Shown one piece after another: positions 1-64,000 of a stretch of 64,000 bases of DNA. Source of the stretch: Escherichia coli O127:H6 str. E2348/69 (GTDB lineage Bacteria > Pseudomonadota > Gammaproteobacteria > Enterobacterales > Enterobacteriaceae). A program made the position numbers and the translations under genes. The notes beneath the pieces are model-generated. The model was not told the DNA's origin and did no database searches. It worked only from the letters and a program-made list of their open reading frames with translations. Location of the stretch: assembly GCF_000026545.1 (NCBI RefSeq), contig NC_011601.1; one strand, given 5' to 3'. How positions within the stretch are numbered: the stretch's first letter is position 1; each line of letters opens with the position of its first letter.

Positions 1-1448
<1,448 letters not shown>

Positions 1449-1470
1449 CCCTGGCTTATGTGAGGAAGCG

Positions 1471-2013
1471 ATGATTATCTATTTGCACGGTTTTGACTCT
1501 AACAGTCCGGGTAACCACGAGAAAGTCTTACAATTGCAGTTTATTGACCCGGATGTACGGCTAATAAGCTACAGTACGAGGCATCCGAAACATGATATGC
1601 AGCATTTGCTCAAAGAAGTGGACAAAATGTTGCAACTGAACGTCGACGAGCGCCCGCTCATTTGTGGTGTTGGTCTGGGCGGTTATTGGGCTGAGCGGAT
1701 TGGTTTTCTCTGTGATATCCGCCAGGTGATCTTCAACCCTAATTTGTTCCCTTATGAGAACATGGAAGGGAAGATTGATCGCCCGGAAGAGTACGCCGAT
1801 ATTGCCACTAAGTGTGTGACCAACTTCCGTGAGAAGAATCGCGATCGTTGCCTGGTGATTTTGTCGCGTAATGATGAAGCGCTTAACAGCCAGCGGACAT
1901 CTGAAGAGTTGCATCATTATTACGAGATTGTCTGGGACGAAGAGCAGACGCACAAATTCAAGAATATCTCCCCGCATTTACAGCGCATTAAAGCGTTCAA
2001 AACCCTCGGGTAA
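1471..2013 (+). CDS. ycfP: UPF0227 family esterase YcfP
   Basis: Internal ATG of ORF 1414-2013 giving [18 protein letters not shown]... (180 aa); synteny. Confidence 0.9.
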
Positions 2014-2015
2014 AT

Positions 2016-2140
2016 GCCCTCGTCGCATCAGGTAACCTTGCCGGTACCTGATGCGCTCCGGATTCTGTGGGTTGGATAAGGCGTTCCGCCGGATCCGACA
2101 GTCGAGCATCAATGCCTGATGCGCCTCTTATCAGGCCTAC
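2016..2140. repeat. REP/BIME-type repetitive extragenic palindromes
   Basis: Tandem imperfect palindromes of the gcctgatgcg...cgcatcaggc type in the ycfP-ndh intergenic region. Confidence 0.7.
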
Positions 2141-2411
2141 CGAACGCCCTCCATACACACCTCACTCTATATCATTCTCACAAATCAGCTCAAATAATAA
2201 ACAACAAACTCTGTTTTTTGATCTCACCCGGTAAAGTCGCCTATCTTTTCAGCAACAAAACTTGATTAACATCAATTTTGGTATGACCAATGCACCATTC
2301 ATGTTATTCTCAATAGCGAAGAACATTTTCATTGCTGTAACCTGTTGTTAATTAAGAGCTATGTTAATAACCATTAATTAACAATTGGTTAATAAATTTA
2401 AGGGGGTCACG

Positions 2412-3716
2412 TTGACTACGCCATTGAAAAAAATTGTGATTGTCGGCGGCGGTGCTGGTGGGCTGGAAATGGCAACACAGCTGGGGCATAAGCTGGGACG
2501 CAAGAAAAAAGCCAAAATTACGCTGGTCGATCGTAACCACAGCCACCTGTGGAAACCGCTGCTGCACGAAGTGGCGACTGGCTCGCTTGATGAAGGCGTC
2601 GATGCGTTGAGCTATCTGGCCCATGCGCGCAATCATGGTTTCCAGTTCCAGCTGGGTTCCGTAATTGATATTGATCGTGAAGCGAAAACAATCACTATTG
2701 CAGAACTGCGCGACGAGAAAGGTGAACTGCTGGTTCCGGAACGTAAAATCGCCTATGACACCCTGGTAATGGCGCTGGGTAGCACCTCTAACGATTTCAA
2801 TACACCAGGTGTCAAAGAGAACTGCATTTTCCTCGATAACCCGCACCAGGCGCGTCGCTTCCACCAGGAGATGCTGAATCTGTTCCTGAAATACTCCGCC
2901 AACCTGGGCGCGAATGGCAAAGTAAACATTGCGATTGTCGGCGGCGGCGCGACGGGTGTAGAACTCTCCGCTGAATTGCACAACGCGGTCAAGCAACTGC
3001 ACAGTTACGGTTATAAAGGTCTGACCAACGAAGCCCTGAACGTAACGCTGGTAGAAGCGGGCGAACGTATTTTGCCTGCATTGCCGCCACGTATCTCTGC
3101 TGCGGCCCATAGTGAGTTAACGAAACTTGGCGTTCGCGTGCTGACGCAAACCATGGTCACCAGTGCTGATGAAGGCGGCCTGCACACTAAAGATGGCGAA
3201 TATATTGAGGCTGATCTGATGGTGTGGGCAGCCGGGATCAAAGCGCCAGACTTCCTGAAAGATATCGGTGGTCTTGAAACCAACCGTATCAACCAGCTGG
3301 TGGTGGAACCGACGCTGCAAACCACTCGCGATCCAGACATATACGCTATTGGCGACTGCGCGTCATGCCCGCGTCCGGAAGGGGGCTTTGTTCCGCCGCG
3401 CGCTCAGGCCGCACATCAGATGGCAACCTGCGCAATGAACAACATTCTGGCGCAGATGAACGGTAAGCAGCTGAAAAATTATCAGTATAAAGATCACGGT
3501 TCGCTGGTATCGCTGTCGAACTTTTCCACAGTCGGTAGCCTGATGGGTAACCTGACGCGCGGCTCAATGATGATTGAAGGACGAATTGCGCGCTTTGTAT
3601 ACATCTCGCTGTACCGAATGCACCAGATTGCGCTGCATGGTTACTTTAAAACCGGATTAATGATGCTGGTGGGGAGTATTAACCGCGTTATCCGTCCACG
3701 TTTGAAGTTGCATTAA
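2412..3716 (+). CDS. ndh: NADH dehydrogenase II (NDH-2)
   Basis: TTG start giving (M)[26 protein letters not shown]...; FAD/NAD GxGxxG motifs; matches Ndh as recalled. Confidence 0.93.
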
Positions 3717-3724
3717 TCGGCTTG

Positions 3725-3815
<91 letters not shown>

Positions 3816-3942
3816 ATTCCTTCAGACTCCTCCGAATCCCTAAGTATTTCCAGCCATTCCCGCGCTTTTCATCTTCTGTCTGATAGCTGCTTTTCTCCTT
3901 CGCTTGCATGATTGGCATAACAGCAAAGAAGGAGGTATTCCC

Positions 3943-4482
3943 GTGAATAAGTCAATGTTGGCGGGTATCGGGATTGGTGTCGCAGCTGCGCTGGGCGTAG
4001 CGGCAGTGGCCAGTCTGAACGTGTTTGAACGTGGCCCGCAATACGCTCAGGTTGTTTCTGCAACCCCAATCAAGGAAACGGTTAAAACACCGCGTCAGGA
4101 GTGTCGCAACGTTACAGTGACCCATCGTCGACCGGTGCAGGATGAAAATCGCATTACCGGGTCGGTGCTCGGCGCTGTTGCTGGCGGCGTGATTGGGCAT
4201 CAGTTTGGTGGTGGTCGCGGTAAAGATGTCGCCACTGTTGTGGGGGCGCTGGGGGGTGGATATGCAGGTAACCAGATCCAGGGCTCTCTCCAGGAAAGCG
4301 ATACTTACACGACTACGCAACAGCGTTGTAAAACGGTGTATGACAAGTCAGAAAAAATGCTCGGTTATGATGTGACCTATAAGATTGGCGATCAGCAGGG
4401 CAAAATCCGAATGGACCGCGATCCGGGTACGCAGATCCCGCTAGATAGCAACGGGCAGCTGATTTTGAATAACAAAGCATAA
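3943..4482 (+). CDS. ycfJ: Glycine-zipper outer-membrane protein YcfJ
   Basis: GTG start giving (M)NKSMLAGIGIGVAAALGVAAVASL...; glycine-rich repeats; synteny. Confidence 0.88.
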   Translation: MNKSMLAGIGIGVAAALGVAAVASLNVFERGPQYAQVVSATPIKETVKTPRQECRNVTVTHRRPVQDENRITGSVLGAVAGGVIGHQFGGGRGKDVATVVGALGGGYAGNQIQGSLQESDTYTTTQQRCKTVYDKSEKMLGYDVTYKIGDQQGKIRMDRDPGTQIPLDSNGQLILNNKA

Positions 4483-4504
4483 CAAGGTTGTACTCTGCAA
4501 TTTA

Positions 4505-4538
4505 GCCCCTCATTCGCTCAAGCTGAGGGGCTTTTTTT
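4505..4538 (+). terminator. Rho-independent terminator downstream of ycfJ
   Basis: GC-rich stem gcccctca...tgaggggc followed by a T-run. Confidence 0.75.
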
Positions 4539-4543
4539 GCGAC

Positions 4544-5176
4544 TTATTTCAGCAGTTCCGGCCATAAACGCAAAGTCGTTCGGGCAATCTGCATCAGTTT
4601 TTCCAGCGATGCACCTTCGCGTGCGCTGATCGACATCCCCTGAATAATACAATTAAGGAATTCTGCCAGATGCGTCACGTCACAGTGGGGCGGGATTTCC
4701 CCGCGCGCTTGTCGTTGACATAAAAACTGCTGCAAAGTGCGCTCTTGCATCGCATGGCGTGATTTCAGCGTATTGGCGATATCTCCAGAATCCGGGGAGA
4801 GGGTGGTGCAGTTGTTGATCATGAAGCAGCCAGCCGGAGTGTCTTTGCTGGTAAAGCAGTTGGCGATGGCAGCAAAATAGTCAGCCAGCGCAGACTCCAC
4901 GCTTTTCTCTTCACAAAACAGCTGTGCTTCATGCTTGGCGGCAAAACGATCGATATAGCGGTCGAGTACGGCGCGGAATAACCCCTCTTTGTTGGTAAAT
5001 TCCGCGTATAGCGTGGGCGCTTTAGCTCCGGTCGCTTCAACGAGGTCCGCAAGAGAAGTCGCTTCATAACCGTGCTGCCAGAACAATTTCATGGCCTTAT
5101 CAAGCGCGGCATCCCTGTCGAACACTTTTGGGCGGCCACGGCTTTTTTTTACACATTGTGTTGAGTCAGTTGCCAT
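4544..5176 (-). CDS. comR: TetR-family transcriptional repressor ComR (YcfQ)
   Basis: MATDSTQCVKKSRGRPKVFDRDAALDKAMKLFWQHGYEATSLADLVEATG... TetR N-terminal HTH; divergent from bhsA as in K-12. Confidence 0.88.
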   Translation of the reverse strand: MATDSTQCVKKSRGRPKVFDRDAALDKAMKLFWQHGYEATSLADLVEATGAKAPTLYAEFTNKEGLFRAVLDRYIDRFAAKHEAQLFCEEKSVESALADYFAAIANCFTSKDTPAGCFMINNCTTLSPDSGDIANTLKSRHAMQERTLQQFLCQRQARGEIPPHCDVTHLAEFLNCIIQGMSISAREGASLEKLMQIARTTLRLWPELLK

Positions 5177-5416
5177 GATGCCGTTGTACCTGGTGACTGT
5201 GAATGAAAGGTTATTATAAAAATAATCACCTCCGTTCACCAGTCCACAAACCATAAAAATAATTGCTTTCTATTTAACTGAAATTTAAAGATTTTTAAAT
5301 TAATTAATGATTGTTATAAAAAATATCTTGTATGTGATCCAGATCACATCTATCATTTAGTTATCGATCGTTAAGTAATTGCTTGCGACGTCATTCATCT
5401 GCATAAGGCCACTATT

Positions 5417-5674
5417 ATGAAAAACGTAAAAACCCTCATCGCTGCGGCGATTTTAAGCTCAATGTCATTTGCCAGCTTTGCGGCTGTCGAAGTTCAGTCA
5501 ACGCCAGAAGGCCAACAAAAAGTCGGTACTATCAGTGCTAACGCGGGGACAAATCTGGGATCGCTGGAAGAGCAGCTGGCGCAAAAAGCGGATGAGATGG
5601 GCGCAAAATCTTTCCGTATTACTTCTGTAACCGGTCCGAATACCCTCCATGGAACAGCAGTAATTTATAAATAA
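5417..5674 (+). CDS. bhsA: Multiple stress resistance protein BhsA (YcfR), secreted DUF1471-type
   Basis: 85-aa ORF with signal peptide MKNVKTLIAAAILSSMSFASFA; synteny. Confidence 0.9.
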   Translation: MKNVKTLIAAAILSSMSFASFAAVEVQSTPEGQQKVGTISANAGTNLGSLEEQLAQKADEMGAKSFRITSVTGPNTLHGTAVIYK

Positions 5675-5713
5675 GTATTAACCCTCATTAATGCCTGCTA
5701 CTGCTGATTTTTT

Positions 5714-5747
5714 CCCCGCGACATGCCGTGTCGCGGGGATTTTTTTA
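5714..5747 (+). terminator. Rho-independent terminator downstream of bhsA
   Basis: Stem ccccgcgac...gtcgcgggg followed by T7. Confidence 0.8.
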
Positions 5748-5755
5748 TCCGAGCT

Positions 5756-6715
5756 TTACAGAGTTTGTGGGCTCACTTGATGACGGCGGACATCCACCGG
5801 CATCCCGGAACGGACATCCATCACATGTTGCATCACTTCAGCGTCAGTTTGTGCTGCATCTTTAAATGATTGCATTGCGCTATTCAGCGTAATTGGCAGC
5901 AGCTGCGGATCGTCATCAATCTTCTCAGACAGCGGCTGATGTACTTCAACCAGACGCGCACCGTTTGGTTCGGCAGAGACTTTTATCGGAGTGTTGATGA
6001 TATTCACTTTGGTGCCTGGGGTGACCTGGCTAAAGAGTGTTTTGATATCGTCATCCCGCAGACGAATACAGCCAGAACTTACCCGCATGCCAATGCCGAA
6101 ATCGGCGTTCGTACCATGAAGCAAATAAACGCCGCCATAGGCCGCCAGACGAATCGCATGATGGCCCATTGGGTTATCCGGTCCTGCCGGCACTACCGCA
6201 GGCAACTCAATTCCCTGTGCCTTATACCGCGCGCGGATGTTTGCCGTTGGCGTCCAGGTTGGGTTTGCACGTTTGTCTGAAACGGTAGTCACCATCGTTG
6301 GCGTCAGCGTGTCACCACCTAACTGACCAATGCCGATGGGATACACGGTTACCGAATTTTTACCCGGCGGGTAGTAATAGAGACGCAGCTCCGCAATGTT
6401 GATCACAATGCCTTCGCGCGGCGCGTCTGGAAGTAGGGTTTGCAACGGGATCGTTAACACGCTACCCGCGCGCGGTACGTAAGGATCAACGCCGGGGTTA
6501 GCCTGTAACAGAGCGAGAAAGCCGACGTTATATTTTTTGGCGATCGCTTCCAGAGAACCACCGTCATTTTCCACCACATGAAATTTGTTTTCACCAACCA
6601 GACGACTGCCCGCTGACGGCAGCGGCCAGGTGTTGGCTTTTGCCGGTAGCGCCAGCGCCACGGCAGCGGCGAACGTAAAAAACGTTAGCCAGCGAGAAAA
6701 ACGCGTTTTGATCAT
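5756..6715 (-). CDS. ldtC: L,D-transpeptidase LdtC (YcfS)
   Basis: Internal start giving MIKTRFSRWLTFFTFAAAVALALPA...; LysM segment and YkuD catalytic region (HGT...SSGCIRL). Confidence 0.9.
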   Translation of the reverse strand: MIKTRFSRWLTFFTFAAAVALALPAKANTWPLPSAGSRLVGENKFHVVENDGGSLEAIAKKYNVGFLALLQANPGVDPYVPRAGSVLTIPLQTLLPDAPREGIVINIAELRLYYYPPGKNSVTVYPIGIGQLGGDTLTPTMVTTVSDKRANPTWTPTANIRARYKAQGIELPAVVPAGPDNPMGHHAIRLAAYGGVYLLHGTNADFGIGMRVSSGCIRLRDDDIKTLFSQVTPGTKVNIINTPIKVSAEPNGARLVEVHQPLSEKIDDDPQLLPITLNSAMQSFKDAAQTDAEVMQHVMDVRSGMPVDVRRHQVSPQTL

Positions 6716-6860
6716 CACCAAAGTCCATAATAAATATAATGTTATTGTAATAAAAAGGTAAGTCTGAATTATGGAGGGTGACAGTGTCGGATAGTGCAGG
6801 GAAGTGCAAAGAATTTGTAAATGTTGCAGATGGGGGCGCAGAGACGCCCCCGATTTACCA

Positions 6861-9800
6861 TCAAGCGATCGCGTTCTCTTCCAGTTCACGCATAAACTGG
6901 CGTACCCATTCGATACGCGTTTTCCGCTCGCTCAAATCCTGAATAAACTTCAGACGCGTCGGACCATCAAGGCGGTAATGCTGCGGCTGTTTTTGCAGCA
7001 AACCAATCAACCAGGCTGGATTAACGTGATTCTTCTCGGCAAATTCGATCACGCCGCCTTTCTCATTACCTTCCAGCTTCCTGATCCCCAGTTTCTGCGC
7101 TTGCTGGCGCAGACGGGCAATATCCAGCAGGGTACGCGCCGGATCCGGCAGCAGGCCGAAGCGATCGATAAGCTCGACTTTGATCTCTTCCAGTTCGTTT
7201 TCCGTTTTGGCGCTGGCAATACGTTTGTAGAACGACAGACGCGTGTTCACGTCAGGGATGAAATCATCTGGCAATAGCGACGGCATCCGCAGCTCGACTT
7301 CTGTTTGCTGGCTGGTGAGATCTTCCAGCGACGGCTCGCGTCCGGCTTTCAGCGCATCGACGGCGTTTTCCAGCAACTCCATATACAGCGAGAAACCGAT
7401 GGTTTCCATTGAGCCGCTTTGTTCTTCGCCAAGCAGTTCACCCGCGCCGCGGATCTCCAGATCGTGCGTTGCCAGCGCAAAACCTGCACCGAGATCTTCC
7501 AGCGAGGCAATCGCTTCAAGACGTTTTTGCGCATCGGTAGTCATCGCTTTTGGATGCGGCGTCAGCAGCCATGCATATGCCTGGTGGTGCGAACGCCCGA
7601 CGCGACCGCGCAACTGGTGCAACTGTGCCAGACCGAAGTGATCCGCACGTTCAATGATAATGGTGTTGGCGGTAGGAATGTCGATCCCGGTTTCGATAAT
7701 GGTGGTACAAACCAGCACGTTGAAACGTTGATGATGGAAATCATTCATCACCCGTTCCAGTTCGCGCTCACGCATTTGCCCGTGACCGATAGCAATCCGC
7801 GCTTCAGGTACCAGTTCTGCCAGCCGTTCGGCGGCTTTCTGGATGTTTTCCACATCATTGTAGAGATAATAAACCTGTCCTCCGCGCAAAATTTCACGCA
7901 GGATCGCCTCCCGGACCACCAGACTGTCATACTCACGGACAAAGGTTTTAACTGCCAGACGACGGGCGGGCGGCGTGGCGATAATCGACAGATCGCGCAT
8001 TCCGCTCATTGCCATATTCAGCGTACGTGGGATCGGCGTTGCGGTAAGCGTCAGAATATCCACGTTCGCGCGCATCGCTTTAATGCGCTCTTTATGACGT
8101 ACCCCGAAGCGGTGTTCTTCATCGACAATCAGCAGGCCTAAATCTTTAAACTTGACGTCACTTTGCAGCAGTTTGTGCGTACCGATCAGAATATCAATTT
8201 TCCCTTCCGCCACTTCCGCAAGGATTTGCGTCTGCTCTTTGGCGCTGCGGAAACGGGAGATCATTTCGATACGTACCGGCCAGTTGGCGAAACGGTCGCG
8301 GAAGTTGTCGTAATGCTGCTGCGCGAGAAGGGTGGTAGGCACCAGCACCGCCACCTGTTTGTGGTTATCTACCGCCAGGAAAGCGGCGCGCATCGCCACT
8401 TCTGTTTTACCAAAGCCAACATCGCCGCACACCAGACGATCCATTGCCAGCGGCTGACACATGTCGCTAAGCACCGCATTAATGGCTTGAGCCTGATCCG
8501 GCGTGGTTTCAAACGGGAAGCTGTCGCAGAATAACTGATACTGCTCACGATCGTGTTTAAACGCGAAGCCCTCTTTGGCGGCGCGTTGCGCGTAGATATC
8601 CAGCAATTCCGCCGCCACATCACGCACTTTTTCCGCCGCTTTCTGCCGTGCGCGTGACCAGGCATCGCCACCAAGTTTATGCAGTGGTGCGTTTTCTTCT
8701 GCGCCACCCGCGTAACGGCTAATCAGATGCAGTGACGACACCGGAACATACAGTTTGGCGTCGTTGGCATAGGTGAGCATCAAATACTCGCCAGTAATGC
8801 CTCCAGCTTCGAGCGTGGTCATTCCGGCATAACGACCGACGCCGTGCTCCAGATGGACCACCGGCTGACCAATATGCAGCTCCGCAAGGTTACGGATCAG
8901 TGTATCGGGGTTGATGGCGCGGCGAGAATCCTGACGACGACGGGCAACGCGTTCACCGAGCAGATCGCTTTCGCAAATCAGCGCCAGATTACGTACCGTA
9001 TCGACAAAACCATGCTCTGCAGCGCCAATCATCAGATAACGCCCACGGTCGCTGGCTTCATCAAGACGCATAATGCGTTGCGGAGCAATTTTAATTCGCG
9101 CGAGCAGTTCACCCAACGCTTCACGGCGGCCTTCACTTTCTACCGAGAACACCACCGGACCGTCGAAAGACTCGAGGAACTTACGCAGCGCATCCAGCGG
9201 CGCTTTTTGTTGTGCCTGAATGGCCAGGTCTGGCAGTTTCTGGAAACCTAAATTGGCATTCGCTGCTTTTGTCGGTAAATGTTCAGTTTTTAGCTGCACA
9301 CGGGGCCAGTTTTTCAGCTCTGAGAAGAGCTCATCCACCCGCAGCCAGAGCGATTGTGGTGGCAACAGTGGGCGCATTGGGTCGACACCGCGATTCTCAA
9401 AACGCGCGAGCGTGTCAGCCTGGAAACGTTCGGCACTGTTTTCCAGATCGCCAGTATTTACCAGCAGCGTATTGGCAGGGAAATAACTGAACAGTGGCGG
9501 CAGCGGTTCGCTGAAGAATAGTGGCTGCCAGTACTCGATCCCGGCAGGTAATGTGCCTTTACTCACTTGCTGGTAAATATGTTCCGGATCGCGCTTCACT
9601 TCGAAGGTATCACGCCACTGGCTGCGGAACAGTTCAATTGCCGCTTTATCGGTCGGAAATTCGTGCGCGGGCAGCAGATTGATCGCATCTACTTCCTCCA
9701 GCGTGCGCTGGCTATCGACGTCAAACACCCGCAGGCTGTCGATTTCATCATCAAAGAAATCAAGACGATAAGGCAGCTCACTCCCCATAGGGAAGAGATC

Positions 9801-10307
9801 CAGCAACGCGCCGCGCGTGGCGTATTCGCCGTGCTCCATCACCTGGTCAACATGGCGATAACCGGCGCTGTCCAGTTGGGTTCGTAATGCATCTCGTGAC
9901 AGGCGCTGACCTTTTTTCATCACCAGCGCATGACCGTGGAGAAAGCTGTGCGGGCAAACGCGCTGCATAAGCGTATTCACCGGAACAATCAGTACGCCAC
10001 GCTGCATGGTCGGTAGCTGGTAAAGGGTGGAAAGGCGCGAGGAGATAATGTCCTGATGAGGCGAAAAACTGTCGTAAGGGAGGGTTTCCCAGTCCGCCAG
10101 ATTCATCACCATCTGATCGGTAAACTGGCTGATTTCATCATGCAAACGCAGAGCATTTTGCATATCTGGTGCAATGAGTACCACCGGACCGGCGTGACGT
10201 TCGGCAATTTCCGCTACCAGCGTCGCGCAGGCAGCGCCGGTTAACTCGCCCAGCAGACGCTGCTCACCCGCTTTGACGGGCAGCGTATAACGATATTGTT
10301 CAGGCAT
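6861..10307 (-). CDS. mfd: Transcription-repair coupling factor Mfd
   Basis: About 1148 aa from MPEQYRYTLPVKAGEQRLLGEL...; DEAD/DEAH helicase motifs (GDVGFGKTEVAMRAAF, DEEHRFG), TRCF domain. Confidence 0.95.
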   Translation of the reverse strand: MPEQYRYTLPVKAGEQRLLGELTGAACATLVAEIAERHAGPVVLIAPDMQNALRLHDEISQFTDQMVMNLADWETLPYDSFSPHQDIISSRLSTLYQLPTMQRGVLIVPVNTLMQRVCPHSFLHGHALVMKKGQRLSRDALRTQLDSAGYRHVDQVMEHGEYATRGALLDLFPMGSELPYRLDFFDDEIDSLRVFDVDSQRTLEEVDAINLLPAHEFPTDKAAIELFRSQWRDTFEVKRDPEHIYQQVSKGTLPAGIEYWQPLFFSEPLPPLFSYFPANTLLVNTGDLENSAERFQADTLARFENRGVDPMRPLLPPQSLWLRVDELFSELKNWPRVQLKTEHLPTKAANANLGFQKLPDLAIQAQQKAPLDALRKFLESFDGPVVFSVESEGRREALGELLARIKIAPQRIMRLDEASDRGRYLMIGAAEHGFVDTVRNLALICESDLLGERVARRRQDSRRAINPDTLIRNLAELHIGQPVVHLEHGVGRYAGMTTLEAGGITGEYLMLTYANDAKLYVPVSSLHLISRYAGGAEENAPLHKLGGDAWSRARQKAAEKVRDVAAELLDIYAQRAAKEGFAFKHDREQYQLFCDSFPFETTPDQAQAINAVLSDMCQPLAMDRLVCGDVGFGKTEVAMRAAFLAVDNHKQVAVLVPTTLLAQQHYDNFRDRFANWPVRIEMISRFRSAKEQTQILAEVAEGKIDILIGTHKLLQSDVKFKDLGLLIVDEEHRFGVRHKERIKAMRANVDILTLTATPIPRTLNMAMSGMRDLSIIATPPARRLAVKTFVREYDSLVVREAILREILRGGQVYYLYNDVENIQKAAERLAELVPEARIAIGHGQMRERELERVMNDFHHQRFNVLVCTTIIETGIDIPTANTIIIERADHFGLAQLHQLRGRVGRSHHQAYAWLLTPHPKAMTTDAQKRLEAIASLEDLGAGFALATHDLEIRGAGELLGEEQSGSMETIGFSLYMELLENAVDALKAGREPSLEDLTSQQTEVELRMPSLLPDDFIPDVNTRLSFYKRIASAKTENELEEIKVELIDRFGLLPDPARTLLDIARLRQQAQKLGIRKLEGNEKGGVIEFAEKNHVNPAWLIGLLQKQPQHYRLDGPTRLKFIQDLSERKTRIEWVRQFMRELEENAIA

Positions 10308-10434
10308 AACGGTTGTCAGATTCTCGTTAGGATATGCCTCAACATATGGGGGCATATCTCTGATAAGCAATGCTGTTCATTATCCGTAATCGGCATGGTT
10401 TAGCAAATTGAATCGCCCCGGCTGGGGCGATGAC

Positions 10435-11508
10435 TTAGCGGGAGTAACTGACGGTAGCGGGCAGAGAAGGCGGGGAGAACAACAGATCGCTGAATGCGCG
10501 CTGTGAAAGTTTTCTTACCAGCAAGCCCGCAACAGTACAGATGAACAAACTAACAAAGGGGTAAACCAGCAGGAGTGTCAGTTCGACTTGTGGCGACCAG
10601 CGTGCTGCGTTCATTTGCGCAAGCAGAGTTAAGCTGAATATTTCAACCAGAATGCGATGGGTGGTGTAGATAGCAATGGTGTTGGAGCCAATCACATTCA
10701 GCAGGCTGGTGGAGCGCATGCCGAAACGCTGCTCGTACTGATAAAACAGCTTCATGATTACCACAATCGATACCAGCGACAACAGCAGCGAGATATTAAA
10801 CAACCAGGCACCGACTGCCAGAACGGTCAGCAAAGAAGCCATCAGCAGATGGCGGCGCAACGGTACCGCTTTAACACAGGTCATTAATGTTGCGCCAAAC
10901 CATGCGCCAAGGCTGTAATAAGGCAAATTGCGGATCACACTGTTCATTCCCCACCACGGTGTGGGTACGAAATTAATAGTCACACTCATCAGTACAAACA
11001 GAACAAATAACGGCAGGGCCAGGCGGTTAAAAATTTTACATATCACGAAATAGACAATTAACGCATACAGATACCACAAGCTGGTGCTGGCGGTGATCAT
11101 CCCGTGCAGGAACTCGCCGGTGGAATCGGCATAAGCAGCATTGGAGGCATTGCTTAAATTGCGCTCAGGTGCCAGCCACTGATTTAGTGCACTTAGCGCC
11201 AGCCACTGCACCACGCCCCAAAGCGCCAGCACCCAGAAGATGTTCCAGATGCGTTTATCGAGACAATTTCCCCACGGTACGCTGTCGATATAGCGGCGAA
11301 TCAAATAGCCAGAGATAAAGAAAAAAACCGGCATACGAAAGGGTGCAAGGTAAAGATTGAAATAGATCCAGCATTTGCTCAGGACTTCTGATAACGGATG
11401 CTGGAAAGTGGTCAGATGCGGATAAAAGGTAATGACCGAGTGATAAATCACCACCAGACAAATACATAACCCTTTGATCTGGTTAATCCATAGCTCTTTT
11501 TGTTTCAT
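10435..11508 (-). CDS. ycfT: Inner-membrane acyltransferase-family protein YcfT
   Basis: 357-aa polytopic membrane ORF; synteny between mfd and lolC. Confidence 0.88.
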   Translation of the reverse strand: MKQKELWINQIKGLCICLVVIYHSVITFYPHLTTFQHPLSEVLSKCWIYFNLYLAPFRMPVFFFISGYLIRRYIDSVPWGNCLDKRIWNIFWVLALWGVVQWLALSALNQWLAPERNLSNASNAAYADSTGEFLHGMITASTSLWYLYALIVYFVICKIFNRLALPLFVLFVLMSVTINFVPTPWWGMNSVIRNLPYYSLGAWFGATLMTCVKAVPLRRHLLMASLLTVLAVGAWLFNISLLLSLVSIVVIMKLFYQYEQRFGMRSTSLLNVIGSNTIAIYTTHRILVEIFSLTLLAQMNAARWSPQVELTLLLVYPFVSLFICTVAGLLVRKLSQRAFSDLLFSPPSLPATVSYSR

Positions 11509-11657
11509 CAGGTCAACACGCTCTTTTTATTTAACATGCGGTTGATCCTGCGTGGCGAGTCGCGTGGTGTAATGCGTATCTGTCTGTATTTGGTTATTTT
11601 TCAGATAAAGATCAGGCCACATGGCCGATGATAAAATGAGGCACTTTAGCCGATTGA

Positions 11658-14906
<3,249 letters not shown>

Positions 14907-14934
14907 AGGCAGTACATTAAAACAAGGAGCGGCA

Positions 14935-15846
14935 ATGTATTACGGGTTTGATATTGGTGGAACAAAAATTGCGCTAGGCGTGTTTGATAGCGGTCGGCAG
15001 TTGCAGTGGGAAAAGCGGGTGCCGACACCGCGTGACAGCTATGACGCATTTTTAGATGCAGTGTGCGAGCTGGTAGCCGAAGCTGACCGGCGTTTTGGCT
15101 GTAAAGGTTCTGTCGGCATCGGTATTCCGGGAATGCCGGAAACAGAAGATGGTACGCTGTATGCCGCCAATGTCCCTGCTGCCAGCGGTAAACCGCTGCG
15201 TGCCGACCTGAGCGCACGTCTTGATCGCGATGTACGCCTTGATAACGATGCCAACTGTTTTGCCCTTTCTGAAGCATGGGATGATGAATTTACTCAATAT
15301 TCACTGGTGATGGGGTTGATTCTCGGCACCGGCGTTGGCGGCGGGCTGATTTTCAACGGTAAACCAATTACCGGTAAAAGCTATATTACCGGCGAGTTTG
15401 GCCATATGCGTCTGCCGGTTGATGCGTTAACCATGATGGGGCTGGATTTCCCGTTACGCCGCTGCGGCTGTGGTCAGCATGGCTGCATTGAAAATTATCT
15501 GTCTGGTCGCGGTTTTGCGTGGCTGTATCAACACTATTATCATCAACCGTTGCAGGCTCCTGAGATCATTGCGTTTTATGATCAAGGCGATGAGCAGGCA
15601 AGGGCGCACGTTGAGCGTTATCTGGATTTATTAGCGGTTTGTCTGGGAAATATCCTGACCATTGTTGACCCTGACCTGGTCGTCATTGGTGGTGGCTTAT
15701 CGAATTTCCCGGCAATCACAACGCAACTGGCGGAAAGGTTGCCTCGTCATCTCTTACCTGTAGCTCGTGTTCCGCGCATTGAACGCGCGCGCCACGGTGA
15801 TGCGGGGGGAATGCGTGGTGCGGCCTTCCTACATCTAACCGATTAA
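14935..15846 (+). CDS. nagK: N-acetyl-D-glucosamine kinase NagK (ROK family)
   Basis: [18 protein letters not shown]...; ROK zinc motif [10 protein letters not shown]. Confidence 0.92.
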
Positions 15847-15861
15847 TCAACAGAGGTTGCT

Positions 15862-16683
15862 ATGCTGTCGCGTCGGGGTCATCGGTTAAGTCGTTTTCGT
15901 AAAAATAAACGCCGCCTGCGCGAGCGTTTGCGTCAGCGTATTTTTTTCAGAGATAAAGTGGTGCCGGAAGCAATGGAAAAACCAAGAGTACTCGTACTGA
16001 CAGGGGCTGGGATTTCTGCGGAATCAGGTATTCGTACCTTTCGCGCCGCAGATGGCCTGTGGGAAGAACATCGGGTTGAAGATGTGGCAACGCCGGAAGG
16101 TTTTGATCGCGATCCTGAACTGGTGCAAACGTTTTATAACGCCCGTCGTCGACAGTTGCAGCAGCCAGAAATTCAGCCTAACGCTGCACATCTTGCGCTG
16201 GCGAAACTGCAAGATGCTCTCGGCGATCGCTTTTTGCTGGTGACGCAGAATATCGACAACCTTCATGAGCGTGCCGGTAACACCAATGTTATTCATATGC
16301 ATGGGGAACTGCTGAAAGTACGTTGTTCGCAAAGTGGCCAGGTCCTCGACTGGACCGGAGACGTTACGCCAGAAGATAAATGCCATTGTTGCCAGTTCCC
16401 GGCACCCTTGCGCCCGCACGTAGTGTGGTTTGGCGAAATGCCACTCGGCATGGATGAAATTTATATGGCGTTGTCGATGGCCGATATTTTCATTGCCATT
16501 GGTACTTCGGGGCATGTTTATCCGGCGGCTGGGTTTGTTCACGAAGCGAAACTGCATGGCGCGCACACCGTGGAACTGAATCTTGAACCGAGTCAGGTTG
16601 GTAATGAATTTGCCGAGAAATATTACGGTCCGGCAAGCCAGGTGGTGCCAGAGTTTGTTGAAAAGTTGCTGAAGGGATTATAA
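15862..16683 (+). CDS. cobB: NAD-dependent protein deacylase CobB (sirtuin), long isoform
   Basis: Sirtuin motifs [14 protein letters not shown], zinc-binding Cys pairs; internal alternative start MEKPRVLVL... Confidence 0.92.
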
Positions 16684-16694
16684 AGCGGGAAAAA

Positions 16695-16800
16695 TTGCCT
16701 GATGCGCTACGCTTATCAGGCCTACAAGGGGACGCAATTAATTGAATTTGCGGGTTTTGTGGGCCAGATAAGGCGTTCGCGCCGCATCCGGCATAATAGA
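16695..16800. repeat. REP/BIME element
   Basis: gcctgatgcgctacgcttatcaggcctac and ggcgttcgcgccgcatccggc palindromes downstream of cobB. Confidence 0.7.
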
Positions 16801-16820
16801 CGCACACTTTACTGCCTCTT

Positions 16821-17609
16821 TTACCGTTTACTCGTCAATAACAACGCGGCAATAAACGTACAGACACCAATCAGCCCTGCCCAGAGCGGCGATATTCTGG
16901 TAATTGCAAAGCTATTATCGATATACAGGCATAAAGCCTGATAGCCCATATTGGCAACAGTCATCGCCACTGCAAACTTTAATGCATAATTAAGGCGCGT
17001 CGTGTAGTTAAAAAATGCCGTAAAGACGATGAATGCAACCGCCCAGGCAAAAAGGCCTAATGTCGTGGTACTGCCGGGAGGATCATTCTCCTGCTGTTGT
17101 CCGGGATGCGGATAATATGTCAGTGGCGGCGTCGGTTGTTTTAATATCTGTGCTTGTAAAACAGCCAATGCATTATTGATTCCCTGATACCAGAGATCTA
17201 CATGTAAATAAGCCAGAGTGTGATTTTCTACCAGAAGGCCGAGATGTTTATCGTCCATACTGCTTTCGACCTGGCCGTTGGTTATCATAATTAACCGTGG
17301 CTCGCGGGTAGTAAAGAGTAACAGAACACTTCCTTTTACATTACTCATTGAAGATGCCGCATGCGCCAGCATCGCTTTGCCATTTTGCCTGAGACTGGCT
17401 TCATTATTAATGTCGGGTAAAACCACAATAAACGGTACAACTCCGGTTTGTTGGCGAAAAAGTTCGGCTTTATGCGCGATCTCTTCAGCATCTGGTACAG
17501 TACCGGTAACATCTGTAAAAAGAGTCTTCATTATTGGAATTAAGGGCTTACTGATTGCCGTCAGAGGCAGGAACATCAGTAAACTGAGCAGTATCATGAT
17601 TTTTTTCAT
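16821..17609 (-). CDS. ycfZ: Inner membrane protein YcfZ
   Basis: 262-aa ORF with signal/TM segments; synteny. Confidence 0.85.
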
Positions 17610-18076
17610 GGGCGGGACTTCCGTTTCCTGCGTGTCTTTTTAGAGGAGGGCATACTGATTAATAAACCGACGGCGATAAAAATAACGCCCATAATGCCGA
17701 TAAACCCCCATTTAAAAAAATTAACCCACAGGTTATTTATCTCAGCCTTTTCAGGATGTCCTGGAGAATAATAAACATTAACTTTATCGCCTTCGCTGTC
17801 TTCATAAAAATCGCTGCCAATACTCGAATTGAAAATTAGCGTGTAATCTGGCGTCGGACGAAAGGCAACGACGGGATACCACGAACCATTTTTACCCGTA
17901 CGATGAGAATGACTGGAGTGCCAGACGGTATCAACAATGACGCCTTCAGTATGAATCGCGTCTTTGCTATAGGTGAACTGGTTATAAAAGATAACAACAG
18001 AAATGAGGATCAGTACCAGACCGATACCGAAGAATATACGAAAGAAAACTCTACTGTCCTGGCTCATTAGCCACAT
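17606..18076 (-). CDS. ymfA: Inner membrane protein YmfA
   Basis: [31 protein letters not shown]...; stop overlaps ycfZ start. Confidence 0.85.
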
Positions 18077-18084
18077 CCTTGCTA

Positions 18085-18116
18085 AATAAAAAACGGGCGG
18101 TAATACCACCGCCCGC
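18085..18116 (-). terminator. Rho-independent terminator downstream of potD
   Basis: On minus strand gcgggcggtggtattaccgcccg followed by a T-run. Confidence 0.8.
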
Positions 18117-18124
18117 TTGCTGAA

Positions 18125-19171
18125 TTAACGTCCTGCTTTCAGCTTCTGATAATACTCTTCATAAATGCTGCTGGCGGAGCCTACGTCATTTTGCCATTCA
18201 CCATTTTTAATGGTTTCAGCATCCGGGTAGAGCGTTTTATCGTTCGCCACTTCCGGACTTAACAGCTTACGCGCCGCAAGGTTTGGCGTTGGATAACCGA
18301 TAGTTTCAGCAACCTGTTTTGCCACATCCGGGCGCAGCAGGAAGTTGATCAATTTCAGCGCGCCTTCTTTGTTTTTGGCATTTGCCGGGATCGCCAGGCT
18401 GTCCATCCAGAAAATGCCGCCTTCTTTCGGCCACACCACATCAATTGGCGTACCCGCCTGGCGTGCAACGAAAGCAGAACCGTTCCAGATCATGCCGAGG
18501 TTAACTTCGCCTTCCATATACGGGTTCGCCGGGTTATCGGAGTTAAACGCCGCGACGTTTGGCATCAGCTTTTTCAGCTCGTTGTATGCAGCTTCAATCT
18601 CTTTCGGATCGGTGGTGTTACCGGAGTAGCCCAGCTTACGCAGCGCCATCTGGAACACTTCACGGGCATCGTCGGTCAGCAGCAGGCTGCCTTTGTACTC
18701 AGGTTTCCACAGATCGGCCCAGCTGGTGACAGATTTCGGATCCACCGCATCACCGTTAACGCCAATCGCCGTTGCACCCCAGATATACGGAATGGAATAG
18801 TCGTTATTCGGGTCAAACGGCTTGTTGAGCATGTCTGGATCGAGGTTGCTGAAATTGCTTAACTTCGACTTGTCGATCTTCTGGATCATCCCTTCTTTAC
18901 GCATTTTATCGACGTAATAGGTTGAAGGAACCACCAGGTCATAGGCACCGTCTTTGTACGTTTTCAGCTTCGCGTACATGGTTTCGTTCGACTCGTAAGT
19001 CGAATAGATAACCTTAATACCGGTTTCTTTGGTGAACTGTTCAAGCAGTCCTGGCGGCACGTACTCGGTCCAGTTGTAGAAATACAGCGTGTTGTTGTCA
19101 TCGGCGTGAGCGGCGCTCATGCCCAGTGCCAGAGCACCCGCCGCGAGCAGGTGGCGTGACCATTTTTTCAT
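18125..19171 (-). CDS. potD: Spermidine/putrescine ABC transporter periplasmic binding protein PotD
   Basis: 348 aa with signal peptide MKKWSRHLLAAGALALGMSAAHA; synteny. Confidence 0.95.
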   Translation of the reverse strand: MKKWSRHLLAAGALALGMSAAHADDNNTLYFYNWTEYVPPGLLEQFTKETGIKVIYSTYESNETMYAKLKTYKDGAYDLVVPSTYYVDKMRKEGMIQKIDKSKLSNFSNLDPDMLNKPFDPNNDYSIPYIWGATAIGVNGDAVDPKSVTSWADLWKPEYKGSLLLTDDAREVFQMALRKLGYSGNTTDPKEIEAAYNELKKLMPNVAAFNSDNPANPYMEGEVNLGMIWNGSAFVARQAGTPIDVVWPKEGGIFWMDSLAIPANAKNKEGALKLINFLLRPDVAKQVAETIGYPTPNLAARKLLSPEVANDKTLYPDAETIKNGEWQNDVGSASSIYEEYYQKLKAGR

Positions 19172-19962
19172 TTAACGTCCCCTGTGTTACCTTTCGTTTT
19201 ATCACGAGCAATAAGCTGGCTGGCAATAACCATCACCAGCGACAGCACCAGTAATATGGTTGCCAGCGCGTTAACTTCCGGCGATACGCCGACTTTGACC
19301 ATCGAATAAATTTTTAACGGCAGAATTTCATAACTCGGCCCGGTGACAAACGAAGAAACCACCACGTCGTCCATCGACAGGGTAAAGCTTAACACCCAGC
19401 CCGCCGCTACCGCTGGCATTGCCAGAGGCAGAATGATTTTTCGCAGAATGGTAAATTCGCTGGCACCGAGATCTTTCGCCGCTTCCAGCATTCGCACGTC
19501 AAAACCTTTCAGGCGCGAATACACTGTCACCACCACAAATGGCAGGCAGAAGGTGATATGCGAGAACAGCAGCGACCAGAAGCCAAGCTGAATACCCAGC
19601 AGCATAAACAGCACCAGCAGCGAAATCGCCATCACGATATCTGGTGACATCATCACCACAAACAGCATTCCGCTAACGAACGGCTTACCACGAAAGCGAT
19701 AACGGTACAGCGCAACTGCCGTCAGTGAACCGATAAGCGTAGCAAACGTCGCCGAAAACACCGCCATTGTTAGTGAATGCTGCGCTGCCTGTAACAGGCT
19801 GTCGTTGTTCATCAGCAGGCTATACCATTTGGTGGTAAAACCCTGCCAGTTGATGCCAAAGCGCGAGCTGTTAAAGGAGTTCACAATCAAAATAATGATT
19901 GGGATATACAGGTACGCGTAGATAGCGGTCATAAAACCGCCGCGAAGCAGTCGACCGATCAT
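19168..19962 (-). CDS. potC: Spermidine/putrescine ABC transporter permease PotC
   Basis: 264 aa MIGRLLRGGFMTAIYAYLYIPIIILIVNSF... Confidence 0.95.
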   Translation of the reverse strand: MIGRLLRGGFMTAIYAYLYIPIIILIVNSFNSSRFGINWQGFTTKWYSLLMNNDSLLQAAQHSLTMAVFSATFATLIGSLTAVALYRYRFRGKPFVSGMLFVVMMSPDIVMAISLLVLFMLLGIQLGFWSLLFSHITFCLPFVVVTVYSRLKGFDVRMLEAAKDLGASEFTILRKIILPLAMPAVAAGWVLSFTLSMDDVVVSSFVTGPSYEILPLKIYSMVKVGVSPEVNALATILLVLSLVMVIASQLIARDKTKGNTGDVK

Positions 19963-19969
19963 TCGAGTT

Positions 19970-19983
19970 CCACCTTCTTATTC
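19970..19983. repeat. attL core: 14-bp direct repeat CACCTTCTTATTCA (prophage left junction)
   Basis: Identical 14-mer recurs at 60768-60781; bacterial potB-3'-end-like sequence (…aag aag gtg gaa ctc gaa tga = NKKVELE*) lies on the potC side. Confidence 0.75.
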
Positions 19984-20128
19984 ATAAGGCGGGACACTTT
20001 CAGGATTTTGAATTTATTCAATTTTTTCCTTTCTCCAAAATCTCTCCAAAACGTTTCCCCAAAACTAGGCCACGCATTTTACAACACTTTTTTCCTGAGA
20101 TGGTGACGGATATTCCATATGGTGTTTA

Positions 20129-21247
20129 TCAAATAACCAACTTAACCCATTCCTGACCTCGAGTATCGTTATAGCGATCGGTGGTTGCCTGGACTTTATG
20201 TCCTAGTAATGTTTTTGTATCAATACCCTGTGCACGGTACAGCCGTTCTGATAGAGAGCGTTGTTCATGAAATGTTGGCGGAGTTTTTCCTGCTGGTGGA
20301 ATTATCCCAGCCAGATCCCGTGCTTTGGCAAAGTAGTCGCTCAGGTTGTCTTTACTCATCGGCTTCGGTTGTTTCTGGTGCCGACTATGGATTAGATATG
20401 GACTTAATATTCTGTCTCGGCACCCATCAATAACTTCTTTTAACGTTATCCCAATGGCATCACAGCGTAGTGTAAGCGGTAACGCCAGACGCATTCCGGT
20501 TTTTCCCTGGGTGATATGCAAGTGTTCGTTCCACACATCTGAAAAACGCATGTGGCAAATGTCATCACGGCGCTGACCAGTAACAATCGCAAGAAGCATT
20601 GCGTTACGGATAAAGTGTTTTTCAGGCGTTGCATTGTAAATTTTTTGCCAGTCTTCCATGGTGAGCCTGGCTCTGGTTACTTTAGGGATCGGTTTACGGG
20701 TAGCCTCCGGAGGATTCCATCCAGGAGGAACTTCCCCTGCATGCTGTGCTTCTTTATAAATATCAACCCATAATCCACGATTTACTCTCGCTGTGCTGAC
20801 CATGTCTTTATCCAGCCACTCATCCAGTATTAATGCAAAGTCTCTTACTTCCAGTTCTTTCAATGGGTGGTTTCCCAGACGGGAAACCAGGTATGCAGCC
20901 ATTCGGGTTTTTTCTTTGTGAGTTGTAGCTGCAATATCTCCATTTTTCAGTCGCGTGTCCTGTATTTTCAGATATCGATCAACCCATGCCTTTAATCTGA
21001 TACCCTGACGTTTTGTTGCTGACGGACTTTCATCAATTTTGCGCATGAAATATTCAGCTTCTGCTGCAGCTATTCGCTGATTGGCTGTGGAAGCGATTTT
21101 TTCTGCCTTACCTTTGTCTGTTCCGAGTCCGTGAAATTTTCCAGTCACAGGATTTTTATACTGGTAGTAAACTCTGCCAGTTCTGCGATCAAACTTTTCG
21201 TAAAGACCGGCTACGTCAGTGCTGTTTTTTCGTGGCCTCGGTGACAT
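20129..21247 (-). CDS. int: Phage integrase, lambda Int family tyrosine recombinase
   Basis: 372 aa; catalytic region with conserved R...H..R...Y context (…FHEQRSLSERLY…LLGHKVQATTDRYNDTRGQEW) resembling lambda Int. Confidence 0.9.
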   Translation of the reverse strand: MSPRPRKNSTDVAGLYEKFDRRTGRVYYQYKNPVTGKFHGLGTDKGKAEKIASTANQRIAAAEAEYFMRKIDESPSATKRQGIRLKAWVDRYLKIQDTRLKNGDIAATTHKEKTRMAAYLVSRLGNHPLKELEVRDFALILDEWLDKDMVSTARVNRGLWVDIYKEAQHAGEVPPGWNPPEATRKPIPKVTRARLTMEDWQKIYNATPEKHFIRNAMLLAIVTGQRRDDICHMRFSDVWNEHLHITQGKTGMRLALPLTLRCDAIGITLKEVIDGCRDRILSPYLIHSRHQKQPKPMSKDNLSDYFAKARDLAGIIPPAGKTPPTFHEQRSLSERLYRAQGIDTKTLLGHKVQATTDRYNDTRGQEWVKLVI

Positions 21248-21494
21248 GAGTTAAAATCTCCTTCAGTGCATCATCATCGCCAGTATGAATTTCCGGCGCA
21301 ATTCCCGTTTCACCAGGCCCAACAAATACTGCTCGGCGATCTATCAGCCAACGCCCACGAATTTTTTGTGGTCTTGGAACGATGTATCCTAGTTTTCCGT
21401 ATTTCACCAGGGTAGTGTTTGTTATTGGGAGACTGAACCGTTTTGGTTTCCACTCGTCGAGCGTTATCAGGTACTGTTCGCTCATGGCTATCAC
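21216..21494 (-). CDS. xis: Excisionase-like protein
   Basis: Small basic ORF immediately upstream of and overlapping int, typical xis position; start codon uncertain (21494 or 21485). Confidence 0.6.
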   Translation of the reverse strand: MIAMSEQYLITLDEWKPKRFSLPITNTTLVKYGKLGYIVPRPQKIRGRWLIDRRAVFVGPGETGIAPEIHTGDDDALKEILTHVTEATKKQH

Positions 21495-21546
21495 TCCGGA
21501 ACGCGCCAGTTGCAGAATATCAACGACAACTGGCGACGGTTGAACA

Positions 21547-24018
21547 TTAAAAATCAGCCTGATTCGGGATCAGTTTTTGCCAGATAGCTGAAACGTATTT
21601 TGCCTGGTGACGAGCGTCATCAAGTGCATTATGGCGCTCACCTTCGAATGGAATAGCCGTTCTGGCATCGAAGTCTATGGCTTTCCCCAGCTCAACGATT
21701 GTGCGTACATCGCGATCGTTGTAGTAACGCCACGGGCAGGGGATCCCCTGCCGTTCGTATGAACGGCGCAAAATCGTGTTGTCGAAGTTGGCTCCATTTC
21801 CCCAAACCTGAACAAAAAATTCACCGGAGTTTTCGTCGATAAATTCCCGCAATTGTAACAGTGCATCATCTAACGGGATTTCATCGGTCATAATGGCAGA
21901 TTGCGCTTCGCGTGATTGCTTAAGCCACCATTTAATGGTGTCCCGATCAATGACTCCGCCAGCAGTTTCCAGATCGATAGTCTTACTAAATTCCGGTCCC
22001 ATATCTCCGGTTTGCGGATCGAAAAATATTGCACCTATTGAGATGATCGGGGCATCAGGATTTTTTCCCATGGTTTCAAGGTCGATCATTAGATGGTCAC
22101 ACGTCCTGCTGGTGGATGTGATTTCGTGATGACCGTTCACCTTAATTGAGTGATCTGCCGTCTCGCCAGTCTCATTATCGCTATTGTGATGCTGATTGCC
22201 GCCAGTGTTCTCCTTGTGTGGATGCTCAGCGCCTTCCATTTCCTCCGGATCATCTTCCTGAACTTCAACCTGATACTCTTCATCGAATGTTTCCTGGTAT
22301 GTTGCGTCGCCCATCACCGCACCACAATCAGGGCAGTTGCCGCCGCCGGTCTGACCGCAGGCGGTGCAGACTTTTTCCACTTCCTGTTGCACTACTGGTT
22401 CAGGTAGTTTCGTTTCTGGCTCGTTTTGTTGCGTATTTGGGCTGTTTTGTTCCGCTTTCTGGTCGTTCTGTTCCGTTTCTTGCTGGTTCTGGTTCACAGA
22501 ATCGCGGGTTTCAATCCCCTTCACCCATTTCGGATCATTCGGATCGCTAATCCCTGCAACAAATTCACCACGTGATACTGCAAGCAGTTCATCGGCGTCA
22601 GGCTGGCTGATATTGGCTGCCTGCATAATTTTGTTTACTTCGTCAGCGGTAACTTTTACCGGCCCTGGTTGTGCGGTCGTGTCAGATGCACCAGTATTTT
22701 GTTGTGAACCTGAGTATGTACCGTTTTTGCGGGCGAAATATTCTTCTTTCGTGATTTCAGTAGCCCCTGCAGCCAGTGCCTTATCCAGACCAGAAAGTTT
22801 GTTTGCGCGACCGTATTTTTCGCTATCCTTGTCGGTGAAGAGGAAGTAGAACGGCCCTTCACGCTCTACAGATGGTTCGACTTCCACTTTGCATTCGGTT
22901 TTTTCGTTGTCCGGAATTGCCGTTTCCACTGCATCAGTTTCTGGTACTGGCGACGAGAGAGTATCAGTTGCGCTCTGATTTGTTCCTTCATCTTCAAACA
23001 CGCCCTTTGTAGTCAGGTATTCAGTAATGTATTTGTTCAGTGCCACAGGGTCTTTGTGAATGTCGATCGGACGTTCACGGACAAGGCCAAAAATAGTCTG
23101 GCGGTCGTAGCGAAGGGCATCAGGCTGTTTGCGCATTGATGCCGAGATACGCTTCCAGTCTTCGCGGTAGTTGTCGATAACTTCATTTTTTGCCCAGCGA
23201 TGGATGCTGCCGTCAATGTTTCCGGCATCCACATCACCAGGCCAGAGAGCGTAGGCCAGTTCGTCATCCAGTGTTTTCCATGTCTGCTTGTATTCGCGAT
23301 GAGTGGCAGCAATGACCGGGCTGATTTTTCCTGTTGAATTTTCAGTGTTCTGTTGATTGGCTCTGGCGCGGGCGAGATCAACAACAGACGTGTATTTTCC
23401 GGTTTCCTTGCGTTCACCTTCGCGACGTTTTTTCCAGATGCGCATCTCTGCCTGAATTTCGGGCCATTTGGCACCAGGCTTACATTTATGCTTAACCCAC
23501 CCGATGGCATGCAGCTTAAGCTCCGGATACATGGCGTTAACTTCTGGCATTTTCATCAACGCTTCAACGATATGTCCGTCGAATGTTGCCATGTCTTCCT
23601 GCAACAATTCCTGTGCGCTAATCACCATATCAACGGTGATGTTTTCACATGTGTCGAACTTAACCATGACAGCGTTCTGTACTTCAGGGGCCAGCTTGTC
23701 AAAAGTGACGTTCATCGGATCGGATTCAGTCTCAACCGGGACAAAAGAAGCAGAATCCTCATCCCAGCGGTTTTCCTGCATATATTCAGCATCCCATGAA
23801 TCGAGGGCAGGGCGGGGTATGCCAGGTTTATCCTCGCAGACAATAAATTTATAAGCGCAGTCCTGAGCAGCCGGATAATGTTCCAGGAATTGCCAGTGAA
23901 ATTTTGCTCGAGCACGGCGTTCGTCGCCAGCTTCAATGGCTGTGGCTACAGCCACAGCGCCTTCTTCCCTTGTTGCCAGTTCGTCAGGAATAGCGGCGCA
24001 AATAAAGACTTTACTCAT
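21547..24018 (-). CDS. RecE-like protein with C-terminal DEDDh-type 3'-5' exonuclease domain
   Basis: Segment LLAVSRGEFVAGISDPNDPKWVKGIETRDSVNQNQ resembles RecE (exonuclease VIII) as recalled; acidic linker; C-terminal DLETMG...NGANFD...HNALDDARH DnaQ-like motifs. Confidence 0.7.
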   Translation of the reverse strand: MSKVFICAAIPDELATREEGAVAVATAIEAGDERRARAKFHWQFLEHYPAAQDCAYKFIVCEDKPGIPRPALDSWDAEYMQENRWDEDSASFVPVETESDPMNVTFDKLAPEVQNAVMVKFDTCENITVDMVISAQELLQEDMATFDGHIVEALMKMPEVNAMYPELKLHAIGWVKHKCKPGAKWPEIQAEMRIWKKRREGERKETGKYTSVVDLARARANQQNTENSTGKISPVIAATHREYKQTWKTLDDELAYALWPGDVDAGNIDGSIHRWAKNEVIDNYREDWKRISASMRKQPDALRYDRQTIFGLVRERPIDIHKDPVALNKYITEYLTTKGVFEDEGTNQSATDTLSSPVPETDAVETAIPDNEKTECKVEVEPSVEREGPFYFLFTDKDSEKYGRANKLSGLDKALAAGATEITKEEYFARKNGTYSGSQQNTGASDTTAQPGPVKVTADEVNKIMQAANISQPDADELLAVSRGEFVAGISDPNDPKWVKGIETRDSVNQNQQETEQNDQKAEQNSPNTQQNEPETKLPEPVVQQEVEKVCTACGQTGGGNCPDCGAVMGDATYQETFDEEYQVEVQEDDPEEMEGAEHPHKENTGGNQHHNSDNETGETADHSIKVNGHHEITSTSRTCDHLMIDLETMGKNPDAPIISIGAIFFDPQTGDMGPEFSKTIDLETAGGVIDRDTIKWWLKQSREAQSAIMTDEIPLDDALLQLREFIDENSGEFFVQVWGNGANFDNTILRRSYERQGIPCPWRYYNDRDVRTIVELGKAIDFDARTAIPFEGERHNALDDARHQAKYVSAIWQKLIPNQADF

Positions 24019-25312
24019 TTGTTTTAACCTCATGACAGATTTAAGGATGAACAAATCCCTGCCATTGCTGGCATATAAGAATGAAACCGGATATTTATTA
24101 CGGAACTGTTTTAAAGACCTGCCGGGATTTCGATATTATCCTGGTGAATAACTTTATCGACCGGGTAACAGTTACCGGGAATTTTCTGTTCGGTTGCTGC
24201 AGTCATACACTACTGCATTGTCCTGTGAACACTGACTGCAATATCAACTGGCTCTCCGGAAACAAGAAAAACTGTCAGAACAAGCACAAATGCTGAATTC
24301 ATTGTGCACATCCTTTTGGCATCAGACGTAAACGAGCCAGCATTGAAACAATGCATATTTTATTTAATAGCTCCCGTTCTTGTTTTCTCTTGTTAATGGC
24401 ATCTTCAGTAAATACTGGGTTACTGATAGTGACACCAATTTCAAAACAACCTTCAGACGTATTAACGTTTGGTAATAACGTTTTCATTATCGCGTCCTCA
24501 ACAATGAATTTTGTGATGCAGTGCCTGGTGCCTCCAGGTGACGTTAACCAGTTAACAATTAACGCCGGATACAGAGAATCCACCCATAACACTGTTTTTG
24601 GTTTTAACTGTTCCGCGTGCGCTCAGCCGCATTCACCACATCACAAAATTCACTTTAAAAAGGGCGGCAGAGCAGTCACGGAGTAAAACTGATACCGCCA
24701 AACGTCACCAGAAAATTGATAACAGAGGGCGTTGCAGCGGGGTTGTCACTTAAGCGTATGGTCAACCTGACAACCCGGTGTCCTCAACGGGGGAAGGAAT
24801 AACCCCGCCATACTTACCGCCGCGCCATTTCGCGGATTGCCACAACCGGAAGCGCACGGTCGACGAAAATTTAACGACAGGCTATCTATGAACCAGCTAC
24901 CTCGCCGTGCGCTTTCGCGTTATGGTCTGACTTTTCAGGGAAATATCCTTTCAGTAAACTGTCAGTGCCGGATGCTCACCCGTGTCCGGCGCACGCACTC
25001 CACCTCATCCGTGGAGAACTCCTTAATTACCAACCTTAGCTTCGTTGGTTAGCTATTAACGCGGGTATGTAATCATTCTGGCAATGCTTAATGTCGCTGC
25101 TTTTTCCAGATTAGTGATATCCTGCTCCAGAGCGGACAGATTTTCAGCCTGCTTAGCCCTGGCTTCATTGGCCCATTTCAGATCCTGCGCTGCATTAATT
25201 TTCTGGCGCATCCACTCATAAAGTTCATCATCGGTATAGTCTGGCGCGATGATGACGGGTTCTCGTTTCTGCATACTGATTCCTCGCGGTGCTGTTTCGC
25301 TTATCAGCCGTT

Positions 25313-25682
25313 AGATTTTGCCGAACTGGAAAGTGCCTGTTTAAATTCGCTGAAGCTGAGAGCTTCTTCGCCTTCGGCAAGACCTTCGAAGTATTCTTCG
25401 TAAGCCTTTTCCATGATTGTGTCGAAATCCATATCACCCACCTGAATTTCTTTCCAGCCAGCGACGCGCTCCAGATTCGGTTTTAAACGTTTTGCTTTTG
25501 GTATACGTCATCGCGGTGAACGTACCGTCCTGGTTGGGGAACACGCCACATACCAGAGATTCGCTGTTGCCAAGATCGATAGTATCCATGTTGACCTCAT
25601 TTCCCCTTAACGCCGGGGTAGCGGAACTGTTTGCTGAGAACACCGTGCGGTGTCTTGATGGATCGTAATTTAGTTTTCTCAT
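25313..25682 (-). pseudogene. Phage early-region ORF apparently split by a frameshift
   Basis: Two adjacent minus-strand reading frames (25434-25682 and one ending near 25313) read coherently only if a frameshift occurs near 25490-25510. Confidence 0.4.
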
Positions 25683-25780
25683 GAATATTGATCAAGTGCT
25701 TTTGATGATAAAACTCAATATTTAATGCAAAATAAAGCCAATACATTGAAATGTAAGGCTTTAAAATTTGTGAAGGGGGG

Positions 25781-26188
25781 TTATTGATGTTTGTTACGTT
25801 TGCGAGCTTCTAGTAGCTCGGTGAATAGGCGATTAAAATTCTCAACGCGGGCACGGAGTTCGCTGATTTGTGCTTGCTGCTCTGATTTTGGAAGTGCGCG
25901 ATACAATCGCAACATCTCCAACTCATCTTCCGATAAGTCTAAGGCGCTGTTGAGTGCAACTGGTGGATCTGGTGTTTTATCCTCGTCACCAAACAGTATC
26001 CAAGTTGGTGAACATTGCAATACCTCAGCCAGGCGATGCAAATTTTGCCCGCGCGGGGCTGTATGGTCGCTTTCCCATAGTGAAATTGATGAGCCAGATA
26101 CGCCAGCAGCTTTGCTTAAATCGTTTTGACTTAAACCAACCTGTTTGCGTCTTTCTCTAATTCGTTGACCTAAAGTTTTCTCGTTCAT
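25781..26188 (-). CDS. Prophage repressor, XRE-family HTH (RacR/CI-like), no S24 peptidase domain
   Basis: 135 aa; N-terminal HTH (LGQRIRERRKQVGLSQNDLSKAAGVSGSSISLWE); divergent from the cro-like gene. Confidence 0.8.
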   Translation of the reverse strand: MNEKTLGQRIRERRKQVGLSQNDLSKAAGVSGSSISLWESDHTAPRGQNLHRLAEVLQCSPTWILFGDEDKTPDPPVALNSALDLSEDELEMLRLYRALPKSEQQAQISELRARVENFNRLFTELLEARKRNKHQ

Positions 26189-26209
26189 ATTTAGATATCT
26201 TAATAACCC

Positions 26210-26239
26210 TTGACTTGAGATTCCTTGAGTGATTACTAT
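26210..26239 (+). promoter_or_regulatory. Candidate rightward early promoter/operator region (PR-like)
   Basis: TTGACT (26210-26215), 18-bp spacer, TACTAT (26234-26239); repeated CCTTGA operator-like motifs; RBS ggagg before the ATG at 26266. Confidence 0.4.
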
Positions 26240-26265
26240 TGAGAAAACTCAACTTTGGAGGGGTG

Positions 26266-26493
26266 ATGTTTAAATCAGACGTAATTAATTTTTATGGGAC
26301 GAAAGCCAAAGTAGCGAAAGCTGCTGGTGTTGATCCATCTGCTGTTTCTCAATGGGGGGAACTGGTTCCTGAAGGTCGCGCGATGCGCCTGCAAGAGGCA
26401 TCCGGCGGGGAACTTCAGTACGACCCCAAAGTTTATGACGAATATCGTAAGGCAAAGCGGGCGGGGCGGTTGAACAATGAAAATCACCCCTGA
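26266..26493 (+). CDS. Cro/YdaS-like small DNA-binding protein
   Basis: MFKSDVINFYGTKAKVAKAAGVDPSAVSQWGELVPEG... HTH; first gene rightward of the repressor; the upstream TTG at 26239 lacks an RBS. Confidence 0.7.
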   Translation: MFKSDVINFYGTKAKVAKAAGVDPSAVSQWGELVPEGRAMRLQEASGGELQYDPKVYDEYRKAKRAGRLNNENHP

Positions 26494-27028
26494 ACAGGTT
26501 TGTGAGGCTCTGGATGCCTGGGTATGCCGACCAGGAATGACACAGGAGCAGGCGACGATATTAATCACGGAAGCATTCTGGGCTCTGAAAGAACGCCCGA
26601 ACATCGATGTTCAACGCGTCACGTTTAATGATGGCGAGGTTGATCAACGGGCGCTGTGCGTTAACCGGGTGAAGATATTCGAACGCTGGAAAGCTATCGA
26701 CACCAGGGATAAGCGGAAAAAATTCACGGCGCTGATTCCGGCAATTATGGAGGCTATCCGAATTAGTGATTTCAGGCTGTATCGTGAGATCAGTGATGGA
26801 AAAAGCATTACGTACATGATCGCCGGATTAAACAAAGAATATGGCGATGTGGTGGAGTCCGGGCTGCTTTTTGCGGATCCATCTGTTGTGGAACGTGAGA
26901 CTGACGAGCTTATAGAAAAAGCTATTGCTTTCAAGCATGCGTATCGTCAGCAATATCAATATTACTTTGCAGATAAACAAATGTCTGCCAGGGGTTCGTA
27001 TGAGTATCGATGCACTACGATGGGCTAA
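26477..27028 (+). CDS. YdaT-like protein (CII-position gene)
   Basis: 183 aa; segment ALIPAIMEAIRISDFRLY resembles Rac-prophage YdaT as recalled; follows the cro-like gene as in Rac racR-ydaS-ydaT. Confidence 0.55.
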   Translation: MKITPEQVCEALDAWVCRPGMTQEQATILITEAFWALKERPNIDVQRVTFNDGEVDQRALCVNRVKIFERWKAIDTRDKRKKFTALIPAIMEAIRISDFRLYREISDGKSITYMIAGLNKEYGDVVESGLLFADPSVVERETDELIEKAIAFKHAYRQQYQYYFADKQMSARGSYEYRCTTMG

Positions 27029-28040
27029 AAAGGTGAAAACCGGCAGTTCATCCAGTAAGTCTGTATTGACCTGGCTTGCTGATATGTGCGGTGCCGATTT
27101 GTGTGCATACCCGTCTGTATCTGCACTGGCAGAAGTAACGGAACTGAACAAAAAGACTGTGCAGGACAGCTTACGACACCTGATGGAGATTGGGTTAATT
27201 GTTGATACCGGTGAGAGAAAAGGCAGAACAAAGCAAATTGTGGTGTACCGACTTATCGGTGTAGAAGAAAGTGTTGCCGAGCCTGAATACACCCAAAAAC
27301 GGGAGTCTTTAAAGGTGGGTAAAATCGGTGCTGTTAATAAAAACAGTACCGAAAATGGTTATGTTTCAGCACAAAACAGACCCAAAAACGGAACTCTTAG
27401 CTGCATGGAAAATAACCAAAGACACCCAAATTTTCCATCAAAGACACCCAAAAACGGATCACGGAACCCAAAGGAACCCAAAGAGCTAAACCCCACACAT
27501 AACGCACGCGAGAGTGCTCCGACCAGTGAGCAGAAAGTTTTGTCGTTACAGGCTGCACCTCCTGTATTCCTGGATGGCCTGAGCGAACCCATCGAAAAAT
27601 TTCCGATGACCGATAGCTGGTATCCGTCACGGGATTTTCGACGACGGGCTGCGTTGTGGGGGATGGCTTTGCCGGAGACAGAATTCACACCTGCTGAACT
27701 TGCCGCCTTCCGGGACTACTGGGCTGCTGAGGGGAAAGTGTTTACGCAGATTCAGTGGGAGCAGAAATTCGCCCGTCACGTAAATCACGTCAGGGCGCAG
27801 GTTAAACCAGTCAGCAAGGGGGTAAACCATGCAGCAGCACCAGGTGACACCGCATCACGGGCAGTTCAGGAAATTCGGGCAGCACGTGAGCAGTGGGAAC
27901 GTGAAAACGGATTTATCAGCGACGGAAACGGCCTGGAAGCTGTGGGAACTCATGGGGGAGGTTTATTCGAACCGCTGGACCCAGAAGAACGGGGCCGCAC
28001 CTTCGAAGCTCTGGATTGCACAGATTGGTGCGATGACTGA
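27000..28040 (+). CDS. Replication initiation protein (O-like / primosomal) with N-terminal winged-helix domain
   Basis: MSIDALRWAKKV...SVSALAEVTELNKKTVQDSLRHLMEIGLIV HTH; immediately upstream of the P-like gene. Confidence 0.55.
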   Translation: MSIDALRWAKKVKTGSSSSKSVLTWLADMCGADLCAYPSVSALAEVTELNKKTVQDSLRHLMEIGLIVDTGERKGRTKQIVVYRLIGVEESVAEPEYTQKRESLKVGKIGAVNKNSTENGYVSAQNRPKNGTLSCMENNQRHPNFPSKTPKNGSRNPKEPKELNPTHNARESAPTSEQKVLSLQAAPPVFLDGLSEPIEKFPMTDSWYPSRDFRRRAALWGMALPETEFTPAELAAFRDYWAAEGKVFTQIQWEQKFARHVNHVRAQVKPVSKGVNHAAAPGDTASRAVQEIRAAREQWERENGFISDGNGLEAVGTHGGGLFEPLDPEERGRTFEALDCTDWCDD

Positions 28041-28494
28041 GCAGAAAATCCGACAGGTCTGCCGCCAGTGCATGGACCGCTGCCGGGCGGGTGAAACATG
28101 GCCTCCGGACCTGGCTGAGTTTGTGGCGCTGATTTCTGAAAGCGGAGCCAATCCATTCGGTCTGACGGTGGATGCCGTGATGGAGGAGTACCGTCGCTGG
28201 CGCAACGAGTCCTGGCGATACGACGGGAGCGATAAATACCCGTGGTCTCAGCCTGTGCTGTATCACATTTGCCTCGAGATGCGTTCAAAGGGGATTGAGC
28301 GGCAGATGACCGAAGGGGAGTTAAAACGGCTTGCAGAACGGCAGCTGACGAAATGGGCAAAGCATGTTAGTAACGGCCTGAGTGTTCCGCCAGTCCGGCG
28401 ACAACTGGCGGCACCCAAACGCCCGTCGGGGCCAACGCCAATTGAGTTGCTGAAACAGGAATATGAACGCCGGAAAGCGGCTGGGCTTGTCTGA
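27952..28494 (+). CDS. Replication protein P-like helicase loader
   Basis: Colinear similarity to lambda P C-terminal half as recalled (YPWS..., ...GELKRLAERQL..., ...KWAKHVSNGLSVPPV); start uncertain (27829, 27952 or 28033). Confidence 0.6.
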   Translation: MGEVYSNRWTQKNGAAPSKLWIAQIGAMTEQKIRQVCRQCMDRCRAGETWPPDLAEFVALISESGANPFGLTVDAVMEEYRRWRNESWRYDGSDKYPWSQPVLYHICLEMRSKGIERQMTEGELKRLAERQLTKWAKHVSNGLSVPPVRRQLAAPKRPSGPTPIELLKQEYERRKAAGLV

Positions 28495-28526
28495 GTTGAG
28501 AAGTAATTTTTACCGGGAGGAAATTT

Positions 28527-28801
28527 ATGGAGACTGTTTTTGACGCACTGAAAGCAATGGGAAAAGCCACATCCATAGAACTTGCTGCGCGCGTGAAGAA
28601 GTGCTGAACGAACTATGGGAACTGAAAAAGGCTGGTTTTGTTGATAAAAGCGCGTACACCTGGCGTGTGGCTGATAACAACGTTCAGCAGGAACAGCCAG
28701 CGCAGGCAGAACTGCCGGAAGAAACCACCACAATGAGTGAAGTTATGCAGCGCATACTGGCATTTTATCAGGGAAATGTTCGATATTTTAGACGTTACTA
28801 G
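28527..28801 (+). pseudogene. Small phage ORF apparently interrupted by frameshift/stop
   Basis: ATG at 28527 gives [26 protein letters not shown] and the sense continues in another frame (ORF 28601-28801). Confidence 0.35.
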
Positions 28802-29240
28802 ATTAAAGAGCATTAGTTCAGATGTGAATTGACATTGTGTGGCACAGGGTTGGGCTAGCGTGGGGGTTTGCTTTGTGTAAGAAACGGATGCTCTGCAAAT
28901 TACTACTAATGCTTAATGTTAGTCTGATCTGCTCCCCGATGATTAATACACCGCTATGTTAGTAATGTCTGTAGATCGCTGTGTGTTGCATCCATCGGTT
29001 GACCCCACAGTCCAAACCAGACTGTCAGCTTTGATTCGATTCTATCTACTCAACCTGTCAGGTAATGTCTGAGCTAATACACAGAGTACGGCTATCGCGA
29101 ACTTTAAGCTAGGTATCTGATACGCACCGTTCACTTGGTCGTACTTCTTGCACTGACTAGCTATCGTGCGCAGTTATTTATAGGTAATCTCCAGTGTATA
29201 ATTTTCCAACTTATGGGAGATTGTAAAACAGGAGGAATAT

Positions 29241-30083
29241 ATGAGGAAAAAATCGTTTGGACGTTGCCCGTTTGATTTCGACGAAGATGTAAAAAAAATA
29301 GCCGCGATAAATAAATATATCCATGCGAAATTTGAGAGGCATAAAAATAAAATAGATAACCTAAAGGGGGTGGAACAAAAATTGATGGTTTTACATTACT
29401 TTAATGTACTGAATGAACTTAGTAATCAGGCTATATTTTCTTTGAGTACCGGAGCCTTTTCAGCATCGGAAGTATTAACTAGAGTTATAATGGAACAGGC
29501 TGCCAATCAATTTTATATAGCAATTGATGATGGAAAAAATGCACAAGCATTACTCAAGGGTAGTAAGAAATTAGTTCATAGTAATGGGAAACGGTGGCTG
29601 GAGTGTTTAAAATCCAAAGAAATGACTAATCCAGCAGCAGATGAAAGGATTCGTATCGGAAAAGAGCTAACTGATATGTTTAATAGATTGTGGCCAAATA
29701 CACCTGAATATCCTGGAACCAAAAAGCTTTTCGAAGTAATTGGCTGGGAAACACACTATCATGCCTATTACGTCCCTCTTTGTGATTCAATACATACATT
29801 CTCTGATGATATGGCAAATATAGTATCTCTATATAATGCAATCCAAAGCGATAAAACTACTGCTATCGAACTCACTCTTGCAGTTAAACAAGAAAATAAA
29901 CGGCTGGCAATTTATAATGTCGTAATTGCTATTGGCCTGCGGTGTGAGGCCTTAGTAAATGTATTTAACTCTTTAGGTTATCGAGATATTATAACTGAAA
30001 TGGCGCCAACAATAGATGCAGTCAACCAGATTATAATTCGATATGATGATTTCGAACATTCCAGAATTTTTTATTGTCAATAA
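29241..30083 (+). CDS. Uncharacterised 280-aa protein in AT-rich accessory island
   Basis: Clean ORF with RBS aggagg 8 nt upstream; visibly AT-rich codon usage; no motif I can assign. Confidence 0.7.
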   Translation: MRKKSFGRCPFDFDEDVKKIAAINKYIHAKFERHKNKIDNLKGVEQKLMVLHYFNVLNELSNQAIFSLSTGAFSASEVLTRVIMEQAANQFYIAIDDGKNAQALLKGSKKLVHSNGKRWLECLKSKEMTNPAADERIRIGKELTDMFNRLWPNTPEYPGTKKLFEVIGWETHYHAYYVPLCDSIHTFSDDMANIVSLYNAIQSDKTTAIELTLAVKQENKRLAIYNVVIAIGLRCEALVNVFNSLGYRDIITEMAPTIDAVNQIIIRYDDFEHSRIFYCQ

Positions 30084-30140
30084 TTAATTGGCAGAATTCG
30101 TACATGCACAACAACTAGTTATAGTTGACCTATTTCGCTC

Positions 30141-30710
30141 TTGAGAGACAACCATACTCAAATCTTCCACATTGCAGGAGATTTGAGTATGAATACGTCA
30201 CCGAGGAACAAAGACAGTATCATAGGCCCAAAAAGACCACTTCAGATATCTCATATCTGGGGGCTCCAAATCCGGCTTGAACTGGAAGGTAAAACGCGTG
30301 ATTTAGCTCGGTTTCAAGCAGAGCTACGGTGCTGCAACTGAAAAACTGGCAGTCCTATCCAATTTGAGATAACCAAAGGGACAAGAGAAGCTGTTTCTGC
30401 ATTGATAAAGCTTGGCAATTTACGCAGTAAAGACTACTTGTTCCGATCTCGGGTCGGTACTAACCAACACATATCAATCCTGCAATATAACCGAATCTTT
30501 CATAGGAGGGAGAAAAGCTTGGTCTCGAAGATTCGCTTTACAGCACACATTCCATGAGAAGAACAAAACCTTGCCTTGTCTGCAAGAAAACTAAGAATCT
30601 CCGGGTGATCCAACTTCCGTTGGGCCATAAGAAAACGGAAAGCACAGTTCGTTATCTGGGTATAGAAGTTGATGATGCATTAGAGATCTCTGAATCGATC
30701 GAAGTCTAAA
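30141..30710 (+). pseudogene. Degraded tyrosine recombinase/integrase
   Basis: Three short frames with recombinase hallmarks: GPKRPLQISHIWGLQIRLELEGKTRDLA (N-terminal) and HSMRRTKPCLV...LPLGHKKTESTVRYLGIEVDDALEISE (box II His/Arg and catalytic Tyr region); interrupted by stops/frameshifts. Confidence 0.6.
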
Positions 30711-31121
30711 GCTGTCAGGGCTGCAGCAGCAGCCCTGTGCCAAGAGCGTACCAATATATGTCTCAAAAAATTGGGCACAGGTCAATATCAATACCAACAA
30801 CTCTGATTGTGCTCATGTGATTTACTCCTGTAGAAAACGCAGACAGTAAAAATATTTCACTGGCTGCTTCAGACAGGGCGTCCATCATATCATTACATAA
30901 CAATAGCGGGGCACGATATCTAGACATGCAGCAACGATGGACATAGAATGAGTACAATCAAAAGCATGTTTAACTACTTTAATTTAAAAATCTTAGAATC
31001 TTAGGTGTAGAGTTCAATACTTAGTTACATACCCTTTTGAAAGCATCACAAATCATAACTATGAGCCTGTTAAAGGCATAGGTATTCTTAATTAAGAGCA
31101 TTTTAATGAGAGAAAAATAAA

Positions 31122-32495
31122 ATGAAAAGACTATATTATACCCATCATGATAGTCGAACCTTAAAACTTGCTATAGAAGGTGATGTTTCTGATAATGCGA
31201 ATATTTTTACAGTAATTGTAGGTAAAAATGGCGTTGGAAAAAGCAGATTGTTATCTCAGATTGCTAAAGACTGTATTCAAGATATTCATTTCTTGAAAAC
31301 TTTTAATCCATTATTTGACAGAGAAATAACACCAAAGTTAATTGCCGTATCTACCAGCCCATTCGATAAATTCCCTCCAGGGCGTAGGTCATTAAATCAC
31401 CAAAGGAAAGAAAATAATTATCGCTATGTGGGTATGCGTGGAGAAGGCCCCTTCGGCGTATCAAATGCCGTATCCCTTTTATCTTCAGCAGCGAGAGGTT
31501 GGCTAGAGAAACTTGCTTATTCAGAAAATCCTGCAAATTTACTCGATGTTTTTCATTCTATTGATTTTGAGCCCCATATAGAGTTTGTATTTAAACCAAC
31601 TTACAACGGACCGGACACTCCTGACTATAACTTCATTGGTGTATATTCAGATGAGATATTAACGGAAGTTAAGGAGTTATATTTAAAATACAATATAAAA
31701 ATTGACAGGAAGAATATTGAGAGTCTCTTAAAGTTAAACTCCGAATCACGTCATGATATTTACGAAGCACTGGTTGAAATTAATCGATTTGAACCTGAAC
31801 GTAGGGCTGTAACCTTGTCAGTCGATTTTACCAATGGTGAAACATTGGTTGGCTCGACTTATGCGAATAATTATTTTTCTAGATCAATTCTTAAACTTAT
31901 GAACGCTGGCTTCATGAGATTGATGGATATGCGACTCATAAAAAAAAGCTATGGTCCCATGTCACTTAAACGTGCGAGCTCGGGAGAACAATGTTTATTA
32001 GTGATGTTGCTTGGAATTGCAGGGCATATAACTGATGGTTCTATAATACTAATTGATGAACCGGAAATAAGCTTGCATCCTCGATGGCAGGAAGAGTTTA
32101 TCATTATGTTAACAAAAGCATTTTTAACTTACTCAGGTTGTCAATTCATAATTGCAACTCATTCACCACAAATAATATCCAATTTGCCGAATAAAGGTTG
32201 TTATATAACATCTTTGTCGAAAAGTTATCTTTATAAAGCAAAATACTTTAGCAACCGGTCTGCAGACTATCAACTTGCGGAACTATTTGATGCCCCTGGC
32301 ATTATGAATGAATACATTGCCAGATTAGCTTTCAATTTACTTTCAAAAGTTAAGACTGCTAAGTTAGTAACAGATGATAATTGGCGTGAATTAAAACAAC
32401 TCCAGCTTCTCCTTGAAAACGTTAATAGTAATGACCCTATTAATGAACTCGTAAATTCCGTATCTCAGGTGTGTGAAATTTATGCCAAAAATTAA
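31122..32495 (+). CDS. ABC/AAA_21-type ATPase, Septu PtuA-like
   Basis: Walker A VIVGKNGVGKSRLL; Walker B + D-loop IILIDEPEISLHP; H-loop IIATHSPQII; 457 aa; overlaps downstream HNH gene. Confidence 0.75.
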   Translation: MKRLYYTHHDSRTLKLAIEGDVSDNANIFTVIVGKNGVGKSRLLSQIAKDCIQDIHFLKTFNPLFDREITPKLIAVSTSPFDKFPPGRRSLNHQRKENNYRYVGMRGEGPFGVSNAVSLLSSAARGWLEKLAYSENPANLLDVFHSIDFEPHIEFVFKPTYNGPDTPDYNFIGVYSDEILTEVKELYLKYNIKIDRKNIESLLKLNSESRHDIYEALVEINRFEPERRAVTLSVDFTNGETLVGSTYANNYFSRSILKLMNAGFMRLMDMRLIKKSYGPMSLKRASSGEQCLLVMLLGIAGHITDGSIILIDEPEISLHPRWQEEFIIMLTKAFLTYSGCQFIIATHSPQIISNLPNKGCYITSLSKSYLYKAKYFSNRSADYQLAELFDAPGIMNEYIARLAFNLLSKVKTAKLVTDDNWRELKQLQLLLENVNSNDPINELVNSVSQVCEIYAKN

Positions 32496-33117
32496 AAATC
32501 CAATTAGATTCAGCGCAGAGTCATTAGATATTATTGAGAAAAAATTGTCTTCTCCAGATTTTAAGCATACCAACTGGGGAGATGATGATTTGCAAGTTCT
32601 CCGTGCAGAAATTAGAAATCATTACAGAGAAGAACAAAAGCTAGAATGTGTATATTGTCATGAGCCTATTGGGGTAAGAGCTGCACAAGCTGCTCCTATA
32701 GAGCATATTGTGCCAAAATCTCAATATCTATGTTTTATTTTTGAACCTAAGAATCTATGTGTAGTATGTCCTGACTGCAATGAATTCAAAGGTAAAAATG
32801 AAGTGTTATTTGAACCCGTAATAAATGGGGGGCGGCGCAAAAACTATCCAACTGCATCTGCATCATTTCGCATCGTTCATCCACATATAGATGATTATGA
32901 GATGCATATTATAAAAGCAAATCGTGTTTATGTGGACAAAACACCTAAAGGGCACTATACCATTGGAATATGTAAACTAAATAGATTTTTTCATTATTTT
33001 GGGATGTGTGATGAATTTGTTAATGATGCAAAAATTGCTGAGGCAAATGAAAATTTTTTCAAAAAAGGTAGTATTACTACTAATGAATTATTGGATGATG
33101 ACATTCATTTGATTTAA
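32473..33117 (+). CDS. HNH endonuclease, Septu PtuB-like
   Basis: HNH/zinc motif CVYCHEP...IEHIVPKS...CVVCPDCNEFKGKN; 214 aa; start overlaps ATPase gene end by 23 nt. Confidence 0.75.
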   Translation: MKFMPKIKNPIRFSAESLDIIEKKLSSPDFKHTNWGDDDLQVLRAEIRNHYREEQKLECVYCHEPIGVRAAQAAPIEHIVPKSQYLCFIFEPKNLCVVCPDCNEFKGKNEVLFEPVINGGRRKNYPTASASFRIVHPHIDDYEMHIIKANRVYVDKTPKGHYTIGICKLNRFFHYFGMCDEFVNDAKIAEANENFFKKGSITTNELLDDDIHLI

Positions 33118-33371
33118 CTATGAATTATTATATTGTAAAGTAATCAGGTAAGATATGTTAGACAGTGAGACTATTGCCTTACAGAATTCATTATTCTTAT
33201 GGATCGCCTTTCTGACTGATTTCATATTGGCGGGGTAACGGGAGTTAAGTAGAATGGCTGCGGGTGCTTGAGGCTATCTGTCTCAGGCATGAACACCAAA
33301 GGCAGATAGAGAAAAGCCCCAGTTAACATTACGCGTCCTGCAAGACGCTTAACATTAATCTGAGGCCAATT

Positions 33372-34460
33372 TCATGCTAGACACATGTAGGTTAGCCTCT
33401 TACGTGCCGGAAGGCAAGGAGATGTATGGGTCCACCACATATTGCAATTTTTATTCTCTTTTAAAATATATTCCACGGGCGTCATTAGTGCGAGCGCCTT
33501 GTGGGGTCTTTTGCTGTTATACAGCACCAGATATTCCGCCAGCTTCTGGTTAAATAGCGCCAGATCTTCAAAGAGTAAAATCTCATTAAATTCAATAAAC
33601 TGCTCTCTTAACGTCCGGTTAAAACGTTCACAGATAGCGTTCATTTTTGGCGTGTAGGGATAGGTCCAGAGGTGTTTGATAGCGGCTTCCTGCAGCGTTT
33701 TGTCGAAGTTTCCCAGGAACTCTTTTCCGTTATCTGTGATTATCTGGCTGATACCGACCGGGAACAACCGGGCTGCGCGGCTGAAGAAGTGATTGACGAT
33801 ATCACTGTTGAGTGACGGCACAGCCAGCGCCAGCGCGTAATTGCTGCATTCGTCGATCATGGTGATGACATAGCGACGCAGTTCGCCCATTCTGAGCTCA
33901 ATGGCGTCCATCCCAATGAGCTCACCTGTCTTTACCGGGCGGTAGTGCTTTGGCCTGCGGGGTTTGGCAGACCGCTTTTTGACAAGCAGTGCCTTCCCCC
34001 GCGATCCCAGACGCACAGGTATCATCCGCATTTTATCATGTGCGGCAGCGATCATTCTGCCGATGGTGGAAACACTCGGACAGGCCAGATAGCGCTGTTC
34101 GCACCAGGGCTTCAGGCGAACAAAAATCTGCTCTTTACCGAGGTTCGGCAGCTCTGTCCTGAGGCGTCGAATCTCTTTCAGCACATCGGGATGCCAGTGT
34201 TTTTTTCGTCGCACCAGAGGTGCCTTACTGTGCGGGATTAGCCCCTCAGGTCCTTCCTTGTTCAGTAACTGACGCCACCAGTAAAGCGTGCGGCAGGACA
34301 CGCCAAAGGCTTCAGAAGCTGCAGAAATACCGTGTTTATCCCAGAAGTGCAGAGCCTTCATTCTCATTGTTGCTATATCAGCCATCACTGAAAGCCTCAA
34401 CGCATAATCGGCCGTTTGGTAGTACTTAGGATAGCCAACCATCAGATGCTGCATTTGCAT
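33372..34460 (-). CDS. IS481-family DDE transposase (integrase-core/rve domain)
   Basis: 362 aa; N-terminal HTH (...CRTLYWWRQ...), DDE core, C-terminal ...YNSKRPHKALALMTPVEY typical of rve transposases. Confidence 0.7.
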   Translation of the reverse strand: MQMQHLMVGYPKYYQTADYALRLSVMADIATMRMKALHFWDKHGISAASEAFGVSCRTLYWWRQLLNKEGPEGLIPHSKAPLVRRKKHWHPDVLKEIRRLRTELPNLGKEQIFVRLKPWCEQRYLACPSVSTIGRMIAAAHDKMRMIPVRLGSRGKALLVKKRSAKPRRPKHYRPVKTGELIGMDAIELRMGELRRYVITMIDECSNYALALAVPSLNSDIVNHFFSRAARLFPVGISQIITDNGKEFLGNFDKTLQEAAIKHLWTYPYTPKMNAICERFNRTLREQFIEFNEILLFEDLALFNQKLAEYLVLYNSKRPHKALALMTPVEYILKENKNCNMWWTHTSPCLPARKRLTYMCLA

Positions 34461-34490
34461 AGTGCAATCTCCCCTTACTTATCCGGAGGC
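33372..34490 (-). mobile_element. IS481-family insertion sequence (approximate limits)
   Basis: Single-ORF DDE transposase; imperfect terminal inverted repeats ccggaaggcaaggagat (about 33406) and revcomp of atctccccttacttatccgg (about 34467-34486); exact ends not resolved. Confidence 0.6.
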
Positions 34491-34531
34491 AATTGCAATA
34501 TCTCTGTGAACTTACACAGGAGAAGCAGGCT

Positions 34532-34687
34532 ATGAAGCAGCAAAAGGCGATGTTAATCGCCCTGATCGTCATCTGTTTAACCGTCATAGTGACGACACTG
34601 GTAACGAGGAAAGACCTCTGCGAGGTACGAATCCGAACCGGCCAGACGGAGGCCGCTGTCTTCACAGCTTACGAACCTGAGGAGTAA
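34532..34687 (+). CDS. hok: Hok/Gef-family type I toxin
   Basis: MKQQKAMLIALIVICLTVIVTTLVTRKDLCEVRIRTGQTEAAVFTAYEPEE, near-identical in pattern to Hok/Gef peptides as recalled. Confidence 0.9.
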   Translation: MKQQKAMLIALIVICLTVIVTTLVTRKDLCEVRIRTGQTEAAVFTAYEPEE

Positions 34688-34756
34688 GAGACCCGGCGAG
34701 GGAGAAATCCCTCGCCACCTCTGATGTGGCAGGCATCCTCAACGCACCCGCACTTA

Positions 34757-34777
34757 ACCCGCTTCGGCGGGTTTTTG
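34757..34777 (+). terminator. Rho-independent terminator downstream of hok
   Basis: cccgcttcggcggg stem-loop followed by a T-run. Confidence 0.7.
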
Positions 34778-34903
34778 TTTTTATTTTCAACGCGTTTGAA
34801 GTTCTGGACGGCGCCGGAATAGAATCAAAAATACTTAAGTAGCGCGCAGGGATAAGAGGGATGGTCCCTTAAAGGGGAGAGCTAATTATCCGGAAGGATT
34901 CTG

Positions 34904-35155
34904 ATGATGAACATCGAAGAACTGCGTAAAATTTTTTGTGAAGATGGCCTCTATGCTGTGTGCGTTGAAAATGGAAATCTTGTTAGTCATTACCGCATTA
35001 TGTGTTTGCGAAAGAATGGGGCTGCGTTAATTAATTTTGTGGATGGTCGAGTGACAGACGGATTTATCTTGCGCGAAGGTGAGTTTGTCACTTCATTACA
35101 GGCACTGAAAGAGATCGGAATAAAAGCAGGCTTTTCAGCTTTTGCAGAAGAATAA
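34904..35155 (+). CDS. Hypothetical phage protein (83 aa)
   Basis: ORF with plausible spacing in the nin region; no recognisable motif. Confidence 0.45.
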   Translation: MMNIEELRKIFCEDGLYAVCVENGNLVSHYRIMCLRKNGAALINFVDGRVTDGFILREGEFVTSLQALKEIGIKAGFSAFAEE

Positions 35156-35429
35156 ACTCATCTACAATCTTGCGCGGGGCTGAACTCCCGCTGAGTAACA
35201 CCGTGCCACCGGAGAAAACCGATGGCACGCAACGTAAAATATTACAATTCTGATAATTCGCCCGTTCTTGCCTGCACGCACGAGCGGTATTCTCACGCAT
35301 TCAAGTCTGAATGGTTCCAACACCCTCCATGTACTGAAGAGCAGGCTGAATGGACAATTCAGTGTTACCGCAGGCGCGGATACGAGGTTAAGAAAGCCCT
35401 CAGCCTCGATTATCGTCACTGGATAATCT

Positions 35430-36560
35430 ATGTCAGGCTCCCTTATTCCGAACGCTCACCGCGCCCATCCCGCACATACCAGCAACGGATCTGGAGGTAA
35501 CGTGCGGATATTACTTCGACCTGTTCTGGTACCGGAACTTGGGCTGGTGGTCCTTAGGCCGGGCCGTGAATCCATGCAAGTATTTCATAACCCTCGAGTG
35601 CTGGTGGAGCCTGAACCGAAAAGCATGCGCGGTCTGCCGTCCGGAGTCGTCCCTGCCGTTCGCCAGCCGCTGGCGGAGGATAAATCATTACTGCCATTTT
35701 TCAGCGATGAGCGGGTGATTCGTGCTGCTGGCGGCGCTGGGGCACTGTCTGACTGGCTGTTGCGTCATGTCAAATCCTGCCAGTGGCCTCATGGTGACTA
35801 TCATCACAGTGAAATCGTCATACATCGTTACGGTACCGGCGCGATGGTGTTGTGCTGGCACTGCGACAACCAGTTGCGTGACCAGACATCCGAATCACTC
35901 GGGCAACTTGCTCATCAAAACCTGTCAGCATGGATGATTGACGTCATACGCCATGCAGTGAATGGCACGCAGGAGCGGGAATTATCGCTGGCTGAATTGT
36001 GCTGCTGGGCTTCTGTAAATGATGTAGTGGATGCCATGACCGAAAATATGGCGCGTCGAATCCTGAAGCTTCCGGGTGAAAAAATCCGCTCAGTATACCG
36101 CGAGAGCGACATCGTACCGGGAGAGCAGACCGCCATCAGCATACTGAAGCAGCGCACAAAAAATATTGCGCCGTTGCCTCACGCCCACCAGCAACAGAAT
36201 CCACCACAGGAAAAGACGGTGGTCAGCATTGCCGTTGATCCGGAGTCACCGGCTCAGTATCTCCAGCGCCAGAAACCACAACGGGAAGAGATGCCTGTAT
36301 ACACGCGCTGGGTAAAAACGCAGAAATGCATGACGTGTGGCAATCAGGCAGATGATCCGCATCACATCATTGGTCATGGACTGGGAGGGATGGGAACAAA
36401 GGCTGATGATTTGTTTGTTATTCCGCTGTGCCGTAAATGCCATAGCGAACTACACGCCGGGGTAAAAGATTTTGAAGAAAAACACGGCAGCCAGCTGTTG
36501 TTGCTGATTCGTTTTTTAATGCACGCGAGAAATTCGGGTGTCCTGAAGTGGAAAGCATGA
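35430..36560 (+). CDS. nin-region protein with C-terminal Cys/His cluster (DUF968-like)
   Basis: C-terminal CMTCGNQADDPHHIIGH...LCRKCHSELH zinc-finger/HNH-like motif; precedes rusA; start uncertain. Confidence 0.6.
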   Translation: MSGSLIPNAHRAHPAHTSNGSGGNVRILLRPVLVPELGLVVLRPGRESMQVFHNPRVLVEPEPKSMRGLPSGVVPAVRQPLAEDKSLLPFFSDERVIRAAGGAGALSDWLLRHVKSCQWPHGDYHHSEIVIHRYGTGAMVLCWHCDNQLRDQTSESLGQLAHQNLSAWMIDVIRHAVNGTQERELSLAELCCWASVNDVVDAMTENMARRILKLPGEKIRSVYRESDIVPGEQTAISILKQRTKNIAPLPHAHQQQNPPQEKTVVSIAVDPESPAQYLQRQKPQREEMPVYTRWVKTQKCMTCGNQADDPHHIIGHGLGGMGTKADDLFVIPLCRKCHSELHAGVKDFEEKHGSQLLLLIRFLMHARNSGVLKWKA

Positions 36561-36926
36561 ATGACTGAACGCATAGAATTTGTTTTGCCTTACCCGCCAA
36601 CGGTGAACACTTACTGGCGACGTCGTGGCAGCACATATTTTGTATCAAAAGCCGGTGAGCGTTATCGCCGTGATGTGGCGCTTATTGTTCGCCAGCAGCG
36701 GCTGAAATTAAACCTGTCCGGAAGGCTGGCGATAAAGATTATTGCAGAGCCACCGGATAAACGTCGTCGTGACCTGGACAATATCCTGAAAGCACCACTG
36801 GATGCGCTGACGCATGCCGGACTTCTCATAGACGACGAGCAGTTTGATGAAATCAATATTGTGCGCGGTCAGCGCGTTCCTGGGGGGCGGCTGGGCGTGA
36901 AGATTTACAAAATTGAGAGTGAGTGA
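36561..36926 (+). CDS. rusA: Holliday-junction resolvase RusA
   Basis: 121 aa; ...PPDKRRRDLDNILKAPLDALTHAGLLIDDEQ... matches the RusA catalytic core (RRDLDN) as recalled. Confidence 0.88.
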   Translation: MTERIEFVLPYPPTVNTYWRRRGSTYFVSKAGERYRRDVALIVRQQRLKLNLSGRLAIKIIAEPPDKRRRDLDNILKAPLDALTHAGLLIDDEQFDEINIVRGQRVPGGRLGVKIYKIESE

Positions 36927-37477
36927 TCGTAAATATGATATATCCGGAAATTACAGGCAAAAGCGGCGAGCATTTACGTCTAAAAACGCTGGAAGCCGTC
37001 TGGATCCAGGGGAAATTACGGATGTGGGGGCGTTGGTCGTATATAGGTGGTGGCAAACCAGGAAATATGTTCAATCAGTTGCTGGCATCCAAAAAACTGA
37101 CAAAAACCGCGGTCAATGAAGCCCTGCGTAGAATCAGGGAGTCAGGGATTGATAAACCAGAGCTGGAAGCATTCTTGCGAGAGATGATCGCTGGCAGACA
37201 GAAGAGCTGGTTGTCTCACTGTACTGATGCAGAGGCGTTACGCATTGATGGGGTGATAAGTAAAGCGCTTGCACGTTATCCTGGATTGATTGATATCCTG
37301 CGGCAAAGGTACGAAGGGCGGGGGATGAGTAAACGCAAAATGGCTGAATTGTTGAATGAGGTTCACCCTGAGTGGTGCTATGCAACATGCCGCAATCGTA
37401 TAGATATGTGGCTGAGAATAGCTGAGTTTATTCTGTATCCACTGATGCGAGATGCATTTTCTTTTACTGACGCTTAG
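36923..37477 (+). CDS. Putative late-gene antiterminator (Q-like)
   Basis: 184-aa ORF overlapping the rusA stop, last gene before a strong terminator, as for Q/pR'/tR'; family assignment from position plus loose similarity. Confidence 0.5.
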   Translation: MIVNMIYPEITGKSGEHLRLKTLEAVWIQGKLRMWGRWSYIGGGKPGNMFNQLLASKKLTKTAVNEALRRIRESGIDKPELEAFLREMIAGRQKSWLSHCTDAEALRIDGVISKALARYPGLIDILRQRYEGRGMSKRKMAELLNEVHPEWCYATCRNRIDMWLRIAEFILYPLMRDAFSFTDA

Positions 37478-37643
37478 AATCTGGAGGGCGTTTGTTGTTG
37501 CACGAAGAGGATTTTTGGCTGGTAGTAAGGTTTGTGCAGTTTTAGAAAAAAAGCTTGTATTTTTAGCCATAAACTGTTTCAATCCAGCTACGCTTCGCAA
37601 AGCTGTACCGCGAGGCGAATAGCAGACATGGACACCTGAAAGA

Positions 37644-37668
37644 ACCCGCTTTATGCGGGTTTTTTTTA
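37644..37668 (+). terminator. Rho-independent terminator, candidate tR'
   Basis: acccgctttatgcgggt stem-loop followed by T9, about 170 bp downstream of the Q-like gene. Confidence 0.7.
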
Positions 37669-37790
37669 TGCCTGAAAAACGGCACAGAACATTAAACGCG
37701 CTGGTTGTTGTGAATACTGGTCTTTCAGCTTGCTGGCTTTTTCGACAAGAGGTATTGGTATGTCACGTTAACCGGAAAAGGGAAAAAGGC

Positions 37791-37988
37791 ATGCTAAAAC
37801 AGCTGGATATGACCGAAACCGCCAGAGTGGTGTTTAATGAATTAAGCGTCACCGAACCGGCGACCGTCGGGGAAATTGCGCAGAATACTTACCTTTCACG
37901 CGAACGCTGCCAGTTAATACTGACTCAGCTTGTTATGGCGGGTCTGGCAGATTATCAGTTCGGTTGTTACAGACGCCTTCCGCAGTGA
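37791..37988 (+). CDS. Small hypothetical protein
   Basis: 65-aa ORF MLKQLDMTETARVVFNELSVTEPATVGEIAQ... with possible winged-helix character. Confidence 0.35.
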   Translation: MLKQLDMTETARVVFNELSVTEPATVGEIAQNTYLSRERCQLILTQLVMAGLADYQFGCYRRLPQ

Positions 37989-38138
37989 AGGCTTTTTAAT
38001 TTGTGGTAATGGGCGGCTGGTGGGTGTTAGCGGCACCTGCCAGCCATCTGCTCATGCGTTGGGGTCACAAGCAAACCTCAGGCCCATCTGCTTTGCGCAA
38101 AAGCGGTATGAGCCTATCAGAGAAGTGCTTATTGATCT

Positions 38139-39188
38139 ATGATTAATACTGTAAAAATATCCAGTTGTGAGTTAATCAACGCTGATTGCCTGGAATTTAT
38201 CCAGACCTTACCGGAAAACTCTGTCGATCTGATAGTCACAGACCCGCCATACTTTAAAGTGAAGCCCGAGGGCTGGGATAACCAGTGGGAGGGCGACGAT
38301 GATTACCTGAAATGGCTGGACCAGTGTCTGGCGCAGTTCTGGCGGGTACTGAAGCCTGCCGGAAGTCTTTACCTGTTCTGTGGTCATCGCCTGGCATCTG
38401 ACACCGAAATCATGATGCGTGAGCGCTTTAATGTGCTGAACCACATTATCTGGGCGAAGCCGTCCGGACGCTGGAACGGGTGCAATAAGGAAAGTCTGCG
38501 GGCGTATTTTCCGGCAACAGAGCGCATTCTGTTTGCAGAACATTATCAGGGACCGTATCGCCCGAAAGATGATGGCTATGTGGCACAGGGGCGCGAGCTA
38601 AAACAGCACGTCATGGCCCCGCTGATTTCTTACTTTCGTGATGCGCGTAAATCACTGGGAATAACGTCAAAACAGATAGCGGAAGCCACCGGAAAGAAAA
38701 ACATGGCTTCGCACTGGTTTGGTACCAGTCAGTGGCAGTTACCGAACGAGGGTAATTACAACAAATTGCAGGCGTTGTTTGCGCGTGTTGCGGCAGAAAA
38801 ACATCAGCGCGGGGAACTGGAAAAGCCACACCACCAGCTGGTCAGCACATACAGTGAGCTGAACCGGCAGTATACGGAACTGCTGAGTGAATATAAAAAT
38901 TTGCGGCGGTATTTCGGTGTGACGGCGCAGGTTCCGTACACCGATGTCTGGACGCATAAACCGGTGCAGTACTATCCAGGGAAACATCCGTGCGAAAAAC
39001 CGGCAGAAATGCTGCAGCAGATAATCAACGCGAGCAGTCGTCCGGGAGACCTGGTTGCAGATTTTTTTATGGGTTCAGGTTCAACGGTAAAAGCGGCGAT
39101 GGCACTGGGGCGTTGTGCGATTGGTGTTGAGCTGGAGACAGGACGTTTTGAACAGACAGTCAGGGAAGTTCAGGATTTAATCGTTTGA
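38139..39188 (+). CDS. Orphan DNA methyltransferase (N6-adenine/N4-cytosine, beta class)
   Basis: Motif IV TDPPY (LIVTDPPYF) near N-terminus and AdoMet-binding FxGSGST (FFMGSGSTV) near C-terminus; no adjacent restriction gene. Confidence 0.85.
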   Translation: MINTVKISSCELINADCLEFIQTLPENSVDLIVTDPPYFKVKPEGWDNQWEGDDDYLKWLDQCLAQFWRVLKPAGSLYLFCGHRLASDTEIMMRERFNVLNHIIWAKPSGRWNGCNKESLRAYFPATERILFAEHYQGPYRPKDDGYVAQGRELKQHVMAPLISYFRDARKSLGITSKQIAEATGKKNMASHWFGTSQWQLPNEGNYNKLQALFARVAAEKHQRGELEKPHHQLVSTYSELNRQYTELLSEYKNLRRYFGVTAQVPYTDVWTHKPVQYYPGKHPCEKPAEMLQQIINASSRPGDLVADFFMGSGSTVKAAMALGRCAIGVELETGRFEQTVREVQDLIV

Positions 39189-39237
39189 AACGGATGGGAT
39201 TGCAGAATTAATTACGCACCATTATTATTCTGCTACC

Positions 39238-39313
39238 GGCCCTTTAGCTCAGTGGTGAGAGCGAGCGACTCATAATCGCCAGGTCGCTGGTTCAAATCCA
39301 GCAAGGGCCACCA
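39238..39313 (+). tRNA. ileZ: tRNA with CAU anticodon, Ile2-like (ileZ-type of lambdoid phages)
   Basis: Hand-folded cloverleaf: acceptor GGCCCTT/AAGGGCC, D-arm GCTC..GAGC, anticodon loop CTCATAA, T-arm GCTGG TTCAAAT CCAGC, CCA end; resembles E. coli tRNA-Ile2 as recalled. Confidence 0.85.
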
Positions 39314-39320
39314 TCACATA

Positions 39321-39397
39321 CCGCCATTAGCTCATCGGCAGAGAGCGTCAGCTTTCGAAACTGGCTGTGTGGGGCCCGGGTCCCCGATGGCAATCCA
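39321..39397 (+). ncRNA. Degenerate tRNA-like element (possible pseudo-tRNA, argN-like position)
   Basis: U8A9 + D-arm GCTCATCGGCAGAGAGC and CCA end, but mismatched acceptor, 9-nt anticodon loop and atypical T-loop. Confidence 0.3.
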
Positions 39398-39410
39398 TTA
39401 TTTGCATTAT

Positions 39411-39487
39411 GCGTTGTTAGCTCAGCCGGACAGAGCAATTGCCTTCTAAGCAATCGGTCACTGGTTCGAATCCAGTACAACGCGCCA
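39411..39487 (+). tRNA. argO: tRNA-Arg (anticodon UCU)
   Basis: Cloverleaf: acceptor GCGTTGT/ACAACGC, anticodon stem ATTGC/GCAAT with loop CTTCTAA, T-arm ACTGG TTCGAAT CCAGT, CCA end. Confidence 0.9.
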
Positions 39488-39597
39488 TATTCATTCTTCC
39501 AGATTTCTTCCGGCAGAGCCTTATACTGGAATATACCTGGCTCAGGATATTGTTGAAAATATTATATGTTTGTCAAAAATAAAAGTTCTGTTAAGTA

Positions 39598-39951
39598 TTG
39601 ATTGAGTGTTTGTTATACGGTCTAATGGTTTTTTCAGTATTAAATATTTATCATTCATATGGTGTGGGTAGAGTGAATATTGATGAGGCGTCGGGGTGTT
39701 TCATCCTTAGGCAGCGTATTGATATAGTCAATGCAGCACGAGCAAAGGCCTTCAGCCGTTTGACAGTTTTGTTCTGTACTCCTGATCGTCTTTCGGGAAG
39801 AGACGTTATTCTTCTGAATAGTGATGCTATACAGAGGGTTTGCGATGAGTTCATGGTTGCTAATTCAGAATTATTTGCTCTTGTTCAGGAGTACAACAGA
39901 ATAGCCAGGACCTGTGGTATGGATGAACTTCGGATTACTCATCTGGGGTAG
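39598..39951 (+). CDS. Hypothetical protein (117 aa) at the position occupied by stx in Stx phages
   Basis: ORF directly downstream of the tRNA cluster; hydrophobic N-terminus; no recognisable family. Confidence 0.45.
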   Translation: MIECLLYGLMVFSVLNIYHSYGVGRVNIDEASGCFILRQRIDIVNAARAKAFSRLTVLFCTPDRLSGRDVILLNSDAIQRVCDEFMVANSELFALVQEYNRIARTCGMDELRITHLG

Positions 39952-40979
39952 ATACATATCTGGATTATCACCTGTTACGGTAAAAAGTGATTGCTTACTG
40001 TTTTTGTGAATGGCATTGCAGCAGCCGGATAATGTCAGTGCTGGCTGACTGTGTACTGGTGGCGGGTGTGGTGGTTGTTGCTTTCCCGTTGCTGAAAAAG
40101 AAAACGCCAGACTGTTAGCCGGAGAAATTTTTAAATACTTCACAATTCAGGCGGTTGACTGTTGTCTGGTTTGCGGGGAGTTTGTTAAAAGAAACTGGCA
40201 TGGTGAATCCACCTGTGCGGAGGGGCAATCAGCGAGTAGGTATATGGGATAATCGCGGATTCAGGTGCTGGTACTGAATTCACCGGGAGGCACCCGGCAC
40301 CATGCAATGGCACATAGCGCCACTCTCCAGCCCCTCTCCGGAGGGGCTGTTTATATTGATTTTGTCAGATGTGAGTAAACTCCTTATGGACTTTGTTGTT
40401 TTAGTCCATAAGGACATATTTGCAGAGTGCAACGGTTATTAAAGCATTCATTCAATACGTTATCTGTATTTGTAGGGCATTCCTGGCTGTTTTTGATTAA
40501 ATTCCAGAATGTTTTATTGAATGGTACTACGTTGTAAATGGTTACAGGTAGCACTTTGTTATTGAGCATGATACCTGTGTGAGTCAGTGTAAATATACTT
40601 TCAGGAGGTAAGAAAGCATCCGATTGATACCAGATTATTAATTTTATTTTACTCCATATGACTGAAAAAGATATTCCGCATGATGGCTGGATAACTGTAT
40701 CAATCACAATCCACTTCATTTAGTTTCCTTGTTTATGCCTTGCTGGTGATGTTCTGAAAAGTATAAATGATATTTTTGATTGTAAACCATAGAGCAGAAT
40801 TATTTTTCTGATGTTGTTTATTGTTTATTTAAATGCAGGGTGGTTTATATCTCGTCTTGTAGTTTATCCATGCATATCTGCTTGATGATGAGGTTTTTAT
40901 TTAAGGTATGGTTTTGTGTTTTTTCTGTATTACATGTCAGGTATTTTAAAGAATTATTTTTCAGATGGTGGAAAGAACC

Positions 40980-42830
40980 ATGGCATTTAAACACTATGAT
41001 GTTGTCAGGGCGGCGTCGCCGTCAGATCTTGCGGAAAAGCTGACACATAAACTGAAAGAGGGCTGGCAGCCGTTTGGTAGTCCGGTGGCCATAACCCCTT
41101 ATACCCTGATGCAGGCGATTGCAGCAGAAGGTGATGTGGTCGTCAGTGGTGCAACTGAGCCAGAGTGGTACTACGTCATCGTACTGGCCGGGCAATCCAA
41201 TGCCATGGCTTACGGTGAAGGGCTTCCGCTTCCGGATTCATACGATGCGCCCCATCCGCGCATTAAGCAACTGGCCCGTCGTAACACAGTGACTCCCGGT
41301 GGTGAAGTATGCGTATTTAACGACATCATTCCTGCTGACCATTGTCTGCATGATGTTCAGGATATGAGTACGATTAACCATCCCCGGGCTGACCTGAGCA
41401 AAGGGCAGTACGGCTGTGTCGGACAGGGCTTACATATTGCCAAAAAACTGCTTCCGTATATCCCTAATAATGCGGGGATCCTGCTGGTACCATGCTGTCG
41501 TGGTGGTTCGGCATTCACCCAGGGCACGGAGGGGACATTCAGCGAGTCCACGGGGGCCAGTCAGGATTCGGCTCGCTGGGGAGTGGGTAAGCCGTTATAT
41601 CAGGATCTGCTTTTCCGCACGAAGGCAGCATTGCAGAAAAACCCGAAAAACGTTTTGCTGGCGATATGCTGGATGCAGGGGGAATTCGATATGACGAATG
41701 CCAGTTACGCCCAGCAGCCAGCAGCATTTCTTGCAATGGTACAGCAGTTCCGTGCTGACTTTGCCGGGCTGGCGGCGCAGTGTCACGGTGGAAGTCCGGC
41801 ATCAGTCCCCTGGATTTGTGGCGACACGACATACGCGTGGAAACAAGAACACGGTACGCAATATGAAGTGGTATATGGTGCATATAAAGGTAAAGAATCC
41901 CAGCAGATTTATTTTGTTCCCTTTATGACCGATGGTAGCGGAGTTAATACACCGACAAACAACCCGTCAGAAGATCCTGATATTGCCGGGTCTGGTTATT
42001 ACGGTTCGGCATCCCGAACGAACAAAAACTGGGTATCATCAAATCGCCCGACGCATTTCAGCTCATGGGCGCGTCGTGGCATTATTCCCGATCGTATGGC
42101 AACTGCTATTCTGAACGTAGCCGGTCGCACCTTAGCCTTCATTAGTGGTAAGGCACCGGAAATCAAACCCTCGCCCGGCGGCGACACGCCATCGGGGCCG
42201 TCTGAAGATGCATCCGTACGCACAATCTCCCTGTTGCCGACAGCCGGAGATGCTGCTGCGCAGGGCTGGAGCATTAAGAATGGCGGAATTCAGTTGTCAG
42301 ATGGTGTATTTAAGATCACCAAGCAGAGCAATAAAACCTGGTCCCTGATGCATCCGGTGGATGACGCAATTACCCTGCTGACACAGGGCGGCAGACTGAC
42401 CTGTAAGTTCCGCCTCTCAGGCGCACTGACCAACAATCAGTTCGGGCTGGGGATTTATCTGTATACGGACGCTCCCGTTCCTGATGATGTGGCGATGACG
42501 GGTACTGGTAATCCGTTCCTGATGTCTTACTTCACTCAGACCACTGACGGCAGAGTGAATCTGATGCATCACAGGAAAGCCGGAAACACGAAGCTGGGGG
42601 AGTTCGGCGATTACGGTAACGACTGGCAGACGCTGGAGCTGGTGTTCACCGCCGGCAGTGCCACGGTTACTCCGAAACTGAATGGAGTGGCTGGCCCGGC
42701 ATTCCAGGTTATAAAAGACAGTCTGACACTGGGACTGAATGCGCTGACGCTGACGGATGTTACAAAAAATGCAGCGTATGGCGTTGAGATAGAAAGTCTG
42801 GTGCTGGAGATAAATGCACCGGCAGCATAA
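40980..42830 (+). CDS. NanS-p-type sialate O-acetylesterase (DUF1737 + SASA domains)
   Basis: N-terminus MAFKHYDVVRAASPSDLAEKLTHKLKEGWQPFGSP and GQSNAMAY esterase motif match the Stx-phage nanS-p/yjhS-like protein family as recalled. Confidence 0.85.
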   Translation: MAFKHYDVVRAASPSDLAEKLTHKLKEGWQPFGSPVAITPYTLMQAIAAEGDVVVSGATEPEWYYVIVLAGQSNAMAYGEGLPLPDSYDAPHPRIKQLARRNTVTPGGEVCVFNDIIPADHCLHDVQDMSTINHPRADLSKGQYGCVGQGLHIAKKLLPYIPNNAGILLVPCCRGGSAFTQGTEGTFSESTGASQDSARWGVGKPLYQDLLFRTKAALQKNPKNVLLAICWMQGEFDMTNASYAQQPAAFLAMVQQFRADFAGLAAQCHGGSPASVPWICGDTTYAWKQEHGTQYEVVYGAYKGKESQQIYFVPFMTDGSGVNTPTNNPSEDPDIAGSGYYGSASRTNKNWVSSNRPTHFSSWARRGIIPDRMATAILNVAGRTLAFISGKAPEIKPSPGGDTPSGPSEDASVRTISLLPTAGDAAAQGWSIKNGGIQLSDGVFKITKQSNKTWSLMHPVDDAITLLTQGGRLTCKFRLSGALTNNQFGLGIYLYTDAPVPDDVAMTGTGNPFLMSYFTQTTDGRVNLMHHRKAGNTKLGEFGDYGNDWQTLELVFTAGSATVTPKLNGVAGPAFQVIKDSLTLGLNALTLTDVTKNAAYGVEIESLVLEINAPAA

Positions 42831-43042
42831 TAAAAAAAGCCAGCGCCCACTCTGAAGGACGCTGGCTAAAACGGGTAGATGTACTTCACATGATACTTAT
42901 ACTTGGCAGTACATTTTCTGACAGACAGTGACGGATGTTGTCAAGATATTGTGTCATTTATAACCTGAATCAGGGGTTGGCCGGAATGTTATCTGGCATT
43001 TTTAGCAGAGCCTGAATGCCATAATCACGGCTCCCGGCGTTG

Positions 43043-43073
43043 GCCGTCAGTGGGTGACACTGGCGGCTTTTTT
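43043..43073 (+). terminator. Rho-independent terminator
   Basis: gccgtcagtg...cactggcggc stem followed by T6. Confidence 0.6.
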
Positions 43074-43085
43074 GTGCACAGAAAA

Positions 43086-44663
43086 CCCCCAGCTAGGCTC
43101 TGTCTCTTATACACAAATCCCCACCCGGGGATTTGTGATGTCTGTCAGTCTGCTTTAGGGGGACTCTTTCCATCCGGTAGTTTCCTTCCTCCCCGGCAGC
43201 GATTTTTTGAACTTTTTCCTCACCCGTTGATCTTCTCTTATATTTCATTTTCTTCGGGTCTGTTATGGTACTTTCTGATTGTTATTCATGGGCTAACGAG
43301 CAGTTTGGACATGCCCGTCTCGGTGATCCGCGTCGTACACGACGCCTTGTGTCACTGGCCTCTTCTCTCGCTCAGCATGCAGGTCTTTCTATTGTGAAAT
43401 CATCCCAGTCCACTGCTCAGGTTGAAGGTGCGTACCGCCTGATACGTAACCCGTCTGTGTCCCCGCAAGCCATTGCCGAAGCCGGATTTACCGCCACTGT
43501 AAGGGCATGTGAGGCTCATCCGCTGCTCCTCGCGCTGGAAGACACCACCACCATTAACTTCAGTCACAGTACGGCATCTGATGACCTGGGGAATACCACC
43601 ACTAACCCGAAGACGCGCGGGCTGCTGGCTCACTCTGTCCTGATGTACGCCCCCGACAGCGCCCTGCCAGTCGGTCTTATCGAACAGCAGCGCTGGAGTC
43701 GTGCCACGGACACCTACGGTGTTAAGCACCAGCGAAAAGAACGTCCCTATGAAGAAAAAGAAAGTTACCGCTGGCAGCAGGCTTCGGAGCGCATGGCCGA
43801 ACGGCTGGGGGAGATACAGAAACGGGTAATCACTGTCTGTGACCGGGAAGCGGATATCTGGCATTACCTGCATTATAAAGTCAGCCACGGGCAGCGCTTC
43901 GTGGTGCGTGCAGCACAGAATCGCCGGCTGGAAGAAGCACCCGGCAAGCTCTTCGAACTGCCGGAAGTCCTGGCAACCGCGGGAAGCCACACGCTGAATG
44001 TGATGCAAAAAGGCGGGCGGGCAGCCCGCCAGGCCCGGATGTTCATCAGTTACAGCGAAGTCAGCATAAAAAATCCCGACAACAGCGGCCAGGCGCTCCC
44101 GCTCACGTATGTCTGTTGCCGGGAGCAGGCAGAGGACGGCGCCTGCTGGCATCTGCTGACGTCAGAAAAAGTGGCGAGTGCCGCCGATGCGCGACGTATC
44201 GTCAGCCATTACGAGCGACGCTGGCTGATAGAGGAATACCACAAGGCGTGGAAAAGTGGTGGTACATGTGTGGAATCGCTGCGAATGCAGACCCGGGATA
44301 ACCTCGAGCGCATGGTGGTTATCAAGGCGTTTATCGCGGTGCGGGTGCTGGGCCTGCGGCAGGGCGGTATCAGTGAAGAAACACAAAATGACAGCTGTGA
44401 GAAAATACTGACGCCGACAGAGTGGAAACTGCTGTGGGTTAAGCTGGAAGGAAAACCGCTTCCGTCACAGATGCCGACACTGAAATGGGCCTGTCTGAAA
44501 CTGGCGAAACTGGGGCGATGGCATGACAGCAAACGCACCGGTCGCCCCGGTTGGGTAGTCATGTGGGATGGCTGGTTCAGACTTCAGGATATGGTTGAGG
44601 GTTACCTGGTGATGAAGTCTCTTGATCAGGAGATCTGATCAAGAGACAGAGCTAGGCTGGGGG
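43086..44663 (+). mobile_element. IS4-family (IS50-like) insertion sequence
   Basis: Imperfect terminal inverted repeats CCCCCAGCTAGGCTCTGTCTCTT (43086) and revcomp of aagagacagagctaggctggggg (44639-44663), containing the CTGTCTCTT motif of IS50 ends; Tn5-Tnp-like transposase inside. Confidence 0.8.
43265..44638 (+). CDS. IS50-like DDE transposase
   Basis: 457 aa, colinear with Tn5 transposase as recalled (LGDPRRTRRLV..., ...YERRWLIEEYHKAWKSG..., ...NLERMV...). Confidence 0.85.
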   Translation: MVLSDCYSWANEQFGHARLGDPRRTRRLVSLASSLAQHAGLSIVKSSQSTAQVEGAYRLIRNPSVSPQAIAEAGFTATVRACEAHPLLLALEDTTTINFSHSTASDDLGNTTTNPKTRGLLAHSVLMYAPDSALPVGLIEQQRWSRATDTYGVKHQRKERPYEEKESYRWQQASERMAERLGEIQKRVITVCDREADIWHYLHYKVSHGQRFVVRAAQNRRLEEAPGKLFELPEVLATAGSHTLNVMQKGGRAARQARMFISYSEVSIKNPDNSGQALPLTYVCCREQAEDGACWHLLTSEKVASAADARRIVSHYERRWLIEEYHKAWKSGGTCVESLRMQTRDNLERMVVIKAFIAVRVLGLRQGGISEETQNDSCEKILTPTEWKLLWVKLEGKPLPSQMPTLKWACLKLAKLGRWHDSKRTGRPGWVVMWDGWFRLQDMVEGYLVMKSLDQEI

Positions 44664-53842: not shown

Positions 53843-56800
53843 ATGGGTAAAGGCAGCAGTAAGGGGCATACCCCGCGCGAAGCGAAGGACAACCTGAAAT
53901 CCACGCAGTTGCTGAGTGTGATTGATGCCATCAGCGAAGGGCCGATTGAAGGTCCGGTGGATGGATTAAAAAGCGTGCTGCTGAACAGTACGCCGGTGCT
54001 GGACAGTGAAGGTAATACCAACATCTCCGGTGTCACGGTGGTGTTCCGGGCCGGTGAGCAGGAGCAGACACCGCCGGAGGGATTTGAATCCTCCGGCTCT
54101 GAGACGGTGCTGGGTACGGAAGTGAAATACGACACGCCGATCACCCGCACCATCACGTCGGCAAACATCGATCGTCTGCGCTTTACTTTCGGTGTGCAGG
54201 CACTGGTGGAAACCACCTCAAAGGGGGACCGGAATCCGTCGGAAGTCCGCCTGCTGGTTCAGATACAGCGTAACGGTGGCTGGGTGACGGAAAAAGACAT
54301 CACCATTAAGGGTAAAACCACCTCGCAGTATCTGGCCTCGGTGGTGGTGGATAACCTGCCGCCGCGCCCGTTTAATATCCGGATGCGCAGGATGACGCCG
54401 GACAGCACCACAGACCAGCTGCAGAACAAAACGCTCTGGTCGTCATACACCGAAATCATCGATGTGAAACAGTGCTACCCGAACACGGCACTGGTCGGCG
54501 TGCAGGTGGACTCGGAGCAGTTCGGCAGCCAGCAGGTGAGCCGTAATTATCATCTGCGCGGGCGTATTCTGCAGGTGCCGTCGAACTATAACCCGCAGAC
54601 GCGGCAATACAGCGGTATCTGGGACGGAACGTTTAAGCCAGCATACAGCAACAACATGGCCTGGTGTCTGTGGGATATGCTGACCCATCCGCGCTACGGC
54701 ATGGGGAAACGTCTTGGTGCGGCGGATGTGGACAAATGGGCGCTGTATGTCATCGGCCAGCATTGCGATCAGTCGGTGCCGGACGGTTTTGGCGGCACGG
54801 AGCCGCGCATCACCTGTAATGCGTACCTGACCACACAGCGTAAGGCGTGGGATGTGCTCAGTGATTTCTGCTCTGCGATGCGCTGTATGCCGGTATGGAA
54901 CGGGCAGACGCTGACGTTCGTGCAGGACCGGCCATCGGATAAGGTGTGGACCTATAACCGCAGTAATGTGGTGATGCCGGATGATGGCGCGCCGTTCCGC
55001 TACAGCTTCAGCGCCCTGAAAGACCGCCATAATGCCGTTGAGGTGAACTGGACTGACCCGGATAACGGCTGGGAGACGGCGACAGAGCTTGTTGAAGATA
55101 CGCAGGCCATTCTCCGTTACGGTCGTAACGTCACGAAGATGGATGCCTTTGGCTGTACCAGCCGGGGGCAGGCGCACCGCGCCGGGCTGTGGCTGATTAA
55201 AACAGAACTGCTGGAAACGCAGACCGTGGACTTCAGCGTGGGTGCCGAAGGGCTTCGCCATGTACCGGGCGATGTCATTGAAATCTGCGATGATGACTAT
55301 GCCGGTATCAGCACCGGTGGTCGTGTGCTGGCGGTGAACAGCCAGACCCGGACGCTGACGCTCGACCGTGAAATCACGCTGCCATCCTCCGGTACCACGC
55401 TGATAAGCCTGGTTGACGGAAGTGGCAATCCGGTCAGCGTGGAGGTTCAGTCCGTCACCGACGGCGTGAAGGTAAAAGTGAGCCGTGTTCCTGACGGTGT
55501 TGCTGAATACAGCGTATGGGGGCTGAAGCTGCCGACGCTGCGCCAGCGACTGTTCCGCTGCGTGAGTATCCGTGAGAACGACGACGGCACGTATGCCATC
55601 ACCGCCGTGCAGCATGTGCCGGAAAAAGAGGCCATCGTGGATAACGGGGCGCACTTTGACGGCGAACAGAGTGGCACGGTGAACGGTGTCACGCCGCCAG
55701 CGGTGCAGCACCTGACTGCCGAAGTCACTGCAGACAGCGGGGAGTATCAGGTGCTGGCTCGATGGGACACGCCGAAGGTGGTGAAGGGCGTGAGCTTCCT
55801 GCTCCGTCTGACCGTGACAGCGGATGACGGCAGTGAGCGGCTGGTCAGCACGGCCCGGACGACGGAAACCACATACCGCTTCACGCAACTGGCGCTGGGG
55901 AACTACAGGCTGACGGTCCGGGCGGTAAATGCGTGGGGGCAGCAGGGCGATCCGGCATCGGTATCGTTCCGGATTGCGGCACCGGCAGCGCCTGTCACTA
56001 TTGAACTGATACCAGGGTATTTTCAGATAACAGCGGTCCCGAAACTGGCTGTATATGACCCGACGGTGCAGTTTGAGTTCTGGTTCTCGGAAAAGCGGAT
56101 TATCGATATCAGGCAGGTTGAAACCAGCGCGCGTTATCTTGGTACGGCGCTGTACTGGATAGCCGCCAGTAGCAATATTAAGCCGGGTTATGATTATTAC
56201 TTTTATATCCGCAGCGTGAACACCGTAGGTAAATCGGCATTTGTGGAGGCCGTCGGTCGGGCGAGCGATGATGCGGAAGGTTATCTGAATTTTTATAAAG
56301 GGTTGATCAATAAAACGCATCTCGGCAAGGAACTGCTGGAAAACTTTGAGCTGACGGAAGATAACGCCAGCAAACTGGAGGAGTTTTCGAAAGAGTGGAA
56401 GGACGCTAACGATAAATGGAATGCCATGTGGGGCGTCAAACTTGAGCAGACCAAAGACGGCAAACATTATGTCGCGGGTATTGGCCTCAGCATGGAGGAC
56501 ACGGAGGAAGGCAAGCTGAGCCAGTTTCTGGTTGCCGCTAACCGTATCGCGTTTATTGACCCGGCAAACGGGAATGAAACGCCGATGTTTGTGGCGCAGG
56601 GCAACCAGATATTCATGAATGACGTGTTCCTGAAACGCCTGACGGCCCCCACCATTACCAGCGGTGGCAATCCACCGGCATTTTCCCTGACACCGGACGG
56701 AAAGCTGACTGCTAAAAATGCGGATATCAGTGGCAGTGTGAATGCGAACGCCGGGACGCTCAACAACGTCACGGTAAATGAAAACTGTACGATTAAGGGC

Positions 56801-57256
56801 ATGCTGGAGGCGACTCAGGTCAGAGGTGACTTCGTTAAAGCTGTATCCAAATCATTTCCGAAACAGGCTGGTACGTGGGGTAACACGGAAACACCAAACG
56901 GGACGGTTACAGTCACCATCAGCGATGATCATAACTTTGACCGTCAAATCATTATTCCGCCCATTATCTTTAACGGAATAGCGTATAGCTATCCGGGAAG
57001 TGGTAATAACCCGGGAGGTACAAGTTACACGGGTTATGGTTTTGAAGTTCGCAAAAACGGTGTATTAATCGCATCCAGAGAAACTAAAGGGGCCATTCCC
57101 GGTAGTTACAGTGCAGTTATTGATATGCCTAGTGGTGGTGGTAGCGTCACTCTGGAGTTTAAGATTTTCCAGAAAGGCAATCAGGGGGCAGGCAATATCA
57201 CCGACTGTACGGTGATTGTGACCAAAAAAGCGGCTTCCGGCATCAGTATTCGTTGA
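53843..57256 (+). CDS. J: Host-specificity/tail tip protein gpJ-like
   Basis: 1137 aa, lambda J-like size and position, fibronectin-type repeats. Confidence 0.9.
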
Positions 57257-57275
57257 AATTGTTATAACCCATATA

Positions 57276-57303
57276 AGGGCACCAGAAATGGTGCCTTTTT
57301 TAT
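57276..57303 (+). terminator. Rho-independent terminator downstream of J
   Basis: agggcacc...ggtgcct stem followed by T-run. Confidence 0.75.
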
Positions 57304-57325
57304 TGCAGAAAAGCGAGAGGTAATT

Positions 57326-57925
57326 ATGCGTAAAGTTTGTGCAGCCATTTTGTCCGCAGCCATCTGTCTGTCCGTATCCGGTGCGCCTGCATGGGCGTCT
57401 GAACATCAGTCCACACTGAGCGCGGGGTATCTTCATGCCCGGACGAACGCTCCCGGTAGCGATAATCTTAACGGGATTAACGTGAAATACCGTTATGAAT
57501 TTACGGACACGCTGGGGCTGGTGACGTCATTCAGCTATGCAGGAGACAAGAATCGCCAGCTTACCCGTTACAGCGATACCCGCTGGCATGAAGATTCCGT
57601 GCGTAACCGCTGGTTCAGCGTAATGGCGGGGCCGTCTGTGCGCGTGAATGAATGGTTCAGCGCGTATGCGATGGCGGGTGTGGCTTACAGCCGTGTGTCG
57701 ACTTTCTCCGGGGATTATCTTCGCGTAACTGACAACAAGGGGAAAACGCACGATGTGCTGACCGGAAGTGATGACGGTCGCCACAGCGACACCTCTCTGG
57801 CGTGGGGAGCTGGCGTGCAGTTTAACCCGACCGAATCCGTGGCCATTGATATTGCTTATGAAGGCTCCGGCAGTGGCGACTGGCGCACTGACGGTTTCAT
57901 CGTGGGTGTCGGTTATAAATTCTGA
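57326..57925 (+). CDS. lom: Outer-membrane protein Lom (Ail/Lom family beta-barrel)
   Basis: Signal peptide, beta-barrel pattern ending ...[10 protein letters not shown]; position after J as in lambda. Confidence 0.88.
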
Positions 57926-57951
57926 TTAGCCAGGTAACACAGTGTTATGAC

Positions 57952-57978
57952 AGCCCGCCGGTTCAGGCGGGCTTTTTT
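57952..57978 (+). terminator. Rho-independent terminator downstream of lom
   Basis: gcccgccggttcaggcgggc stem-loop followed by T6. Confidence 0.75.
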
Positions 57979-57983
57979 GTGAG

Positions 57984-59303
57984 GTGAATATGGCAGTAAA
58001 GATTTCAGGTGTACTGAAAGACGGCACAGGAAAACCGGTACAGAACTGCACAATCCAGCTGAAAGCAAAACGTAACAGTACCACGGTGGTGGTGAACACG
58101 GTGGCCTCAGAAAATCCGGATGAAGCCGGGCGTTACAGCATGGATGTTGAGTATGGCCAGTACAGCGTCACCCTGCTGGTTGAAGGTTTTCCTCCTTCGC
58201 ATGCCGGGACCATCACCGTGTATGAAGATTCTCAGCCGGGTACGCTGAATGATTTTCTCGGTGCCATGTCGGAGGATGACGTCCGTCCGGAGGCACTGCG
58301 TCGCTTTGAACAAATGGTGGAAGAGGCAGCGCGTCACGCCGGGGAGGCGAAGAAGAATGCCGGAGAGGCGGAGACGTCAGCGAGGAATGCCGGCATATCA
58401 GCCAGTCAGGCAGAAGAGAGCGCGGCAAATGCTGACACTTCAGCAGGGGAGGCATCGGAGTCAGCCCGGCAGGCGGCAGAAAGTGCAGCCGCTGCAAAGA
58501 AGTCAGAGGAAGCGTCCTCGTCCTCGGCCTCTGAGGCCGCTCAAAAAGCCAGTGAGTCATTACAAAGTGCAGCAGATGCTGAGTTGTCAAAAAAGACGGC
58601 AGAAAGTGCAGCCGGTAATGCAGCCAGGGATGCAACGACCGCAGCAGAAAAAGCCCGGGAGTCAGCAGAAAGCGCACAGTCAGCGGAACAAAGCAGGATA
58701 GCGGCGGAAGACGCCGTAAACCGAATCCCCACCGTGGTGGGACCTCCCGGGCCAAAGGGAGAACCGGGGCCCGCGGGTCCTCAGGGGCCGAAGGGAGATA
58801 AAGGAGAGCGTGGCGACACCGGTCCTGTCGGGGCAACCGGTGAGCGGGGACCGGCAGGTGATGCTGGTCCGGCAGGCCCGCAGGGGCCGAAAGGCGACAG
58901 GGGAGAGCGGGGAGAGACCGGTCTGACGGGAAATGCAGGTCCACAGGGTCCAAAGGGAGATACCGGTGCGGCAGGTCCGGCAGGCCCACAGGGACCGAAA
59001 GGAGAAACAGGTGCGGCTGGCCCGGTGGGGGCAACCGGACCTCAGGGACCAAAGGGCGACCCGGGGGAGACACAAATCCGTTTTCGTCTGGGGCCGGCGA
59101 GCATTATTGAGACAAACAGCAATGGCTGGTTCCCGGGTACAGATGGTGCGCTCATCACCGGACTGACCTTTCTTGACCCCAAAGATGCCACACAGGTTCA
59201 GGGGCTGTTTCAGCATTTGCAGGTCAGGTTTGGTGACGGGCCGTGGCAGGATGTTAAGGGGCTGGATGAAGTGGGCAGTGATACAGGCAGAACAGGAGAA
59301 TGA
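57984..59303 (+). CDS. stf: Side tail fibre protein (Stf-like) with collagen-like Gly-X-Y repeats
   Basis: N-terminus [26 protein letters not shown]... matches lambda Stf; central [26 protein letters not shown]... collagen-like tract. Confidence 0.88.
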
Positions 59304-59304
59304 C

Positions 59305-59574
59305 ATGAACGTACTAAAAAAACTTATGCAGCGTCTGTGCGGGTACGGAAAGCATGATGACCGTGAACACGGGGAGTTACTTACAGCACAACTGCGTCTG
59401 GGGCCGGCAGACATCCTGGAGTCAGATGAGAATGGTATTATTCCGGAGCAGGCCAGGGTAATCACGCAGGTGGTGATACTGGATACAGATAAAAAGCAGA
59501 TACAGTGTGTGGTAAGACCGCTGCAAATCCTGCGTGCTGACGGGACGTGGGAAAATATTGGCGGGATGAAGTAA
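59305..59574 (+). CDS. Hypothetical tail-fibre-associated protein
   Basis: 89-aa ORF starting 2 nt after the stf stop; central segment resembles the Stf C-terminal segment (LRLGPADILESDENG vs [15 protein letters not shown]). Confidence 0.5.
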   Translation: MNVLKKLMQRLCGYGKHDDREHGELLTAQLRLGPADILESDENGIIPEQARVITQVVILDTDKKQIQCVVRPLQILRADGTWENIGGMK

Positions 59575-59590
59575 CCCGACGGGTTCACAA

Positions 59591-59616
59591 AAACCGGAGT
59601 CCGGCTCCGGTTTTTG
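59591..59616 (+). terminator. Rho-independent terminator
   Basis: ccggagtccggctccgg stem-loop followed by T5. Confidence 0.7.
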
Positions 59617-59617
59617 T

Positions 59618-59952
59618 TGTCATGTCCGGTGGATGTTTGTTATGACTCCCTATATTTCCAGACATCTGTTATCACTTAACCCATTACAAGCCCGCTGCCG
59701 CAGATATTCCCGTGGCGAGCGATAACCCAGCGCACTATGCGGATGCCATTCGTTATAATGCTCGAACGCCTCTGCAAGGTTCTTTGCTGCCGTTAACCCG
59801 TCTGGTTTAGGCATGATACTGATGTAGTCACGCTTTATCGTTTTCACGAAGCTCTCTGCTATGCCGTTACTCTCCGGACTCCGCACCGCCGTGTTCTTCG
59901 GTTCAAGCCCCAACATCCGGGCAAACTGCCGTGTTTCATTAGCCCGGTAGCA
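59618..59952 (-). mobile_element. IS2 remnant (3' end of the insD/orfB transposase gene and right end only)
   Basis: Minus-strand translation ...[43 protein letters not shown]...[29 protein letters not shown] equals the IS2 InsD C-terminus as recalled; no upstream part of the IS present. Confidence 0.75.
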
Positions 59953-60507
59953 CGGACCATAACAATTTATAATCTGCTGGCCGGAACTAATGAATTTATT
60001 GGTGAAGGTGACGCATATATTCCGCCTCATACAGGTCTGCCAGCAAACAGTACCGATATTGCACCACCAGATATTCCTGCTGGCTTTGTGGCTGTTTTCA
60101 ACAGTGATGAGGCATCGTGGCATCTCGTTGAAGACCATCGGGGTAAAACGGTTTATGACGTAGCGTCAGGGGACGAGTTATTTATTTCTGAACTCGGTCC
60201 GTTACCGGAAAATGTTACCTGGTTATCGCCGGAAGGGGAGTTTCAGAAGTGGAACGGCACAGCCTGGGTGAAAGATGCAGAAGCAGAAAAACTGTTCCGG
60301 ATCCGGGAGGCGGAAGAAACAAAAAACAACCTGATGCAGGTAGCCAGTGAGCATATTGCGCCACTTCAGGATGCGGTAGATCTGGAAATCGCAACGGAGG
60401 AAGAAAACTCGTTGCTGGAAGCCTGGAAGAAGTATCGGGTGTTGCTGAACCGTGTTGATACATCAACTGCACCTGATATTGAGTGGCCGACTTCACCTGC
60501 AGAGTAA
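59953..60507 (+). pseudogene. tfa: Tail fibre assembly protein (tfa) lacking its first codons and start
   Basis: [87 protein letters not shown]... colinear with lambda Tfa from about residue 10; homology ends abruptly at the IS2 remnant. Confidence 0.8.
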
Positions 60508-60739
60508 TCAACGGCGCAGGGATGATATTTTGTGCTTGAAGTGCCTCCCCGACCATTCAGATAGTCGGGGAGGGGGTATTGGGATTATACGCAATCAGTT
60601 TTAGTAAAAGACCGAAGCTCTCGAAAAATCTTTCTCCAAAACCAGAATGCAATTGATTGATTTTGATAGGATCTATAACGCCGTTACCTTAAACGGCAAA
60701 ACCACTCAAAAACAAACCTAATGTATTGAATATAAAGGA

Positions 60740-61603
60740 TTAATCATCTAATTCGCTCACCTTCTTATTCAGCAGACGAGAAGCGCGCCAGTAAACCAGC
60801 AACATCAGGCCCATTACGATAGTCAGCGTAATGCTGGTGGCTGCACCAAACGGCCAGTCACGAATATTGAGGAACTGTACCTTGATGACGTTACCGATCA
60901 GCAGGTTTTTCGCACCGCCCATCAGGTCGGACACATAGAACAGGCCCATCGCTGGCAGCATCACCAGCAGACATCCGGCAATAATTCCCGGCATCGTTAG
61001 TGGGATAATGATGCGGATAAAGGTCTGCAACTTGCTGGCACCGAGATCGCGCGCCGCCTCAAGCAACGGCTTATCCAGTTTTTCGATACTGGAGTACAGC
61101 GGCATCACCATAAACGGCAGCAGAATGTAAACCAGACCGATAATCACCGCACTAGGCGTGAACATGATGCGAATTGGTGTATCGATAACGCCCAGCCAGA
61201 GCAAAAACTCGTTGAGATAGCCTTTGGTGCTGAGGAAAATTTTCAGCCCGTAAATACGAATCAATGAGTTGGTCCAGAACGGAACAATCAGCAGAAACAG
61301 CAGCAGCGGACGCACCTTGTGTGGCAGCTTCGCCAGAAACCAGGCAAAAGGATAGCCCAGCACCAGGCAGGCGAGGGTGGCGATCAGCGCCATATTCAGC
61401 GAGTGCAATAGCACTTCAAAATAGAGCGGATCGAGCAGACGCGTGTAGTTATCCAGCGTAAAGACCATTTTGACGAAACTGGCGTCGTCGCGGGTCAAAA
61501 AGCTGGTGCCAATGATCATCAGGTTGGGCAGAAAGACAAACAACACAAGCCAACCGACAATAGTGACAATCACTACATTCTGGAACTTACTTGTGTTCTT
61601 CAT
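60740..61603 (-). CDS. potB: Spermidine/putrescine ABC transporter permease PotB (3' end remodelled by prophage junction)
   Basis: 287-aa ORF ...[17 protein letters not shown]; the terminal codons derive from phage-side sequence while the ancestral-type ending NKKVELE* is found next to potC at attL; N-terminal start uncertain. Confidence 0.9.
60768..60781. repeat. attR core: 14-bp direct repeat CACCTTCTTATTCA (prophage right junction)
   Basis: Identical to 19970-19983; lies inside the 3' end of potB. Confidence 0.75.
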
Positions 61604-62723
61604 CAGCCAGTACGACCTCCCAGCTTTCTACCCAATTAATGGCCATTTTTTGGTCGAGAGAGTGGTCAAAGTCAGGATCGTCTTCATTGAAGAATTCGCT
61701 GACCATCACCATCTTGCCATTTTCCAGCTCAACAACCGACTCCAGCGTCATGCCTTTGTAGTTACGCTCGCGAACGTAACCAATCAGCCCTTCGGCGTGG
61801 TTGTCGTCGTTAATCTCTTCAACACGTAAGTCTTCCGGGCGCAGCAGAACATGCAGTTTTTGCCCCGGTTCAACGGCGAAGTTAACGTAGATATTACATT
61901 CGCGGCCTTCAACGTTGGCGCGTACGCGCTGCTCGTCGAGACGTTCGATGACAGTGGCGTTAAACATATTGATTTCGCCAATAAACCCGGCAACAAACAG
62001 GTTTTTCGGCTCTTCGTAGATTTCACGCGGCGTGCCGTCTTGCTCAATGCGACCATCGCGCATCACCACAATCCTGTCCGACATGGTGAGTGCTTCTTCC
62101 TGGTCGTGAGTTACGAACACGAATGTAATGCCAAGCTTACGCTGTAATGCTTTCAGCTCGTTCTGCATTTGCTTGCGCAGTTTGTAATCCAGCGCTGAGA
62201 GCGACTCATCCAGCAACAACAGACGAGGCTTGTTAACCACCGCGCGAGCAATGGCGACGCGTTGCTGTTGACCACCAGAGAGCTGATGCGGTTTGCGTTG
62301 AGCGAAGGTTTCCAGCTGCACCATCCGCAGGGCTTCCATCACGCGGGGCGTAATTTCAGCAGCGGGGGTTTTTTGCATGCGCAACCCAAAGGCCACATTT
62401 TCGAATACGGTCATGTGGGGGAAAAGTGCGTAGCTTTGGAAAACAGTGTTCACATAGCGGTTTTCCGCCGGAACGTGGGTGATGTCCTCGTTATCCAGCA
62501 TGATGCGTCCGGAATCAACAGTTTCCAGACCTGCAATCAGGCGAAGAACGGTTGTTTTACCGCAGCCAGAAGGGCCAAGCAGCGTGAGGAACTCGCCATT
62601 GTTGATAGTCAGATCCAGCTGGGGAATGACCTCTTTACCATCAAAGCATTTGCGAATTCCCGCCAATTGCACCAGCGGTGAAAGCGAACTCGGTTGTTTA
62701 TTCAATTTTTTACTCTGTCCCAT
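61587..62723 (-). CDS. potA: Spermidine/putrescine ABC transporter ATPase PotA
   Basis: 378 aa; Walker [10 protein letters not shown], signature LSGGQQQRV, Walker [13 protein letters not shown]. Confidence 0.95.
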
Positions 62724-62972
62724 GTAAACGCAACGGATGGCTTACCGATGCGGGGTTTGTGGTTAACCACCTTGGTGACTCTTAATGAGGGCGGTAATTC
62801 TACGGCAAACTGCTTGAATCGCCAATCTTTGTTGTGAATTACTGGCTTAGCTTTATATTCATTAAGGTAATGCTGATAAATATTCCCGCTTGCAGGGCTA
62901 AAAGTGACCTGACGCAATATTTGTCTTTTCTTGCTTCTTAATAATGTTGTCACAAAAAGTGAGGGTGACTAC

Positions 62973-64000
62973 ATGGATAAACTACTTGAGCGATTTTTGA
63001 ACTACGTGTCTCTGGATACCCAATCAAAGGCAGGGGTGAGACAGGTTCCCAGCACGGAAGGCCAATGGAAGTTATTGCATCTGCTGAAAGAGCAGCTCGA
63101 AGAGATGGGGCTTATCAATGTGACCTTAAGTGAGAAGGGCACTTTGATGGCGACGTTACCGGCTAACGTCCCTGGCGATATCCCGGCGATTGGCTTTATT
63201 TCTCATGTGGATACCTCACCGGATTGCAGCGGCAAAAATGTGAATCCGCAAATTGTTGAAAACTATCGCGGTGGCGATATTGCGCTGGGTATCGGCGATG
63301 AAGTTTTATCACCGGTTATGTTCCCGGTGCTGCATCAGCTACTGGGTCAGACGCTGATTACCACCGATGGTAAAACATTGTTAGGTGCCGATGACAAAGC
63401 AGGTATTGCAGAAATCATGACCGCGCTGGCGGTATTGCAACAAAAAAACATTCCGCATGGTGATATTCGCGTCGCCTTTACCCCGGATGAAGAAGTGGGC
63501 AAAGGGGCGAAGCATTTTGATGTTGACGCCTTCGATGCCCGCTGGGCTTACACCGTTGATGGTGGTGGCGTCGGCGAACTGGAGTTTGAAAACTTCAACG
63601 CCGCGTCGGTCAATATCAAAATTGTCGGTAACAATGTTCACCCGGGCACGGCGAAAGGAGTGATGGTAAATGCGCTGTCGCTGGCGGCACGTATTCATGC
63701 GGAAGTTCCGGCGGATGAAAGCCCGGAAATGACAGAAGGCTATGAAGGTTTCTATCACCTGGCGAGCATGAAAGGCACCGTTGAACGGGCCGATATGCAC
63801 TACATCATCCGTGATTTCGACCGTAAACAGTTTGAAGCGCGTAAACGTAAAATGATGGAGATCGCCAAAAAAGTGGGCAAAGGGTTACATCCTGATTGCT
63901 ACATTGAACTGGTGATTGAAGACAGTTACTACAATATGCGCGAGAAAGTGGTTGAGCATCCGCATATTCTCGATATCGCCCAGCAGGCGATGCGTGACTG
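62973..64000 (+). CDS. pepT: Peptidase T (tripeptide aminopeptidase), 5' portion; continues beyond window
   Basis: [47 protein letters not shown]...; M20 family motifs; no stop within window. Confidence 0.92.

Follow-up and report, generated by a model that had tools for sequence, protein, structure and literature searches.

A lambdoid prophage at the potB/potC junction splits potABCD in Escherichia coli E2348/69 and most likely places potC-potD under phage transcription

Organization of the split pot locus

In E. coli O127:H6 str. E2348/69, a 40,787-bp lambdoid prophage lies between potA-potB (62723-60740) and potC-potD (19962-18125), both pairs being on the minus strand of the window, i.e. 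the whole 64,000-nucleotide stretch of DNA that was analysed. We regard the following account, taken as a whole, as probable: the phage was inserted by its integrase, PotB was kept, potC-potD are most likely transcribed from the phage, and potAB and potCD are no longer coupled in transcription. That the operon is physically split by a prophage had been stated in the preliminary description, and the same 14-bp core on both flanks of the insertion bears this out. The genes and signals of the locus are as follows.

62825-62797: candidate potA promoter TTGGCG-17-TAGAAT, a promoter-like site upstream of potA
61587..62723, minus strand: potA, ATPase of the spermidine/putrescine ABC importer (ORF, Pfam ABC_tran and TOBE_2, RefSeq annotation)
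60740..61603, minus strand: potB, permease, 287 aa
19168..19962, minus strand: potC, permease, 264 aa (ORF, RefSeq, Pfam)
19226-19198: candidate promoter TTGCCA-17-GATAAA, native, inside potC just upstream of potD (PWM scan, consensus match)
18125..19171, minus strand: potD, periplasmic spermidine-binding protein, 348 aa (ORF, RefSeq, Pfam)
18091..18118, minus strand: native intrinsic terminator behind potD (stem of 12 bp, 7 of them GC, and then a run of T)

The canonical potABCD operon consists of four contiguous, overlapping cistrons behind the potA promoter; here 40.8 kb lies between potB and potC. Each of the four pot ORFs is intact, and the native upstream region still adjoins potA. The interval 61603-60740, earlier given for potA and potB together, covers potB alone, with potA at 62723-61587. 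In the empty K-12 site, native potB ends in ...NKKVELE and its TGA stop codon overlaps the ATG of potC (ATGA). This overlap of the potB stop and the potC start is gone in E2348/69, just as had been described. The PotC protein has the same accession, WP_000580316.1, in K-12 and in E2348/69.

Attachment sites and anatomy of the prophage

Judged by its sequence anatomy, the split is the work of a lambda-type temperate phage that was inserted through Int-mediated site-specific recombination into its normal attachment site at the end of potB. Exactly two copies of the 14-bp direct repeat are present (19971-19984 and 60758-60771), with 40,787 bp from one to the other; shuffled sequences gave no matches. 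It reads CACCTTCTTATTCA on the plus strand and TGAATAAGAAGGTG on the gene strand, and alignment with the empty K-12 site shows a single core copy in attB, where it comprises the last potB codons and the potC ribosome-binding site. The arm next to int has three tandem copies of the pattern TTTTGG(A/G)GA and the opposite arm has one; at least three exact copies of TTTTGGAGA turned up in 2 of 100 shuffles, and these repeats are taken as putative Int sites.

60758..60771, minus strand: attR core copy TGAATAAGAAGGTG (K-12 alignment, repeat search)
60633..60641, minus strand: P-arm, one TTTTGGAGA, a putative arm-type repeat for Int binding (sequence pattern)
19985..60757: defective lambdoid prophage between the cores, ~40.8 kb (RefSeq annotation at the identical locus of E2348/69)
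21216..21494, minus strand: xis, excisionase (RefSeq), overlapping the int start
20129..21247, minus strand: int, lambda-type tyrosine integrase, 372 aa, intact, transcribed towards potC, no pseudogene flag
20032..20064, minus strand: P'-arm, with TTTTGGGGA, TTTTGGAGA and TTTTGGAGA as three putative arm-type sites in tandem, located between the stop codon of int and the core
19971..19984, minus strand: attL core copy, holding most of the potC Shine-Dalgarno sequence AAGGTGG (19976-19970)

The int product matches Pfam Arm-DNA-bind_1 (E 3.8e-21) and Phage_integrase (E 1.5e-18), and its ORF lies 166 nt from potC. The Pfam match of xis to Exc, with 23.0 bits, falls exactly at the cut-off of 23. 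A comparison of the reconstructed attP with a phage collection yielded no independent attP, the matches being records of prophage origin that either carry potC and potD of the host or cover the arms in part. The prophage, which we take to be PP5 of the published numbering, has an immunity region of the DicA/DicC type, and its ydfABC-DicF-dicB-exo-xis-int genes are directed towards potC. According to the RefSeq annotation, it lacks the capsid, tail-tube and tape-measure genes and contains three IS elements. Its cargo includes a Septu module and no stx.

Such a layout might also be imagined as a reversible switch (active lysogeny), in which Int/Xis excision restores potABCD in a subpopulation or under certain conditions with no phage being made. 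Intact int and xis, identical cores and the putative arm-type sites would all serve this purpose. With the capsid and tail genes deleted and IS elements inserted, no virions are possible, so that the cell would not be killed by particle formation upon excision. In addition, PP_potB is patchy in O157:H7 clade 8, which has been read as frequent loss or gain (PMC9997748). However, any ordinary lambdoid prophage would be expected to show the same layout, no evidence for regulated excision was found here, and a defective element, once excised, would be lost, which amounts to a one-way cure instead. We consider a switch highly improbable and favour an integrated prophage with potCD most likely transcribed from it.

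Prevalence and conservation of the split

The potB-potC junction is intact in 3,800 of 5,426 complete E. coli genomes. The same int-attL-potC junction as in E2348/69 is present in 1,395 complete E. coli genomes at an identity of at least 96.8%, O157:H7 included, and the attR junction in 917. About 30% of complete E. coli genomes carry an insertion at the potB/potC site; the split is therefore a real but ordinary feature and no speciality of E2348/69. The insertion is also already known, being a textbook-style integration at a catalogued site of a reference EPEC genome, to which nothing new is added here. Of 5,424 genomes that gave a match, roughly 1,600 of them split, 5,423 have potC and potD contiguous, large disruptions being what was scored. 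Closer inspection of 10 evenly sampled lysogens and two variant lysogens found potC and potD full-length and free of pseudogenes in every case (12/12).

An assembly artefact or a chance juxtaposition is refuted, its probability being practically nil. Over 48,501 bp the sequence matches the finished chromosome of E2348/69 (NZ_CP059840.2) at 100% identity, the same junctions recur in 917 to 1,395 independent complete genomes, and an exact 14-bp core is found twice where chance would give none.

The C-terminus of PotB and a remnant ORF

The changed C-terminal tail of PotB, pointed out in the preliminary description, is real but small: three residues are replaced by five. PotB ends in ...NKKVSELDD here and has 287 aa as against 285 in the native protein, the last three residues ELE having become SELDD through phage-derived codons (60757-60740). 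Residues 1-282 are unchanged and identical to those of the solved PotB (PDB 8Y5F, chain B). The P-arm of the phage would thus give potB a substitute 3' end, and PotB would stay functional, so that potA-potB would still be expressed from the native potA promoter.

On the other side of the prophage, a phage-derived A joined to the tail of potB creates a remnant ORF, and its stop codon overlaps the start of potC just as the potB stop does in the native operon.

19959..19985, minus strand: remnant 8-codon ORF, MNKKVELE and stop (ATG AAT AAG AAG GTG GAA CTC GAA TGA)

A role of this ORF as a translational-coupling device is unsupported: it has no Shine-Dalgarno sequence, and its ATG rests on a single phage base beside the core. 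The ATG is present in 10 of 10 sampled lysogens because their arms are nearly identical. The ORF is probably incidental.

Transcription and translation of potC-potD

The native DNA left upstream of the potC ATG amounts to only 22 nt, namely the 14-bp core and GAACTCGA. No native promoter is kept in so short a stretch, and potC transcription must therefore originate in phage DNA. The earlier proposal that potCD expression depends on read-through or promoters of the prophage accordingly holds for potC, with int and xis in the same orientation; an independent native potC promoter, for which the preliminary description had allowed, is structurally excluded.

The distance between int and potC is 166 nt. 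This gap is poor in C (24 of the 166 nt), contains no intrinsic terminator on the gene strand, and shows no unusual RNA structure, since its folding is no better than that of shuffled sequences (z = -0.16). From the gap to the terminator of potD, the only terminator-like sites found on the gene strand were weak 5-pair stems, in int (20603-20588) and in potC (19683-19670), and the first strong terminator downstream of int is the native one after potD. A scan of the gap for consensus sigma-70 promoters gave none. The candidates from a PWM scan of the phage left end are ordinary in score and not conserved, and none is strong: of 10 other lysogens, 9 have an altered -35 element in the candidate at 20223, and one has an altered -10 element in that at 20331.

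We infer that potCD are most likely the tail of phage-initiated leftward transcripts, because they lie 166 nt downstream of the co-oriented xis-int with no terminator before that of potD. Basal int transcription could be the source, or weak promoters in the 3' end of int or in the P' arm, and a native internal promoter in potC may add to the transcription of potD. As for translation, potC retains its start codon and its own Shine-Dalgarno sequence and can hence be translated without the need for coupling; both potC and potD would be read from their own ribosome-binding sites. The expected outcome is a two-part transporter locus, with potAB and potCD transcriptionally uncoupled, in which the PotB:PotC translational coupling and the autoregulation by PotD of its own gene would be lost. 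Two considerations bear on the amount of such read-through. Lambda lysogens express int poorly, and read-through into potCD could for this reason be very low. Moreover, a variant in EC416 has ~1 kb with two antisense genes between int and attL, so read-through from int is no universal solution.

It is also conceivable that the split is functionally neutral, in that internal promoters normally supply potD and perhaps a sufficient amount of potC, and the link to the potA promoter matters little. The candidate TTGCCA-17-GATAAA inside potC would fit this, as would the presence of the split in about 30% of complete genomes. In the commensal HS, which may be split or intact at potB/potC, potD shows a fold-change of -6.4 as compared with -1.9 to -3.4 for potABC. 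Nevertheless, with 22 nt of native DNA upstream, neutrality of this kind is structurally impossible for potC, and the site in front of potD is a consensus match for which no experimental support was found. We judge a neutral split unlikely and retain phage-initiated transcription as the explanation for potC at least.

Evidence from published expression data

Published RNA-seq of E2348/69 (Hazen et al. 2015, PMC4464170) is available as lists thresholded at |log2FC| >= 2, i.e. at least 4-fold between media, and these give no absolute levels. In the sheet 'DMEM 0.2 vs LB 0.2', potA drops from 6493 to 916 and potB from 1831 to 356, and potD, potC and int (E2348C_1215-1217) are absent from all the differential-expression lists examined at this threshold. 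That potAB are listed and potCD are not weakly supports transcriptional uncoupling of the two halves. The genes ymfA and ycfZ also appear in the same sheet.

The absence of potC and potD from these lists would also suit another possibility, in which potCD are essentially silent in lysogens, spermidine uptake by PotABCD is abolished, and the cell relies on biosynthesis and other polyamine transporters. Every native promoter has been removed from potC, the phage left end is without a predicted strong promoter, and loss of potD can be tolerable, and may even be adaptive, in K-12 (PMC5495878). On the other hand, silent genes are difficult to reconcile with potCD being uninterrupted in all but one of the 5,424 genomes, roughly 1,600 split ones included, with full-length genes in all 12 other lysogens inspected, with the identical PotC accession in K-12 and E2348/69, and with the lack of a terminator from int to potC. 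Furthermore, CFT073, a Phi-potB lysogen according to the literature (PMC4632033), has a measurable amount of potD mRNA that is subject to regulation. Silence of potCD is in our view very unlikely, and their transcription from the phage remains the preferred account.

The literature search found no study discussing potCD expression or spermidine uptake in potB lysogens. A microarray match for 'potCB' in a lambda lysogen is irrelevant, the lambda prophage in that case being located at attB-lambda.

Implications for polyamine transport

In nearly a third of complete E. coli genomes, EPEC, UPEC and many STEC among them, the main spermidine importer would have its two halves under different transcriptional control. 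If uptake were measurably altered, work on polyamines, acid resistance and virulence would have to reckon with a common variable that depends on the strain, and the split would be an example of a prophage taking over the expression of core genes. A bolder version can be put forward, in which potCD of about 30% of E. coli are the distal genes of a DicA-controlled leftward unit, spermidine uptake and the PotD feedback on the potA promoter follow the state of the prophage, and Int/Xis excision restores the ancestral circuit. It would mean a widespread phage-imposed rewiring of polyamine transport; we regard it as distinctly unlikely.

Comparison with known systems

The site has been named as the potB/potC locus, PP_potB or Phi-CFT073-potB in several papers (PMC8065619, PMC11052207, PMC10925052, PMC9997748, PMC4632033, PMC3573123), none of which deals with potCD expression. 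PP_potB of O157:H7, Phi-CFT073-potB and the Stx phages at potC share the attachment site and the integrase type with the E2348/69 prophage. The E2348/69 copy differs from them in being decayed, with no capsid or tail-tube genes and with three IS elements, and in its cargo.

The lambda prophage offers a mechanistic parallel for potCD, since its leftward transcripts can read through attL into gal ('escape synthesis'), which is the mechanism proposed here. The E2348/69 prophage resembles lambda in having an Int with an arm-binding domain, an Xis, a short core, putative arm sites in both P and P', and an int gene pointing towards attL and the host operon; its immunity region is of the Qin/DicA type and not cI as in lambda. 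Lambda inserts between operons (gal and bio), whereas the prophage of E2348/69 cuts one operon. In lambda, read-through is an extra source of transcripts on induction, but potC-potD have no promoter of their own in front of potC, and phage transcription would be their sole source.

Rac in ttcA, and e14 and phage 21 in icd, likewise insert into a coding sequence and provide phage DNA as an alternative terminus, which leaves the host protein slightly changed but still functional; Rac alters the terminus of TtcA, and excision of Rac alters its function (PMC4632033). The targets ttcA and icd are single genes, while the potB/potC site lies where two cistrons with coupled translation meet, so that two downstream genes are also cut off from their promoter. 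Finally, phage phi10403S in comK of Listeria is a known case of active lysogeny, or a phage regulatory switch. As at comK, the prophage at the pot locus interrupts a host function that precise excision would restore; unlike at comK, no gene is inactivated, all four pot ORFs being intact.

Integration of a prophage at the potB/potC junction

Across 48.5 kb, the window matches the chromosome of E2348/69, an enteropathogenic E. coli, at 100% identity. Its ORF map gives the following genes around the two ends of the prophage:

Genes of the pot operon and the adjoining prophage arm
19171-18125, minus, potD (348 aa)
19962-19168, minus, potC (264 aa)
21247-20129, minus, integrase, int (372 aa)
21494-21216, minus, excisionase, xis (92 aa)
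24054-21547, minus, exonuclease (835 aa)
61603-60740, minus, potB (287 aa)
62723-61587, minus, potA (378 aa)

Pfam confirmed the transporter parts among the proteins of the window, a lambda-type integrase (Arm-DNA-bind_1 and Phage_integrase) and an Exc-family excisionase. The coordinates of the preliminary description were right overall, except that 61603-60740 holds potB alone and not potA-potB.

Both prophage ends were aligned to the uninterrupted K-12 locus, in which the junction reads ...CTG CTG AAT AAG AAG GTG GAA CTC GAA TGA TCG..., PotB ends in NKKVELE* and the potB TGA overlaps the potC ATG. A 14-base core, TGAATAAGAAGGTG, is found once at each prophage end (gene-strand coordinates 60771-60758 and 19984-19971), the copies being 40,787 bp apart, with no matches in shuffles. 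The operon is split as previously proposed. Phage DNA (AGC GAA TTA GAT GAT TAA) follows directly on the potB copy of the core, and PotB therefore ends in NKKVSELDD*; the changed tail and the loss of the native stop/start overlap, both claimed before, are borne out by this alignment. In the solved structure PDB 8Y5F, PotB (chain B) has exactly the same residues 1-282, and the alignment with 8Y5G_B, a deposited PotB chain of 273 residues, is confined to PotB residues 7-279. Judged from sequence, the new tail differs very little and probably does no harm.

On the potC side, the phage DNA terminates in ...CCCGCCTTA, followed by the core, eight native bases (GAACTCGA) and the potC ATG, so that only 22 nt of native DNA are left 5′ of potC. 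The Shine-Dalgarno sequence of potC (AAGGTGG, 7 nt from the ATG) is retained, mostly within the core. The stretch from int to the core holds three TTTTGG(A/G)GA repeats in tandem, and the opposite arm holds one, a pattern that fits putative arm-type Int sites. The layout is that of ordinary lambda-style integration, in which the 3′ end of the target gene is replaced by a terminus from the phage. We hold this anatomy to be nearly certain, and an assembly artefact is hardly credible.

Route for potCD transcription

With only 22 native nt upstream, no native promoter is retained, and by this reading potC transcription must begin in phage DNA. An independent native potC promoter, which the preliminary description had considered as making the split irrelevant, is thereby excluded. 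The leftward prophage genes (a DicA-like repressor gene, ydfABC, DicF, dicB, exo, xis and int) all face potC. No intrinsic terminator was detected in the 166-nt gap between int and potC, where RNA folding was no better than in shuffles (z = -0.16), nor was a strong one detected in the Qin-like ydfABC-DicF-dicB-exo-xis-int unit pointing at potC. Since the gap is C-poor (24/166 nt), it would be a poor Rho substrate. The first strong terminator past int is the native one after potD (18118-18091), and read-through from int into potC therefore appears structurally open.

The earlier proposal that potCD depend on read-through or prophage promoters is supported as to the start in phage DNA and the open path. 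A consensus scan of the gap returned zero promoter sites. A PWM scan gave the following candidates:

PWM promoter candidates
20331-20301, TTGCCA-19-(TGg)GATAAT, inside int
20223-20195, TTGATA-17-CATAAA
P′ arm (phage DNA between the int stop and the attL core), TTTGGA-17-TAAATT, weak
19226-19198, TTGCCA-17-GATAAA, inside potC just before potD

Dozens of scores of this size are expected by chance within the window, and the 20223 and 20331 candidates are altered in other lysogens with intact potCD; promoter prediction is unhelpful here.

A candidate potA promoter lies at 62825-62797. Past the new potB stop, no canonical intrinsic terminator was found (60500-60757, minus), and transcription of potAB probably continues, in antisense, through the tail-fibre assembly gene. 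That region has a GC-rich hairpin of 10 bp, CCTCCCCGAC...GTCGGGGAGG, at about 60570-60538, which could be a terminator or a sib-like element.

Retention and expression of potCD

Both potC and potD are full-length, and neither is a pseudogene, in 10/10 evenly sampled lysogens of this site, and likewise in two variants: EC416 (locus L003, 2174-2822), where a 1-kb insert with a DUF2335 gene and a hypothetical gene, both antisense, separates int from the arm sites of attL, and an O157:H16 strain (locus L004, 1-3134), with int truncated by an IS66-family element. In CFT073, a reported Phi-potB carrier, potD mRNA has been quantified and is 2.5-fold regulated, so that one or more potB-site lysogens do express potD. 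Silence of potCD is improbable.

In published RNA-seq of E2348/69 (PMC4464170, Data Sheet 3), the complete 'DMEM 0.2 vs LB 0.2' list contains potA (6493 to 916 reads, log2 fold-change -2.83), potB (1831 to 356 reads, -2.36) and the downstream genes ymfA and ycfZ. E2348C_1215-1217, which must be potD, potC and int, are absent from all the thresholded differential-expression lists examined, including this one. The pattern agrees with potCD being uncoupled from potAB, though weakly, as thresholded lists carry no absolute levels. In the commensal strain HS, potD and potABC show different fold-changes, which, if the HS junction is intact, may point to some native control of potD alone. The split could then be functionally neutral thanks to internal promoters, which is impossible for potC; we regard such neutrality as unlikely, though less so than silence. 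An excision-based switch is very doubtful.

It is reasonably probable, in our judgement, that transcription of potCD starts in phage DNA, uncoupled from that of potAB. In such an arrangement, potAB would remain under the potA promoter, phage-initiated leftward transcripts would cross attL into potCD, and a native internal promoter may additionally serve potD. Each of potC and potD would be translated from its own ribosome-binding site, with PotB:PotC translational coupling lost, and potD would be removed from control of the potA promoter, of which PotD is a reported repressor (PMC5495878).

Content of the prophage

According to the RefSeq annotation of E2348/69, the intervening DNA is a lambdoid prophage with terminase, portal, tail tip J, Lom and tail fibre genes, a lysis cassette, RusA, O/P-type replication genes, a DicA/DicC-type immunity region and ydfABC-dicB, then exo, xis and int. 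Between the head protease and tail-tip K genes, where capsid, tail tube and tape measure genes would normally stand, the annotation has none of these, and three IS elements are inserted:

Insertion sequences in the prophage
33372-34460, IS481
43265-44638, ISEc13
44776-45234, IS200C

The prophage is defective. At 52789-53237, an S49 head protease fragment is fused to an NlpC/P60 (tail K-like) gene fragment. An IS3-type transposase fragment (59650-59958) lies in the tail-fibre/tail-fibre-assembly region, and the tail-fibre gene (57984-59303, plus) carries collagen-like GPxG repeats, preceded by a long stretch rich in alanine, glutamate and serine (SA.EA. and similar motifs).

The prophage also carries a Septu anti-phage system of two genes (31122-33117, plus), which encode the AAA ATPase PtuA (457 aa, E 1.9e-165) and the HNH nuclease PtuB (211 aa, E 1.1e-83). 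Alongside lie a DUF5677 gene and a second integrase gene that is frameshifted (30189-30709), and the region resembles a defence island that was inserted in the prophage. Upstream of dicB (24487-24299) is a copy of the DicF sRNA (24713-24662, minus; Rfam 76.7 bits). The sok antitoxin RNA (33262-33428, plus) and the hokD toxin gene (34532-34687) have the IS481-family element between or overlapping them, and this toxin-antitoxin locus may be disrupted. Of two tRNA genes, the first (39238-39313, plus) is tRNA-Met (CAU) by ARAGORN versus tRNA-Ile by RefSeq, presumably a lysidine-modified CAU, and the second (39411-39487, plus) is tRNA-Arg (UCU); they would read AUA and AGA, both rare codons in E. 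coli. Other Rfam matches and cargo genes span 40169-40358 (plus), 40384-40719, 40980-42830, 44643-44766 and 60269-60467. STnc100 stands immediately 5′ of an IraM-like anti-adaptor gene, STnc490 adjoins IS200C, 'IS009' falls within the attR-adjacent tail-fibre assembly gene, and a SASA-family carbohydrate esterase gene is also carried.

Distribution and comparison with known systems

Junctions among 5,426 complete E. coli genomes
uninterrupted potB-potC, 3,800/5,426 (70%)
same int-attL-potC, 1,395/5,426
same potB-attR-tail-fibre-assembly, 917/5,426

The potCD pair is contiguous in 5,423/5,424 genomes, the sole exception still having an adjacent potB; in an evenly spaced sample, 13/40 potCD matches have no adjacent potB. 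The site has been named as the Stx-phage insertion site potC (PMC8065619), prophage 5 (potC) (PMC10925052), PP_potB in O157:H7 clade 8 (PMC9997748) and Phi-CFT073-potB (PMC4632033, PMC3573123). From these counts and names, the split of potB and potC by a prophage is real, already known and widespread.

The potB/potC-site prophages are the closest known cases, the E2348/69 prophage being a decayed member of that group. Lambda offers a parallel in mechanism, integration with read-through into an adjoining host operon, and Rac (ttcA) and e14 (icd) one in that a prophage replaces the end of a host gene. The E2348/69 case differs in its target, a junction between two coupled cistrons, so that two core genes are left without a promoter of their own, a neat but minor point.

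Follow-up and report, generated by a model that had tools for sequence, protein, structure and literature searches.

Phage 21 and the e14 element are integrated in a coding gene, icd, and each supplies a replacement for the end of that gene. The Rac prophage, in ttcA, likewise supplies a substitute end of TtcA (PMC4632033). The 3′-end of potB is a further prophage site in Escherichia coli, occupied by the named prophage Phi-CFT073-potB (PMC3573123, PMC4632033), by PP_potB in O157:H7 (PMC9997748), by Stx phages at potC or potAB-CD that have one integrase type in common (PMC9453080, PMC8065619), and by prophage J of O104:H4, which is inserted at potB/potC (PMC3486847). The prophage examined here, in the EPEC strain E2348/69, is at the same chromosomal site as all of these. 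As this site is already well documented, the finding is an ordinary one, and the earlier interpretation of the locus was supported. Its value is mainly in annotation, in that a known defective prophage of a reference EPEC strain has now been delimited, at 40,787 bp, and a complete in silico set of attB, attP, attL and attR, with the core and candidate arm sites, has been assembled for an integration hotspot that is very common in E. coli.

The whole stretch of DNA analysed (64,000 nt, hereafter the window) was 100% identical to the E2348/69 sequence. Two exact copies of a 14-mer, CACCTTCTTATTCA, were found on its + strand, one forming the attL core (BOP′; coordinates 19971-19984) and the other the attR core (POB′; coordinates 60758-60771), and identity between the two stops at 14 bp on either side. 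The initial annotation had reported this repeat, and its two exact copies were recovered, but the coordinates given there (19970-19983 and 60768-60781) differ by 1 and 10 nt, respectively, from the true positions. The copies enclose a 40,787-bp lambdoid prophage, with potC on one side and potB on the other, and the previous placement of a prophage at the 3′-end of potB was borne out, as the DNA between the repeats is lambdoid and the flanks together with one core reproduce the native locus.

All four attachment site forms were documented, with attL and attR in the window itself. An alignment to an uninterrupted locus, which had been proposed earlier, was carried out using the left flank, one core and the right flank, and these gave a single unbroken match, 1000 nt long and 100% identical, in prophage-free potB-potC loci, for example those of ATCC 11775 and Nissle 1917. 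The attB empty site is uninterrupted in 3800 of 5426 complete E. coli genomes, and in genomes with the empty site the homology to the attR side starts precisely at window position 60758, the first base of the core. A single core is present in attB of the uninterrupted loci. A pattern search of IMG/VR located two viral contigs with the attP form, in which the right end of the window is joined to the left end via one core, next to int. The gene order in these contigs is tfa-attP-int-xis-exo, collinear with the reconstructed attP, though their origin might in principle be tandem lysogens and not free phage. When the reconstructed attP was compared with a phage collection, no intact junction was found in that collection, the only matches being to a decayed remnant of the P arm in phage cdtI and to an attR end in a Stx1a prophage record. 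The only full-length GenBank phage matches carrying this int (GenBank accession numbers ON470612 and ON470619) were rejected as a source of attP; they are prophage predictions that retain potC and potD, and therefore provide no independent evidence for attP.

The same potC-int junction was found in 1603 of the 5426 genomes (counted as matches, at ~99.6% identity, over no less than 80% of a segment running from potC through attL, int and xis into the beginning of exo). Among them is CFT073, which has the same int-xis-exo left end, with 99.6% DNA identity over this segment. The 3′-end of potB thus ranks with the most frequently used prophage sites of E. coli. About 30% of complete genomes have a prophage there, and the potABCD operon is split in this way in roughly 30% of strains. 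With an insertion at the 3′-end of potB and the corresponding integrase type next to potC, the E2348/69 prophage belongs to the potB-site group, in which the right end and P arm vary among lineages. It is unlike its relatives in being decayed, with a 10.2-kb structural deletion, IS elements and a rare Septu island, and in lacking both stx and the effector cargo of espK type that is present at the attR end in O157. According to published work, effectors are carried by the E2348/69 prophages PP2, PP4 and PP6.

Adjacent to attL is an integrase gene (coordinates 20129-21247, − strand) encoding a 372 aa protein of the lambda Int family, with an N-terminal Arm-DNA-bind_1 domain (the Pfam lambda integrase arm-binding domain; residues 1-64, E = 7e-21) and a tyrosine recombinase catalytic domain (Pfam Phage_integrase; residues 194-363, E = 4e-18). 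It is homologous end to end with lambda Int (1Z1B; E = 4e-54), and all six catalytic residues, R-K-H-R-H-Y, align in the contexts vtgqR, qgKtg, tfHeqRs (H and R), lgHk and drYnd. An excisionase ORF (coordinates 21216-21485, − strand; PHROG phrog_629, 5e-26; RefSeq excisionase) overlaps the start of int, as in lambda. The BOP′/POB′ geometry described previously was also recovered, as int adjoins attL and reads towards potC, in keeping with the lambda arrangement, and the order tail fibre, attP, int, xis, exo is that of lambda. The locus therefore includes a lambda-type integration module with catalytic and arm-binding domains, an adjacent xis, and a core that occurs once in attB and attP and twice in the lysogen. 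In contrast to lambda, for which attB is in the gal-bio intergenic region, the target is the 3′-end of potB and the core is a different one.

Three tandem TCTCCAAAA-type repeats in the P′ arm (coordinates 20031-20065, + strand), 47-80 bp from the core and with start-to-start spacing of 11 and 13 nt, are candidate arm-type Int binding sites comparable with P′1-P′3 of lambda. In the P arm one TTCTCCAAAA copy in the same orientation (coordinates 60632-60641, + strand) is 117 bp from the core and is retained in three P arms that are otherwise divergent. Four of the seven matches to the motif in the window fall in the att arms, which make up about 330 bp, and the motif is also present in the attP contigs. 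Int probably binds the core sites and these TCTCCAAAA-type candidate arm sites. The candidate sites, three in tandem in P′ and at least one in P, are arranged much as in lambda, but with a TCTCCAAAA-like motif and one P-arm copy found where lambda has two. A hairpin with a 13-bp stem (coordinates 60544-60573; -24.2 kcal/mol, z = -4.9) separates the tail fibre assembly gene from the P arm.

We consider it very likely indeed that a lambdoid temperate phage was integrated by Int at the 3′-end of potB and later decayed. In the proposed sequence of steps, attP would have recombined with attB in the potB/potC overlap in a Campbell-type, Int-catalysed site-specific reaction, with a crossover inside the 14-bp identity segment that would have duplicated it as attL and attR. 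Int would act as a heterobivalent lambda-type tyrosine recombinase, with the adjacent Xis directing excision; int and xis are still intact, and the prophage may be competent for excision at present. Decay followed, by deletion of ~10.2 kb of head and tail genes, three IS insertions and splitting of a tail fibre gene. In a divergent O157:H7 prophage (the ATCC 43888 junction) only 12 bp of the core, CCTTCTTATTCA, are held in common, and we infer that strand exchange occurs inside this segment, which is common to all variants seen. The narrowing of the shared crossover segment to 12 bp is a modest by-product of the comparison. None of the results contradicts integration at the potB site; the core is present in uninterrupted loci and the P-core-P′ junction was found in viral contigs.

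The gene content of the 40.8 kb between the repeats, taken from the RefSeq annotation, is lambdoid, with int, xis, exo, a dicB/DicF immunity region, O/P, RusA, tRNA, lysis, terminase, portal, J, lom and tail fibre genes. Beyond xis, an early-left operon encodes a RecE-like 3′-5′ exonuclease (coordinates 21547-24018, − strand), and is followed by an immunity and division-inhibition region of the Qin/Rac type (coordinates 24299-26493) that includes dicB, the DicF sRNA (24662-24713, − strand), ydfC/B/A, a dicA-like HTH repressor gene (25781-26188, − strand) and dicC (26266-26493, + strand). Genes for YdaT, an O-like (DnaT-like) protein and replication protein P (26477-28494, + strand) precede a cargo island, after which an IS481-family transposase gene marks an IS insertion (33372-34460, − strand). 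The nin/late-regulator region (34532-39188, + strand) contains hokD, rem and genes for a DUF968 protein, RusA, a DUF1133 protein and a DNA methyltransferase, and two phage tRNA genes follow (39238-39487, + strand), one with a CAT anticodon (Ile in RefSeq) and the other Arg-TCT. Insertions of ISEc13 (IS4-like) and IS200C (43265-45234, + strand; assigned in part on the basis of STnc490) are upstream of a lysis cassette encoding a holin, the lysozyme RrrD and an Rz-like protein (45394-46531, + strand). Genes for the small and large terminase subunits, a head-tail joining protein and the portal, with the first ~200 nt of a head protease gene (48572-52999, + strand), are collinear with phage 21 as far as phage 21 position 4616. 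The remaining tail-tip and fibre genes (53001-60507, + strand) comprise a K remnant, I, J (53843-57256, + strand), lom, a tail fibre gene split in two (57990-59303 and 59305-59574, + strand), an IS remnant and a tail fibre assembly gene (59926-60507, + strand).

When mapped against phage 21, a deletion junction was found at 52999-53001, with ~10.2 kb of phage 21 (positions 4617-14825) absent. The genes lost are those for the protease/scaffold, D, E, FI, FII, Z, U, V, G/GT, H, M, L and most of K, leaving an incomplete set of head and tail morphogenesis genes, and both genes flanking the deletion are marked partial in RefSeq. Three IS insertions and a split in the tail fibre gene add to this loss, so that the prophage would be unable to form virions on its own, and on its gene content it is a defective, decayed lambdoid prophage.

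A defective prophage of this kind might still be mobile with the aid of helpers, excised by its own Int and Xis and packaged, via its own cos and terminase, in head and tail proteins from the other lambdoid prophages of E2348/69. The E2348/69 prophage retains intact int, xis, terminase, portal and replication genes, and structural genes of the phage 21/lambda type are widely shared. Such behaviour is described for the defective prophage pool of O157 Sakai, where prophage-prophage interactions have been studied (PMC2669165). However, late transcription may be interrupted by the IS elements inserted ahead of the lysis cassette, and mobility of this type, though possible, is doubtful.

At the attR junction potB (coordinates 60740-61603, − strand) encodes 287 aa, and its last five codons and stop derive from the phage P arm. 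The uninterrupted K-12-like gene ends in LLNKKVELE-stop, whereas here translation gives NKKVSELDD-stop, as stated in the initial annotation, the three native codons ELE having been exchanged for the five phage codons SELDD. With these five codons and a stop supplied, potB stays open. On its minus strand the attL core specifies the residues NKKV of the potB tail left behind there, and the sequence across attL on this strand reads ATG AAT AAG AAG GTG GAA CTC GAA TGA, with the potC ATG overlapping the TGA (ATGA). This agrees with the earlier reading of NKKVELE-stop followed by the potC start, and the ATGA overlap of native potB and potC is also consistent with the proposal that the insertion is inside a translationally coupled operon. 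The potC gene (19168-19962, − strand) immediately follows int on the same strand and retains its start codon and ribosome-binding sequence, the latter being a Shine-Dalgarno-like AAGAAGGTGG inside the attL core. Together with potD (18125-19171, − strand) it is now 40.8 kb from potAB. As in icd and ttcA, the integration is within a coding sequence, and the host ORF remains open with a slightly altered terminus. The potB prophage differs from e14, phage 21 and Rac in swapping just three native codons for five, and in parting potCD from their promoter and breaking the translational coupling of potB and potC.

As potCD are separated from the potA promoter, any transcription of them would have to start inside the prophage, and read-through from int, which is on the same strand, is the most plausible source. 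A scan for promoters and terminators, which covered the int-potC interval and the surroundings of attR, found no sigma-70-like promoter between int and potC or anywhere in 19800-21600, and no terminator-like hairpin between int and potC. As no promoter was found for potCD, the part of the operon beyond potB may simply have been inactivated.

Alternatively, the integration could be adaptive, with the phage end keeping potB open and potC translatable, and with read-through from int placing potCD, and thus spermidine uptake, under the influence of the prophage state. The retention of the potC start codon and of its ribosome-binding sequence in the core is consistent with this, as is the same-strand arrangement of int and potC with no terminator-like hairpin between them. 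In addition, three divergent P arms each add exactly five codons and a stop to PotB, and the lysogen and a K-12-like non-lysogen have the same PotC protein accession. However, the promoter scan was negative, shared descent of the P arms accounts for the similar five-codon tails, and published work describes the operon as simply disrupted (PMC9453080). A phage-derived in-frame ATG, which creates a mini-ORF (MNKKVELE-stop) overlapping the potC start, was rejected as a designed coupling device, as a single base suffices to create it (~1 in 4 by chance) and there is no Shine-Dalgarno sequence upstream. An adaptive role thus appears unlikely. The more specific proposal, that the potB-type attP is tuned to keep the host operon usable, through a core that includes the potC ribosome-binding site, a five-codon acidic PotB tail and an int transcript running into potCD, is judged quite improbable. 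If it were true, prophage transcription, with derepression on induction, would take the place of the native potA promoter and PotD autoregulation in fixing the amounts of PotC and PotD, and with them spermidine uptake, in about 30% of E. coli strains.

It is highly improbable that the E2348/69 prophage is an intact, inducible temperate phage able to excise, replicate, package and lyse alone. Although neither int nor xis is damaged, both att cores are perfect copies, and lysis, terminase, portal, J and replication genes are all present, the ~10.2 kb missing relative to phage 21 includes the major capsid, decoration, connector, tail tube and tape measure genes, and the partial genes flanking the deletion, the IS insertions and remnant, and the split tail fibre gene also argue against it.

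The likelihood that the 14-bp repeat is a chance match, the phage genes having arrived by illegitimate recombination, transposition or rearrangement between prophages, is close to nil, as, although 28 pairs of exact direct repeats of at least 14 bp are present in the window where ~5 were seen in shuffled sequence and ~7.6 are expected in theory, and a 14-bp exact repeat is by itself not statistically special in a 64-kb window, this one is convincing because it is placed exactly at both bacterial/phage boundaries and is matched in attB and attP, so that deleting the DNA between the repeats and one copy restores native potB-potC in register with 100% identity, homology to the empty site starts at the core, the reciprocal attP junction is present in viral contigs and the junction is common to 1603 genomes.

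The cargo island between the replication genes and the IS481-family element (coordinates 28730-33370, + strand) is of low GC content (35-39%) and includes genes for a DUF5677 protein (29241-30083) and a frameshifted tyrosine recombinase (30189-30709). It also includes ptuA (31122-32495; PADLOC, 1.9e-165, residues 2-455) and ptuB (32482-33117; PADLOC, 1.1e-83, residues 7-212), which encode an ATPase and an HNH nuclease, respectively, and are adjacent and overlapping, as in other Septu pairs. As judged from these model matches, the pair would be a routine defence cargo in a variable slot of the prophage, separate from the integration event. The island in the arrangement found in E2348/69 is rare, being present in 16 of the 5426 genomes.

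The 14-bp att core repeat CACCTTCTTATTCA was found in exactly two + strand copies in a search of the whole window, at 19971-19984 and 60758-60771, and identity ends at 14 bp with no extension beyond the core. The direct repeat that the initial annotation placed at the ends of a prophage in the 3' end of potB is therefore present as two copies, but its coordinates had been shifted by 1 nt for the left copy and 10 nt for the right copy. Counting one core, the element is 40,787 bp long. The pot genes are on the minus strand, where the left copy lies in ATG AAT AAG AAG GTG GAA CTC GAA TGA, where the potC ATG overlaps the TGA of the potB tail, bearing out the claim that attL still encodes NKKVELE* adjoining the potC start. 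The C-terminal end of potB in a K-12-like uninterrupted locus is ...LLNKKVELE*, and the altered potB end at attR had also been read correctly, with ELE* becoming SELDD*. The observation is thus confirmed with corrected coordinates. However, 28 exact direct-repeat pairs of at least 14 bp occur in the window, against ~5 in shuffled sequence and 7.6 by theory. A 14-bp repeat by itself is not improbable here, and the case for integration rests on the position of the repeat and on comparative evidence.

An attB of 1000 nt was reconstructed by joining 19485-19984 to 60772-61271 (left flank, one core and right flank). It aligned at 100% identity and in a single piece to uninterrupted potB-potC loci of numerous genomes, ATCC 11775 and Nissle 1917 among them. 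The empty potB-potC site was found in 3800 of 5426 complete E. coli genomes, and in empty-site genomes homology on the attR side begins at query position 509, corresponding to window position 60758, where the core starts. A search pattern requiring P-side context, core and P'-side context together, which attL cannot satisfy, matched three IMG/VR viral contigs. One of these, L008, has the order tail fibre assembly, hairpin, P arm, single core, P' arm, int, xis, exo, and the attP reconstructed from the window (60560-60771 joined to 19985-20130) aligned collinearly with L008 and a second such contig, L009, with no gap at the junction. As attL and attR are both within the window, all four forms of the Campbell model are documented, supporting the interpretation that a lambdoid prophage has integrated at the potB site. 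The attL region was 100% identical to the EPEC O127:H6 E2348/69 chromosome (NZ_CP059840.2).

In O157:H7 ATCC 43888, the potB site holds a different prophage with espK at its right end, and the attR junction is TGCCTTCTTATTCA. The only part of the core common to all junctions is the 12 bp CCTTCTTATTCA, which would confine strand exchange to this segment. PotB in ATCC 43888 ends NKKATEIDN*, its P arm supplying TEIDN* behind a V-to-A change, and the tail from another P arm is SEIGD*. The ATCC 43888 record (coordinates 761-2651 and 3015-3878) also carries an nleB fragment, in addition to espK, at the right end of the prophage.

The int gene (20129-21247, minus strand) encodes a 372-aa product with a lambda-integrase arm-binding domain (residues 1-64; 7e-21) and a tyrosine-recombinase catalytic domain (residues 194-363; 4e-18). 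It aligned with lambda Int (PDB 1Z1B) over residues 26-371 (E = 4e-54), with every catalytic residue (R, K, H, R, H and Y) matched and conserved. The excisionase gene overlaps the start of int. With one mismatch allowed, the motif TTCTCCAAAA has seven matches in the window, four of them in the att arms and in one shared orientation: three tandem copies in the P' arm (20031-20064; spacing 11 and 13 nt) and one in the P arm (60632-60641). The expectation is ~5.6 matches per 64 kb, hence ~0.03 per ~330 bp of arms, and the P-arm copy is kept in the attP contigs as well as in three P arms that differ elsewhere. These copies are candidate arm-type Int sites, in a layout resembling lambda P'1-P'3 plus P1/P2.

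The prophage is defective. A 1.4-kb query (52300-53700) split at ~53000 into two blocks whose matches are far apart in lambda-like and phage-21-like genomes; in phage 21, window positions 52960-52994 correspond to 4577-4611 and 53002-53036 to 14827-14861, indicating that ~10.2 kb is missing. The deletion covers D, E, FI, FII, Z, U, V, G/GT, H, M and L, together with the greater part of C/Nu3 and of K. Three IS elements, one IS remnant and the splitting of a tail-fibre gene add to the damage. As int, xis and both att cores are intact, excision may still be possible.

The potC-attL-int-xis junction was found in 1603 of the 5426 genomes at ~99.6% identity, including CFT073 and ATCC 25922, and 913 of the 5426 also have the tfa-side right end. 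Prophages at this site have been described as the 44 kb Phi-potB in CFT073 (PMC3573123; PMC4632033), PP_potB in O157:H7 clade 8 (PMC9997748), 'Prophage 5 (potC)' in O157:H7 (PMC10925052) and Prophage J at potB/potC in O104:H4 (PMC3486847). Furthermore, potC is recorded as a Stx-phage insertion site (PMC8065619), and Stx2 phages described at potAB-CD all have one integrase type (PMC9453080). The prophage and the potB hotspot were thus already known, and the initial annotation is a correct rediscovery.

The inducible CDT-I phage cdtI (NC_009514.1; ~23.70-23.95 kb) has a different integrase, yet immediately upstream of cdtABC it carries a potB-type P arm in degraded form. This copy lacks the segment bearing the TTCTCCAAAA site and ends within the core after CACCTTCT, which suggests a relic of a former att end beside toxin cargo. 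ON470612.1, a record titled 'Escherichia phage vB_EcoS-640R1, partial genome', takes in the host genes potC and potD (coordinates 1-1478) and was rejected as virion DNA, being a prophage prediction that overran attL into potC/potD.

The remaining point of some interest concerns potCD expression in lysogens. The potB frame remains open (285 aa uninterrupted; 287 aa in the lysogen), and both the potC ATG and the potC SD-like AAGAAGGTGG, inside the core, are retained. However, potCD now lies 40.8 kb from potAB, directly 3' of int and on the same strand. Neither a terminator-like hairpin in the int-potC interval nor a sigma-70-like promoter in 19800-21600 was detected by scanning, and potCD, if expressed at all, would most likely be transcribed by read-through from int and the early-left operon. 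A phage-derived A makes an in-frame ATG and hence a mini-ORF, MNKKVELE*, overlapping the potC start; this one-base coincidence has no SD and was given no weight. A strong hairpin at 60544-60573, between tfa and the P arm, has a 13-bp stem (-24.2 kcal/mol; z = -4.9) with no U-tract after it. In the lysogen it follows the new potB stop by ~170 nt on the potB strand, and in attP it lies past the core, downstream of int, where lambda has sib/tI.

Ordinary backbone fills the left 19 kb of the window (thiK, nagZ, ndh, mfd, lolCDE, nagK and cobB to potD). In the RefSeq annotation, potD and potC are followed by int, xis and a RecE-like exonuclease, a Qin/Rac-type immunity region (ydfD, dicB, ydfC/B/A, a dicA-like repressor, dicC) and replication genes (ydaT, an O-like gene, P). 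Beyond a low-GC island, an IS481-family element and hokD are the nin/late-regulator region (rem, DUF968, RusA, DUF1133, a DNA methyltransferase), two tRNA genes, iraM and a SASA esterase. ISEc13 and IS200C precede holin, lysozyme and Rz, then both terminase subunits, W, portal, a truncated head protease joined to a truncated K, and I, J, lom, the split tail fibre, the IS remnant and tfa, before potB, potA and pepT.

Rfam matches were DicF, sok, STnc100, STnc490, IS009 and two tRNAs. The tRNA gene at 39238-39313, which lies with tRNA-Arg(TCT) downstream of the methyltransferase, is tRNA-Met (CAT) by ARAGORN but tRNA-Ile in RefSeq; lysidine modification, by which a CAT anticodon comes to decode Ile, would presumably reconcile the two. 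The full-length IS009 match (60269-60467; 225 bits) is wholly within tfa (59926-60507); it probably stems from an Rfam family seeded on prophage tfa sequence and does not mark a separate RNA gene. The sok match (33262-33428) is ~1.1 kb from the hokD CDS (34532-34687), and an IS481-family transposase gene (33372-34460) lies between them, overlapping the end of the sok match; a hok/sok locus may have been split by this element.

The island (28730-33370; 35-39% GC), inserted after a truncated DUF1627 gene, carries the Septu defence pair ptuA (31122-32495; PADLOC PtuA 2e-165) and ptuB (32482-33117; PADLOC PtuB 1e-83), with a DUF5677 gene (29241-30083) and a neighbouring degenerate, frameshifted tyrosine recombinase gene (30189-30709). 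This arrangement was found in only 16 of the 5426 genomes. In other lambdoid prophages the slot between P/DUF1627 and hokD holds different cargo, e.g. paa, ORF6N, DUF4209 or QueH.

What the first reader, a model, noticed from the sequence alone, without database searches (positions are those of the whole stretch)
24600..25055. About 450 bp without convincing coding potential to the left of the immunity region
Between the small ORFs left of the repressor there is a GC-rich stretch with several hairpins (for example accaacc...ggttggt at 25028-25050) and no ORF with a plausible start/RBS. This is the region where lambdoid phages place nutL/tL-type RNA elements, so it may encode regulatory RNA structure.
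Basis: inference. Interest (0 to 1): 0.25.

Follow-up and report, generated by a model that had tools for sequence, protein, structure and literature searches.

The report
DicF small RNA and its leader
The "empty" stretch is the known untranslated region of the prophage dicBF operon that carries the cell-division-blocking small RNA DicF, and the ~200 bases in front of DicF form a conserved folded RNA that appears to be undescribed.

Summary
The interval is the untranslated ydfC–dicB segment of a Qin-type lambdoid prophage early-left (dicBF) operon, read on the minus strand. It is about 98% identical to E. coli K-12 Qin.

DicF lies at 24714..24662. Rfam scores it 76.7 bits against a gathering score of 48, and it is identical to K-12 dicF. 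Its own hairpin and U-run form the only good intrinsic terminator in the operon. A 21-bp long-range stem (24654–24634 / 24523–24503) fits the published RNase III site.

No ORF in the interval behaves like a gene. The reading "regulatory RNA here" is right, but the element is DicF, which is already known, and it is not a nutL site.

One thing goes beyond the literature I could reach. The ~195 nt 5′ of DicF (24925–24731) are a covarying structure: a ~20-bp stem followed by three hairpins with a pseudoknot. The structure has no Rfam family. It is shared by many N-less lambdoid phages and by the phage P1 Pban leader. It is more widely conserved than DicF itself, and a variable "seed" plus a terminator almost always follow it.

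Its function is unknown. My best guess is that it controls read-through or processing at that terminator.

The parts
25056..25274 (-). ydfC (72 aa), the last immediate-early ORF. It forms the right boundary of the untranslated region.
   Evidence: Annotated ydfC in the 100%-identical record and in K-12. Matches phrog_1744 at E 2.7e-39.
24926..25055 (-). Promoter-proximal part of the UTR. It also holds a 10-codon ORF behind a UAAGGAG Shine-Dalgarno-like string.
   Evidence: Inverted repeats I9-I13. Recombination breakpoints at about 24935, 24995, 25013 and 25035. In K-12 the hairpin is broken and the ATG is GTG.
24840..24925 (-). Stem A. The 5' arm is 24925-24905 (CCAUAACGCGAAAGCGCACGG) and the 3' arm is 24859-24840 (CCGUGCGCUUCCGGUUGUGG). 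The 45-nt loop (24904-24860) varies among phages.
   Evidence: 13-nt inverted repeat I1. Duplex energy is -22 to -38 kcal/mol in 58 distinct arm pairs with type-specific compensatory arms. Cognate arms average -20.7 and non-cognate arms -15.9. 97.6% of cells pair, and 6 of 19 pairs change on both sides against 1.7±1.0 in shuffles.
24741..24835 (-). Pseudoknotted three-hairpin domain. P1 is 24835-24831 / 24824-24820. P2a is 24819-24816 / 24779-24776. P2 is 24807-24803 / 24792-24788, of variable sequence with a pyrimidine-rich loop. P3 is 24775-24768 / 24748-24741, with an invariant 19-nt loop. The pseudoknot is GUAUGG 24813-24808 with CCAUAC 24761-24756.
   Evidence: Alignments A3, A4 and A5. 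94-96.5% of cells pair against 32-59% when partners are slid. 9-13 pairs change on both sides against 3-5 in shuffles, 0 of 500 shuffles reaching the observed value. The pseudoknot pair changes U-A to C-G in 4 distinct P1-type sequences. No Rfam match at E<=5.
24731..24737 (-). CUGCAAC, a second possible partner for GUUGUGG (24846-24840). It duplicates the base of the stem A 5' arm. The boundary between the conserved domain and the variable cassette lies just after it.
   Evidence: All variants (CCACAAC, CUACAAC, CCAUAAC, CCACAAU, CCACGAC) keep pairing by transitions only. It is absent from P1-type copies, which also lack stem A.
24715..24730 (-). Single-stranded spacer that ends at the AU-rich junction AUCAAU|UUUCUGG, where the DicF 5' end is made.
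   Evidence: The position of the K-12 dicF 5' end was mapped onto the window. RNase E dependence comes from Faubladier 1990 as cited in PMC5069750 and PMC9438474.
24662..24714 (-). dicF, the 53-nt Hfq-dependent small RNA that represses ftsZ, xylR, pykA and manX.
   Evidence: Rfam RF00039 scores 76.7 bits against a gathering score of 48, full length. Identical to K-12 dicF. Annotated DicF in phage Tritos.
24657..24699 (-). Intrinsic terminator that belongs to DicF. The hairpin is 24699-24663 and the U5 run is 24661-24657.
   Evidence: Rfam structure line and the fold. It is the only convincing intrinsic terminator on the minus strand between the repressor and the integrase-like ORF (which missed this one only because its loop is longer than the scan allows).
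24503..24654 (-). Long-range hairpin in the dicF-dicB spacer, closed by a 21-bp stem (24654-24634 with 24523-24503). It is the presumed RNase III site that gives the 72-nt DicF species, whose 3' end would fall at about 24643.
   Evidence: Fold with z = -3.26. Literature on the 72-nt species. Sub-threshold resemblance to Rfam STnc100, 34.4 bits against a gathering score of 47.
24299..24487 (-). dicB (62 aa), the first gene after the terminator.
   Evidence: Pfam PF05358 at E 1.9e-40. NCBIfam NF049927.

Best explanation
**What it is.** The interval is the long untranslated region of the early-left operon (ydfA-ydfB-ydfC-dicF-dicB-ydfD-exo-xis-int) of a Qin-like lambdoid prophage, transcribed leftward on the minus strand.

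**DicF, shown here or in the literature.**
- The region encodes DicF at 24714..24662.
- DicF's 3' end is made either by termination at its own hairpin and U-run, or by RNase III cleavage in the 21-bp stem just downstream.
- Its 5' end is made by RNase E at the AU-rich junction 24715|24714.
- The released sRNA acts in trans with Hfq to block translation of ftsZ and other mRNAs.

**The terminator as a gate (inferred).** The same terminator separates ydfABC from dicB, the exonuclease, xis and int. This is the role tL1 plays in lambda.

**The conserved leader, shown here.** The ~195 nt 5' of DicF are not a passive spacer. They fold into a ~20-bp stem (24925-24840) followed by three hairpins tied by a pseudoknot (24835-24741).

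**What the leader does (inferred, about 40% for this specific role).** It is a cis-acting module that lets RNA polymerase read through the DicF terminator. That would make it a functional counterpart of nutL/N or HK022 put in phages that lack an N gene. The long stem would also serve as a processing or insulation site that frees the domain from the upstream mRNA.
For: **Identity.**
- Rfam DicF hit above the gathering score.
- DicB, DUF1391/YdfA, YdfB and YdfC flank it.
- 98% identity and the same spacing as K-12 Qin.
- At least 80% of the 1.1-kb locus is present in 2955 of 5426 complete E. coli genomes.

**Structured leader.**
- Covariation supports it.
- It is conserved across otherwise unrelated early regions: cdtI, Ayreon, 2H10, Stx2c phages, Salmonella phage F1055, pPE4 and P1/P7.
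- There is one copy per contig.

**More widespread than DicF.** The Rfam DicF model reaches its gathering score in only 1 of 12 core-bearing loci of other types. It finds nothing at E<=0.1 in the 4 annotated phage loci tested.

**Link to a terminator.**
- In 31 of 32 representatives, 10-60 variable nt and an intrinsic terminator follow the domain.
- In P1 the domain starts at the Pban transcription start and sits before a terminator that precedes the tRNAs, tciA and (from memory) ban.
- This is the only good terminator between pL and the integrase-like ORF in the window.
- No N gene was found in any of the contexts examined.

**Experimental hint.** When the chromosomal operon is induced, DicF is not detectable and toxicity is due to DicB. 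A plasmid that starts at dicF makes abundant DicF (PMC5069750).
Against: - Nothing here tests function directly.
- The domain has no sequence or covariance-model similarity to HK022 putL or putR, or to the HK639 putL-like RNA.
- It has no twin in the rightward operon.
- In the window it lies about 950 nt from pL, not next to it.
- Constant adjacency to a seed-plus-terminator cassette fits an sRNA-biogenesis role equally well.
- The Northern result could reflect poor processing or instability, not read-through.
- Much of the covariation comes from a few lineages, and alignments A4 and A5 were fitted to the model.
- Helices P1 and P2a hardly vary.
Confidence: 0.85

Rival explanations
1. The conserved leader is a processing and stability scaffold with no effect on transcription. 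RNase III cuts stem A and the downstream 21-bp stem, which excises a domain-plus-DicF precursor from the polycistronic mRNA. The folded domain then positions or limits RNase E so that a defined DicF 5' end is made. It could also protect the 3' end of the ydfABC mRNA.
For: - Two duplexes of about 20 bp flank the unit.
- The published DicF 5' end lies 16 nt after the domain.
- At least 8 different seed-plus-terminator cassettes follow the same domain, with the mosaic joint right after CCACAAC.
- P1-type copies start at the transcription start and lack stem A. That fits a stem needed only to remove upstream RNA.
Against: - In P1-type copies almost no seed lies between the domain and the terminator, so there is little sRNA to mature.
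- One locus (L107) keeps the domain but is followed by a Shine-Dalgarno sequence and an ORF, with no cassette.
- An invariant 19-nt loop and a pseudoknot are more elaborate than known RNase E or RNase III determinants (my own knowledge).
Confidence: 0.3
2. The leader is a switchable attenuator. GUUGUGG (24846-24840) pairs either with the upstream CAUAAC (the base of stem A) or with the downstream CUGCAAC (24737-24731). A ligand, a protein or translation of ydfC chooses between the two, and that choice sets whether the terminator forms.
For: - Two near-identical partners exist for one strand, and both tolerate only pairing-compatible transitions.
- Both features are missing together in P1-type copies.
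- The minimum-energy fold of domain plus DicF pairs GGCGGUAAGUAUGGCGGGG with the 3' half of the terminator. It scores -76.3 kcal/mol, against -66.9 for the conserved fold plus terminator, with roughly -5.9 more for the pseudoknot.
Against: - No covariation links either strand to the terminator. CCGCCAC versus CCACCAC does not track UGGCGG versus UGGUGG.
- The terminator hairpin is local and would fold first.
- No Rfam riboswitch matches.
Confidence: 0.12
3. The region is an N-dependent nutL site followed by a tL terminator, as in lambda.
For: - The position is right: left of the repressor, in the early-left operon, just before its terminator.
- A string upstream of the domain, GUGCUCUCUUCG or AUGCUCUUUCCG in relatives, resembles boxA (the boxA consensus is from memory).
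Against: - No N-like gene is present.
- No boxB-type hairpin was seen.
- The boxA-like string is the 3' arm of stem A and covaries with its partner.
Confidence: 0.02
4. The interval holds a small protein gene. Candidates are the 54-aa ORF at 24888..25052(+), which PGAP sometimes annotates as WP_001331716.1, and the phrog_8854-like ORF at 24762..24857(-).
For: - PGAP calls the 54-aa ORF in some genomes.
- The 31-aa ORF matches phrog_8854 at E 6e-19.
- Phage annotators call 'hypothetical proteins' here.
Against: - Third codon positions show no excess of change (21/16/13), one homologue has an internal stop, and mosaic breakpoints lie inside the 54-aa ORF.
- K-12 differs by a 1-nt indel inside the minus-strand ORF.
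- Spacing across hairpin P2 falls in all three frames.
- Neither ORF has a Pfam or NCBIfam match.
Confidence: 0.02

Closest known systems
DicF sRNA (Rfam RF00039) in the dicBF operon of E. coli K-12 prophage Qin
   Same: Same gene. The 53 nt are identical. The neighbours are the same (ydfA, ydfB, ydfC upstream; dicB, ydfD downstream), as are the 340-nt and 174-nt spacers.
   Different: Nothing of substance differs. There are a few substitutions and a 1-nt indel in the leader, and ydfD carries an internal stop in the identical record.
HK022 putL/putR and the HK639 'putL-like antiterminator RNA' (cis-acting RNAs that make RNA polymerase terminator-resistant in N-less lambdoid phages)
   Same: All are folded RNAs of about 70-130 nt in an early operon, upstream of its terminators, in phages without N. 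The P1 copy sits at the very 5' end of its transcript, as putL does.
   Different: There is no sequence or covariance-model similarity. The architecture differs: a long stem plus three hairpins and a pseudoknot, against two stem-loops. There is a single copy with no rightward-operon twin. The 9-mer and 8-mer shared with putL are not conserved in putR, so they are probably chance.
Lambda nutL / N / tL1
   Same: The position and logic match: an RNA element and a terminator that separate immediate-early from delayed-early leftward genes (inference).
   Different: There is no N gene, no boxB and no genuine boxA.
sRNAs cut from inside operons or from mRNA 3' ends (SroC, CpxQ, SdhX)
   Same: DicF is the founding example. 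Early intrinsic termination plus RNase E trimming yields the sRNA (PMC9438474).
   Different: Those reviewed in PMC9438474 are not described with a large covarying pseudoknotted domain immediately 5' of the sRNA (and my own knowledge).
Rfam STnc100 (RF02076)
   Same: The dicF-dicB hairpin aligns with the whole STnc100 model, including its closing stem and the CACCnGGAGGCACCnGGCAC hairpin. A true STnc100 lies at 40169-40358.
   Different: It scores 34.4 bits, below the gathering score of 47, so I do not file it as a member. The same sub-threshold resemblance recurs in P1 and pPE4.

Membership tests
DicF (Rfam RF00039) | Covariance-model score at or above the family's gathering score, over the full length | tested here: met
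   76.7 bits against 48, model positions 1-52 of 52, at 24713..24662(-).
DicF (Rfam RF00039) | Lies between ydfC and dicB in a dicA/dicC-type immunity region | tested here: met
   Flanking genes identified by Pfam, NCBIfam, PHROGs and by annotation of identical and K-12 records.
DicF (Rfam RF00039) | 3' hairpin followed by a U-run (intrinsic terminator and Hfq-type 3' end) | tested here: met
   Hairpin 24699-24663 and U5 run 24661-24657.
DicF (Rfam RF00039) | Same sequence as the characterised K-12 RNA, and therefore the same seed regions | tested here: met
   No differences from K-12 across dicF in alignment A1.
DicF (Rfam RF00039) | RNase E and RNase III dependent maturation, Hfq binding and repression of ftsZ | not testable with these tools
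   Taken from the literature on K-12. Not measured for this strain.
put-type antiterminator RNA (HK022 putL/putR, HK639 putL-like) | Sequence or structure-profile similarity to known put RNAs | tested here: not met
   blastn-short gives only chance-level words. Covariance model R1 finds nothing at E<=10 in the HK022 loci, and nothing at the HK639 putL-like site even with filters off, where the best hit elsewhere scores 10 bits.
put-type antiterminator RNA (HK022 putL/putR, HK639 putL-like) | Two stem-loops of about 70 nt | tested here: not met
   Here there is a ~20-bp stem plus three hairpins and a pseudoknot, about 195 nt in all. The put description is from PMC9378689.
put-type antiterminator RNA (HK022 putL/putR, HK639 putL-like) | One copy in each early operon (L and R) | tested here: not met
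   A single hit per window or contig in 179 contigs.
put-type antiterminator RNA (HK022 putL/putR, HK639 putL-like) | Upstream of the operon's terminators in a phage that lacks N | tested here: met
put-type antiterminator RNA (HK022 putL/putR, HK639 putL-like) | Suppresses termination in cis and depends on the beta-prime zinc-binding domain | not testable with these tools
   Needs in vitro transcription and rpoC mutants.
nut site (lambda-type, N-dependent) | boxA plus a boxB hairpin, with an N gene in the same operon | tested here: not met
   No N gene. The boxA-like string is a covarying stem arm.
Protein-coding gene | Reading frame preserved, with changes concentrated at third codon positions | tested here: not met
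   also the 1-nt indel against K-12.
STnc100 (Rfam RF02076), for the dicF-dicB hairpin | Score at or above the gathering score | tested here: not met
   34.4 bits against 47.
tRNA / tmRNA-like element | Recognised by ARAGORN or the Rfam tRNA model | tested here: not met
   No genes found in 24500-25100, and no tRNA hit at E<=5.

The most novel reading that the evidence does not exclude
The ~195-nt covarying structure 5' of DicF is an undescribed class of cis-acting phage leader RNA. It consists of stem A plus a three-hairpin pseudoknot domain with an invariant loop GGUUGACCAUACGCYURAG. It is shared by Qin/Rac-type N-less lambdoid phages and by the P1/P7 Pban leader. On this reading it decides whether RNA polymerase stops at, or passes, the terminator that gates dicB/kil, recombination, xis and int (in P1, the tRNAs and ban). 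It would be a third kind of RNA-based early antitermination or attenuation device, alongside nut/N and put. It would also double as the launch pad for a family of DicF-like sRNAs with swappable seeds.
Probability: 0.35. Interest if true: 0.7.

Novelty: already known. Interest (0 to 1): 0.35.

Why it matters
As originally posed, the finding resolves to a textbook element. DicF is one of the first bacterial small RNAs described, and the stretch around it is already called a long untranslated region. That part is ordinary.

What may matter is the rest of that "spacer". It is a covarying RNA structure that is more widely conserved than DicF itself. It appears at the equivalent early-operon position in many N-less lambdoid phages and at the start of the P1 ban operon, and it has no Rfam family.

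If it controls read-through of the adjacent terminator, it would address two questions:
- how Qin/Rac-type lambdoid phages, which lack N and put, express delayed-early leftward genes;
- why DicF is scarce when the native operon is induced (PMC5069750).

It would also explain spurious "hypothetical proteins" (phrog_8854, WP_001331716.1) that annotation pipelines place on this RNA.

Tried and rejected
1. **A ~100-nt ydfC-dicF gap in K-12.** I recalled this figure and suspected an insertion here. K-12 has the same 340-nt gap.
2. **put homology.** Tested with blastn-short, covariance model R1, and by reading HK022 putL, HK022 putR and the HK639 putL-like RNA. None is related. The words shared with putL (GCGCGGCGG, ACCAUGCG) are not conserved in putR.
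3. **A boxA-like lead.** Replaced by stem A once the upstream partner was found.
4. **My first model, a closed four-way junction with P0 = GUUGUGG/CCACAAC.** This is now uncertain. GUUGUGG sits in the much more stable stem A, and support for P0 is only wobble-compatible variation.
5. **A classical riboswitch expression platform.** I found no covariation between the domain and the terminator halves.
6. **A long-range pairing of GUGCGCUU with GAGCGCAC in the dicF-dicB spacer.** It is not homologous between phage types, so I dropped it.
7. **tRNA-like or tmRNA.** ARAGORN and Rfam were both negative.
9. **The viral scan with RCAGGTTGACCATNCGCNT.** It gave mostly unrelated hits; only 1 of 20 matched the model.
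10. **Stepping outward from the most divergent member (L163).** No new phage groups turned up.
11. **Papers not held and so not read.** Faubladier & Bouché 1994, Łobocka 2004, Murashko 2017 and Melson 2019. Any of them may describe the region upstream of dicF.
Full report
**What is at the coordinates**

On the minus strand the window carries a Qin-type early-left operon:
- an HTH repressor at 25781..26188;
- a DUF1391/YdfA ORF, then YdfB, then YdfC at 25056..25274;
- a 568-nt gap;
- DicB at 24299..24487;
- a DUF1482/YdfD remnant;
- an 835-aa exonuclease;
- ORFs at the positions expected for excisionase and integrase. These two were not tested by homology.

A 1.1-kb stretch around the finding is 100% identical to an E. 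coli chromosome, where these genes are annotated ydfB, ydfC, dicB and ydfD. At least 80% of it is present in 2955 of 5426 complete E. coli genomes. It is about 98% identical to K-12 prophage Qin, which has the same layout: ydfC, 340 nt, dicF (53 nt), 174 nt, dicB.

**The known element**

Rfam places DicF (RF00039) at 24713..24662(-). It scores 76.7 bits against a gathering score of 48, over the full length of the model. The sequence is identical to K-12 dicF, which maps to 24714..24662.

[quoted passage not shown] The DicF 5' end is made by RNase E. Its 3' end is made either by Rho-independent termination (53 nt) or by RNase III (72 nt). The RNA binds Hfq and represses ftsZ, xylR, pykA and manX (PMC5069750 and PMC9438474).

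In the window:
- the terminator hairpin is 24699-24663, followed by U5 at 24661-24657;
- the spacer to dicB folds with z = -3.26 into a structure closed by 21 consecutive base pairs, 24654-24634 with 24523-24503;
- a 72-nt DicF would end at about 24643, inside that duplex, which fits RNase III. This is inference from the published length.

**Checking the observation**

- *Coding.* No ORF in the interval has a Pfam or NCBIfam match.
  - The plus-strand 54-aa ORF that PGAP sometimes calls shows substitutions spread 21/16/13 over codon positions. One homologue has an internal stop, and recombination joints lie inside it.
  - A 31-aa minus-strand ORF matches phrog_8854. However, K-12 differs by a 1-nt indel inside it. 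Across 105 distinct relatives, the distance between invariant anchors on either side of it falls in all three frames: 45, 37 and 23. I take that PHROG to be built on ORF calls over a conserved RNA.
- *GC content.* It is 52% against 50% for the window, and it stands out only against AT-richer flanks.
- *The quoted hairpin.* It has 6 bp, not 7, and it is broken in K-12.

**What else is there**

A distant blastn search with the ydfC-dicF spacer showed that the ~120 nt immediately 5' of DicF are conserved on their own. They occur in phages whose neighbouring genes differ: cdtI, Ayreon, 2H10, Stx2c phages, Salmonella phage F1055, a phage deposited as an Actinobacillus phage, and P1/P7. In P1 the region is annotated "dicF-like region".

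In every case the conserved sequence is on the strand of the early-left operon, downstream of the repressor gene. In P1 it lies directly after the C1-controlled Pban promoter and before a terminator, two tRNA genes and tciA.

The Rfam DicF model does not recognise these other loci:
- none of 4 annotated phage loci at E<=0.1;
- only 1 of 12 further types at the gathering score.

So this upstream sequence is more widely kept than DicF. No Rfam family matches it at E<=5.

**Structure of the pseudoknot domain**

From about 180 instances I derived this fold, in window coordinates on the minus strand:

| Element | 5' strand | 3' strand | Note |
|---|---|---|---|
| P1 | 24835-24831 | 24824-24820 | hairpin |
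| P2a | 24819-24816 | 24779-24776 | short helix |
| P2 | 24807-24803 | 24792-24788 | variable sequence; pyrimidine-rich loop, usually with a CCUU-like motif |
| P3 | 24775-24768 | 24748-24741 | invariant 19-nt loop |
| Pseudoknot | 24813-24808 (GUAUGG) | 24761-24756 (CCAUAC) | joins the P2a internal loop to the P3 loop |

Pair counts on three alignments:

| Alignment (call) | Cells paired | Paired when partners are slid | Pairs changed on both sides | Same, in shuffles |
|---|---|---|---|---|
| A3 (50) | 94.2% | 32-59% | 11 | 3.4 |
| A4 (67) | 96.5% | 32-59% | 9 | 2.9 |
| A5 (89) | 96.3% | 33-58% | 13 | 4.6 |

No shuffle out of 500 reached the observed value in any of the three.

- In A5, six of eight P3 pairs and three of five P2 pairs show compensatory changes. 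P2 examples are CGGGG/CCCCG, CGAGG/CCUCG, CAGGUG/CACCUG, CUGGU/ACCAG and CCCGGG/CCCGGG.
- One pseudoknot pair switches U-A to C-G in four distinct P1-type sequences. The pseudoknot was not part of the model used to build that alignment.

Caveats: A4 and A5 were fitted to the model, P1 and P2a hardly vary, and a few lineages supply much of the signal.

**A second helix: stem A**

The 20 nt just before P1 (24859-24840, CCGUGCGCUUCCGGUUGUGG) pair with 24925-24905 across a 45-nt loop.

- The same hairpin forms in 58 distinct arm combinations, at -22 to -38 kcal/mol. Loops range from 23 to 128 nt and differ in sequence. Arms differ by phage type yet stay complementary:
  - AAGCGCACGG / CCGUGCGCUU
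  - AAGCGCAUUCC / GGAAUGCGCUU
  - UGAGGGCAU / GUGCUCUCA
  - GAGAGCAUUG / CAGUGCUCUC
  - AAGAGCAUUCC / GGAAUGCUCUU
- With the shared GUUGUGG left out, cognate arms pair better than non-cognate arms, at -20.7 against -15.9 kcal/mol on average. The cognate arm ranks first or second of ten in nine of ten cases.
- In 28 sequences that share one register, 97.6% of cells pair, against 20-45% when partners are slid. Six of 19 pairs change on both sides, against 1.7±1.0 in shuffles. The arms were located with RNAduplex and joined by an artificial GAAA, which favours pairing.
- Recombination joints at 24899 and 24902 fall in the loop.

GUUGUGG could instead pair with CUGCAAC at 24737-24731, just after P3. 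That strand varies only by transitions that keep pairing. P1-type copies start at the promoter and lack both stem A and this strand. I first drew this pairing as the closing helix of a four-way junction. Given how stable stem A is, I now treat it as a possible alternative pairing, not as established.

**What follows the domain**

In 31 of 32 representatives the domain is followed by three things:
- 10-60 nt of variable sequence, with at least eight types, DicF being one of them;
- an intrinsic terminator;
- in most lambdoid types, the conserved 5' arm of the RNase III-type hairpin.

There are two oddities. L107 has a Shine-Dalgarno sequence and an ORF directly after the domain, with no terminator. 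pPE4 carries the cassette twice in tandem, so it still counts among the 31. Each contig has one copy of the domain, and there is none in the rightward operon.

**How it most likely works**

Shown here or in the literature:
- DicF and its terminator;
- the RNase III-type stem;
- a conserved, covarying leader.

Inferred:
- The DicF terminator is the only good intrinsic terminator between the repressor and the integrase-like ORF on this strand. It therefore gates dicB, the exonuclease and the two ORFs that follow it.
- None of the phage contexts examined has an N gene.
- Other N-less lambdoid phages use cis-acting RNAs at this position. HK022 has put (PMC9378689), and HK639 carries an annotated 126-nt "putL-like antiterminator RNA". 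For a further N-less phage, the authors can only guess at a put-like mechanism (PMC12315714).
- When the native operon is induced, DicF is undetectable and toxicity comes from DicB. A construct that starts at dicF makes abundant DicF (PMC5069750).

Together these make "the leader promotes read-through of the adjacent terminator" my preferred reading, at about 40%. Its main rival is a pure processing scaffold, at about 30%. That rival is supported by the two flanking ~20-bp duplexes, by the RNase E site 16 nt after the domain, and by the absence of stem A where there is no upstream RNA to remove. A toggling attenuator is possible but lacks covariation with the terminator.

**Comparison with known families**

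- Membership in DicF is met on every feature that could be tested.
- Membership in the put family fails on sequence, on the covariance model, on architecture and on copy number. Any likeness is functional only.
- A nut site is excluded.
- The dicF-dicB hairpin resembles Rfam STnc100 but scores below its gathering score.

**Verdict**

The finding is real, and the stretch is non-coding regulatory RNA. It is the already known DicF locus, so as posed it is ordinary.

The conserved structure in front of DicF is the part worth following up. I found no description of it in Rfam 15 or in the papers I could search. However, four relevant papers were not available. P1's annotators had already noticed the sequence similarity.

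Noticed in passing
window 40169-40358 (+); also window 24455-24664 (-), L008:135-254 (-), L011:1163-1347 (-): A full Rfam STnc100 hit (123.6 bits) lies in the late region, downstream of two tRNA genes. Sub-threshold STnc100-like matches (33-39 bits) recur in the dicF-dicB spacer, before tciA in P1, and in pPE4. STnc100 may be one member of a recurring phage leader or RNase III-type hairpin.
   Followed up: partly
window 33262-33428 (+): Rfam sok antitoxin RNA hit (112 bits against a gathering score of 59), which implies a hok/sok-type toxin-antitoxin locus inside the prophage. The same family appears in related contigs L064 and L091.
   Followed up: no
window 44643-44766 (+), 60269-60467 (+), 39238-39310 (+), 39411-39484 (+): Other Rfam hits above gathering score: STnc490 (Hfq-binding RNA), IS009, and two tRNA genes.
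   Followed up: no
window 24111-24302 (-): ydfD (DUF1482 lysis protein) is annotated as a pseudogene with an internal stop in the 100%-identical E. coli record. In the window only a 48-aa ORF (24210..24356) keeps the DUF1482 match.
   Followed up: partly
window 24762-24857 (-) and 24888-25052 (+): phrog_8854 ('unknown function') and RefSeq WP_001331716.1 ('hypothetical protein') appear to be ORF calls laid over a conserved non-coding RNA. Frame and codon-position tests argue against translation.
   Followed up: yes
window 24794-24802 (-), the P2 loop, and the same loop in relatives: The P2 stem sequence changes freely, but its loop is always pyrimidine-rich with a CCUU/CUCC-like motif that resembles the anti-Shine-Dalgarno sequence. 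I found no conserved partner for it.
   Followed up: partly
window 24983-25028 (-): A strong Shine-Dalgarno-like UAAGGAG is followed 10 nt later by a 10-codon ORF (AUG AGG UGG ... UGA), just after the ydfC stop. In K-12 the AUG is GUG.
   Followed up: no
L011 (Actinobacillus phage vB_Apl-pPE4) about 1160-1500 (-): The DicF-like cassette (from CCGCCACAAC through seed and terminator) is duplicated in tandem. The immunity region of this phage (DicA-like repressor, YdaT, Kil, exonuclease VIII) looks like that of an E. coli lambdoid phage, which is odd for the stated host.
   Followed up: no
L107:2560-2720 (-): The only representative in which the conserved domain is followed directly by a Shine-Dalgarno sequence and an ORF, with no seed-plus-terminator cassette.
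   Followed up: no
L101:5848-6335 (-), L143 and L155: In some related phages Rfam finds isrK and a C4 antisense RNA in the same contig, on the strand of the operon (in L101 they follow the DicF cassette; positions in L143 and L155 were not checked). These early-left operons therefore string several regulatory RNAs together.
   Followed up: no
window 21547-24054 (-): The 835-aa 'exonuclease VIII'-annotated ORF ends in an Rv2179c-like 3'-5' exoribonuclease domain (Pfam PF16473, E 6.8e-68). Most of its N-terminal ~650 aa has no Pfam match.
   Followed up: no
L012 about 7233-7306 (-), HK022 putL: putL shares the 9-mer GCGCGGCGG with the domain here. It also shares ACCAUGCG with the invariant P3 loop of P1-type and F1055-type copies. 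Neither word is conserved in putR, so I judged both to be chance.
   Followed up: yes

What the first reader, a model, noticed from the sequence alone, without database searches (positions are those of the whole stretch)
25313..25682. Apparent frameshifts in small early-region genes
Two small genes (25313-25682 minus strand; 28527-28801 plus strand) each read as a single sensible protein only across a frame change. This could be mutational decay consistent with the defective state of the prophage, programmed frameshifting, or sequencing error in homopolymer tracts.
Basis: seen in the sequence. Interest (0 to 1): 0.3.

Follow-up and report, generated by a model that had tools for sequence, protein, structure and literature searches.

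The report
Two known small genes; one pseudogene
The flagged "frameshift" at 25313-25682 is just the boundary between two well-known, separately translated small prophage genes (ydfA and ydfB), whereas the second site (28527-28801) is a genuinely broken, truncated gene remnant; both are ordinary and already annotated.

Summary
The window is the defective lambdoid prophage of E. coli E2348/69, between potB and potC.

**Site 1 (25304-25682, minus strand) is not a frameshift.** It is ydfA (DUF1391, 51 aa, 25434-25589) followed by ydfB (42 aa, 25304-25432). These are the first genes of the known ydfABC-dicF-dicB operon.
- The junction reads stop TGA, one base, then ATG, with a strong Shine-Dalgarno sequence inside the end of ydfA.
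- All 81 related loci keep this layout. About 3,200 complete E. coli genomes carry the same 286-nt unit, called as two genes in every listed row.
- Each gene also occurs without the other. DUF1391 stands alone in Rac and BL21-type prophages; ydfB stands alone in Citrobacter and Cronobacter prophages.
- The last sense codon of ydfA is a non-slippery GAG in 62 of 81 loci, which argues against programmed frameshifting.

**Site 2 (28527-28801, plus strand) is a real pseudogene.** A DUF1627 gene carries a 13-bp deletion, not a homopolymer error. It is also truncated at about codon 70 and joined in frame to the last 22 codons of a DUF977 gene. Fifteen other complete genomes have the identical sequence, so it is inherited decay and not a sequencing error. 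PGAP already marks it "frameshifted; incomplete".

Verdict: ordinary and already known.

The parts
25434..25589 (-). ydfA, a DUF1391 family protein of 51 aa; its stop codon TGA is at 25434-25436.
   Evidence: PGAP annotation of the identical E2348/69 sequence. Pfam PF07151 at 95 bits against a cutoff of 27.3. phrog_751. pN/pS 0.15 over 46 haplotypes. Shine-Dalgarno match of -8.1 kcal/mol before ATG 25589.
25590..25682 (-). It is most likely the untranslated leader of the operon, not coding sequence.
   Evidence: No Shine-Dalgarno match at ATG 25682 (-0.1 kcal/mol). The open length upstream of the ydfA ATG varies from 0 to 134 codons among loci, including a 1-nt indel variant. The Pfam domain begins only at residue 33 of the 82-aa ORF. 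Family members have unrelated N-terminal extensions or none.
25437..25443 (-). Shine-Dalgarno sequence for ydfB (AGGTGGG), lying inside the last codons of ydfA and ending 4 nt before the ydfB ATG.
   Evidence: Duplex with the 16S rRNA 3' end is -9.9 kcal/mol, in the top ~1.8% of 20-nt windows in the region. Sequence.
25304..25432 (-). ydfB, a 42-aa acidic two-helix protein; ATG at 25430-25432, one base after the ydfA stop.
   Evidence: PGAP annotation. The exact sequence is on 1000 or more contigs and is named YdfB. phrog_2061 at E 1.3e-27. pN/pS is 0.38 in its own frame and 1.00 in the ydfA frame. 42-aa homologues starting at the same Met occur in Salmonella, Citrobacter and Cronobacter. AF2 model with two helices, pLDDT 84.
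25056..25274 (-). ydfC, 72 aa, the third gene of the operon.
   Evidence: PGAP annotation; phrog_1744 at E 2.7e-39.
24662..24713 (-). DicF small RNA, downstream in the same operon.
   Evidence: Rfam RF00039 at 76.7 bits against a gathering score of 48.
25781..26188 (-). DicA-like (CI-type) helix-turn-helix repressor, immediately upstream of the operon.
   Evidence: ORF; PGAP 'helix-turn-helix domain-containing protein'.
28527..28732 (+). 5' remnant of a DUF1627-family gene (ydaW-like, at the lambda ren position). It covers about 70 of 244 codons and lacks the DUF1627 domain itself.
   Evidence: PGAP pseudogene 28527-28729, 'frameshifted; incomplete; missing C-terminus'. Alignments to the intact 244-aa homologue and to K-12 ydaW. 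PF07789 covers residues 84-236 of the intact protein.
28591..28592 (+). Site of the 13-bp deletion (ACTTGATATCAGT, flanked by CG on both sides). It shifts the frame and creates the stop at 28605-28607.
   Evidence: Alignments A1 and A3. K-12 ydaW has otherwise near-identical flanks and retains the 13 bp.
28733..28801 (+). The last ~22 codons and native stop of a DUF977 gene, joined in frame to the DUF1627 remnant by a deletion. The breakpoint lies between 28731 and 28735.
   Evidence: Alignment to the WP7-S17 DUF977 gene. Megablast match begins at 28733-28735. The C-terminal peptide [21 protein letters not shown] compares with [21 protein letters not shown].

Best explanation
Site 1 is the boundary between two independent, adjacent cistrons, ydfA (DUF1391, 51 aa) and ydfB (42 aa). 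They open the leftward early operon ydfA-ydfB-ydfC-dicF-dicB-ydfD of a Qin/DicBF-type lambdoid prophage. Ribosomes terminate at the ydfA TGA. ydfB is then translated from its own ATG one base downstream, using a strong Shine-Dalgarno sequence (AGGTGGG) embedded in the last ydfA codons. This close stop/start spacing is typical of translationally coupled phage genes. The coupling itself is inferred; the gene structure is shown. No frameshift, decay or error is involved.

Site 2 is a dead remnant of a DUF1627-family gene (the ydaW type, downstream of replication gene P). It has two lesions. A 13-bp deletion inside the N-terminal winged-helix region shifts the frame. A deletion of roughly 0.9 kb removes the whole DUF1627 domain and most of the neighbouring DUF977 gene. 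This is ordinary mutational decay in a prophage that is defective in many other places.
For: Site 1:
- The window matches the E2348/69 chromosome at 100% over both segments compared (601 nt and 401 nt). There PGAP calls ydfA, ydfB and ydfC as three separate intact genes.
- 3,224 of 5,426 complete E. coli genomes carry at least 80% of the 286-nt ydfA-ydfB unit. Matches have unchanged length, and every listed row has two gene calls.
- All 81 loci with a full-length ungapped match keep stop + 1 nt + ATG. The stop varies TGA/TAA, and the last sense codon is GAG in 62 loci and GGG in 19.
- pN/pS is 0.15 for ydfA. For ydfB it is 0.38 in its own frame and 1.00 in the ydfA frame. The ydfA region read in the ydfB frame gives about 14.
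- Shine-Dalgarno pairing is -9.9 kcal/mol before the ydfB ATG and -8.1 before the ydfA ATG.
- DUF1391 occurs without ydfB. Rac ydaF is followed by the convergent gene sieB. In BL21-type prophages it is followed after 11 nt by an unrelated 121-aa gene.
- 60 diverse DUF1391 proteins all end within a few to about 40 residues after the conserved C-terminal helix, and none has a YdfB-like tail.
- ydfB occurs without ydfA. In Citrobacter and Cronobacter prophages it is the first gene, directly behind the same leader and Shine-Dalgarno sequence.
- Sequenced phages (Tritos, PhiR42_1 and others) have the same two-gene layout.
- The literature treats ydfA, ydfB and ydfC as separate small genes and notes a strain that lacks only ydfB (PMC5069750).

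Site 2:
- Alignments show the 13-bp deletion and the junction to the DUF977 3' end.
- PGAP labels it 'frameshifted; incomplete'.
- Fourteen further complete genomes from varied sources are 100% identical and one is 99.8% identical.
- One strain carries only the frameshift and another only the truncation.
- The intact homologue is 244 aa and has PF07789.
Against: - No expression data were available here for ydfA or ydfB, so translation initiation at the ydfB ATG and the coupling are inferred from sequence and conservation.
- ydfB is under only moderate constraint (pN/pS 0.38), and 7 of 46 haplotypes lack the standard 42-aa form.
- A few database proteins do span both genes (P0001-P0007). One is a literature-derived 93-aa 'ORF 1' with no contig behind it. 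One (P0002) carries an in-frame deletion across the junction. The other five are rare variants in which an upstream frameshift runs the ydfA frame into the ydfB frame.
- In this window's allele the last ydfA codon is GGG followed by TGA. In principle this could allow some +1 slippage.
Confidence: 0.93

Rival explanations
1. Site 1 is a single ancestral gene of about 93 aa, split by a frameshift mutation as part of prophage decay.
For: Seven database proteins cover both halves. The prophage is defective elsewhere.
Against: The spanning proteins are a literature-only record without a contig, one in-frame junction deletion (P0002), and rare variants in which the ydfA C-terminus is replaced by out-of-frame sequence. 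The stop + 1 nt + ATG junction is invariant in 81 loci and present in about 3,200 genomes. It is also present in sequenced phages. Each half exists alone in other prophages. DUF1391 proteins from 60 diverse clusters end where ydfA ends.
Confidence: 0.02
2. Programmed +1 ribosomal frameshifting at GGG-UGA (prfB-like: stop codon in the A site, Shine-Dalgarno-like element upstream) makes a YdfA-YdfB fusion.
For: ydfB is in the +1 frame. In this allele the P-site codon is GGG before UGA, and an SD-like AGGUGG lies just upstream.
Against: In 62 of 81 loci the P-site codon is GAG, which cannot re-pair in the +1 frame, and the stop is sometimes TAA. The SD-like element overlaps the shift codon instead of lying 3 nt upstream as in prfB (established knowledge, not tested here). 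ydfB has its own ATG, conserved as the N-terminus across genera. It is a free-standing first gene in Citrobacter and Cronobacter. ydfA homologues function without any downstream +1 ORF.
Confidence: 0.02
3. One or both frame changes are sequencing or assembly errors, such as a homopolymer miscall.
For: None specific. A GGG run sits at the site 1 junction.
Against: Site 1: an identical junction in 19 viral-contig loci and in independent genome assemblies. No error is needed to explain two intact genes. Site 2: the lesion is a 13-bp deletion of mixed sequence, not a homopolymer. It is identical in 15 other complete genomes from humans, giant panda, chicken, cucumber, seawater and a rabbit farm.
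Confidence: 0.01

Closest known systems
ydfA-ydfB-ydfC-dicF-dicB-ydfD (dicBF) operon of the Qin cryptic prophage, E. coli K-12
   Same: Same gene order, and the same DicA-like repressor and DicC-like Cro-type regulator upstream. DicF is present (Rfam 76.7 bits). YdfB is identical in sequence to the K-12-derived YdfB part of P0001, and YdfA is 94-96% identical (PMC5069750).
   Different: YdfA ends in ...SGG instead of ...SGE (GGG instead of GAG as the last codon). ydfD here has an internal stop. The replication module is O/P-type.
ydaF (DUF1391) of the Rac prophage, E. coli K-12
   Same: A 51-aa DUF1391 protein, 84-88% identical in its core, located in the early-left region next to the repressor.
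   Different: It is preceded by the unrelated ydaG and followed by the convergent gene sieB, with no ydfB homologue. This shows that DUF1391 is a self-contained gene.
ydaW pseudogene (DUF1627 fragment) of the Rac prophage, E. coli K-12
   Same: The same gene family, with nearly the same 5' sequence (about 92% identity over the matched stretch). Both are annotated as C-terminally truncated pseudogenes downstream of the replication genes.
   Different: K-12 ydaW keeps the 13 bp and is cut at a different point (453 nt retained). The window copy has the extra 13-bp frameshifting deletion and is fused to a DUF977 tail.
prfB (RF2) programmed +1 frameshift site
   Same: A superficial resemblance only: a stop codon after the candidate shift codon, a +1 downstream frame, and an SD-like element nearby.
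   Different: There is no conserved slippery codon and the SD spacing is wrong. The downstream frame has its own start codon and exists as an independent gene. It does not work like prfB.

Membership tests
DUF1391 / YdfA-YdaF family (PF07151) | Match to the Pfam model above the gathering score, over the whole ~48-residue domain. | tested here: met
   95-97 bits against a cutoff of 27.3, profile positions 1-48 of 48.
DUF1391 / YdfA-YdaF family (PF07151) | A stand-alone small protein (~50-60 aa) that ends shortly after the conserved GAxRWL helix. | tested here: met
   51 aa. The 60-sequence alignment shows the same end point. The AF2 model has 4 strands plus a C-terminal helix, pLDDT 84.
YdfB (phrog_2061; UniProt YDFB_ECOLI) | Sequence identity or profile match over the full 42 aa, starting at the same Met. 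| tested here: met
   The exact sequence is found under the name YdfB on 1000 or more contigs. phrog_2061 at E 1.3e-27. Homologues in four genera begin at the same MD(F).
dicBF operon (Qin-type early-left operon) | Gene order repressor - ydfA - ydfB - ydfC - DicF RNA - dicB - ydfD on one strand. | tested here: met
   PGAP table and the Rfam DicF hit at 24662-24713. ydfD is a pseudogene here.
Translationally coupled adjacent cistrons | The stop of the upstream gene lies within a few nt of the downstream start, with a Shine-Dalgarno sequence inside the upstream coding sequence. | tested here: met
   TGA-t-ATG. SD pairing of -9.9 kcal/mol. The junction is invariant in 81 loci.
Translationally coupled adjacent cistrons | Downstream translation depends on upstream translation. 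| not testable with these tools
   Needs reporter fusions with an upstream premature stop.
Programmed +1 ribosomal frameshift (prfB-like) | A conserved slippery P-site codon able to re-pair in the +1 frame. | tested here: not met
   GAG in 62 of 81 loci and GGG in 19.
Programmed +1 ribosomal frameshift (prfB-like) | The downstream frame lacks an independent initiation site, and the two parts always occur together. | tested here: not met
   ydfB has an ATG and SD. ydfB occurs alone in Citrobacter and Cronobacter, and DUF1391 occurs alone in Rac and BL21 types.
Frameshifted pseudogene (site 1) | An indel relative to intact homologues that interrupts one reading frame. | tested here: not met
   No length difference from homologues: 286-nt ungapped matches. 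Both ORFs are intact.
Frameshifted pseudogene (site 2, DUF1627 family) | An indel, not a multiple of 3, relative to intact homologues, causing a premature stop. | tested here: met
   A 13-bp deletion compared with the intact 244-aa gene and with K-12 ydaW. Stop at 28605-28607.
DUF1627 family (PF07789) | Presence of the DUF1627 domain. | tested here: not met
   The domain lies at residues 84-236 of the intact protein. The window fragments give no Pfam hit and the region is deleted. What remains is only the N-terminal remnant of such a gene.

The most novel reading that the evidence does not exclude
YdfA (DUF1391) and YdfB are independently shuffled early-operon modules with an anti-defence or host-takeover role. 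The DUF1391 domain also occurs embedded in 440-935-aa proteins next to DarA_N or ArdC_N anti-restriction domains. YdfB is a strongly acidic two-helix peptide with net charge about -7. A minor alternative is that the GGG-TGA allele in this window permits a low level of +1 read-through into ydfB.
Probability: 0.2. Interest if true: 0.4.

Novelty: already known. Interest (0 to 1): 0.07.

Why it matters
It matters little for discovery. ydfA, ydfB and ydfC are catalogued K-12 y-genes, and the DUF1627 remnant is already flagged as a pseudogene by the standard annotation pipeline.

The useful outcome is a clean negative. A stop-1nt-start junction between two very small phage genes can look like a frameshift to a reader working from sequence alone. 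A literature-derived 93-aa 'ORF 1' record that joins the two genes also exists.

One mild by-product is that DUF1391 appears as a domain of DarA_N/ArdC_N polyvalent proteins, and ydfA and ydfB are separable modules. This gives a testable hint about the function of two long-uncharacterised E. coli prophage proteins.

Tried and rejected
- **Programmed +1 frameshift at GGG-TGA.** Rejected: the slippery codon is not conserved, ydfB has its own start, and the genes are separable.
- **Sequencing error.** Rejected for both sites by identical sequence in many independent genomes.
- **The 82-aa ORF starting at 25682 as the true ydfA.** Rejected.
- **YdfA as an integrase-arm / AP2-like DNA-binding fold.** This was a guess from the motif 'SKTFKT..GA.RWL'. 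Foldseek against the PDB gave nothing better than E = 0.96, and lambda Int ranked 44th with probability 0.06. A sequence search of solved structures gave only chance hits at E >= 0.22. Not supported.
- **YdfB as a single EF-hand-like helix-loop-helix.** This was a guess from '..ALSFSEF..'. There was no Pfam hit even at E <= 10 and no meaningful Foldseek hit. Not supported.
- **Promoter scan.** The consensus scan found no sigma-70 site on the minus strand between the repressor gene and ydfA, so the operon promoter was not located.
- **Origin of the 93-aa 'ORF 1'.** I tried to read the 1988 and 1994 dicB/dicF papers (PMC338298, PMC205167). They are not held. Attribution of P0001 to that work rests on my own recollection.
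- **Function from the literature.** Searches for ydfA, ydfB, DUF1391 and DUF1627 gave no functional data beyond screen lists.
- **NCBIfam.** No model matched YdfA or YdfB.

Full report
**Context**

Megablast places the window in the E. coli E2348/69 chromosome at 100% identity over both segments compared: 601 nt around site 1 and 401 nt around site 2. The region is a lambdoid prophage between potB and potC.

Around the finding, NCBI's PGAP annotation of that identical sequence lists the following, in window orientation from right to left on the minus strand:
- a DicA-like helix-turn-helix repressor (25781-26188)
- ydfA, a DUF1391 protein (25434-25589)
- ydfB (25304-25432)
- ydfC (25056-25274)
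- dicB (24299-24487)
- ydfD, with an internal stop (24111-24302)
- an exonuclease, an excisionase and an integrase

Rfam finds DicF RNA at 24662-24713 on the minus strand, at 76.7 bits against a gathering score of 48. [quoted passage not shown]

On the plus strand the annotation lists a DicC/Cro-like gene, a YdaT-like gene, an O-like (DnaT-like) replication gene and replication gene P. It then lists a DUF1627 pseudogene at 28527-28729, labelled "frameshifted; incomplete; missing C-terminus".

**Site 1: checking the observation**

The six-frame ORF list shows an 82-aa ORF at 25434-25682 and a 45-aa GTG-started ORF at 25304-25441, both on the minus strand. The minus-strand sequence at the boundary is ...AGA AAT TCA GGT GGG TGA t ATG GAT TTC GAC.... 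So there are two coding stretches in different frames, with ydfB in the +1 frame relative to ydfA.

What separates them is a stop codon, one base and an ATG. It is not an indel inside a gene.

- The DUF1391 domain begins at residue 33 of the 82-aa ORF.
- The ATG at 25589 is preceded by a Shine-Dalgarno match of -8.1 kcal/mol to the 16S rRNA 3' end, whereas ATG 25682 has none at -0.1.
- Among related loci the in-frame open stretch upstream of the ydfA ATG ranges from 0 to 134 codons and includes a 1-nt indel variant. The sequence TTAAGGGGAAATGAGGTCA(G/A)CATG is conserved.

**Site 1: are these naturally two genes?**

Several independent lines say yes.

1. *Frequency.* 3,224 of 5,426 complete E. 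coli genomes carry at least 80% of the 286-nt ydfA-ydfB unit. Full-length matches have unchanged length, and every listed row has separate "DUF1391 family protein" and "protein YdfB" calls.

2. *Junction conservation.* In 81 loci with a full-length ungapped match (mostly IMG/VR viral contigs, plus the window), the layout is always stop + 1 nt + ATG. The stop is TGA in 78 loci and TAA in 3. The last sense codon is GAG in 62 and GGG in 19. Interchange of two stop codons is what selection for a stop predicts.

3. *Selection.* Over 46 haplotypes, pN/pS is 0.15 for ydfA. For ydfB it is 0.38 in its own frame but 1.00 when the same bases are read in the ydfA frame. The ydfA region read in the ydfB frame gives about 14, so the ydfB frame is not coding upstream of its ATG.

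4. *Initiation signal.* The 20 nt before the ydfB ATG pair with the anti-Shine-Dalgarno sequence at -9.9 kcal/mol. This is in the top ~1.8% of windows in the region and is the strongest of the starts tested.

5. *Separability, the decisive test.*
   - DUF1391 occurs without ydfB. Rac ydaF (51 aa) is preceded by the unrelated ydaG and followed by the convergent gene sieB. In BL21(DE3)-type prophages a 50-aa DUF1391 gene is followed after 11 nt by an unrelated 121-aa gene.
   - An exhaustive HMMER search found 207 clusters (at 50% identity) of DUF1391 relatives. In an alignment of 60 of the short ones, all end within a few to about 40 residues after the conserved GAxRWL helix, with no YdfB-like extension.
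   - ydfB occurs without ydfA. 42-aa YdfB homologues (71-86% identity) exist in Salmonella, Citrobacter and Cronobacter. In the Citrobacter and Cronobacter prophages the ydfB homologue is the first gene after the repressor. It sits directly behind the same leader and Shine-Dalgarno motif that precedes ydfA in E. coli, with no DUF1391 gene in any frame.
   - The literature also notes a Qin-like prophage that lacks only ydfB (PMC5069750).

6. *Not a symptom of decay.* Sequenced phages (Tritos, PhiR42_1, vB_EcoM-606R7 and others) have the same two adjacent genes. PHROGs files them in different families, phrog_751 and phrog_2061.

**Site 1: the proteins that span both genes**

A search with an artificial YdfA+YdfB concatenation returned seven proteins covering both halves.

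P0001 (93 aa, "ORF 1") is an exact concatenation of K-12 YdfA and YdfB. It comes only from the PRF literature database and has no contig behind it. I believe it derives from the original dicB-operon sequencing of 1988-1990, but I could not read those papers.

P0002 has an in-frame deletion across the junction. The other five (P0003-P0007) are mostly single-member clusters, although P0003 was seen on 20 contigs. In them the YdfA C-terminus is replaced by the out-of-frame peptide ...VAGWKE(T/I)QVSD before MDFD. These are upstream frameshift variants that run into the ydfB frame. None represents a conserved fusion.

**Site 1: programmed frameshifting**

In this window's allele the last ydfA codon is GGG, followed by UGA, with an SD-like AGGUGG just upstream and ydfB in the +1 frame. 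That superficially recalls prfB.

The resemblance fails on testing:
- The P-site codon is GAG in three quarters of loci and cannot re-pair in the +1 frame.
- The SD-like element overlaps the codon instead of lying 3 nt upstream. The prfB spacing requirement is established knowledge and was not tested here.
- ydfB has its own conserved Met start.
- Both partners function as independent genes elsewhere.

I put this reading at about 2%.

**Site 1: mechanism and function**

The structure shown is two cistrons with a stop-1nt-start junction and an internal Shine-Dalgarno sequence. From this I infer that ydfB is translated by ribosomes initiating, or re-initiating, at 25432, probably coupled to ydfA translation.

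The biochemical function of both proteins is unknown.
- AF2 models are confident for such small proteins. YdfA has four strands plus a C-terminal helix (pLDDT 84). YdfB has two helices (pLDDT 84).
- Neither model has a significant PDB fold match.
- Sequence search against solved structures found nothing for YdfA (YdfB was not queried), and Pfam gave no further family for either protein.

One lead emerged. The DUF1391 domain is embedded in 440-935-aa proteins together with DarA_N, or with ArdC_N plus DUF3560. That is the architecture of anti-restriction "polyvalent" proteins. Together with the position at the head of the early-left operon, this suggests a host-takeover or anti-defence role. This is guilt by association only.

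**Site 2: what is there**

ORF 28527-28607 encodes [29 protein letters not shown] 28601-28801 continues in another frame as [17 protein letters not shown]....

The intact homologue in strain 2015C-3107 is 244 aa. It has an N-terminal winged-helix-like region and the DUF1627 domain at residues 84-236.

Alignment shows that the window lacks 13 bp (ACTTGATATCAGT, flanked by CG on both sides) between 28591 and 28592. K-12 ydaW is nearly identical in the flanks and retains them. This is a mixed-sequence deletion, not a homopolymer slip.

Homology to DUF1627 genes then stops at about 28731. From 28733-28735 the sequence matches the last ~67 nt, and the downstream flank, of a DUF977 gene. That gene normally lies after the DUF1627 gene. 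The join is in frame, so the 66-aa ORF ends at the DUF977 native stop. Its tail [21 protein letters not shown] compares with [21 protein letters not shown] in the reference.

The remnant therefore lacks the family-defining domain entirely.

Fourteen other complete genomes from humans, giant panda, chicken, cucumber, seawater and a rabbit farm are 100% identical over 28500-28900, and one more is 99.8% identical. This excludes sequencing error.

Strain Z1322HEC0010 has the 13-bp deletion in an otherwise full-length gene. Strain Z1323PEC0010 has the truncation without the 13-bp deletion. The two lesions are therefore independent events that are combined in this lineage.

Immediately downstream lies a foreign block:
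- a DUF5677 gene
- a decayed integrase
- a PtuA/PtuB (Septu-type) defence pair, with PADLOC E-values of 1.9e-165 and 1.1e-83
- an IS481-family element

It is plausible that the acquisition of this block removed the rest of the DUF1627 and DUF977 genes. That is an inference.

The prophage is defective elsewhere as well. The portal gene is followed by fused fragments of the S49 peptidase and NlpC/P60 genes, several IS elements are present, and ydfD has an internal stop.

**Comparison with known systems, and verdict**

Site 1 is a member of the K-12 Qin dicBF operon family in every feature tested. It is not a frameshift of any kind.

Site 2 is a further-decayed counterpart of the K-12 Rac ydaW pseudogene.

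Both are already annotated as such in RefSeq. Interest is low. The only mildly new observations are incidental: the modular independence of ydfA and ydfB, and the presence of DUF1391 in polyvalent anti-restriction proteins.

Noticed in passing
window 25434-25589; proteins P0187, P0197, P0204, P0206, P0213, P0215, P0226: The DUF1391 (YdfA) domain also occurs inside 440-935-aa proteins, next to DarA_N (defence against restriction) or ArdC_N plus DUF3560 domains. This is a polyvalent anti-restriction architecture and a possible clue to YdfA function.
   Followed up: partly
L094-L097 (Citrobacter, Cronobacter prophages), positions 1470-1629: YdfB homologues are the first gene of the early-left operon, with no DUF1391 gene upstream. 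They sit behind the same leader and Shine-Dalgarno motif (CCGGCGTTAA...GAGG...ATG) that precedes ydfA in E. coli. ydfA therefore looks like an insertable module between the leader and ydfB.
   Followed up: partly
window 31122-33117 (+): An AAA ATPase (457 aa) and an overlapping HNH endonuclease (211 aa) match PtuA and PtuB of the Septu defence system (PADLOC E 1.9e-165 and 1.1e-83). They lie in a foreign block with DUF5677 (29241-30083) and a decayed integrase (about 30189-30709), right after the truncated DUF1627/DUF977 remnant.
   Followed up: partly
window 24111-24302 (-): ydfD, the lysis protein gene at the end of the dicBF operon, is annotated as a pseudogene with an internal stop in this prophage.
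   Followed up: no
window 24662-24713 (-): A full-length DicF small RNA gene (Rfam 76.7 bits) lies between ydfC and dicB.
   Followed up: yes
protein P0001 (93 aa, 'ORF 1 [Escherichia coli]'): A literature-derived (PRF) record is an exact YdfA+YdfB concatenation with no supporting contig. It is probably an early sequencing or annotation reading of the same junction as one ORF. The source papers could not be read.
   Followed up: partly
L090 1870-2445; L007, L017, L019 and others: In some prophages the first 34 residues of YdfB continue into a 191-aa low-complexity ORF (phrog_35040), and ydfC is absent. This is probably a deletion or recombination variant downstream of ydfB.
   Followed up: no
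window ~37000-61000 (L093 3494-25862): The prophage is clearly defective. The portal gene is followed directly by fused fragments of the S49 peptidase and NlpC/P60 genes, so most head and tail genes are missing. IS200C, ISEc13 and IS481-family elements are inserted. The region also carries tRNA-Arg and tRNA-Ile genes and an IraM-like gene.
   Followed up: no
L092 (strain Z1322HEC0010) and L091 (strain Z1323PEC0010): The 13-bp frameshifting deletion and the large truncation of the DUF1627 gene occur separately in other strains and together in the window lineage. This implies two independent events, or recombination between the alleles.
   Followed up: yes

Follow-up and report, generated by a model that had tools for sequence, protein, structure and literature searches.

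Does the divergent trio of a leftward repressor gene and two overlapping rightward genes in a prophage of Escherichia coli E2348/69 control a pair of toxins, as had been thought of the Rac prophage, or is it a conventional phage immunity region, and how might its repressor be relieved? An earlier note on the 64,000-nucleotide stretch of DNA analyzed here (the window) had favored the first view, likening the trio to racR-ydaS-ydaT. The evidence presented below makes it highly probable that the module is instead an ordinary, already annotated immunity switch (lysis versus lysogeny) belonging to a defective lambdoid prophage of Qin/mEp460 type. Judged from its sequence, the nearest model for the trio is dicA-dicC-ydfX of Qin together with the dicBF operon and rem, rather than the Rac genes, since the repressor is a DicA-family protein without likeness to RacR and the Cro-like protein belongs to the DicC/P22 Cro family. 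The module is in this sense already explained by known systems.

Setting of the immunity region

The module sits in a defective lambdoid (lambda-like) prophage between potC and potB. The three open reading frames, read earlier as a divergent repressor, Cro-like and CII-position module, are all found where they had been placed (Table 1), and the RefSeq annotation of E2348/69 labels the surrounding genes ydfA/B/C, dicB, DicC and 'toxin YdaT family protein'. Because the module matches annotated genes of E2348/69 at 100% identity and curated family models are passed above their cut-offs, a chance arrangement can be rejected.

Table 1. Features of the immunity region and of rem, in window coordinates
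Feature	Position	Strand	Basis or remark
Prophage repressor, DicA family, 135 aa	25781..26188	minus	NCBIfam, Pfam, PDB, AlphaFold2, Foldseek
Cro analogue DicC, 75 aa	26266..26493	plus	NCBIfam, Pfam, PDB
CII-position regulator, 183 aa, distant YdaT-family member	26477..27028	plus	PHROGs, Pfam, hhalign, AlphaFold2, Foldseek
Putative operator closest to dicC, perfect palindrome TTGAGAAAACTCAA	26239..26252		Position of K-12 Oc
Putative middle operator TTGAGATTCCTTGA	26215..26228		Conserved in mEp460_ev081
Putative operator beside repressor start codon TTTAGATATCTTAA	26190..26203		Conserved in mEp460_ev081
Putative operator ATGATAAAACTCAA	25705..25718		Upstream of -35 of leftward dicB-operon promoter
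Putative operator TTTAGTTTTCTCAT	25669..25682		Between -35 and -10 of leftward dicB-operon promoter
Promoter-like site for dicC (PR analogue), TTGACT-18-TACTAT	26210..26239	plus	Consensus scan; function inferred
Putative dicB-operon promoter (PL analogue), TTGATC-17-TAAATT	25667..25695	minus	Alignment with K-12 TTGACC-17-TAATCT
Possible site for the CII-like protein TTGAACAATGAAAATCAC	26470..26487		Overlaps that protein's start codon; compare Rac YdaT-box
Leftward operon ydfA-ydfB-ydfC-DicF-dicB	24299..25589	minus	RefSeq; repressor gene upstream on same strand
ydfA	25434..25589	minus	RefSeq
DicF sRNA	24662..24713	minus	Rfam, 76.7 bits (gathering score 48)
dicB	24299..24487	minus	DicB 100% identical to K-12 DicB
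rem, 83 aa	34904..35155	plus	8.7 kb right of (downstream from) the immunity switch

A short repressor of the DicA family

The full-length alignment (1-135 of 135) of the repressor with the NCBIfam model for DicA (NF007257) reaches 238.3 bits, where the cut-off is 101. Identity is 54% with K-12 DicA and 96.3% with the repressor of the phage mEp460_ev081, and the protein matches P22 C2 in the PDB (1adr) at E 2e-15. Pfam places only HTH_3, HTH_31 and HTH_19 domains in it, at residues 6-65, and does not detect Peptidase_S24 even at E<=10. In the AlphaFold2 model (pLDDT 84.7) a five-helix HTH domain (residues 6-69) and a low-confidence linker precede helices 87-98 and 101-134, the roughly 65 residues after the HTH domain being modeled as these two helices. 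Foldseek searches with this model return HTH proteins exclusively, with the P22 c2 N-domain on top; no S24 peptidase domain is matched, and the sole LexA entry listed, 2kpj, covers the HTH region alone. The DicA-family members listed are about 130-159 aa long, mostly 133-135, and none of them carries a precomputed S24 domain. The short C-terminal part of the E2348/69 repressor has neither that peptidase, with its Ser/Lys dyad, nor an Ala-Gly cleavage site. A cryptic S24 domain is ruled out by Pfam, by length, by the AlphaFold2 model and by Foldseek, in agreement with the earlier description of a helical C-terminus and no autocleavage domain, and a repressor of the modeled architecture cannot cleave itself. 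The proposed kinship with RacR fared differently: blastp gives E=2, profile comparison by hhalign of the DicA-family alignment with RacR gives a probability of 0.7%, and the two together rule out a RacR homologue.

The rightward genes as Cro and CII analogues

The Cro-like protein scores 167.6 bits with the NCBIfam DicC model (NF007282; cut-off 130) and matches P22 Cro in the PDB (1rzs) at E 1.9e-12. Pfam assigns it to P22_Cro at 1.3e-17 and far more weakly to YdaS_toxin at 2.8e-4, and its blastp alignment with Rac YdaS reaches 33% over 43 aa, so that of the earlier designation 'Cro/YdaS-like' the first half stands and the second is only marginal. It is 94.7% identical to DicC of mEp460_ev081 and 70% identical to K-12 DicC, from which its N-terminal HTH half is divergent while the C-terminal half is nearly identical. 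An alternative TTG start at 26239, which would give an ORF of 84 aa, was dropped in favor of the ATG at 26266, since the DicC model aligns from 1 to 75 of 75 and a GGAGG site lies before the ATG.

The third gene overlaps both of its neighbors, dicC over 17 nt and the O-like gene over 29 nt. Its 183-aa product matches phrog_163, 'CII-like transcriptional activator', at 1.8e-41 and Pfam YdaT_toxin at 3e-5, and K-12 YdfX is 88% identical to it over 93 aa; it is the full-length form of YdfX, which is truncated to 96 aa in K-12. A sequence-only search of the PDB gave marginal matches (E 0.15-0.18), and the relation to YdaT emerged by profile and fold comparison: hhalign against Rac YdaT gives a probability of 98.5% and E 3.5e-15 over 111 columns at 22% identity, and Foldseek with the AlphaFold2 model (pLDDT 83.8) places YdaT 8bt1 (three chains) and 3c4r in the top four PDB positions, the next match having E 0.5. 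Profile and predicted fold show the protein to be a true, if distant, homologue of YdaT, whose family combines a POU-like HTH domain with a long oligomerization helix; the likeness to YdaT had been proposed earlier. The possible site over its start codon recalls the Rac YdaT-box, ATGATTCATGAAAATCAA, which also overlaps a start codon (PMC11879457); it departs from TTGATT-N6-AATCAA at three positions and is the only such site in the locus, which is weak evidence, and across the window sites of this kind are about as frequent as chance predicts (40 found, 39 expected). The CP-933P/Rac YdaT operator motif is not enriched in the window, and dicC and the CII-like gene contain no conspicuous short-range inverted repeats.

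Do these similarities make the rightward pair YdaS/YdaT-type toxin genes, and is it the chief task of the repressor to silence them? The homology to YdaT is real, both Pfam toxin families are detected, and cells that express Rac YdaT ectopically form filaments and die (PMC11879457). Nevertheless, the repressor lacks RacR homology, P22 Cro and DicC fit the Cro-like protein far better than YdaS does, and the gene order, the overlaps and the O/P-like replication genes downstream are those of a PR operon. Moreover, the toxic-pair reading of YdaS and YdaT is itself disputed: they have been argued and shown to be Cro and CII analogues, not a toxin-antitoxin system (PMC5917428; PMC8630535; PMC9986795), and are likewise treated in PMC11879457. 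In K-12 the documented toxicity under DicA control maps to the opposite side, to the leftward dicB/dicF operon (PMC10448788; PMC3441716). We consider a toxin module of this type unlikely here.

Putative operators of a heteroimmune allele

The intergenic DNA on the two sides of the repressor gene contains operator-like 14-bp palindromes with a 5-4-5 pattern and the consensus TTGAG-N4-CTCAA. Five occur in 268 bp against 0.12 expected, and none of 20,000 shuffles reaches five, an enrichment that is partly post hoc in that the consensus was taken from one of the five sites. The K-12 counterparts at matching positions are TTAGY-N4-RCTAA sites, among them the experimentally bound Oc, TTGTTAGTCATAACTAACAA, at which DicA binding has been demonstrated (PMC3441716). 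The corresponding E2348/69 palindrome lies directly next to the -10 of the dicC promoter. On the leftward side, the palindrome at 25669-25682 aligns with the K-12 site TGTTAGTCATGGCTAATC, located between TTGACC and TAATCT; the putative dicB-operon promoter itself scores under the scanner threshold (8/12) and is weak by consensus. In the K-12 dicA-dicC gap, two of three sequence-predicted operators (Om and Oa) showed no DicA binding in vivo (PMC3441716). Since the five TTGAG-N4-CTCAA palindromes stand where the K-12 operators are spelled differently, the E2348/69 imm segment is, as far as its sequence indicates, a heteroimmune allele relative to K-12 Qin. The same allele is common to the functional phage mEp460_ev081 and to 796 of 5426 complete E. 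coli genomes.

The arrangement suggests how the switch would operate. The repressor is probably a dimer held together by its helical C-terminus, and it would bind the palindromes at three sites in the repressor-dicC gap and at two on either side of the leftward promoter's -35. Binding would silence two arms, on the right dicC together with the CII analogue of the YdaT family and the replication genes of O/P type, and on the left the ydfABC-dicF-dicB operon, the products of which block cell division. Derepression would most likely come about by the small antirepressor Rem combined with stochastic switching of a bistable DicA/DicC circuit, as in K-12 Qin.

An intact leftward operon in a damaged prophage

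Both outputs of the leftward operon, DicF and DicB, are intact in the E2348/69 prophage, and the ydfD pseudogene comes next after dicB. With dicB and dicF intact, conditional essentiality of the repressor is likely in the EPEC strain E2348/69 and would bear on gene-essentiality screens there.

The rest of the prophage is heavily damaged: most head and tail genes are deleted, IS481-family, ISEc13 and IS200C elements have inserted, and there are several pseudogenes. Such losses might suggest that the module, too, is decaying, inactive DNA of a dead prophage. Against this, all three ORFs are intact, as are dicB, DicF and rem, the repressor is 96% identical to that of a functional phage in which the operator-like sites are conserved, and the equally defective Qin prophage of K-12 retains a functioning DicA/DicC/Rem circuit (PMC10448788), which together make an inert remnant very improbable. 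Given that the prophage is defective, the remaining role of the immunity switch may be only the silencing of dicBF and immunity.

Rem and the question of SOS control

The antirepressor gene anticipated elsewhere in the prophage has a counterpart in rem. The product shares 96.4% identity with K-12 Rem and 100% with Rem of mEp460_ev081, and the flanks of the gene are about 99% conserved. Ahead of the gene come a terminator at 34756-34773 and then, at 34796-34825, a promoter-like TTGAAG-18-TAGAAT. K-12 Rem is an antirepressor of DicA that derepresses dicBp 165-fold (PMC10448788) in a test system confined to K-12 DicA, which shares 54% of its residues with the E2348/69 repressor; by analogy, we infer that Rem would act on the latter as well. 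Among E. coli phage records, those encoding a DicA-type repressor and those encoding a Rem homologue form one and the same set of 15. Family searches give Rem no antirepressor label: PADLOC has no match, and PHROGs yields only phrog_340, a function-unknown family.

How Rem itself would be induced bears on whether the module is indirectly under SOS control, through a LexA-repressed promoter driving the antirepressor as in the Gifsy prophages. The repressor is of the short type without self-cleavage, a class placed by Lemire et al. alongside the Gifsy repressors (PMC3121763), the discovery of Rem began from the Gifsy antirepressor GfoA (PMC10448788), and the window contains two LexA-like 20-mers, at 27329-27348 (15/20) and 38147-38166 (16/20). 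Yet no LexA-like 20-mer was found near or upstream of rem, and none lies in the 215 bp from the terminator after hokD to rem, a stretch that is invariant in K-12, mEp460_ev081 and the E2348/69 window. The candidates elsewhere were rejected by their positions: the box at 27329 is among the origin iterons within the O-like gene, that at 38147 is within the start of a methyltransferase gene, and an exact CTGT-N8-ACAG sequence at 34504, just before hokD, is the junction of the IS481-family insertion and is missing in K-12 and mEp460_ev081. Exact matches to CTGT-N8-ACAG number two in the 64 kb, which is not unusual, as 9 of 100 shuffles get that many. The signal that induces Rem is stated as unknown in PMC10448788. 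The search suggested earlier for antirepressor genes or LexA boxes has thus yielded the gene without a box before it, and SOS control of the Gifsy type appears improbable.

The conservation of Rem raises a further possibility. Rem is 96-100% identical where the repressors are only 54-56% identical, a contrast in sequence from which it might be proposed, tentatively and with somewhat more doubt than confidence, that Rem acts generally, without allele specificity, as antirepressor of heteroimmune repressors of the DicA family. If so, its target would be the conserved linker (residues 56-75, 18/20 identical) or the conserved C-terminal helices, and one apparently non-SOS signal could derepress several DicA-type prophages and dicBF inhibitors simultaneously in the same cell.

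Comparison with known systems

The identification has little consequence beyond correct annotation. The module is properly labeled an immunity region of the DicA/DicC type that carries the mEp460 allele and includes a CII-like gene of the YdaT family; it should not be labeled a toxin module of Rac type. In Pfam and PGAP, YdaS and YdaT bear 'toxin' names, which are misleading for the E2348/69 module.

The Rac racR-ydaS-ydaT genes share with it the divergent layout of repressor, Cro-position and CII-position genes and a short repressor without an S24 domain. The R-W pair in the recognition helix of Rac YdaT, R57/W58 (PMC11879457), is kept as R70 and W71, both invariant in the alignment of the E2348/69 protein. 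However, the likeness of RacR to the E2348/69 repressor is limited to being an HTH protein, YdaS is only marginally similar to the Cro-like protein, and Rac YdaT is without the extra C-terminal helices of the 183-aa protein.

The Gifsy pairs of Salmonella (GfoR/GfoA and others) also have short non-cleavable repressors, each inactivated by a small protein whose gene lies beyond the replication genes, at a distance from the immunity region (PMC3121763). Their antirepressor operons carry a LexA box, whereas rem in the E2348/69 prophage has none before it. In P22, the N-domain of c2 is 48% identical to that of the E2348/69 repressor (TM 0.95 on the target), Cro is matched by the Cro-like protein, and the operators, as here, have a 4-bp central spacer. 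P22 C2, in contrast, has a C-terminal S24 self-cleavage and oligomerization domain where the E2348/69 repressor has about 65 residues and two helices.

Qin of K-12 matches the E2348/69 module in gene order on both sides and has 5-4-5 operator-like palindromes in matching positions. The flanks are about 95% identical, but the central imm segment is divergent, or swapped, with half-sites TTAGY as opposed to TTGAG, and the CII-position gene is truncated (YdfX, 96 aa) where that of E2348/69 is full-length at 183 aa. The functional temperate phages mEp460_ev081 (LR597641.1) and HannyBb (PP925841.1) have the E2348/69 immunity allele itself, with the operator-like sites conserved. They are complete phages, unlike the defective E2348/69 prophage, and differ from it in the replication module and over the final ~20 residues of the CII-like product. 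In mEp460_ev081 the layout is as in E2348/69: int-xis-exo-ydfD-dicB...repressor-dicC-CII-like-replication-hok-rem.

Identity of the immunity region

The three ORFs that an earlier note had read as a Rac-like racR-ydaS-ydaT trio are real and lie where they had been placed, and the architecture it described, a divergent repressor gene with a Cro-sized ORF and a third gene to the right, is present. The Rac label itself does not hold: no similarity of the repressor to RacR was found by blastp (E=2) or by profile comparison (probability 0.7%). Over its full length the repressor matches the NCBIfam model "transcriptional repressor DicA" (238 bits, cut-off 101), with 54% overall identity to K-12 DicA divided among a divergent HTH (24/57), near-invariant residues 56-75 (18/20) and a moderately conserved C-terminus (32/60). 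Its N-domain is homologous to the DNA-binding domain of P22 C2 (E 2e-15; Foldseek 48% identity, TM 0.95 on target), and in its AlphaFold2 model (pLDDT 84.7) the five helices of the HTH are followed, after a linker of low confidence, by two more at residues 87-98 and 101-134.

The second gene had been called Cro/YdaS-like. The Cro part of that description is borne out: the protein scores 167.6 bits on the NCBIfam DicC model (cut-off 130), hits Pfam P22_Cro at 1.3e-17 and finds the P22 Cro structure 1rzs at 1.9e-12. Its match to Pfam YdaS_toxin is marginal (2.8e-4). A TTG start at 26239, from an automatic ORF call, was set aside; the DicC model aligns 1-75/75 from ATG 26266. For the third gene the YdaT-like assignment stands. 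The 183-aa protein matches phrog_163, "CII-like transcriptional activator" (1.8e-41), and Pfam YdaT_toxin (3e-5), its family profile finds Rac YdaT (probability 98.5%, E 3.5e-15, 111 columns, 22% identity), and among PDB entries its AlphaFold2 model (pLDDT 83.8) convincingly matches only crystal structures of YdaT, 8bt1 and 3c4r. All members of its family keep the Arg-Trp pair that marks the YdaT/CII recognition helix (R70, W71; R57/W58 in Rac YdaT, PMC11879457). Together these comparisons point to a real but distant relationship with Rac YdaT. A YdaT-box-like sequence with three mismatches covers the start codon of the gene, the same placement as in Rac, in a background where such sites occur at chance frequency. 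K-12 YdfX (96 aa, 'protein YdfX', K-12 locus L002, 2347-2637) is 88% identical to the 183-aa protein over 93 residues and is thus a truncated copy of it; since it corresponds to the N-terminal half of this YdaT-family CII-like protein, YdfX is a truncated CII analogue of Qin, the cryptic K-12 prophage.

The suggestion that the two rightward genes form a toxic pair rests on Pfam names that are disputed in the literature; YdaS acts as an analogue of Cro and YdaT as one of CII (PMC5917428; PMC8630535; PMC9986795; PMC11879457). The module is a Qin-type DicA/DicC region descended from a P22 c2/cro-like ancestor. It is an ordinary lambdoid immunity region, annotated and explained before.

Putative operators and immunity replacement

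The 14-bp 5-4-5 palindrome TTGAG-N4-CTCAA occurs once in perfect form and four times with two mismatches, and all five putative operators fall within the sole two intergenic segments around the repressor gene (268 bp total). Composition-matched shuffles predict 0.12 palindromes and 0/20,000 reach five, in a test that is partly post hoc, the motif having been taken from one of the five sites. An alignment with K-12 Qin and phage mEp460_ev081 supports the assignment independently: identity to Qin is ~95% in the flanks, and the divergent centre takes in the leftward promoter, most of the repressor gene, the intergenic region and the dicC 5' half. At the matching positions K-12 Qin instead spells its palindromes TTAGY-N4-RCTAA; one of these is Oc, TTGTTAGTCATAACTAACAA, at which DicA binding in vivo has been shown (PMC3441716). 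The pattern is that of a classical heteroimmune imm-region replacement, in accord with the differing recognition-helix residues (SGSSISLWE in the window repressor, SHVSVSQWE in K-12). The functional phages mEp460_ev081 and HannyBb carry the same allele, with repressors 96.3% identical, as do 796/5426 complete E. coli genomes.

Outputs of the switch and prophage setting

In the RefSeq annotation potC and potB flank the insertion, and the prophage genes run integrase, excisionase, 3'-5' exonuclease, ydfD (pseudogene), dicB, ydfC, ydfB, ydfA, HTH protein (the repressor), "dicB transcriptional regulator DicC", "toxin YdaT family protein", DnaT-like/O-like replication protein and P-like protein, with hokD, rem, rusA, lysis genes and a truncated late region farther right. 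Leftward, beyond the repressor, lie ydfA, ydfB, ydfC, the DicF sRNA and dicB; the last is 100% identical to K-12 dicB, and in K-12 loss of DicA leads to filamentation dependent on dicB/dicF (PMC10448788; PMC3441716). To the right come dicC, the CII-like gene and the two replication genes, O-like and P-like; iteron-like direct repeats within the O-like gene are probably the phage origin. Positions 24200-28100 are 100% identical to the EPEC E2348/69 chromosome NZ_CP059840.2.

The prophage is defective. The S49 head protease gene and the NlpC/P60 tail gene are both truncated and stand side by side with no head or tail genes between them, which indicates that most head and tail genes were deleted. 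There are three IS insertions, of which ISEc13 and IS200C lie ahead of the lysis cassette; ydfD is interrupted by an internal stop, and two further genes, for a DUF1627 protein and a second integrase, are likewise broken.

The stretch from the replication genes to the hok-rem region encodes a Septu type I pair for defence against phages, PtuA (457-aa AAA ATPase, PADLOC 1.9e-165) and PtuB (211-aa HNH nuclease, PADLOC 1.1e-83), labelled merely 'AAA family ATPase' and 'HNH endonuclease' in RefSeq. A DUF5677 protein, alone in an AT-rich stretch past the replication genes, gave no PADLOC match. The hok/sok locus is interrupted by an IS481-family transposase gene that parts the sok-like RNA region from the hokD CDS; the short interval that separates the IS from hokD holds a palindrome absent in K-12 and mEp460_ev081. 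Two LexA-like 20-mers were also seen, a good one among the iteron-like repeats and another just within the start of the prophage DNA methyltransferase gene. Three Rfam matches lie in the late prophage, and two tRNA genes were also noted.

Coordinates of the immunity region and other prophage features
Feature	Position	Strand	Remarks
Prophage	20129-63999		
DicF sRNA	24662-24713		Rfam 76.7 bits
Putative operators, 2 mismatches	25669, 25705, 26190, 26215		
Repressor gene	25781-26188	minus	135 aa
Putative operator, perfect	26239-26252		
dicC	from ATG 26266	plus	75 aa; GGAGG ahead of ATG
CII-like gene	26477-27028	plus	183 aa; overlaps preceding gene by 17 nt, following gene by 29 nt
Iteron-like repeats	27286-27482		ACACCCAAAAACGG, CAAAGACACCCAAA
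LexA-like 20-mer	27329-27348		TGCTGTTAATAAAAACAGTA; 15/20 to consensus
DUF5677 gene	29241-30083	plus	280 aa
Septu pair	31122-33117	plus	
hok/sok locus	33262-34687		
sok-like RNA region	33262-33428		Rfam sok, 112 bits
IS481-family transposase gene	33372-34460	minus	
Palindrome	34504		CTGTGAACTTACACAG
hokD CDS	34532-34687		
Terminator	34756-34773		
Promoter-like sequence	34796-34825		TTGAAG-18-TAGAAT
rem	34904-35155		96.4% identical to K-12 Rem, 100% to mEp460_ev081 Rem
LexA-like 20-mer	38147-38166		TACTGTAAAAATATCCAGTT; 16/20 to consensus, one core mismatch
tRNA genes	39238-39484		Ile, Arg
Rfam matches	40169-40358, 44643-44766, 60269-60467		sRNAs STnc100, STnc490; IS009

Induction

Pfam recognizes HTH_3-type domains alone in the repressor (residues 6-65) and no S24 peptidase, as the earlier note had claimed, and none of the listed DicA-family members (about 130-159 aa, mostly 133-135; widespread in Enterobacterales) has an S24 domain. 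From this domain content, self-cleavage of the repressor is predicted not to be possible. The antirepressor gene that had been envisaged elsewhere is found as rem, whose K-12 counterpart encodes the small DicA antirepressor. Qin-encoded Rem raises expression from dicBp, the promoter of the leftward dicB operon, 165-fold against DicA repression (Ragunathan et al. 2023, PMC10448788); the same study describes spontaneous DicC-dependent switching in about 1% of cells and notes mEp460_ev081 as a carrier of dicA, dicC, dicB, dicF and rem. The hokD-rem stretch, ~99% identical in the window, K-12 and mEp460_ev081, contains a terminator and a promoter-like sequence and no LexA-like box. A DicA-type repressor and a Rem homologue occur in exactly the same 15 E. 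coli phage records of the phage collection.

Because Rem is near-invariant while the repressors differ by 46%, we infer that Rem probably contacts the conserved linker or the C-terminal helices of the repressor. At full length, the Foldseek analogues of the repressor are SinR (paired with SinI) and a phage repressor of the SPbeta type (paired with AimX). The analogy proves nothing, but it would fit the repressor, as each of these two proteins is an HTH domain joined to a helical domain that is bound by a small antagonist.

Follow-up and report, generated by a model that had tools for sequence, protein, structure and literature searches.

Type I Septu, the pair PtuA and PtuB, reportedly goes back to Doron and colleagues in 2018. 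The characterised systems, those of E. coli ATCC 25922 (structure 8EE4) and Septu Ec-B88, consist of two overlapping genes, one for an ABC-type ATPase and one for an HNH nuclease. The active sites of both the ATPase and the HNH nuclease are needed for phage protection by other E. coli Septu, and Septu acts in the manner of abortive infection, arresting growth (PMC13096335). Septu has also been reported in the P4 hotspot (Rousset et al.). The defence or moron hotspots of P2 and P4 prophages (Rousset et al. 2022) and lambdoid slots are fixed positions between conserved genes, in which unrelated low-GC cargo is found. For short segments with a small recombinase gene, the closest described systems are the Hin and Gin segments, the small tyrosine invertases FimB and FimE, and the integrons (IntI, attI and attC). 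Abi and toxin proteins of the HEPN superfamily include AbiV, AbiU2, LsoA/RnlA, HEPN toxins and Csm6.

E. coli E2348/69 harbours a DicB/Qin-type lambdoid prophage integrated at potC. Within the 64-kb window, the whole stretch of DNA that was analysed, positions 28732-33189 of this prophage very likely form a mosaic cargo island, which combines an intact Septu system, a candidate DUF5677 gene and a dead recombinase unit in a prophage slot (Table 1). Similar to the characterised Septu systems, the island encodes an ABC-type ATPase and an HNH nuclease in a two-gene operon whose genes overlap. However, the E2348/69 copy differs from them in its location in a lambdoid prophage slot.

Table 1. Features of the island and its borders (positions counted from the first letter of the window).
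Feature	Position	Strand	Remarks
P gene	ends 28494		upstream of the island
DUF1627 gene remnant, truncated and frameshifted	28527-28731	+	RefSeq annotation; relatives' alignments
LygF-type lambdoid phage flank, ~190 bp	28732-28923	+	LygF 3' end and following spacer
Left arm of the recombinase unit	28924-28980	+	47-bp element with outer repeat TGATCTGCTCCC (28925-28936), then outer half of left terminal repeat (...GTCTGTAGATCGCT)
DUF5677 cassette, 1.15 kb	28981-30134	+	sits in left end of recombinase unit
DUF5677 gene, 280 aa	29241-30083	+	'orphan ORF' of the sequence-only reading
Perfect 13-bp inverted repeat	30153-30191	+	CATACTCAAATCT-N13-AGATTTGAGTATG; spans recombinase Shine-Dalgarno and ATG
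Tyrosine recombinase, pseudogene	30189-30709	+	200 aa when intact; catalytic domain only
Terminator-like hairpin, then right terminal repeat	30716-30751	+	CAGGGCTGC...GCAGCCCTG, then GTGCCAAGAGCGTAC
Septu cassette, discrete 2.43-kb unit	30752-33188	+	contains ptuA and ptuB
ptuA, ABC-type ATPase, 457 aa	31122-32495	+	PADLOC PDLC00283, E = 1.9e-165, residues 2-455
ptuB, HNH nuclease, 211 aa	32482-33117	+	PADLOC PDLC00325, E = 1.1e-83, residues 4-209; phrog_36683
mok/sok leader of hokD locus, conserved	33190-33422	+	right border of the slot, outside the island
IS481-family element, 1,095 bp	33423-34517	-	ends read from sequence

The low-GC block and its prophage slot

No other 4,458-bp span in the window has a GC content as low as that of the island (0.368). 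Non-overlapping spans of this length have a mean of 0.508 (sd 0.031, minimum 0.455), corresponding to z = -4.5 for the island. GC remains at 0.33-0.36 across approximately 29000-33250, against 0.45-0.58 on either side, with a bump to 0.45 within the block at 30250-30750; the recombinase segment, with a GC of 0.447, differs from both of its AT-rich neighbours. The three intact island genes have GC3 values of 0.27, 0.28 and 0.21, below those of the O-like, P, DUF968 and rusA genes (0.46-0.63). Comparison with relatives placed the junctions at 28731/28732 on the left and at 33189/33190 on the right, where sequence common to thousands of genomes resumes.

A sequence-only reading of this DNA had described an AT-rich, horizontally acquired block at 28800-33300, between the replication module and the hok/nin region, with an orphan ORF, recombinase fragments and an ATPase and HNH pair, followed by IS481, hokD and nin genes. 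The proposed site is correct, its limits lie within ~100 bp of the junctions obtained from relatives, and all of the listed genes are present, including IS481, hokD and the nin-type genes downstream of ptuB. The change in composition is confirmed by the GC minimum and the GC3 shift, as sliding-window GC and codon usage both set the block clearly apart from the remaining prophage. Horizontal acquisition is supported by composition, by codon usage, by the differing cargo of close relatives and by occurrence, since a search of 5,426 complete E. coli genomes yielded only 18 with at least 80% of the island. Alignment to relatives identified the block as a rare variable segment and ruled out a conserved core in most related prophages.

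The slot between the replication genes and hok/sok-nin is a variable cargo ('moron') position, and five unrelated contents were found there in related phages. Besides the DUF5677 gene, recombinase unit and Septu of E2348/69, these are paa with a fimbrial pseudogene and DUF977 with a hydrolase in relatives, PD-T7-1 in phage mEp460 (E = 4e-157), and a regulator with an acetyltransferase in phage Evi. One relative with other cargo has a left flank 100% identical to that of E2348/69 up to the junction. Like the P2/P4 hotspots, the slot is a fixed position with unrelated low-GC cargo in different phages, and it includes a validated defence gene, PD-T7-1; unlike them, it also holds virulence cargo unrelated to defence, the adhesin paa. 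No account of the replication-to-hok/sok slot of DicB/Qin-type lambdoid phages as a defence hotspot was found in searchable papers.

On the right border, Rfam sok (RF01794) was detected at 33262-33428 with 112 bits. The IS481 copy is flanked by a 6-bp target duplication, AGGAGA (33417-33422 and 34518-34523), and lies 8 bp upstream of the hokD ATG, separating hokD from the sok leader. The other 17 island carriers lack IS481, and 33422 continues straight into hokD. The element is a later insertion, present only in E2348/69 among the 18 carriers.

The Septu cassette

The Septu cassette begins directly outside the right terminal repeat of the recombinase unit, with a 40-bp arm carrying GGGCACAGGTCA (30773-30784). 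A promoter scan returned promoter-like sites at 30921-30949 and 30970-30999, at a frequency no higher than in shuffled sequence. ptuA and ptuB lie on the same strand and share 14 nt, as ptuB starts before ptuA ends. PtuA possesses intact Walker A (GKNGVGKS, G34-S41, with K40), signature (SSGEQ at 286), Walker B (LIDEPE at 310, with D313) and H-loop (ATHSP at 345) motifs, and members of its cluster carry Pfam AAA_15/AAA_21. The motifs of PtuB are also intact, including CxxC at 56, H75, N91 and CxxC at 96; H75 and N91 have the same residue numbers as those mutated in Septu Ec-B88. Both ORFs are intact and 99.3-100% identical across the 18 carriers.

With the features of PtuA, of PtuB and of a stand-alone pair all present, the two genes are assigned to an intact type I Septu system, the likely working part of the island. 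The sequence-only reading was right about the presence of the pair, though not about its being anonymous cargo, since the pair belongs to the Septu anti-phage systems. A retron type I-A (Eco7) was rejected: the NCBIfam retron-Ec78 models scored 65.8 bits against 500 for PtuA and 30.6 against 150 for PtuB, and RT and msr/msd are absent. No reverse-transcriptase-like ORF was found in 28500-35500, and the Rfam scan (E <= 0.1) detected no retron RNA nearby.

The similarity of PtuA to the solved PtuA (8EE4) is confined to the surroundings of the ABC signature (E = 3e-7), and a sequence search of solved structures (PDB) gave no match for PtuB. The poor match of the one and the missing match of the other place the Septu of E2348/69 in a divergent subfamily. 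By analogy with characterised systems, this allele would have anti-phage activity and an RNA target, and the tRNA-Tyr target of characterised Septu may not carry over to it.

The cassette is also found elsewhere. A recombinase-free chromosomal island (L098/L099) aligns to positions 30759-33188 with 89.3% identity, and the edge of a Klebsiella prophage, likewise without the recombinase, aligns to positions 30915-33130 with 85.3% identity.

The recombinase unit and the DUF5677 cassette

The recombinase gene is part of a discrete unit of ~0.7-0.8 kb, bounded by imperfect terminal inverted repeats of ~22 bp. Homology to a P2-type module and to a Kosakonia plasmid begins exactly at the left arm (28924), the same left arm directly adjoins the recombinase leader in Hafnia and Enterobacter, and in plasmid copies homology stops at 30751. 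Near-identical copies with unrelated flanks were found in two pairs (L040 and L042, 738 bp at 99.6% identity; L074 and L078, 744 bp at 99.2% identity), and the unit ends recur as breakpoints beside unrelated DNA. In these respects the unit is IS-like: it is discrete, bounded by terminal inverted repeats and present in near-identical copies in unrelated contexts. No target-site duplication was seen at the unit. In L098 the left-end and right-end repeats stand side by side, a possible empty site with only 89% identity to E2348/69. This little-known element is possibly the one new item of the island.

Compared with four intact copies, the recombinase gene of E2348/69 lacks a stretch of 82 bp and has gained 1 bp at one site and lost 1 bp at another (two frameshifts); the 82-bp deletion takes out the segment with the first catalytic Arg. 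RefSeq describes the gene as 'frameshifted; internal stop'. Intact copies match Pfam Phage_integrase (PF00589) at residues 35-184, and phrog_216; in E2348/69 the frame of this catalytic domain is not intact, and the gene is an inactivated pseudogene. The inverted repeat at its start is probably a translation-sequestering hairpin, whose complementarity is retained across the recombinase family though the sequences differ.

Similar to integrons, small unrelated cassettes are docked at a tyrosine recombinase gene with breakpoints at fixed positions. However, the protein has 200 aa and only a catalytic domain, and its gene is flanked by cargo to the left and to the right. An integron was rejected, as two NCBIfam integron-integrase models gave E = 1.5e-3 and ~18 bits against cut-offs of 265 and 435, and no attC-like repeats or cassette ends were found.

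The DUF5677 cassette has TCGCT at both junctions. The encoded protein shows a confident HEPN-like all-helical fold with a helical bundle of the HEPN type. A conserved canonical HEPN Rx4-6H motif was not found in the DUF5677 family; the sole R-x(4-6)-H of the protein (267-273) falls in a non-conserved column, and the family invariants are R81, E85, F164, Y173 and H185. Because the catalytic motif is not conserved, we describe DUF5677 as HEPN-like in fold and do not place it among the catalytic HEPN RNases. In this it differs from the Abi and toxin proteins of the HEPN superfamily, and it is about twice as long as a minimal HEPN domain. The protein did not match PADLOC or HEPN Pfam models. The DUF5677 module also occupies the tail-gene cargo slot of P2-type prophages, without Septu, and this slot is described in the literature as an accessory/defence hotspot. 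A distant DUF5677 ORF of the Enterococcus group was absent from the protective ORFs in one published test. DUF5677 is a second candidate defence gene, and any function of it is putative.

Origin of the island and alternative readings

Three pieces make up the island: the DUF5677 cassette, the recombinase unit and the Septu cassette each have a distribution of their own, and they do not form the single cassette that had been proposed. It is very unlikely that the entire 4.5-kb block is what remains of a single self-mobile integrative element, inserted by its own recombinase, which later decayed. The pseudogene does lie in the middle of the block, and the block is compositionally foreign throughout. 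Nevertheless, the ~0.7-kb unit with its own terminal repeats recurs alone in many unrelated contexts, so its degraded recombinase is no sign of past mobility of the whole island. The Septu half has two other contexts at 85-89% identity without the recombinase, the DUF5677 half occurs in P2-type prophages without Septu, and the GC of the recombinase segment is unlike that of both neighbours. No repeats bounding the whole block were found, and two phage flanks are combined at the left edge. The separate distribution of the parts largely refutes the single-element reading; the recombinase is a component of the left module alone and was not what moved the island as a whole. An invertible switch in the style of Hin, once toggling DUF5677 and/or Septu and locked by the death of the recombinase, is also improbable. 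The short segment flanked by inverted repeats and containing its own small recombinase, of about FimB/FimE size, resembles Hin architecture; Septu lies directly downstream in the same orientation, and a tyrosine-type DNA invertase model of NCBIfam gave a weak match (E = 2.5e-4, far below cut-off). However, the recombinase is of the tyrosine and not the serine type, cargo is inserted at the ends of the unit, and all 42 full-length matches among same-flank plasmids are co-linear, with no inverted middle in this limited sample. The recurrence of the unit ends beside unrelated DNA and the near-identical copies elsewhere fit movement better than flipping in place.

We likewise consider it unlikely that the island genes are selfish addiction or toxin modules stabilising the prophage, or inert silenced passengers, instead of anti-phage defence. 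HEPN-fold proteins are common toxins, and acquired AT-rich DNA in E. coli is often silenced. The growth arrest caused by Septu, the adjoining hok/sok addiction locus and the non-defence cargo of the slot, such as paa, would also fit this reading. Against it, PtuA and PtuB are full-length matches to families defined by experimentally validated defence systems, and no antitoxin-like partner gene is present. The integrity and near-identity of PtuAB throughout the 18 carriers, alongside the decay of the neighbouring recombinase, suggest selection on PtuAB.

Island-free prophages with a full-length DUF1627 gene lose homology at 28731, the left junction, and 28733-28888 is 81-84% identical to phages mEp460_ev081 and Evi. 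The LygF-type stretch is interpreted as a recombination scar and not as AT-rich cargo. Hybrid flanks are typical of homologous exchange. The truncation of DUF1627, the LygF-type flank and the replaced slot content point to arrival of the block via homologous exchange between phages, in place of other slot content. The block, which carries ~190 bp of this phage flank along, is not the simple insertion that was first supposed.

In the mosaic reading, the three pieces have separate histories, with DUF5677 inside the recombinase unit and Septu directly outside its right terminal repeat. In the presumed order of assembly, the completed block would then have spread among lambdoid prophages via homologous recombination in the flanks, which would have truncated the DUF1627 gene and left the LygF-type scar. 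The overlapping ptuA and ptuB apparently have their own promoter region (predicted). By analogy with characterised E. coli Septu, the PtuA-PtuB complex would be inactive until phage infection, and the system would protect the lysogen population, and hence the prophage, from other phages.

Composition and exchangeable position of the cargo block

The window matches the E2348/69 chromosome NZ_CP059840.2 at 100% identity. It harbours a lambdoid prophage of the DicB/Qin type whose integration site adjoins potC, and for which no usable published name was found in the searchable literature for E2348/69. A cargo block (the island) lies between its replication genes and the hokD/nin region; comparison with relatives places the borders at a truncated DUF1627 gene on the left and at the mok/sok leader of hokD on the right. 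GC content is 0.33-0.36 from about 29000 to 33250 versus 0.45-0.58 on either side, and no span of equal length in the 64-kb window has a value below that of the whole island (z = -4.5 relative to spans that do not overlap it). In the intact genes of the island, three in number, GC3 is 0.21-0.28 versus 0.46-0.63 in nearby phage genes. The compositional break and the codon-usage difference proposed in the sequence-only reading are thus borne out, and its gene list for the block agrees with the content found.

The island was present in 18 of 5,426 complete E. coli genomes, and related phages possess unrelated cargo between the same borders, including paa with a fimbrial pseudogene, a DUF977 gene with an alpha/beta hydrolase, a regulator with an acetyltransferase in phage Evi, and the known defence gene PD-T7-1 (449 aa) in the sequenced lambdoid phage mEp460_ev081. 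The island is therefore variable cargo in an exchangeable slot and not conserved core. The record of mEp460_ev081 labels PD-T7-1 merely as a hypothetical protein; its site is the same slot, from the replication genes to mok/hok.

The first 190 bp of the island are not AT-rich cargo; they correspond to the LygF gene end and the following spacer in mEp460 and Evi. The island therefore seems to have come into the prophage lineage through homologous exchange, with a LygF-type phage as partner and with truncation of the DUF1627 gene as a result. The search for repeats bounding the whole island or its Septu cassette revealed nothing convincing. A 13-nt perfect direct repeat, ATTACTACTAATG, was considered as island boundary and rejected, as it is at chance level for AT-rich DNA.

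Coordinates of the island, its parts and the comparison loci (loci with L-numbers are from other genomes, phages or plasmids)
Feature	Locus	Coordinates	Strand	Remark
Island	window	28732-33189		GC 0.368; junctions 28731|28732 and 33189|33190
LygF end and spacer match	window	28732-28923		81-84%
Right-end-like sequence, TGGCACAGGGTTG	window	28840-28852		inverted orientation
Direct repeat, ATTACTACTAATG	window	28899 and 33073		rejected
Insertion with DUF5677 gene	window	28981-30134		1,154 bp
Leader inverted repeat	window	30153-30191
Recombinase pseudogene	window	~30189-30709		GC 0.447
Right terminal repeat edge	window	30751|30752
Span aligned to chromosomal island L098/L099	window	30759-33188		89.3%
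Span aligned to Klebsiella copy	window	30915-33130		85.3%
ptuA	window	31122-32495
ptuB	window	32482-33117
sok (Rfam match)	window	33262-33428
Annotated transposase ORF	window	33372-34460	minus
IS481-family element	window	33423-34517		33417-34523 including duplications
hokD toxin ORF	window	34532-34687
isrK-like match (Rfam)	window	34696-34777		sub-threshold
Hairpin after the Septu cassette	L098	9065-9110		recombinase-free
Hairpin after the Septu cassette	L095	9040-9080		recombinase-free
Right-end-like sequence, ...CTGTGCTAGGAGCGGAC	L003, P2-type prophage	5985-6000		directly adjoins left arm
125-aa cargo gene	L003, strain MS7163	7894-8271	minus	phrog_4155
PD-T7-1	L093, mEp460_ev081	3480-4829	minus	PADLOC E = 4e-157
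Lamassu pair beside unit	L011, Hafnia paralvei	4571-7353		LmuB E = 0, LmuA E = 3.6e-198
HEC-08 beside unit	L009, Pantoea plasmid pPANA10	3555-4655		E = 2e-173
GajA homologue beside unit	L040, Stutzerimonas	5636-7243		E = 1e-104

The Septu cassette and the hokD locus

The right part of the island encodes a Septu system. PtuA, a 457-aa ATPase, and PtuB, a 211-aa HNH protein, gave full-length matches to the respective PADLOC models (E = 1.9e-165 and E = 1.1e-83), and their genes overlap by 14 nt. PtuA retains Walker A (K40), the signature SSGEQ, Walker B (D313) and the H-loop, and PtuB retains CxxC, H75, N91 and a further CxxC. Neither a reverse transcriptase nor a retron RNA was found near ptuAB, which sets the pair apart from retron I-A effectors as a stand-alone Septu.

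Demerecviridae and some T-even phages are the main targets of protection by Septu Ec-B88, whose activity requires the Walker motifs of PtuA, and H75 and N91 of PtuB (PMC13096335). Every corresponding residue is present in the window allele. The PtuA subfamily is large and widespread across Gammaproteobacteria. It is a divergent one, since the window PtuA matches the solved PtuA 8EE4 at just E = 3e-7 and the window PtuB has no match in the PDB; antiphage activity and target of this allele can therefore be predicted only from published E. coli Septu systems. In all 18 carriers the PtuAB reading frames are intact, with identities of 99.3-100%, whereas the adjoining recombinase has decayed, so that selection seems to act on Septu.

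Related copies of the cassette were found in a recombinase-free chromosomal island (L098/L099) and at a Klebsiella prophage edge, both as low-GC inserts within higher-GC surroundings. These alignments show the Septu cassette to be a unit in its own right. In two recombinase-free loci, L098 and L095, the cassette is followed by the hairpin AAGCGTACAnACAATTATACATnGTGnGTACGCTT, whose arms AGCGTAC / GTACGCT are similar to the AGCG(G/T)AC at the recombinase unit's termini; this hairpin is absent from the window because the junction at 33189 comes first.

To the right of the island, an IS481-family element with the 6-bp target duplication AGGAGA was present in E2348/69 only. It lies upstream of hokD, 8 bp from the ATG, and the toxin ORF is therefore parted from its mok/sok leader. 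This insertion is an event later than the island, and the hok/sok module is probably inactivated or deregulated as a result. The annotated transposase ORF runs 51 nt beyond the IS end into flanking DNA. Just downstream of hokD there is a weak match to the Hfq-binding sRNA isrK (25.7 bits versus a gathering score of 50, E = 0.021).

The recombinase unit and the DUF5677 cassette

The recombinase fragments together form a pseudogene. Compared with intact copies of this 200-aa tyrosine recombinase, which consist of little beyond the Phage_integrase catalytic domain, it has lost 82 bp in one deletion and also has a 1-bp insertion and a deletion of 1 bp. The GC content of this segment explains a bump in the island profile. 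The segment is 88-91% identical to a plasmid 'site-specific integrase' gene of Klebsiella, Escherichia, Pantoea, Kosakonia, and other genera; with the whole island as query, 2,816 plasmid records matched altogether. With one genome scanned per species, relatives numbered at least 549 in the Gamma- and Betaproteobacteria. Neighbour clustering over 80 loci detected no conserved partner gene and no recurrent family.

Copies in unrelated contexts have in common only a sharply bounded segment of 0.74-0.80 kb, as in two Stutzerimonas genomes with 738 bp at 99.6% identity. This unit contains no further gene, and its ends are imperfect inverted repeats of about 22 bp. The enterobacterial ends read GTCCGCT... 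(left) and ...GTGCCAGAAGCGGAC (right), and it is precisely at these points that homology between contexts is lost. The 'outer' repeats TGACCTGCTCCC / GGGAGCAGGTCA were on first impression the true element ends, but this reading is doubtful, as the right arm also travels with Septu in a recombinase-free locus. Many large Klebsiella plasmids retain just a 78-bp relic of the unit, made up of its left end, the leader hairpin and a few initial codons, which suggests repeated loss or truncation at a fixed point.

The inverted repeat in the recombinase leader is perfect over 11-13 bp, and spans the Shine-Dalgarno and the start codon. As a core recombination site, it was rejected: complementarity is kept with different sequences (loci L010-L089), such as TTGTCCTCC/GGAGGACAA and GGTTCTCCTT/AAGGAGAACC, and the 3' arm contains the Shine-Dalgarno in all 73 distinct leaders. 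In 34 of these, versus 21 expected from shuffles, the minimum-energy fold leaves no base of the Shine-Dalgarno unpaired. On this comparison of leader sequences an RNA hairpin fits better, which suggests translational control of the recombinase by sequestering the Shine-Dalgarno and the start codon.

An 'empty' form, in which a 47-bp left arm directly adjoins the recombinase leader, was found in Hafnia and Enterobacter (L011/L012). Compared with it, the window possesses an insertion that carries the DUF5677 gene and has TCGCT at either junction. P2-like prophages of ExPEC/APEC strains harbour DUF5677 with an intact recombinase at about 90% identity, between the tail-fibre assembly and tail-sheath genes, and the DUF5677 cassette occurs in 55 of 5,426 genomes. 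In the P2-like prophage of strain MS7163, the 3' end of the recombinase and the right repeat are replaced by a further cargo gene, with no assigned function and no PADLOC match.

The invariant residues of the DUF5677 family are R81, E85, F164, Y173, and H185. DUF5677, with its HEPN-like fold, is graded as a candidate for a defence or a toxin gene, and nothing beyond that, because the canonical HEPN Rx4-6H motif is not conserved in the family, the protein has no PADLOC match, and the ORFs that proved protective in Enterococcus did not include a distant homologue tested there. The genomic context of distant homologues showed no recombinase and no consistent neighbours.

Mobility, proposed docking and implications

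The degraded recombinase had been read as a sign that the block, taken as one acquired cassette, once had its own mobility. Acquisition of the cargo stands, but the single cassette gives way to a three-part mosaic (DUF5677 cassette, recombinase unit, and a recognisable Septu system), and the recombinase accounts for the left third at most. It is not the engine of the whole island, because it belongs to a small unit, Septu lies just outside the right terminal repeat and exists elsewhere without the unit, and no repeats bound the whole block. The island as a whole is prophage-borne defence cargo in a moron slot, of a known type.

A Hin-like invertible switch would leave orientation variants, and is unlikely for the unit because all 42 full-length plasmid matches with common flanks are co-linear. 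Just left of the Septu cassette in L098, ATGTCTGCTTC is directly followed by GTGCCAAGAATGGAC and then by the 40-bp arm that the window also has, and thus the outer part of the unit's left repeat is joined to its right repeat. From its sequence, this junction looks like an unoccupied or vacated docking site. Right-end-like sequences just outside the left arm, in the window and in the P2-type prophage L003, may be traces of site-specific docking.

Known defence genes adjoin the unit in several enterobacterial contexts but not generally. As a general marker of defence islands the unit was rejected, since only two of the 20 large neighbours sampled in the wider family gave a PADLOC match. A description of such a unit was not found in the searchable literature. 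It is possible, but rather unlikely, that the unit, whose recombinase is dead in the window, represents an undescribed class of minimal mobile units docking at specific sites, where small cassettes, often for defence, accrue at the ends; examples would be DUF5677 and Septu here, Lamassu in Hafnia, HEC-08 in Pantoea and GajA in Stutzerimonas. On this reading the unit, which is widespread among Gamma- and Betaproteobacteria and is present on thousands of plasmids of enterobacteria, would be a portable exchange point through which plasmids, P2-like phages, and lambdoid phages trade defence cassettes. The compact tyrosine-recombinase unit with apparent docking may be the one new feature here, and is worth a dedicated study.

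The island itself changes little, being one more temperate-phage example of antiphage systems in exchangeable slots. The position from the replication genes to hok/sok acts as a cargo hotspot in DicB/Qin-type lambdoid phages; it contains validated defence genes (Septu, PD-T7-1) as well as virulence genes (paa), and could thus be mined for new systems. DUF5677, as a HEPN-like protein in two different phage cargo slots, is a concrete candidate for testing. Two formerly anonymous genes of the reference EPEC strain E2348/69 are now labelled Septu, and may help to explain the phage sensitivities of this strain. The recombinase unit, if truly mobile, would give a simple account of the traffic in small defence cassettes among plasmids and unrelated families of phages.
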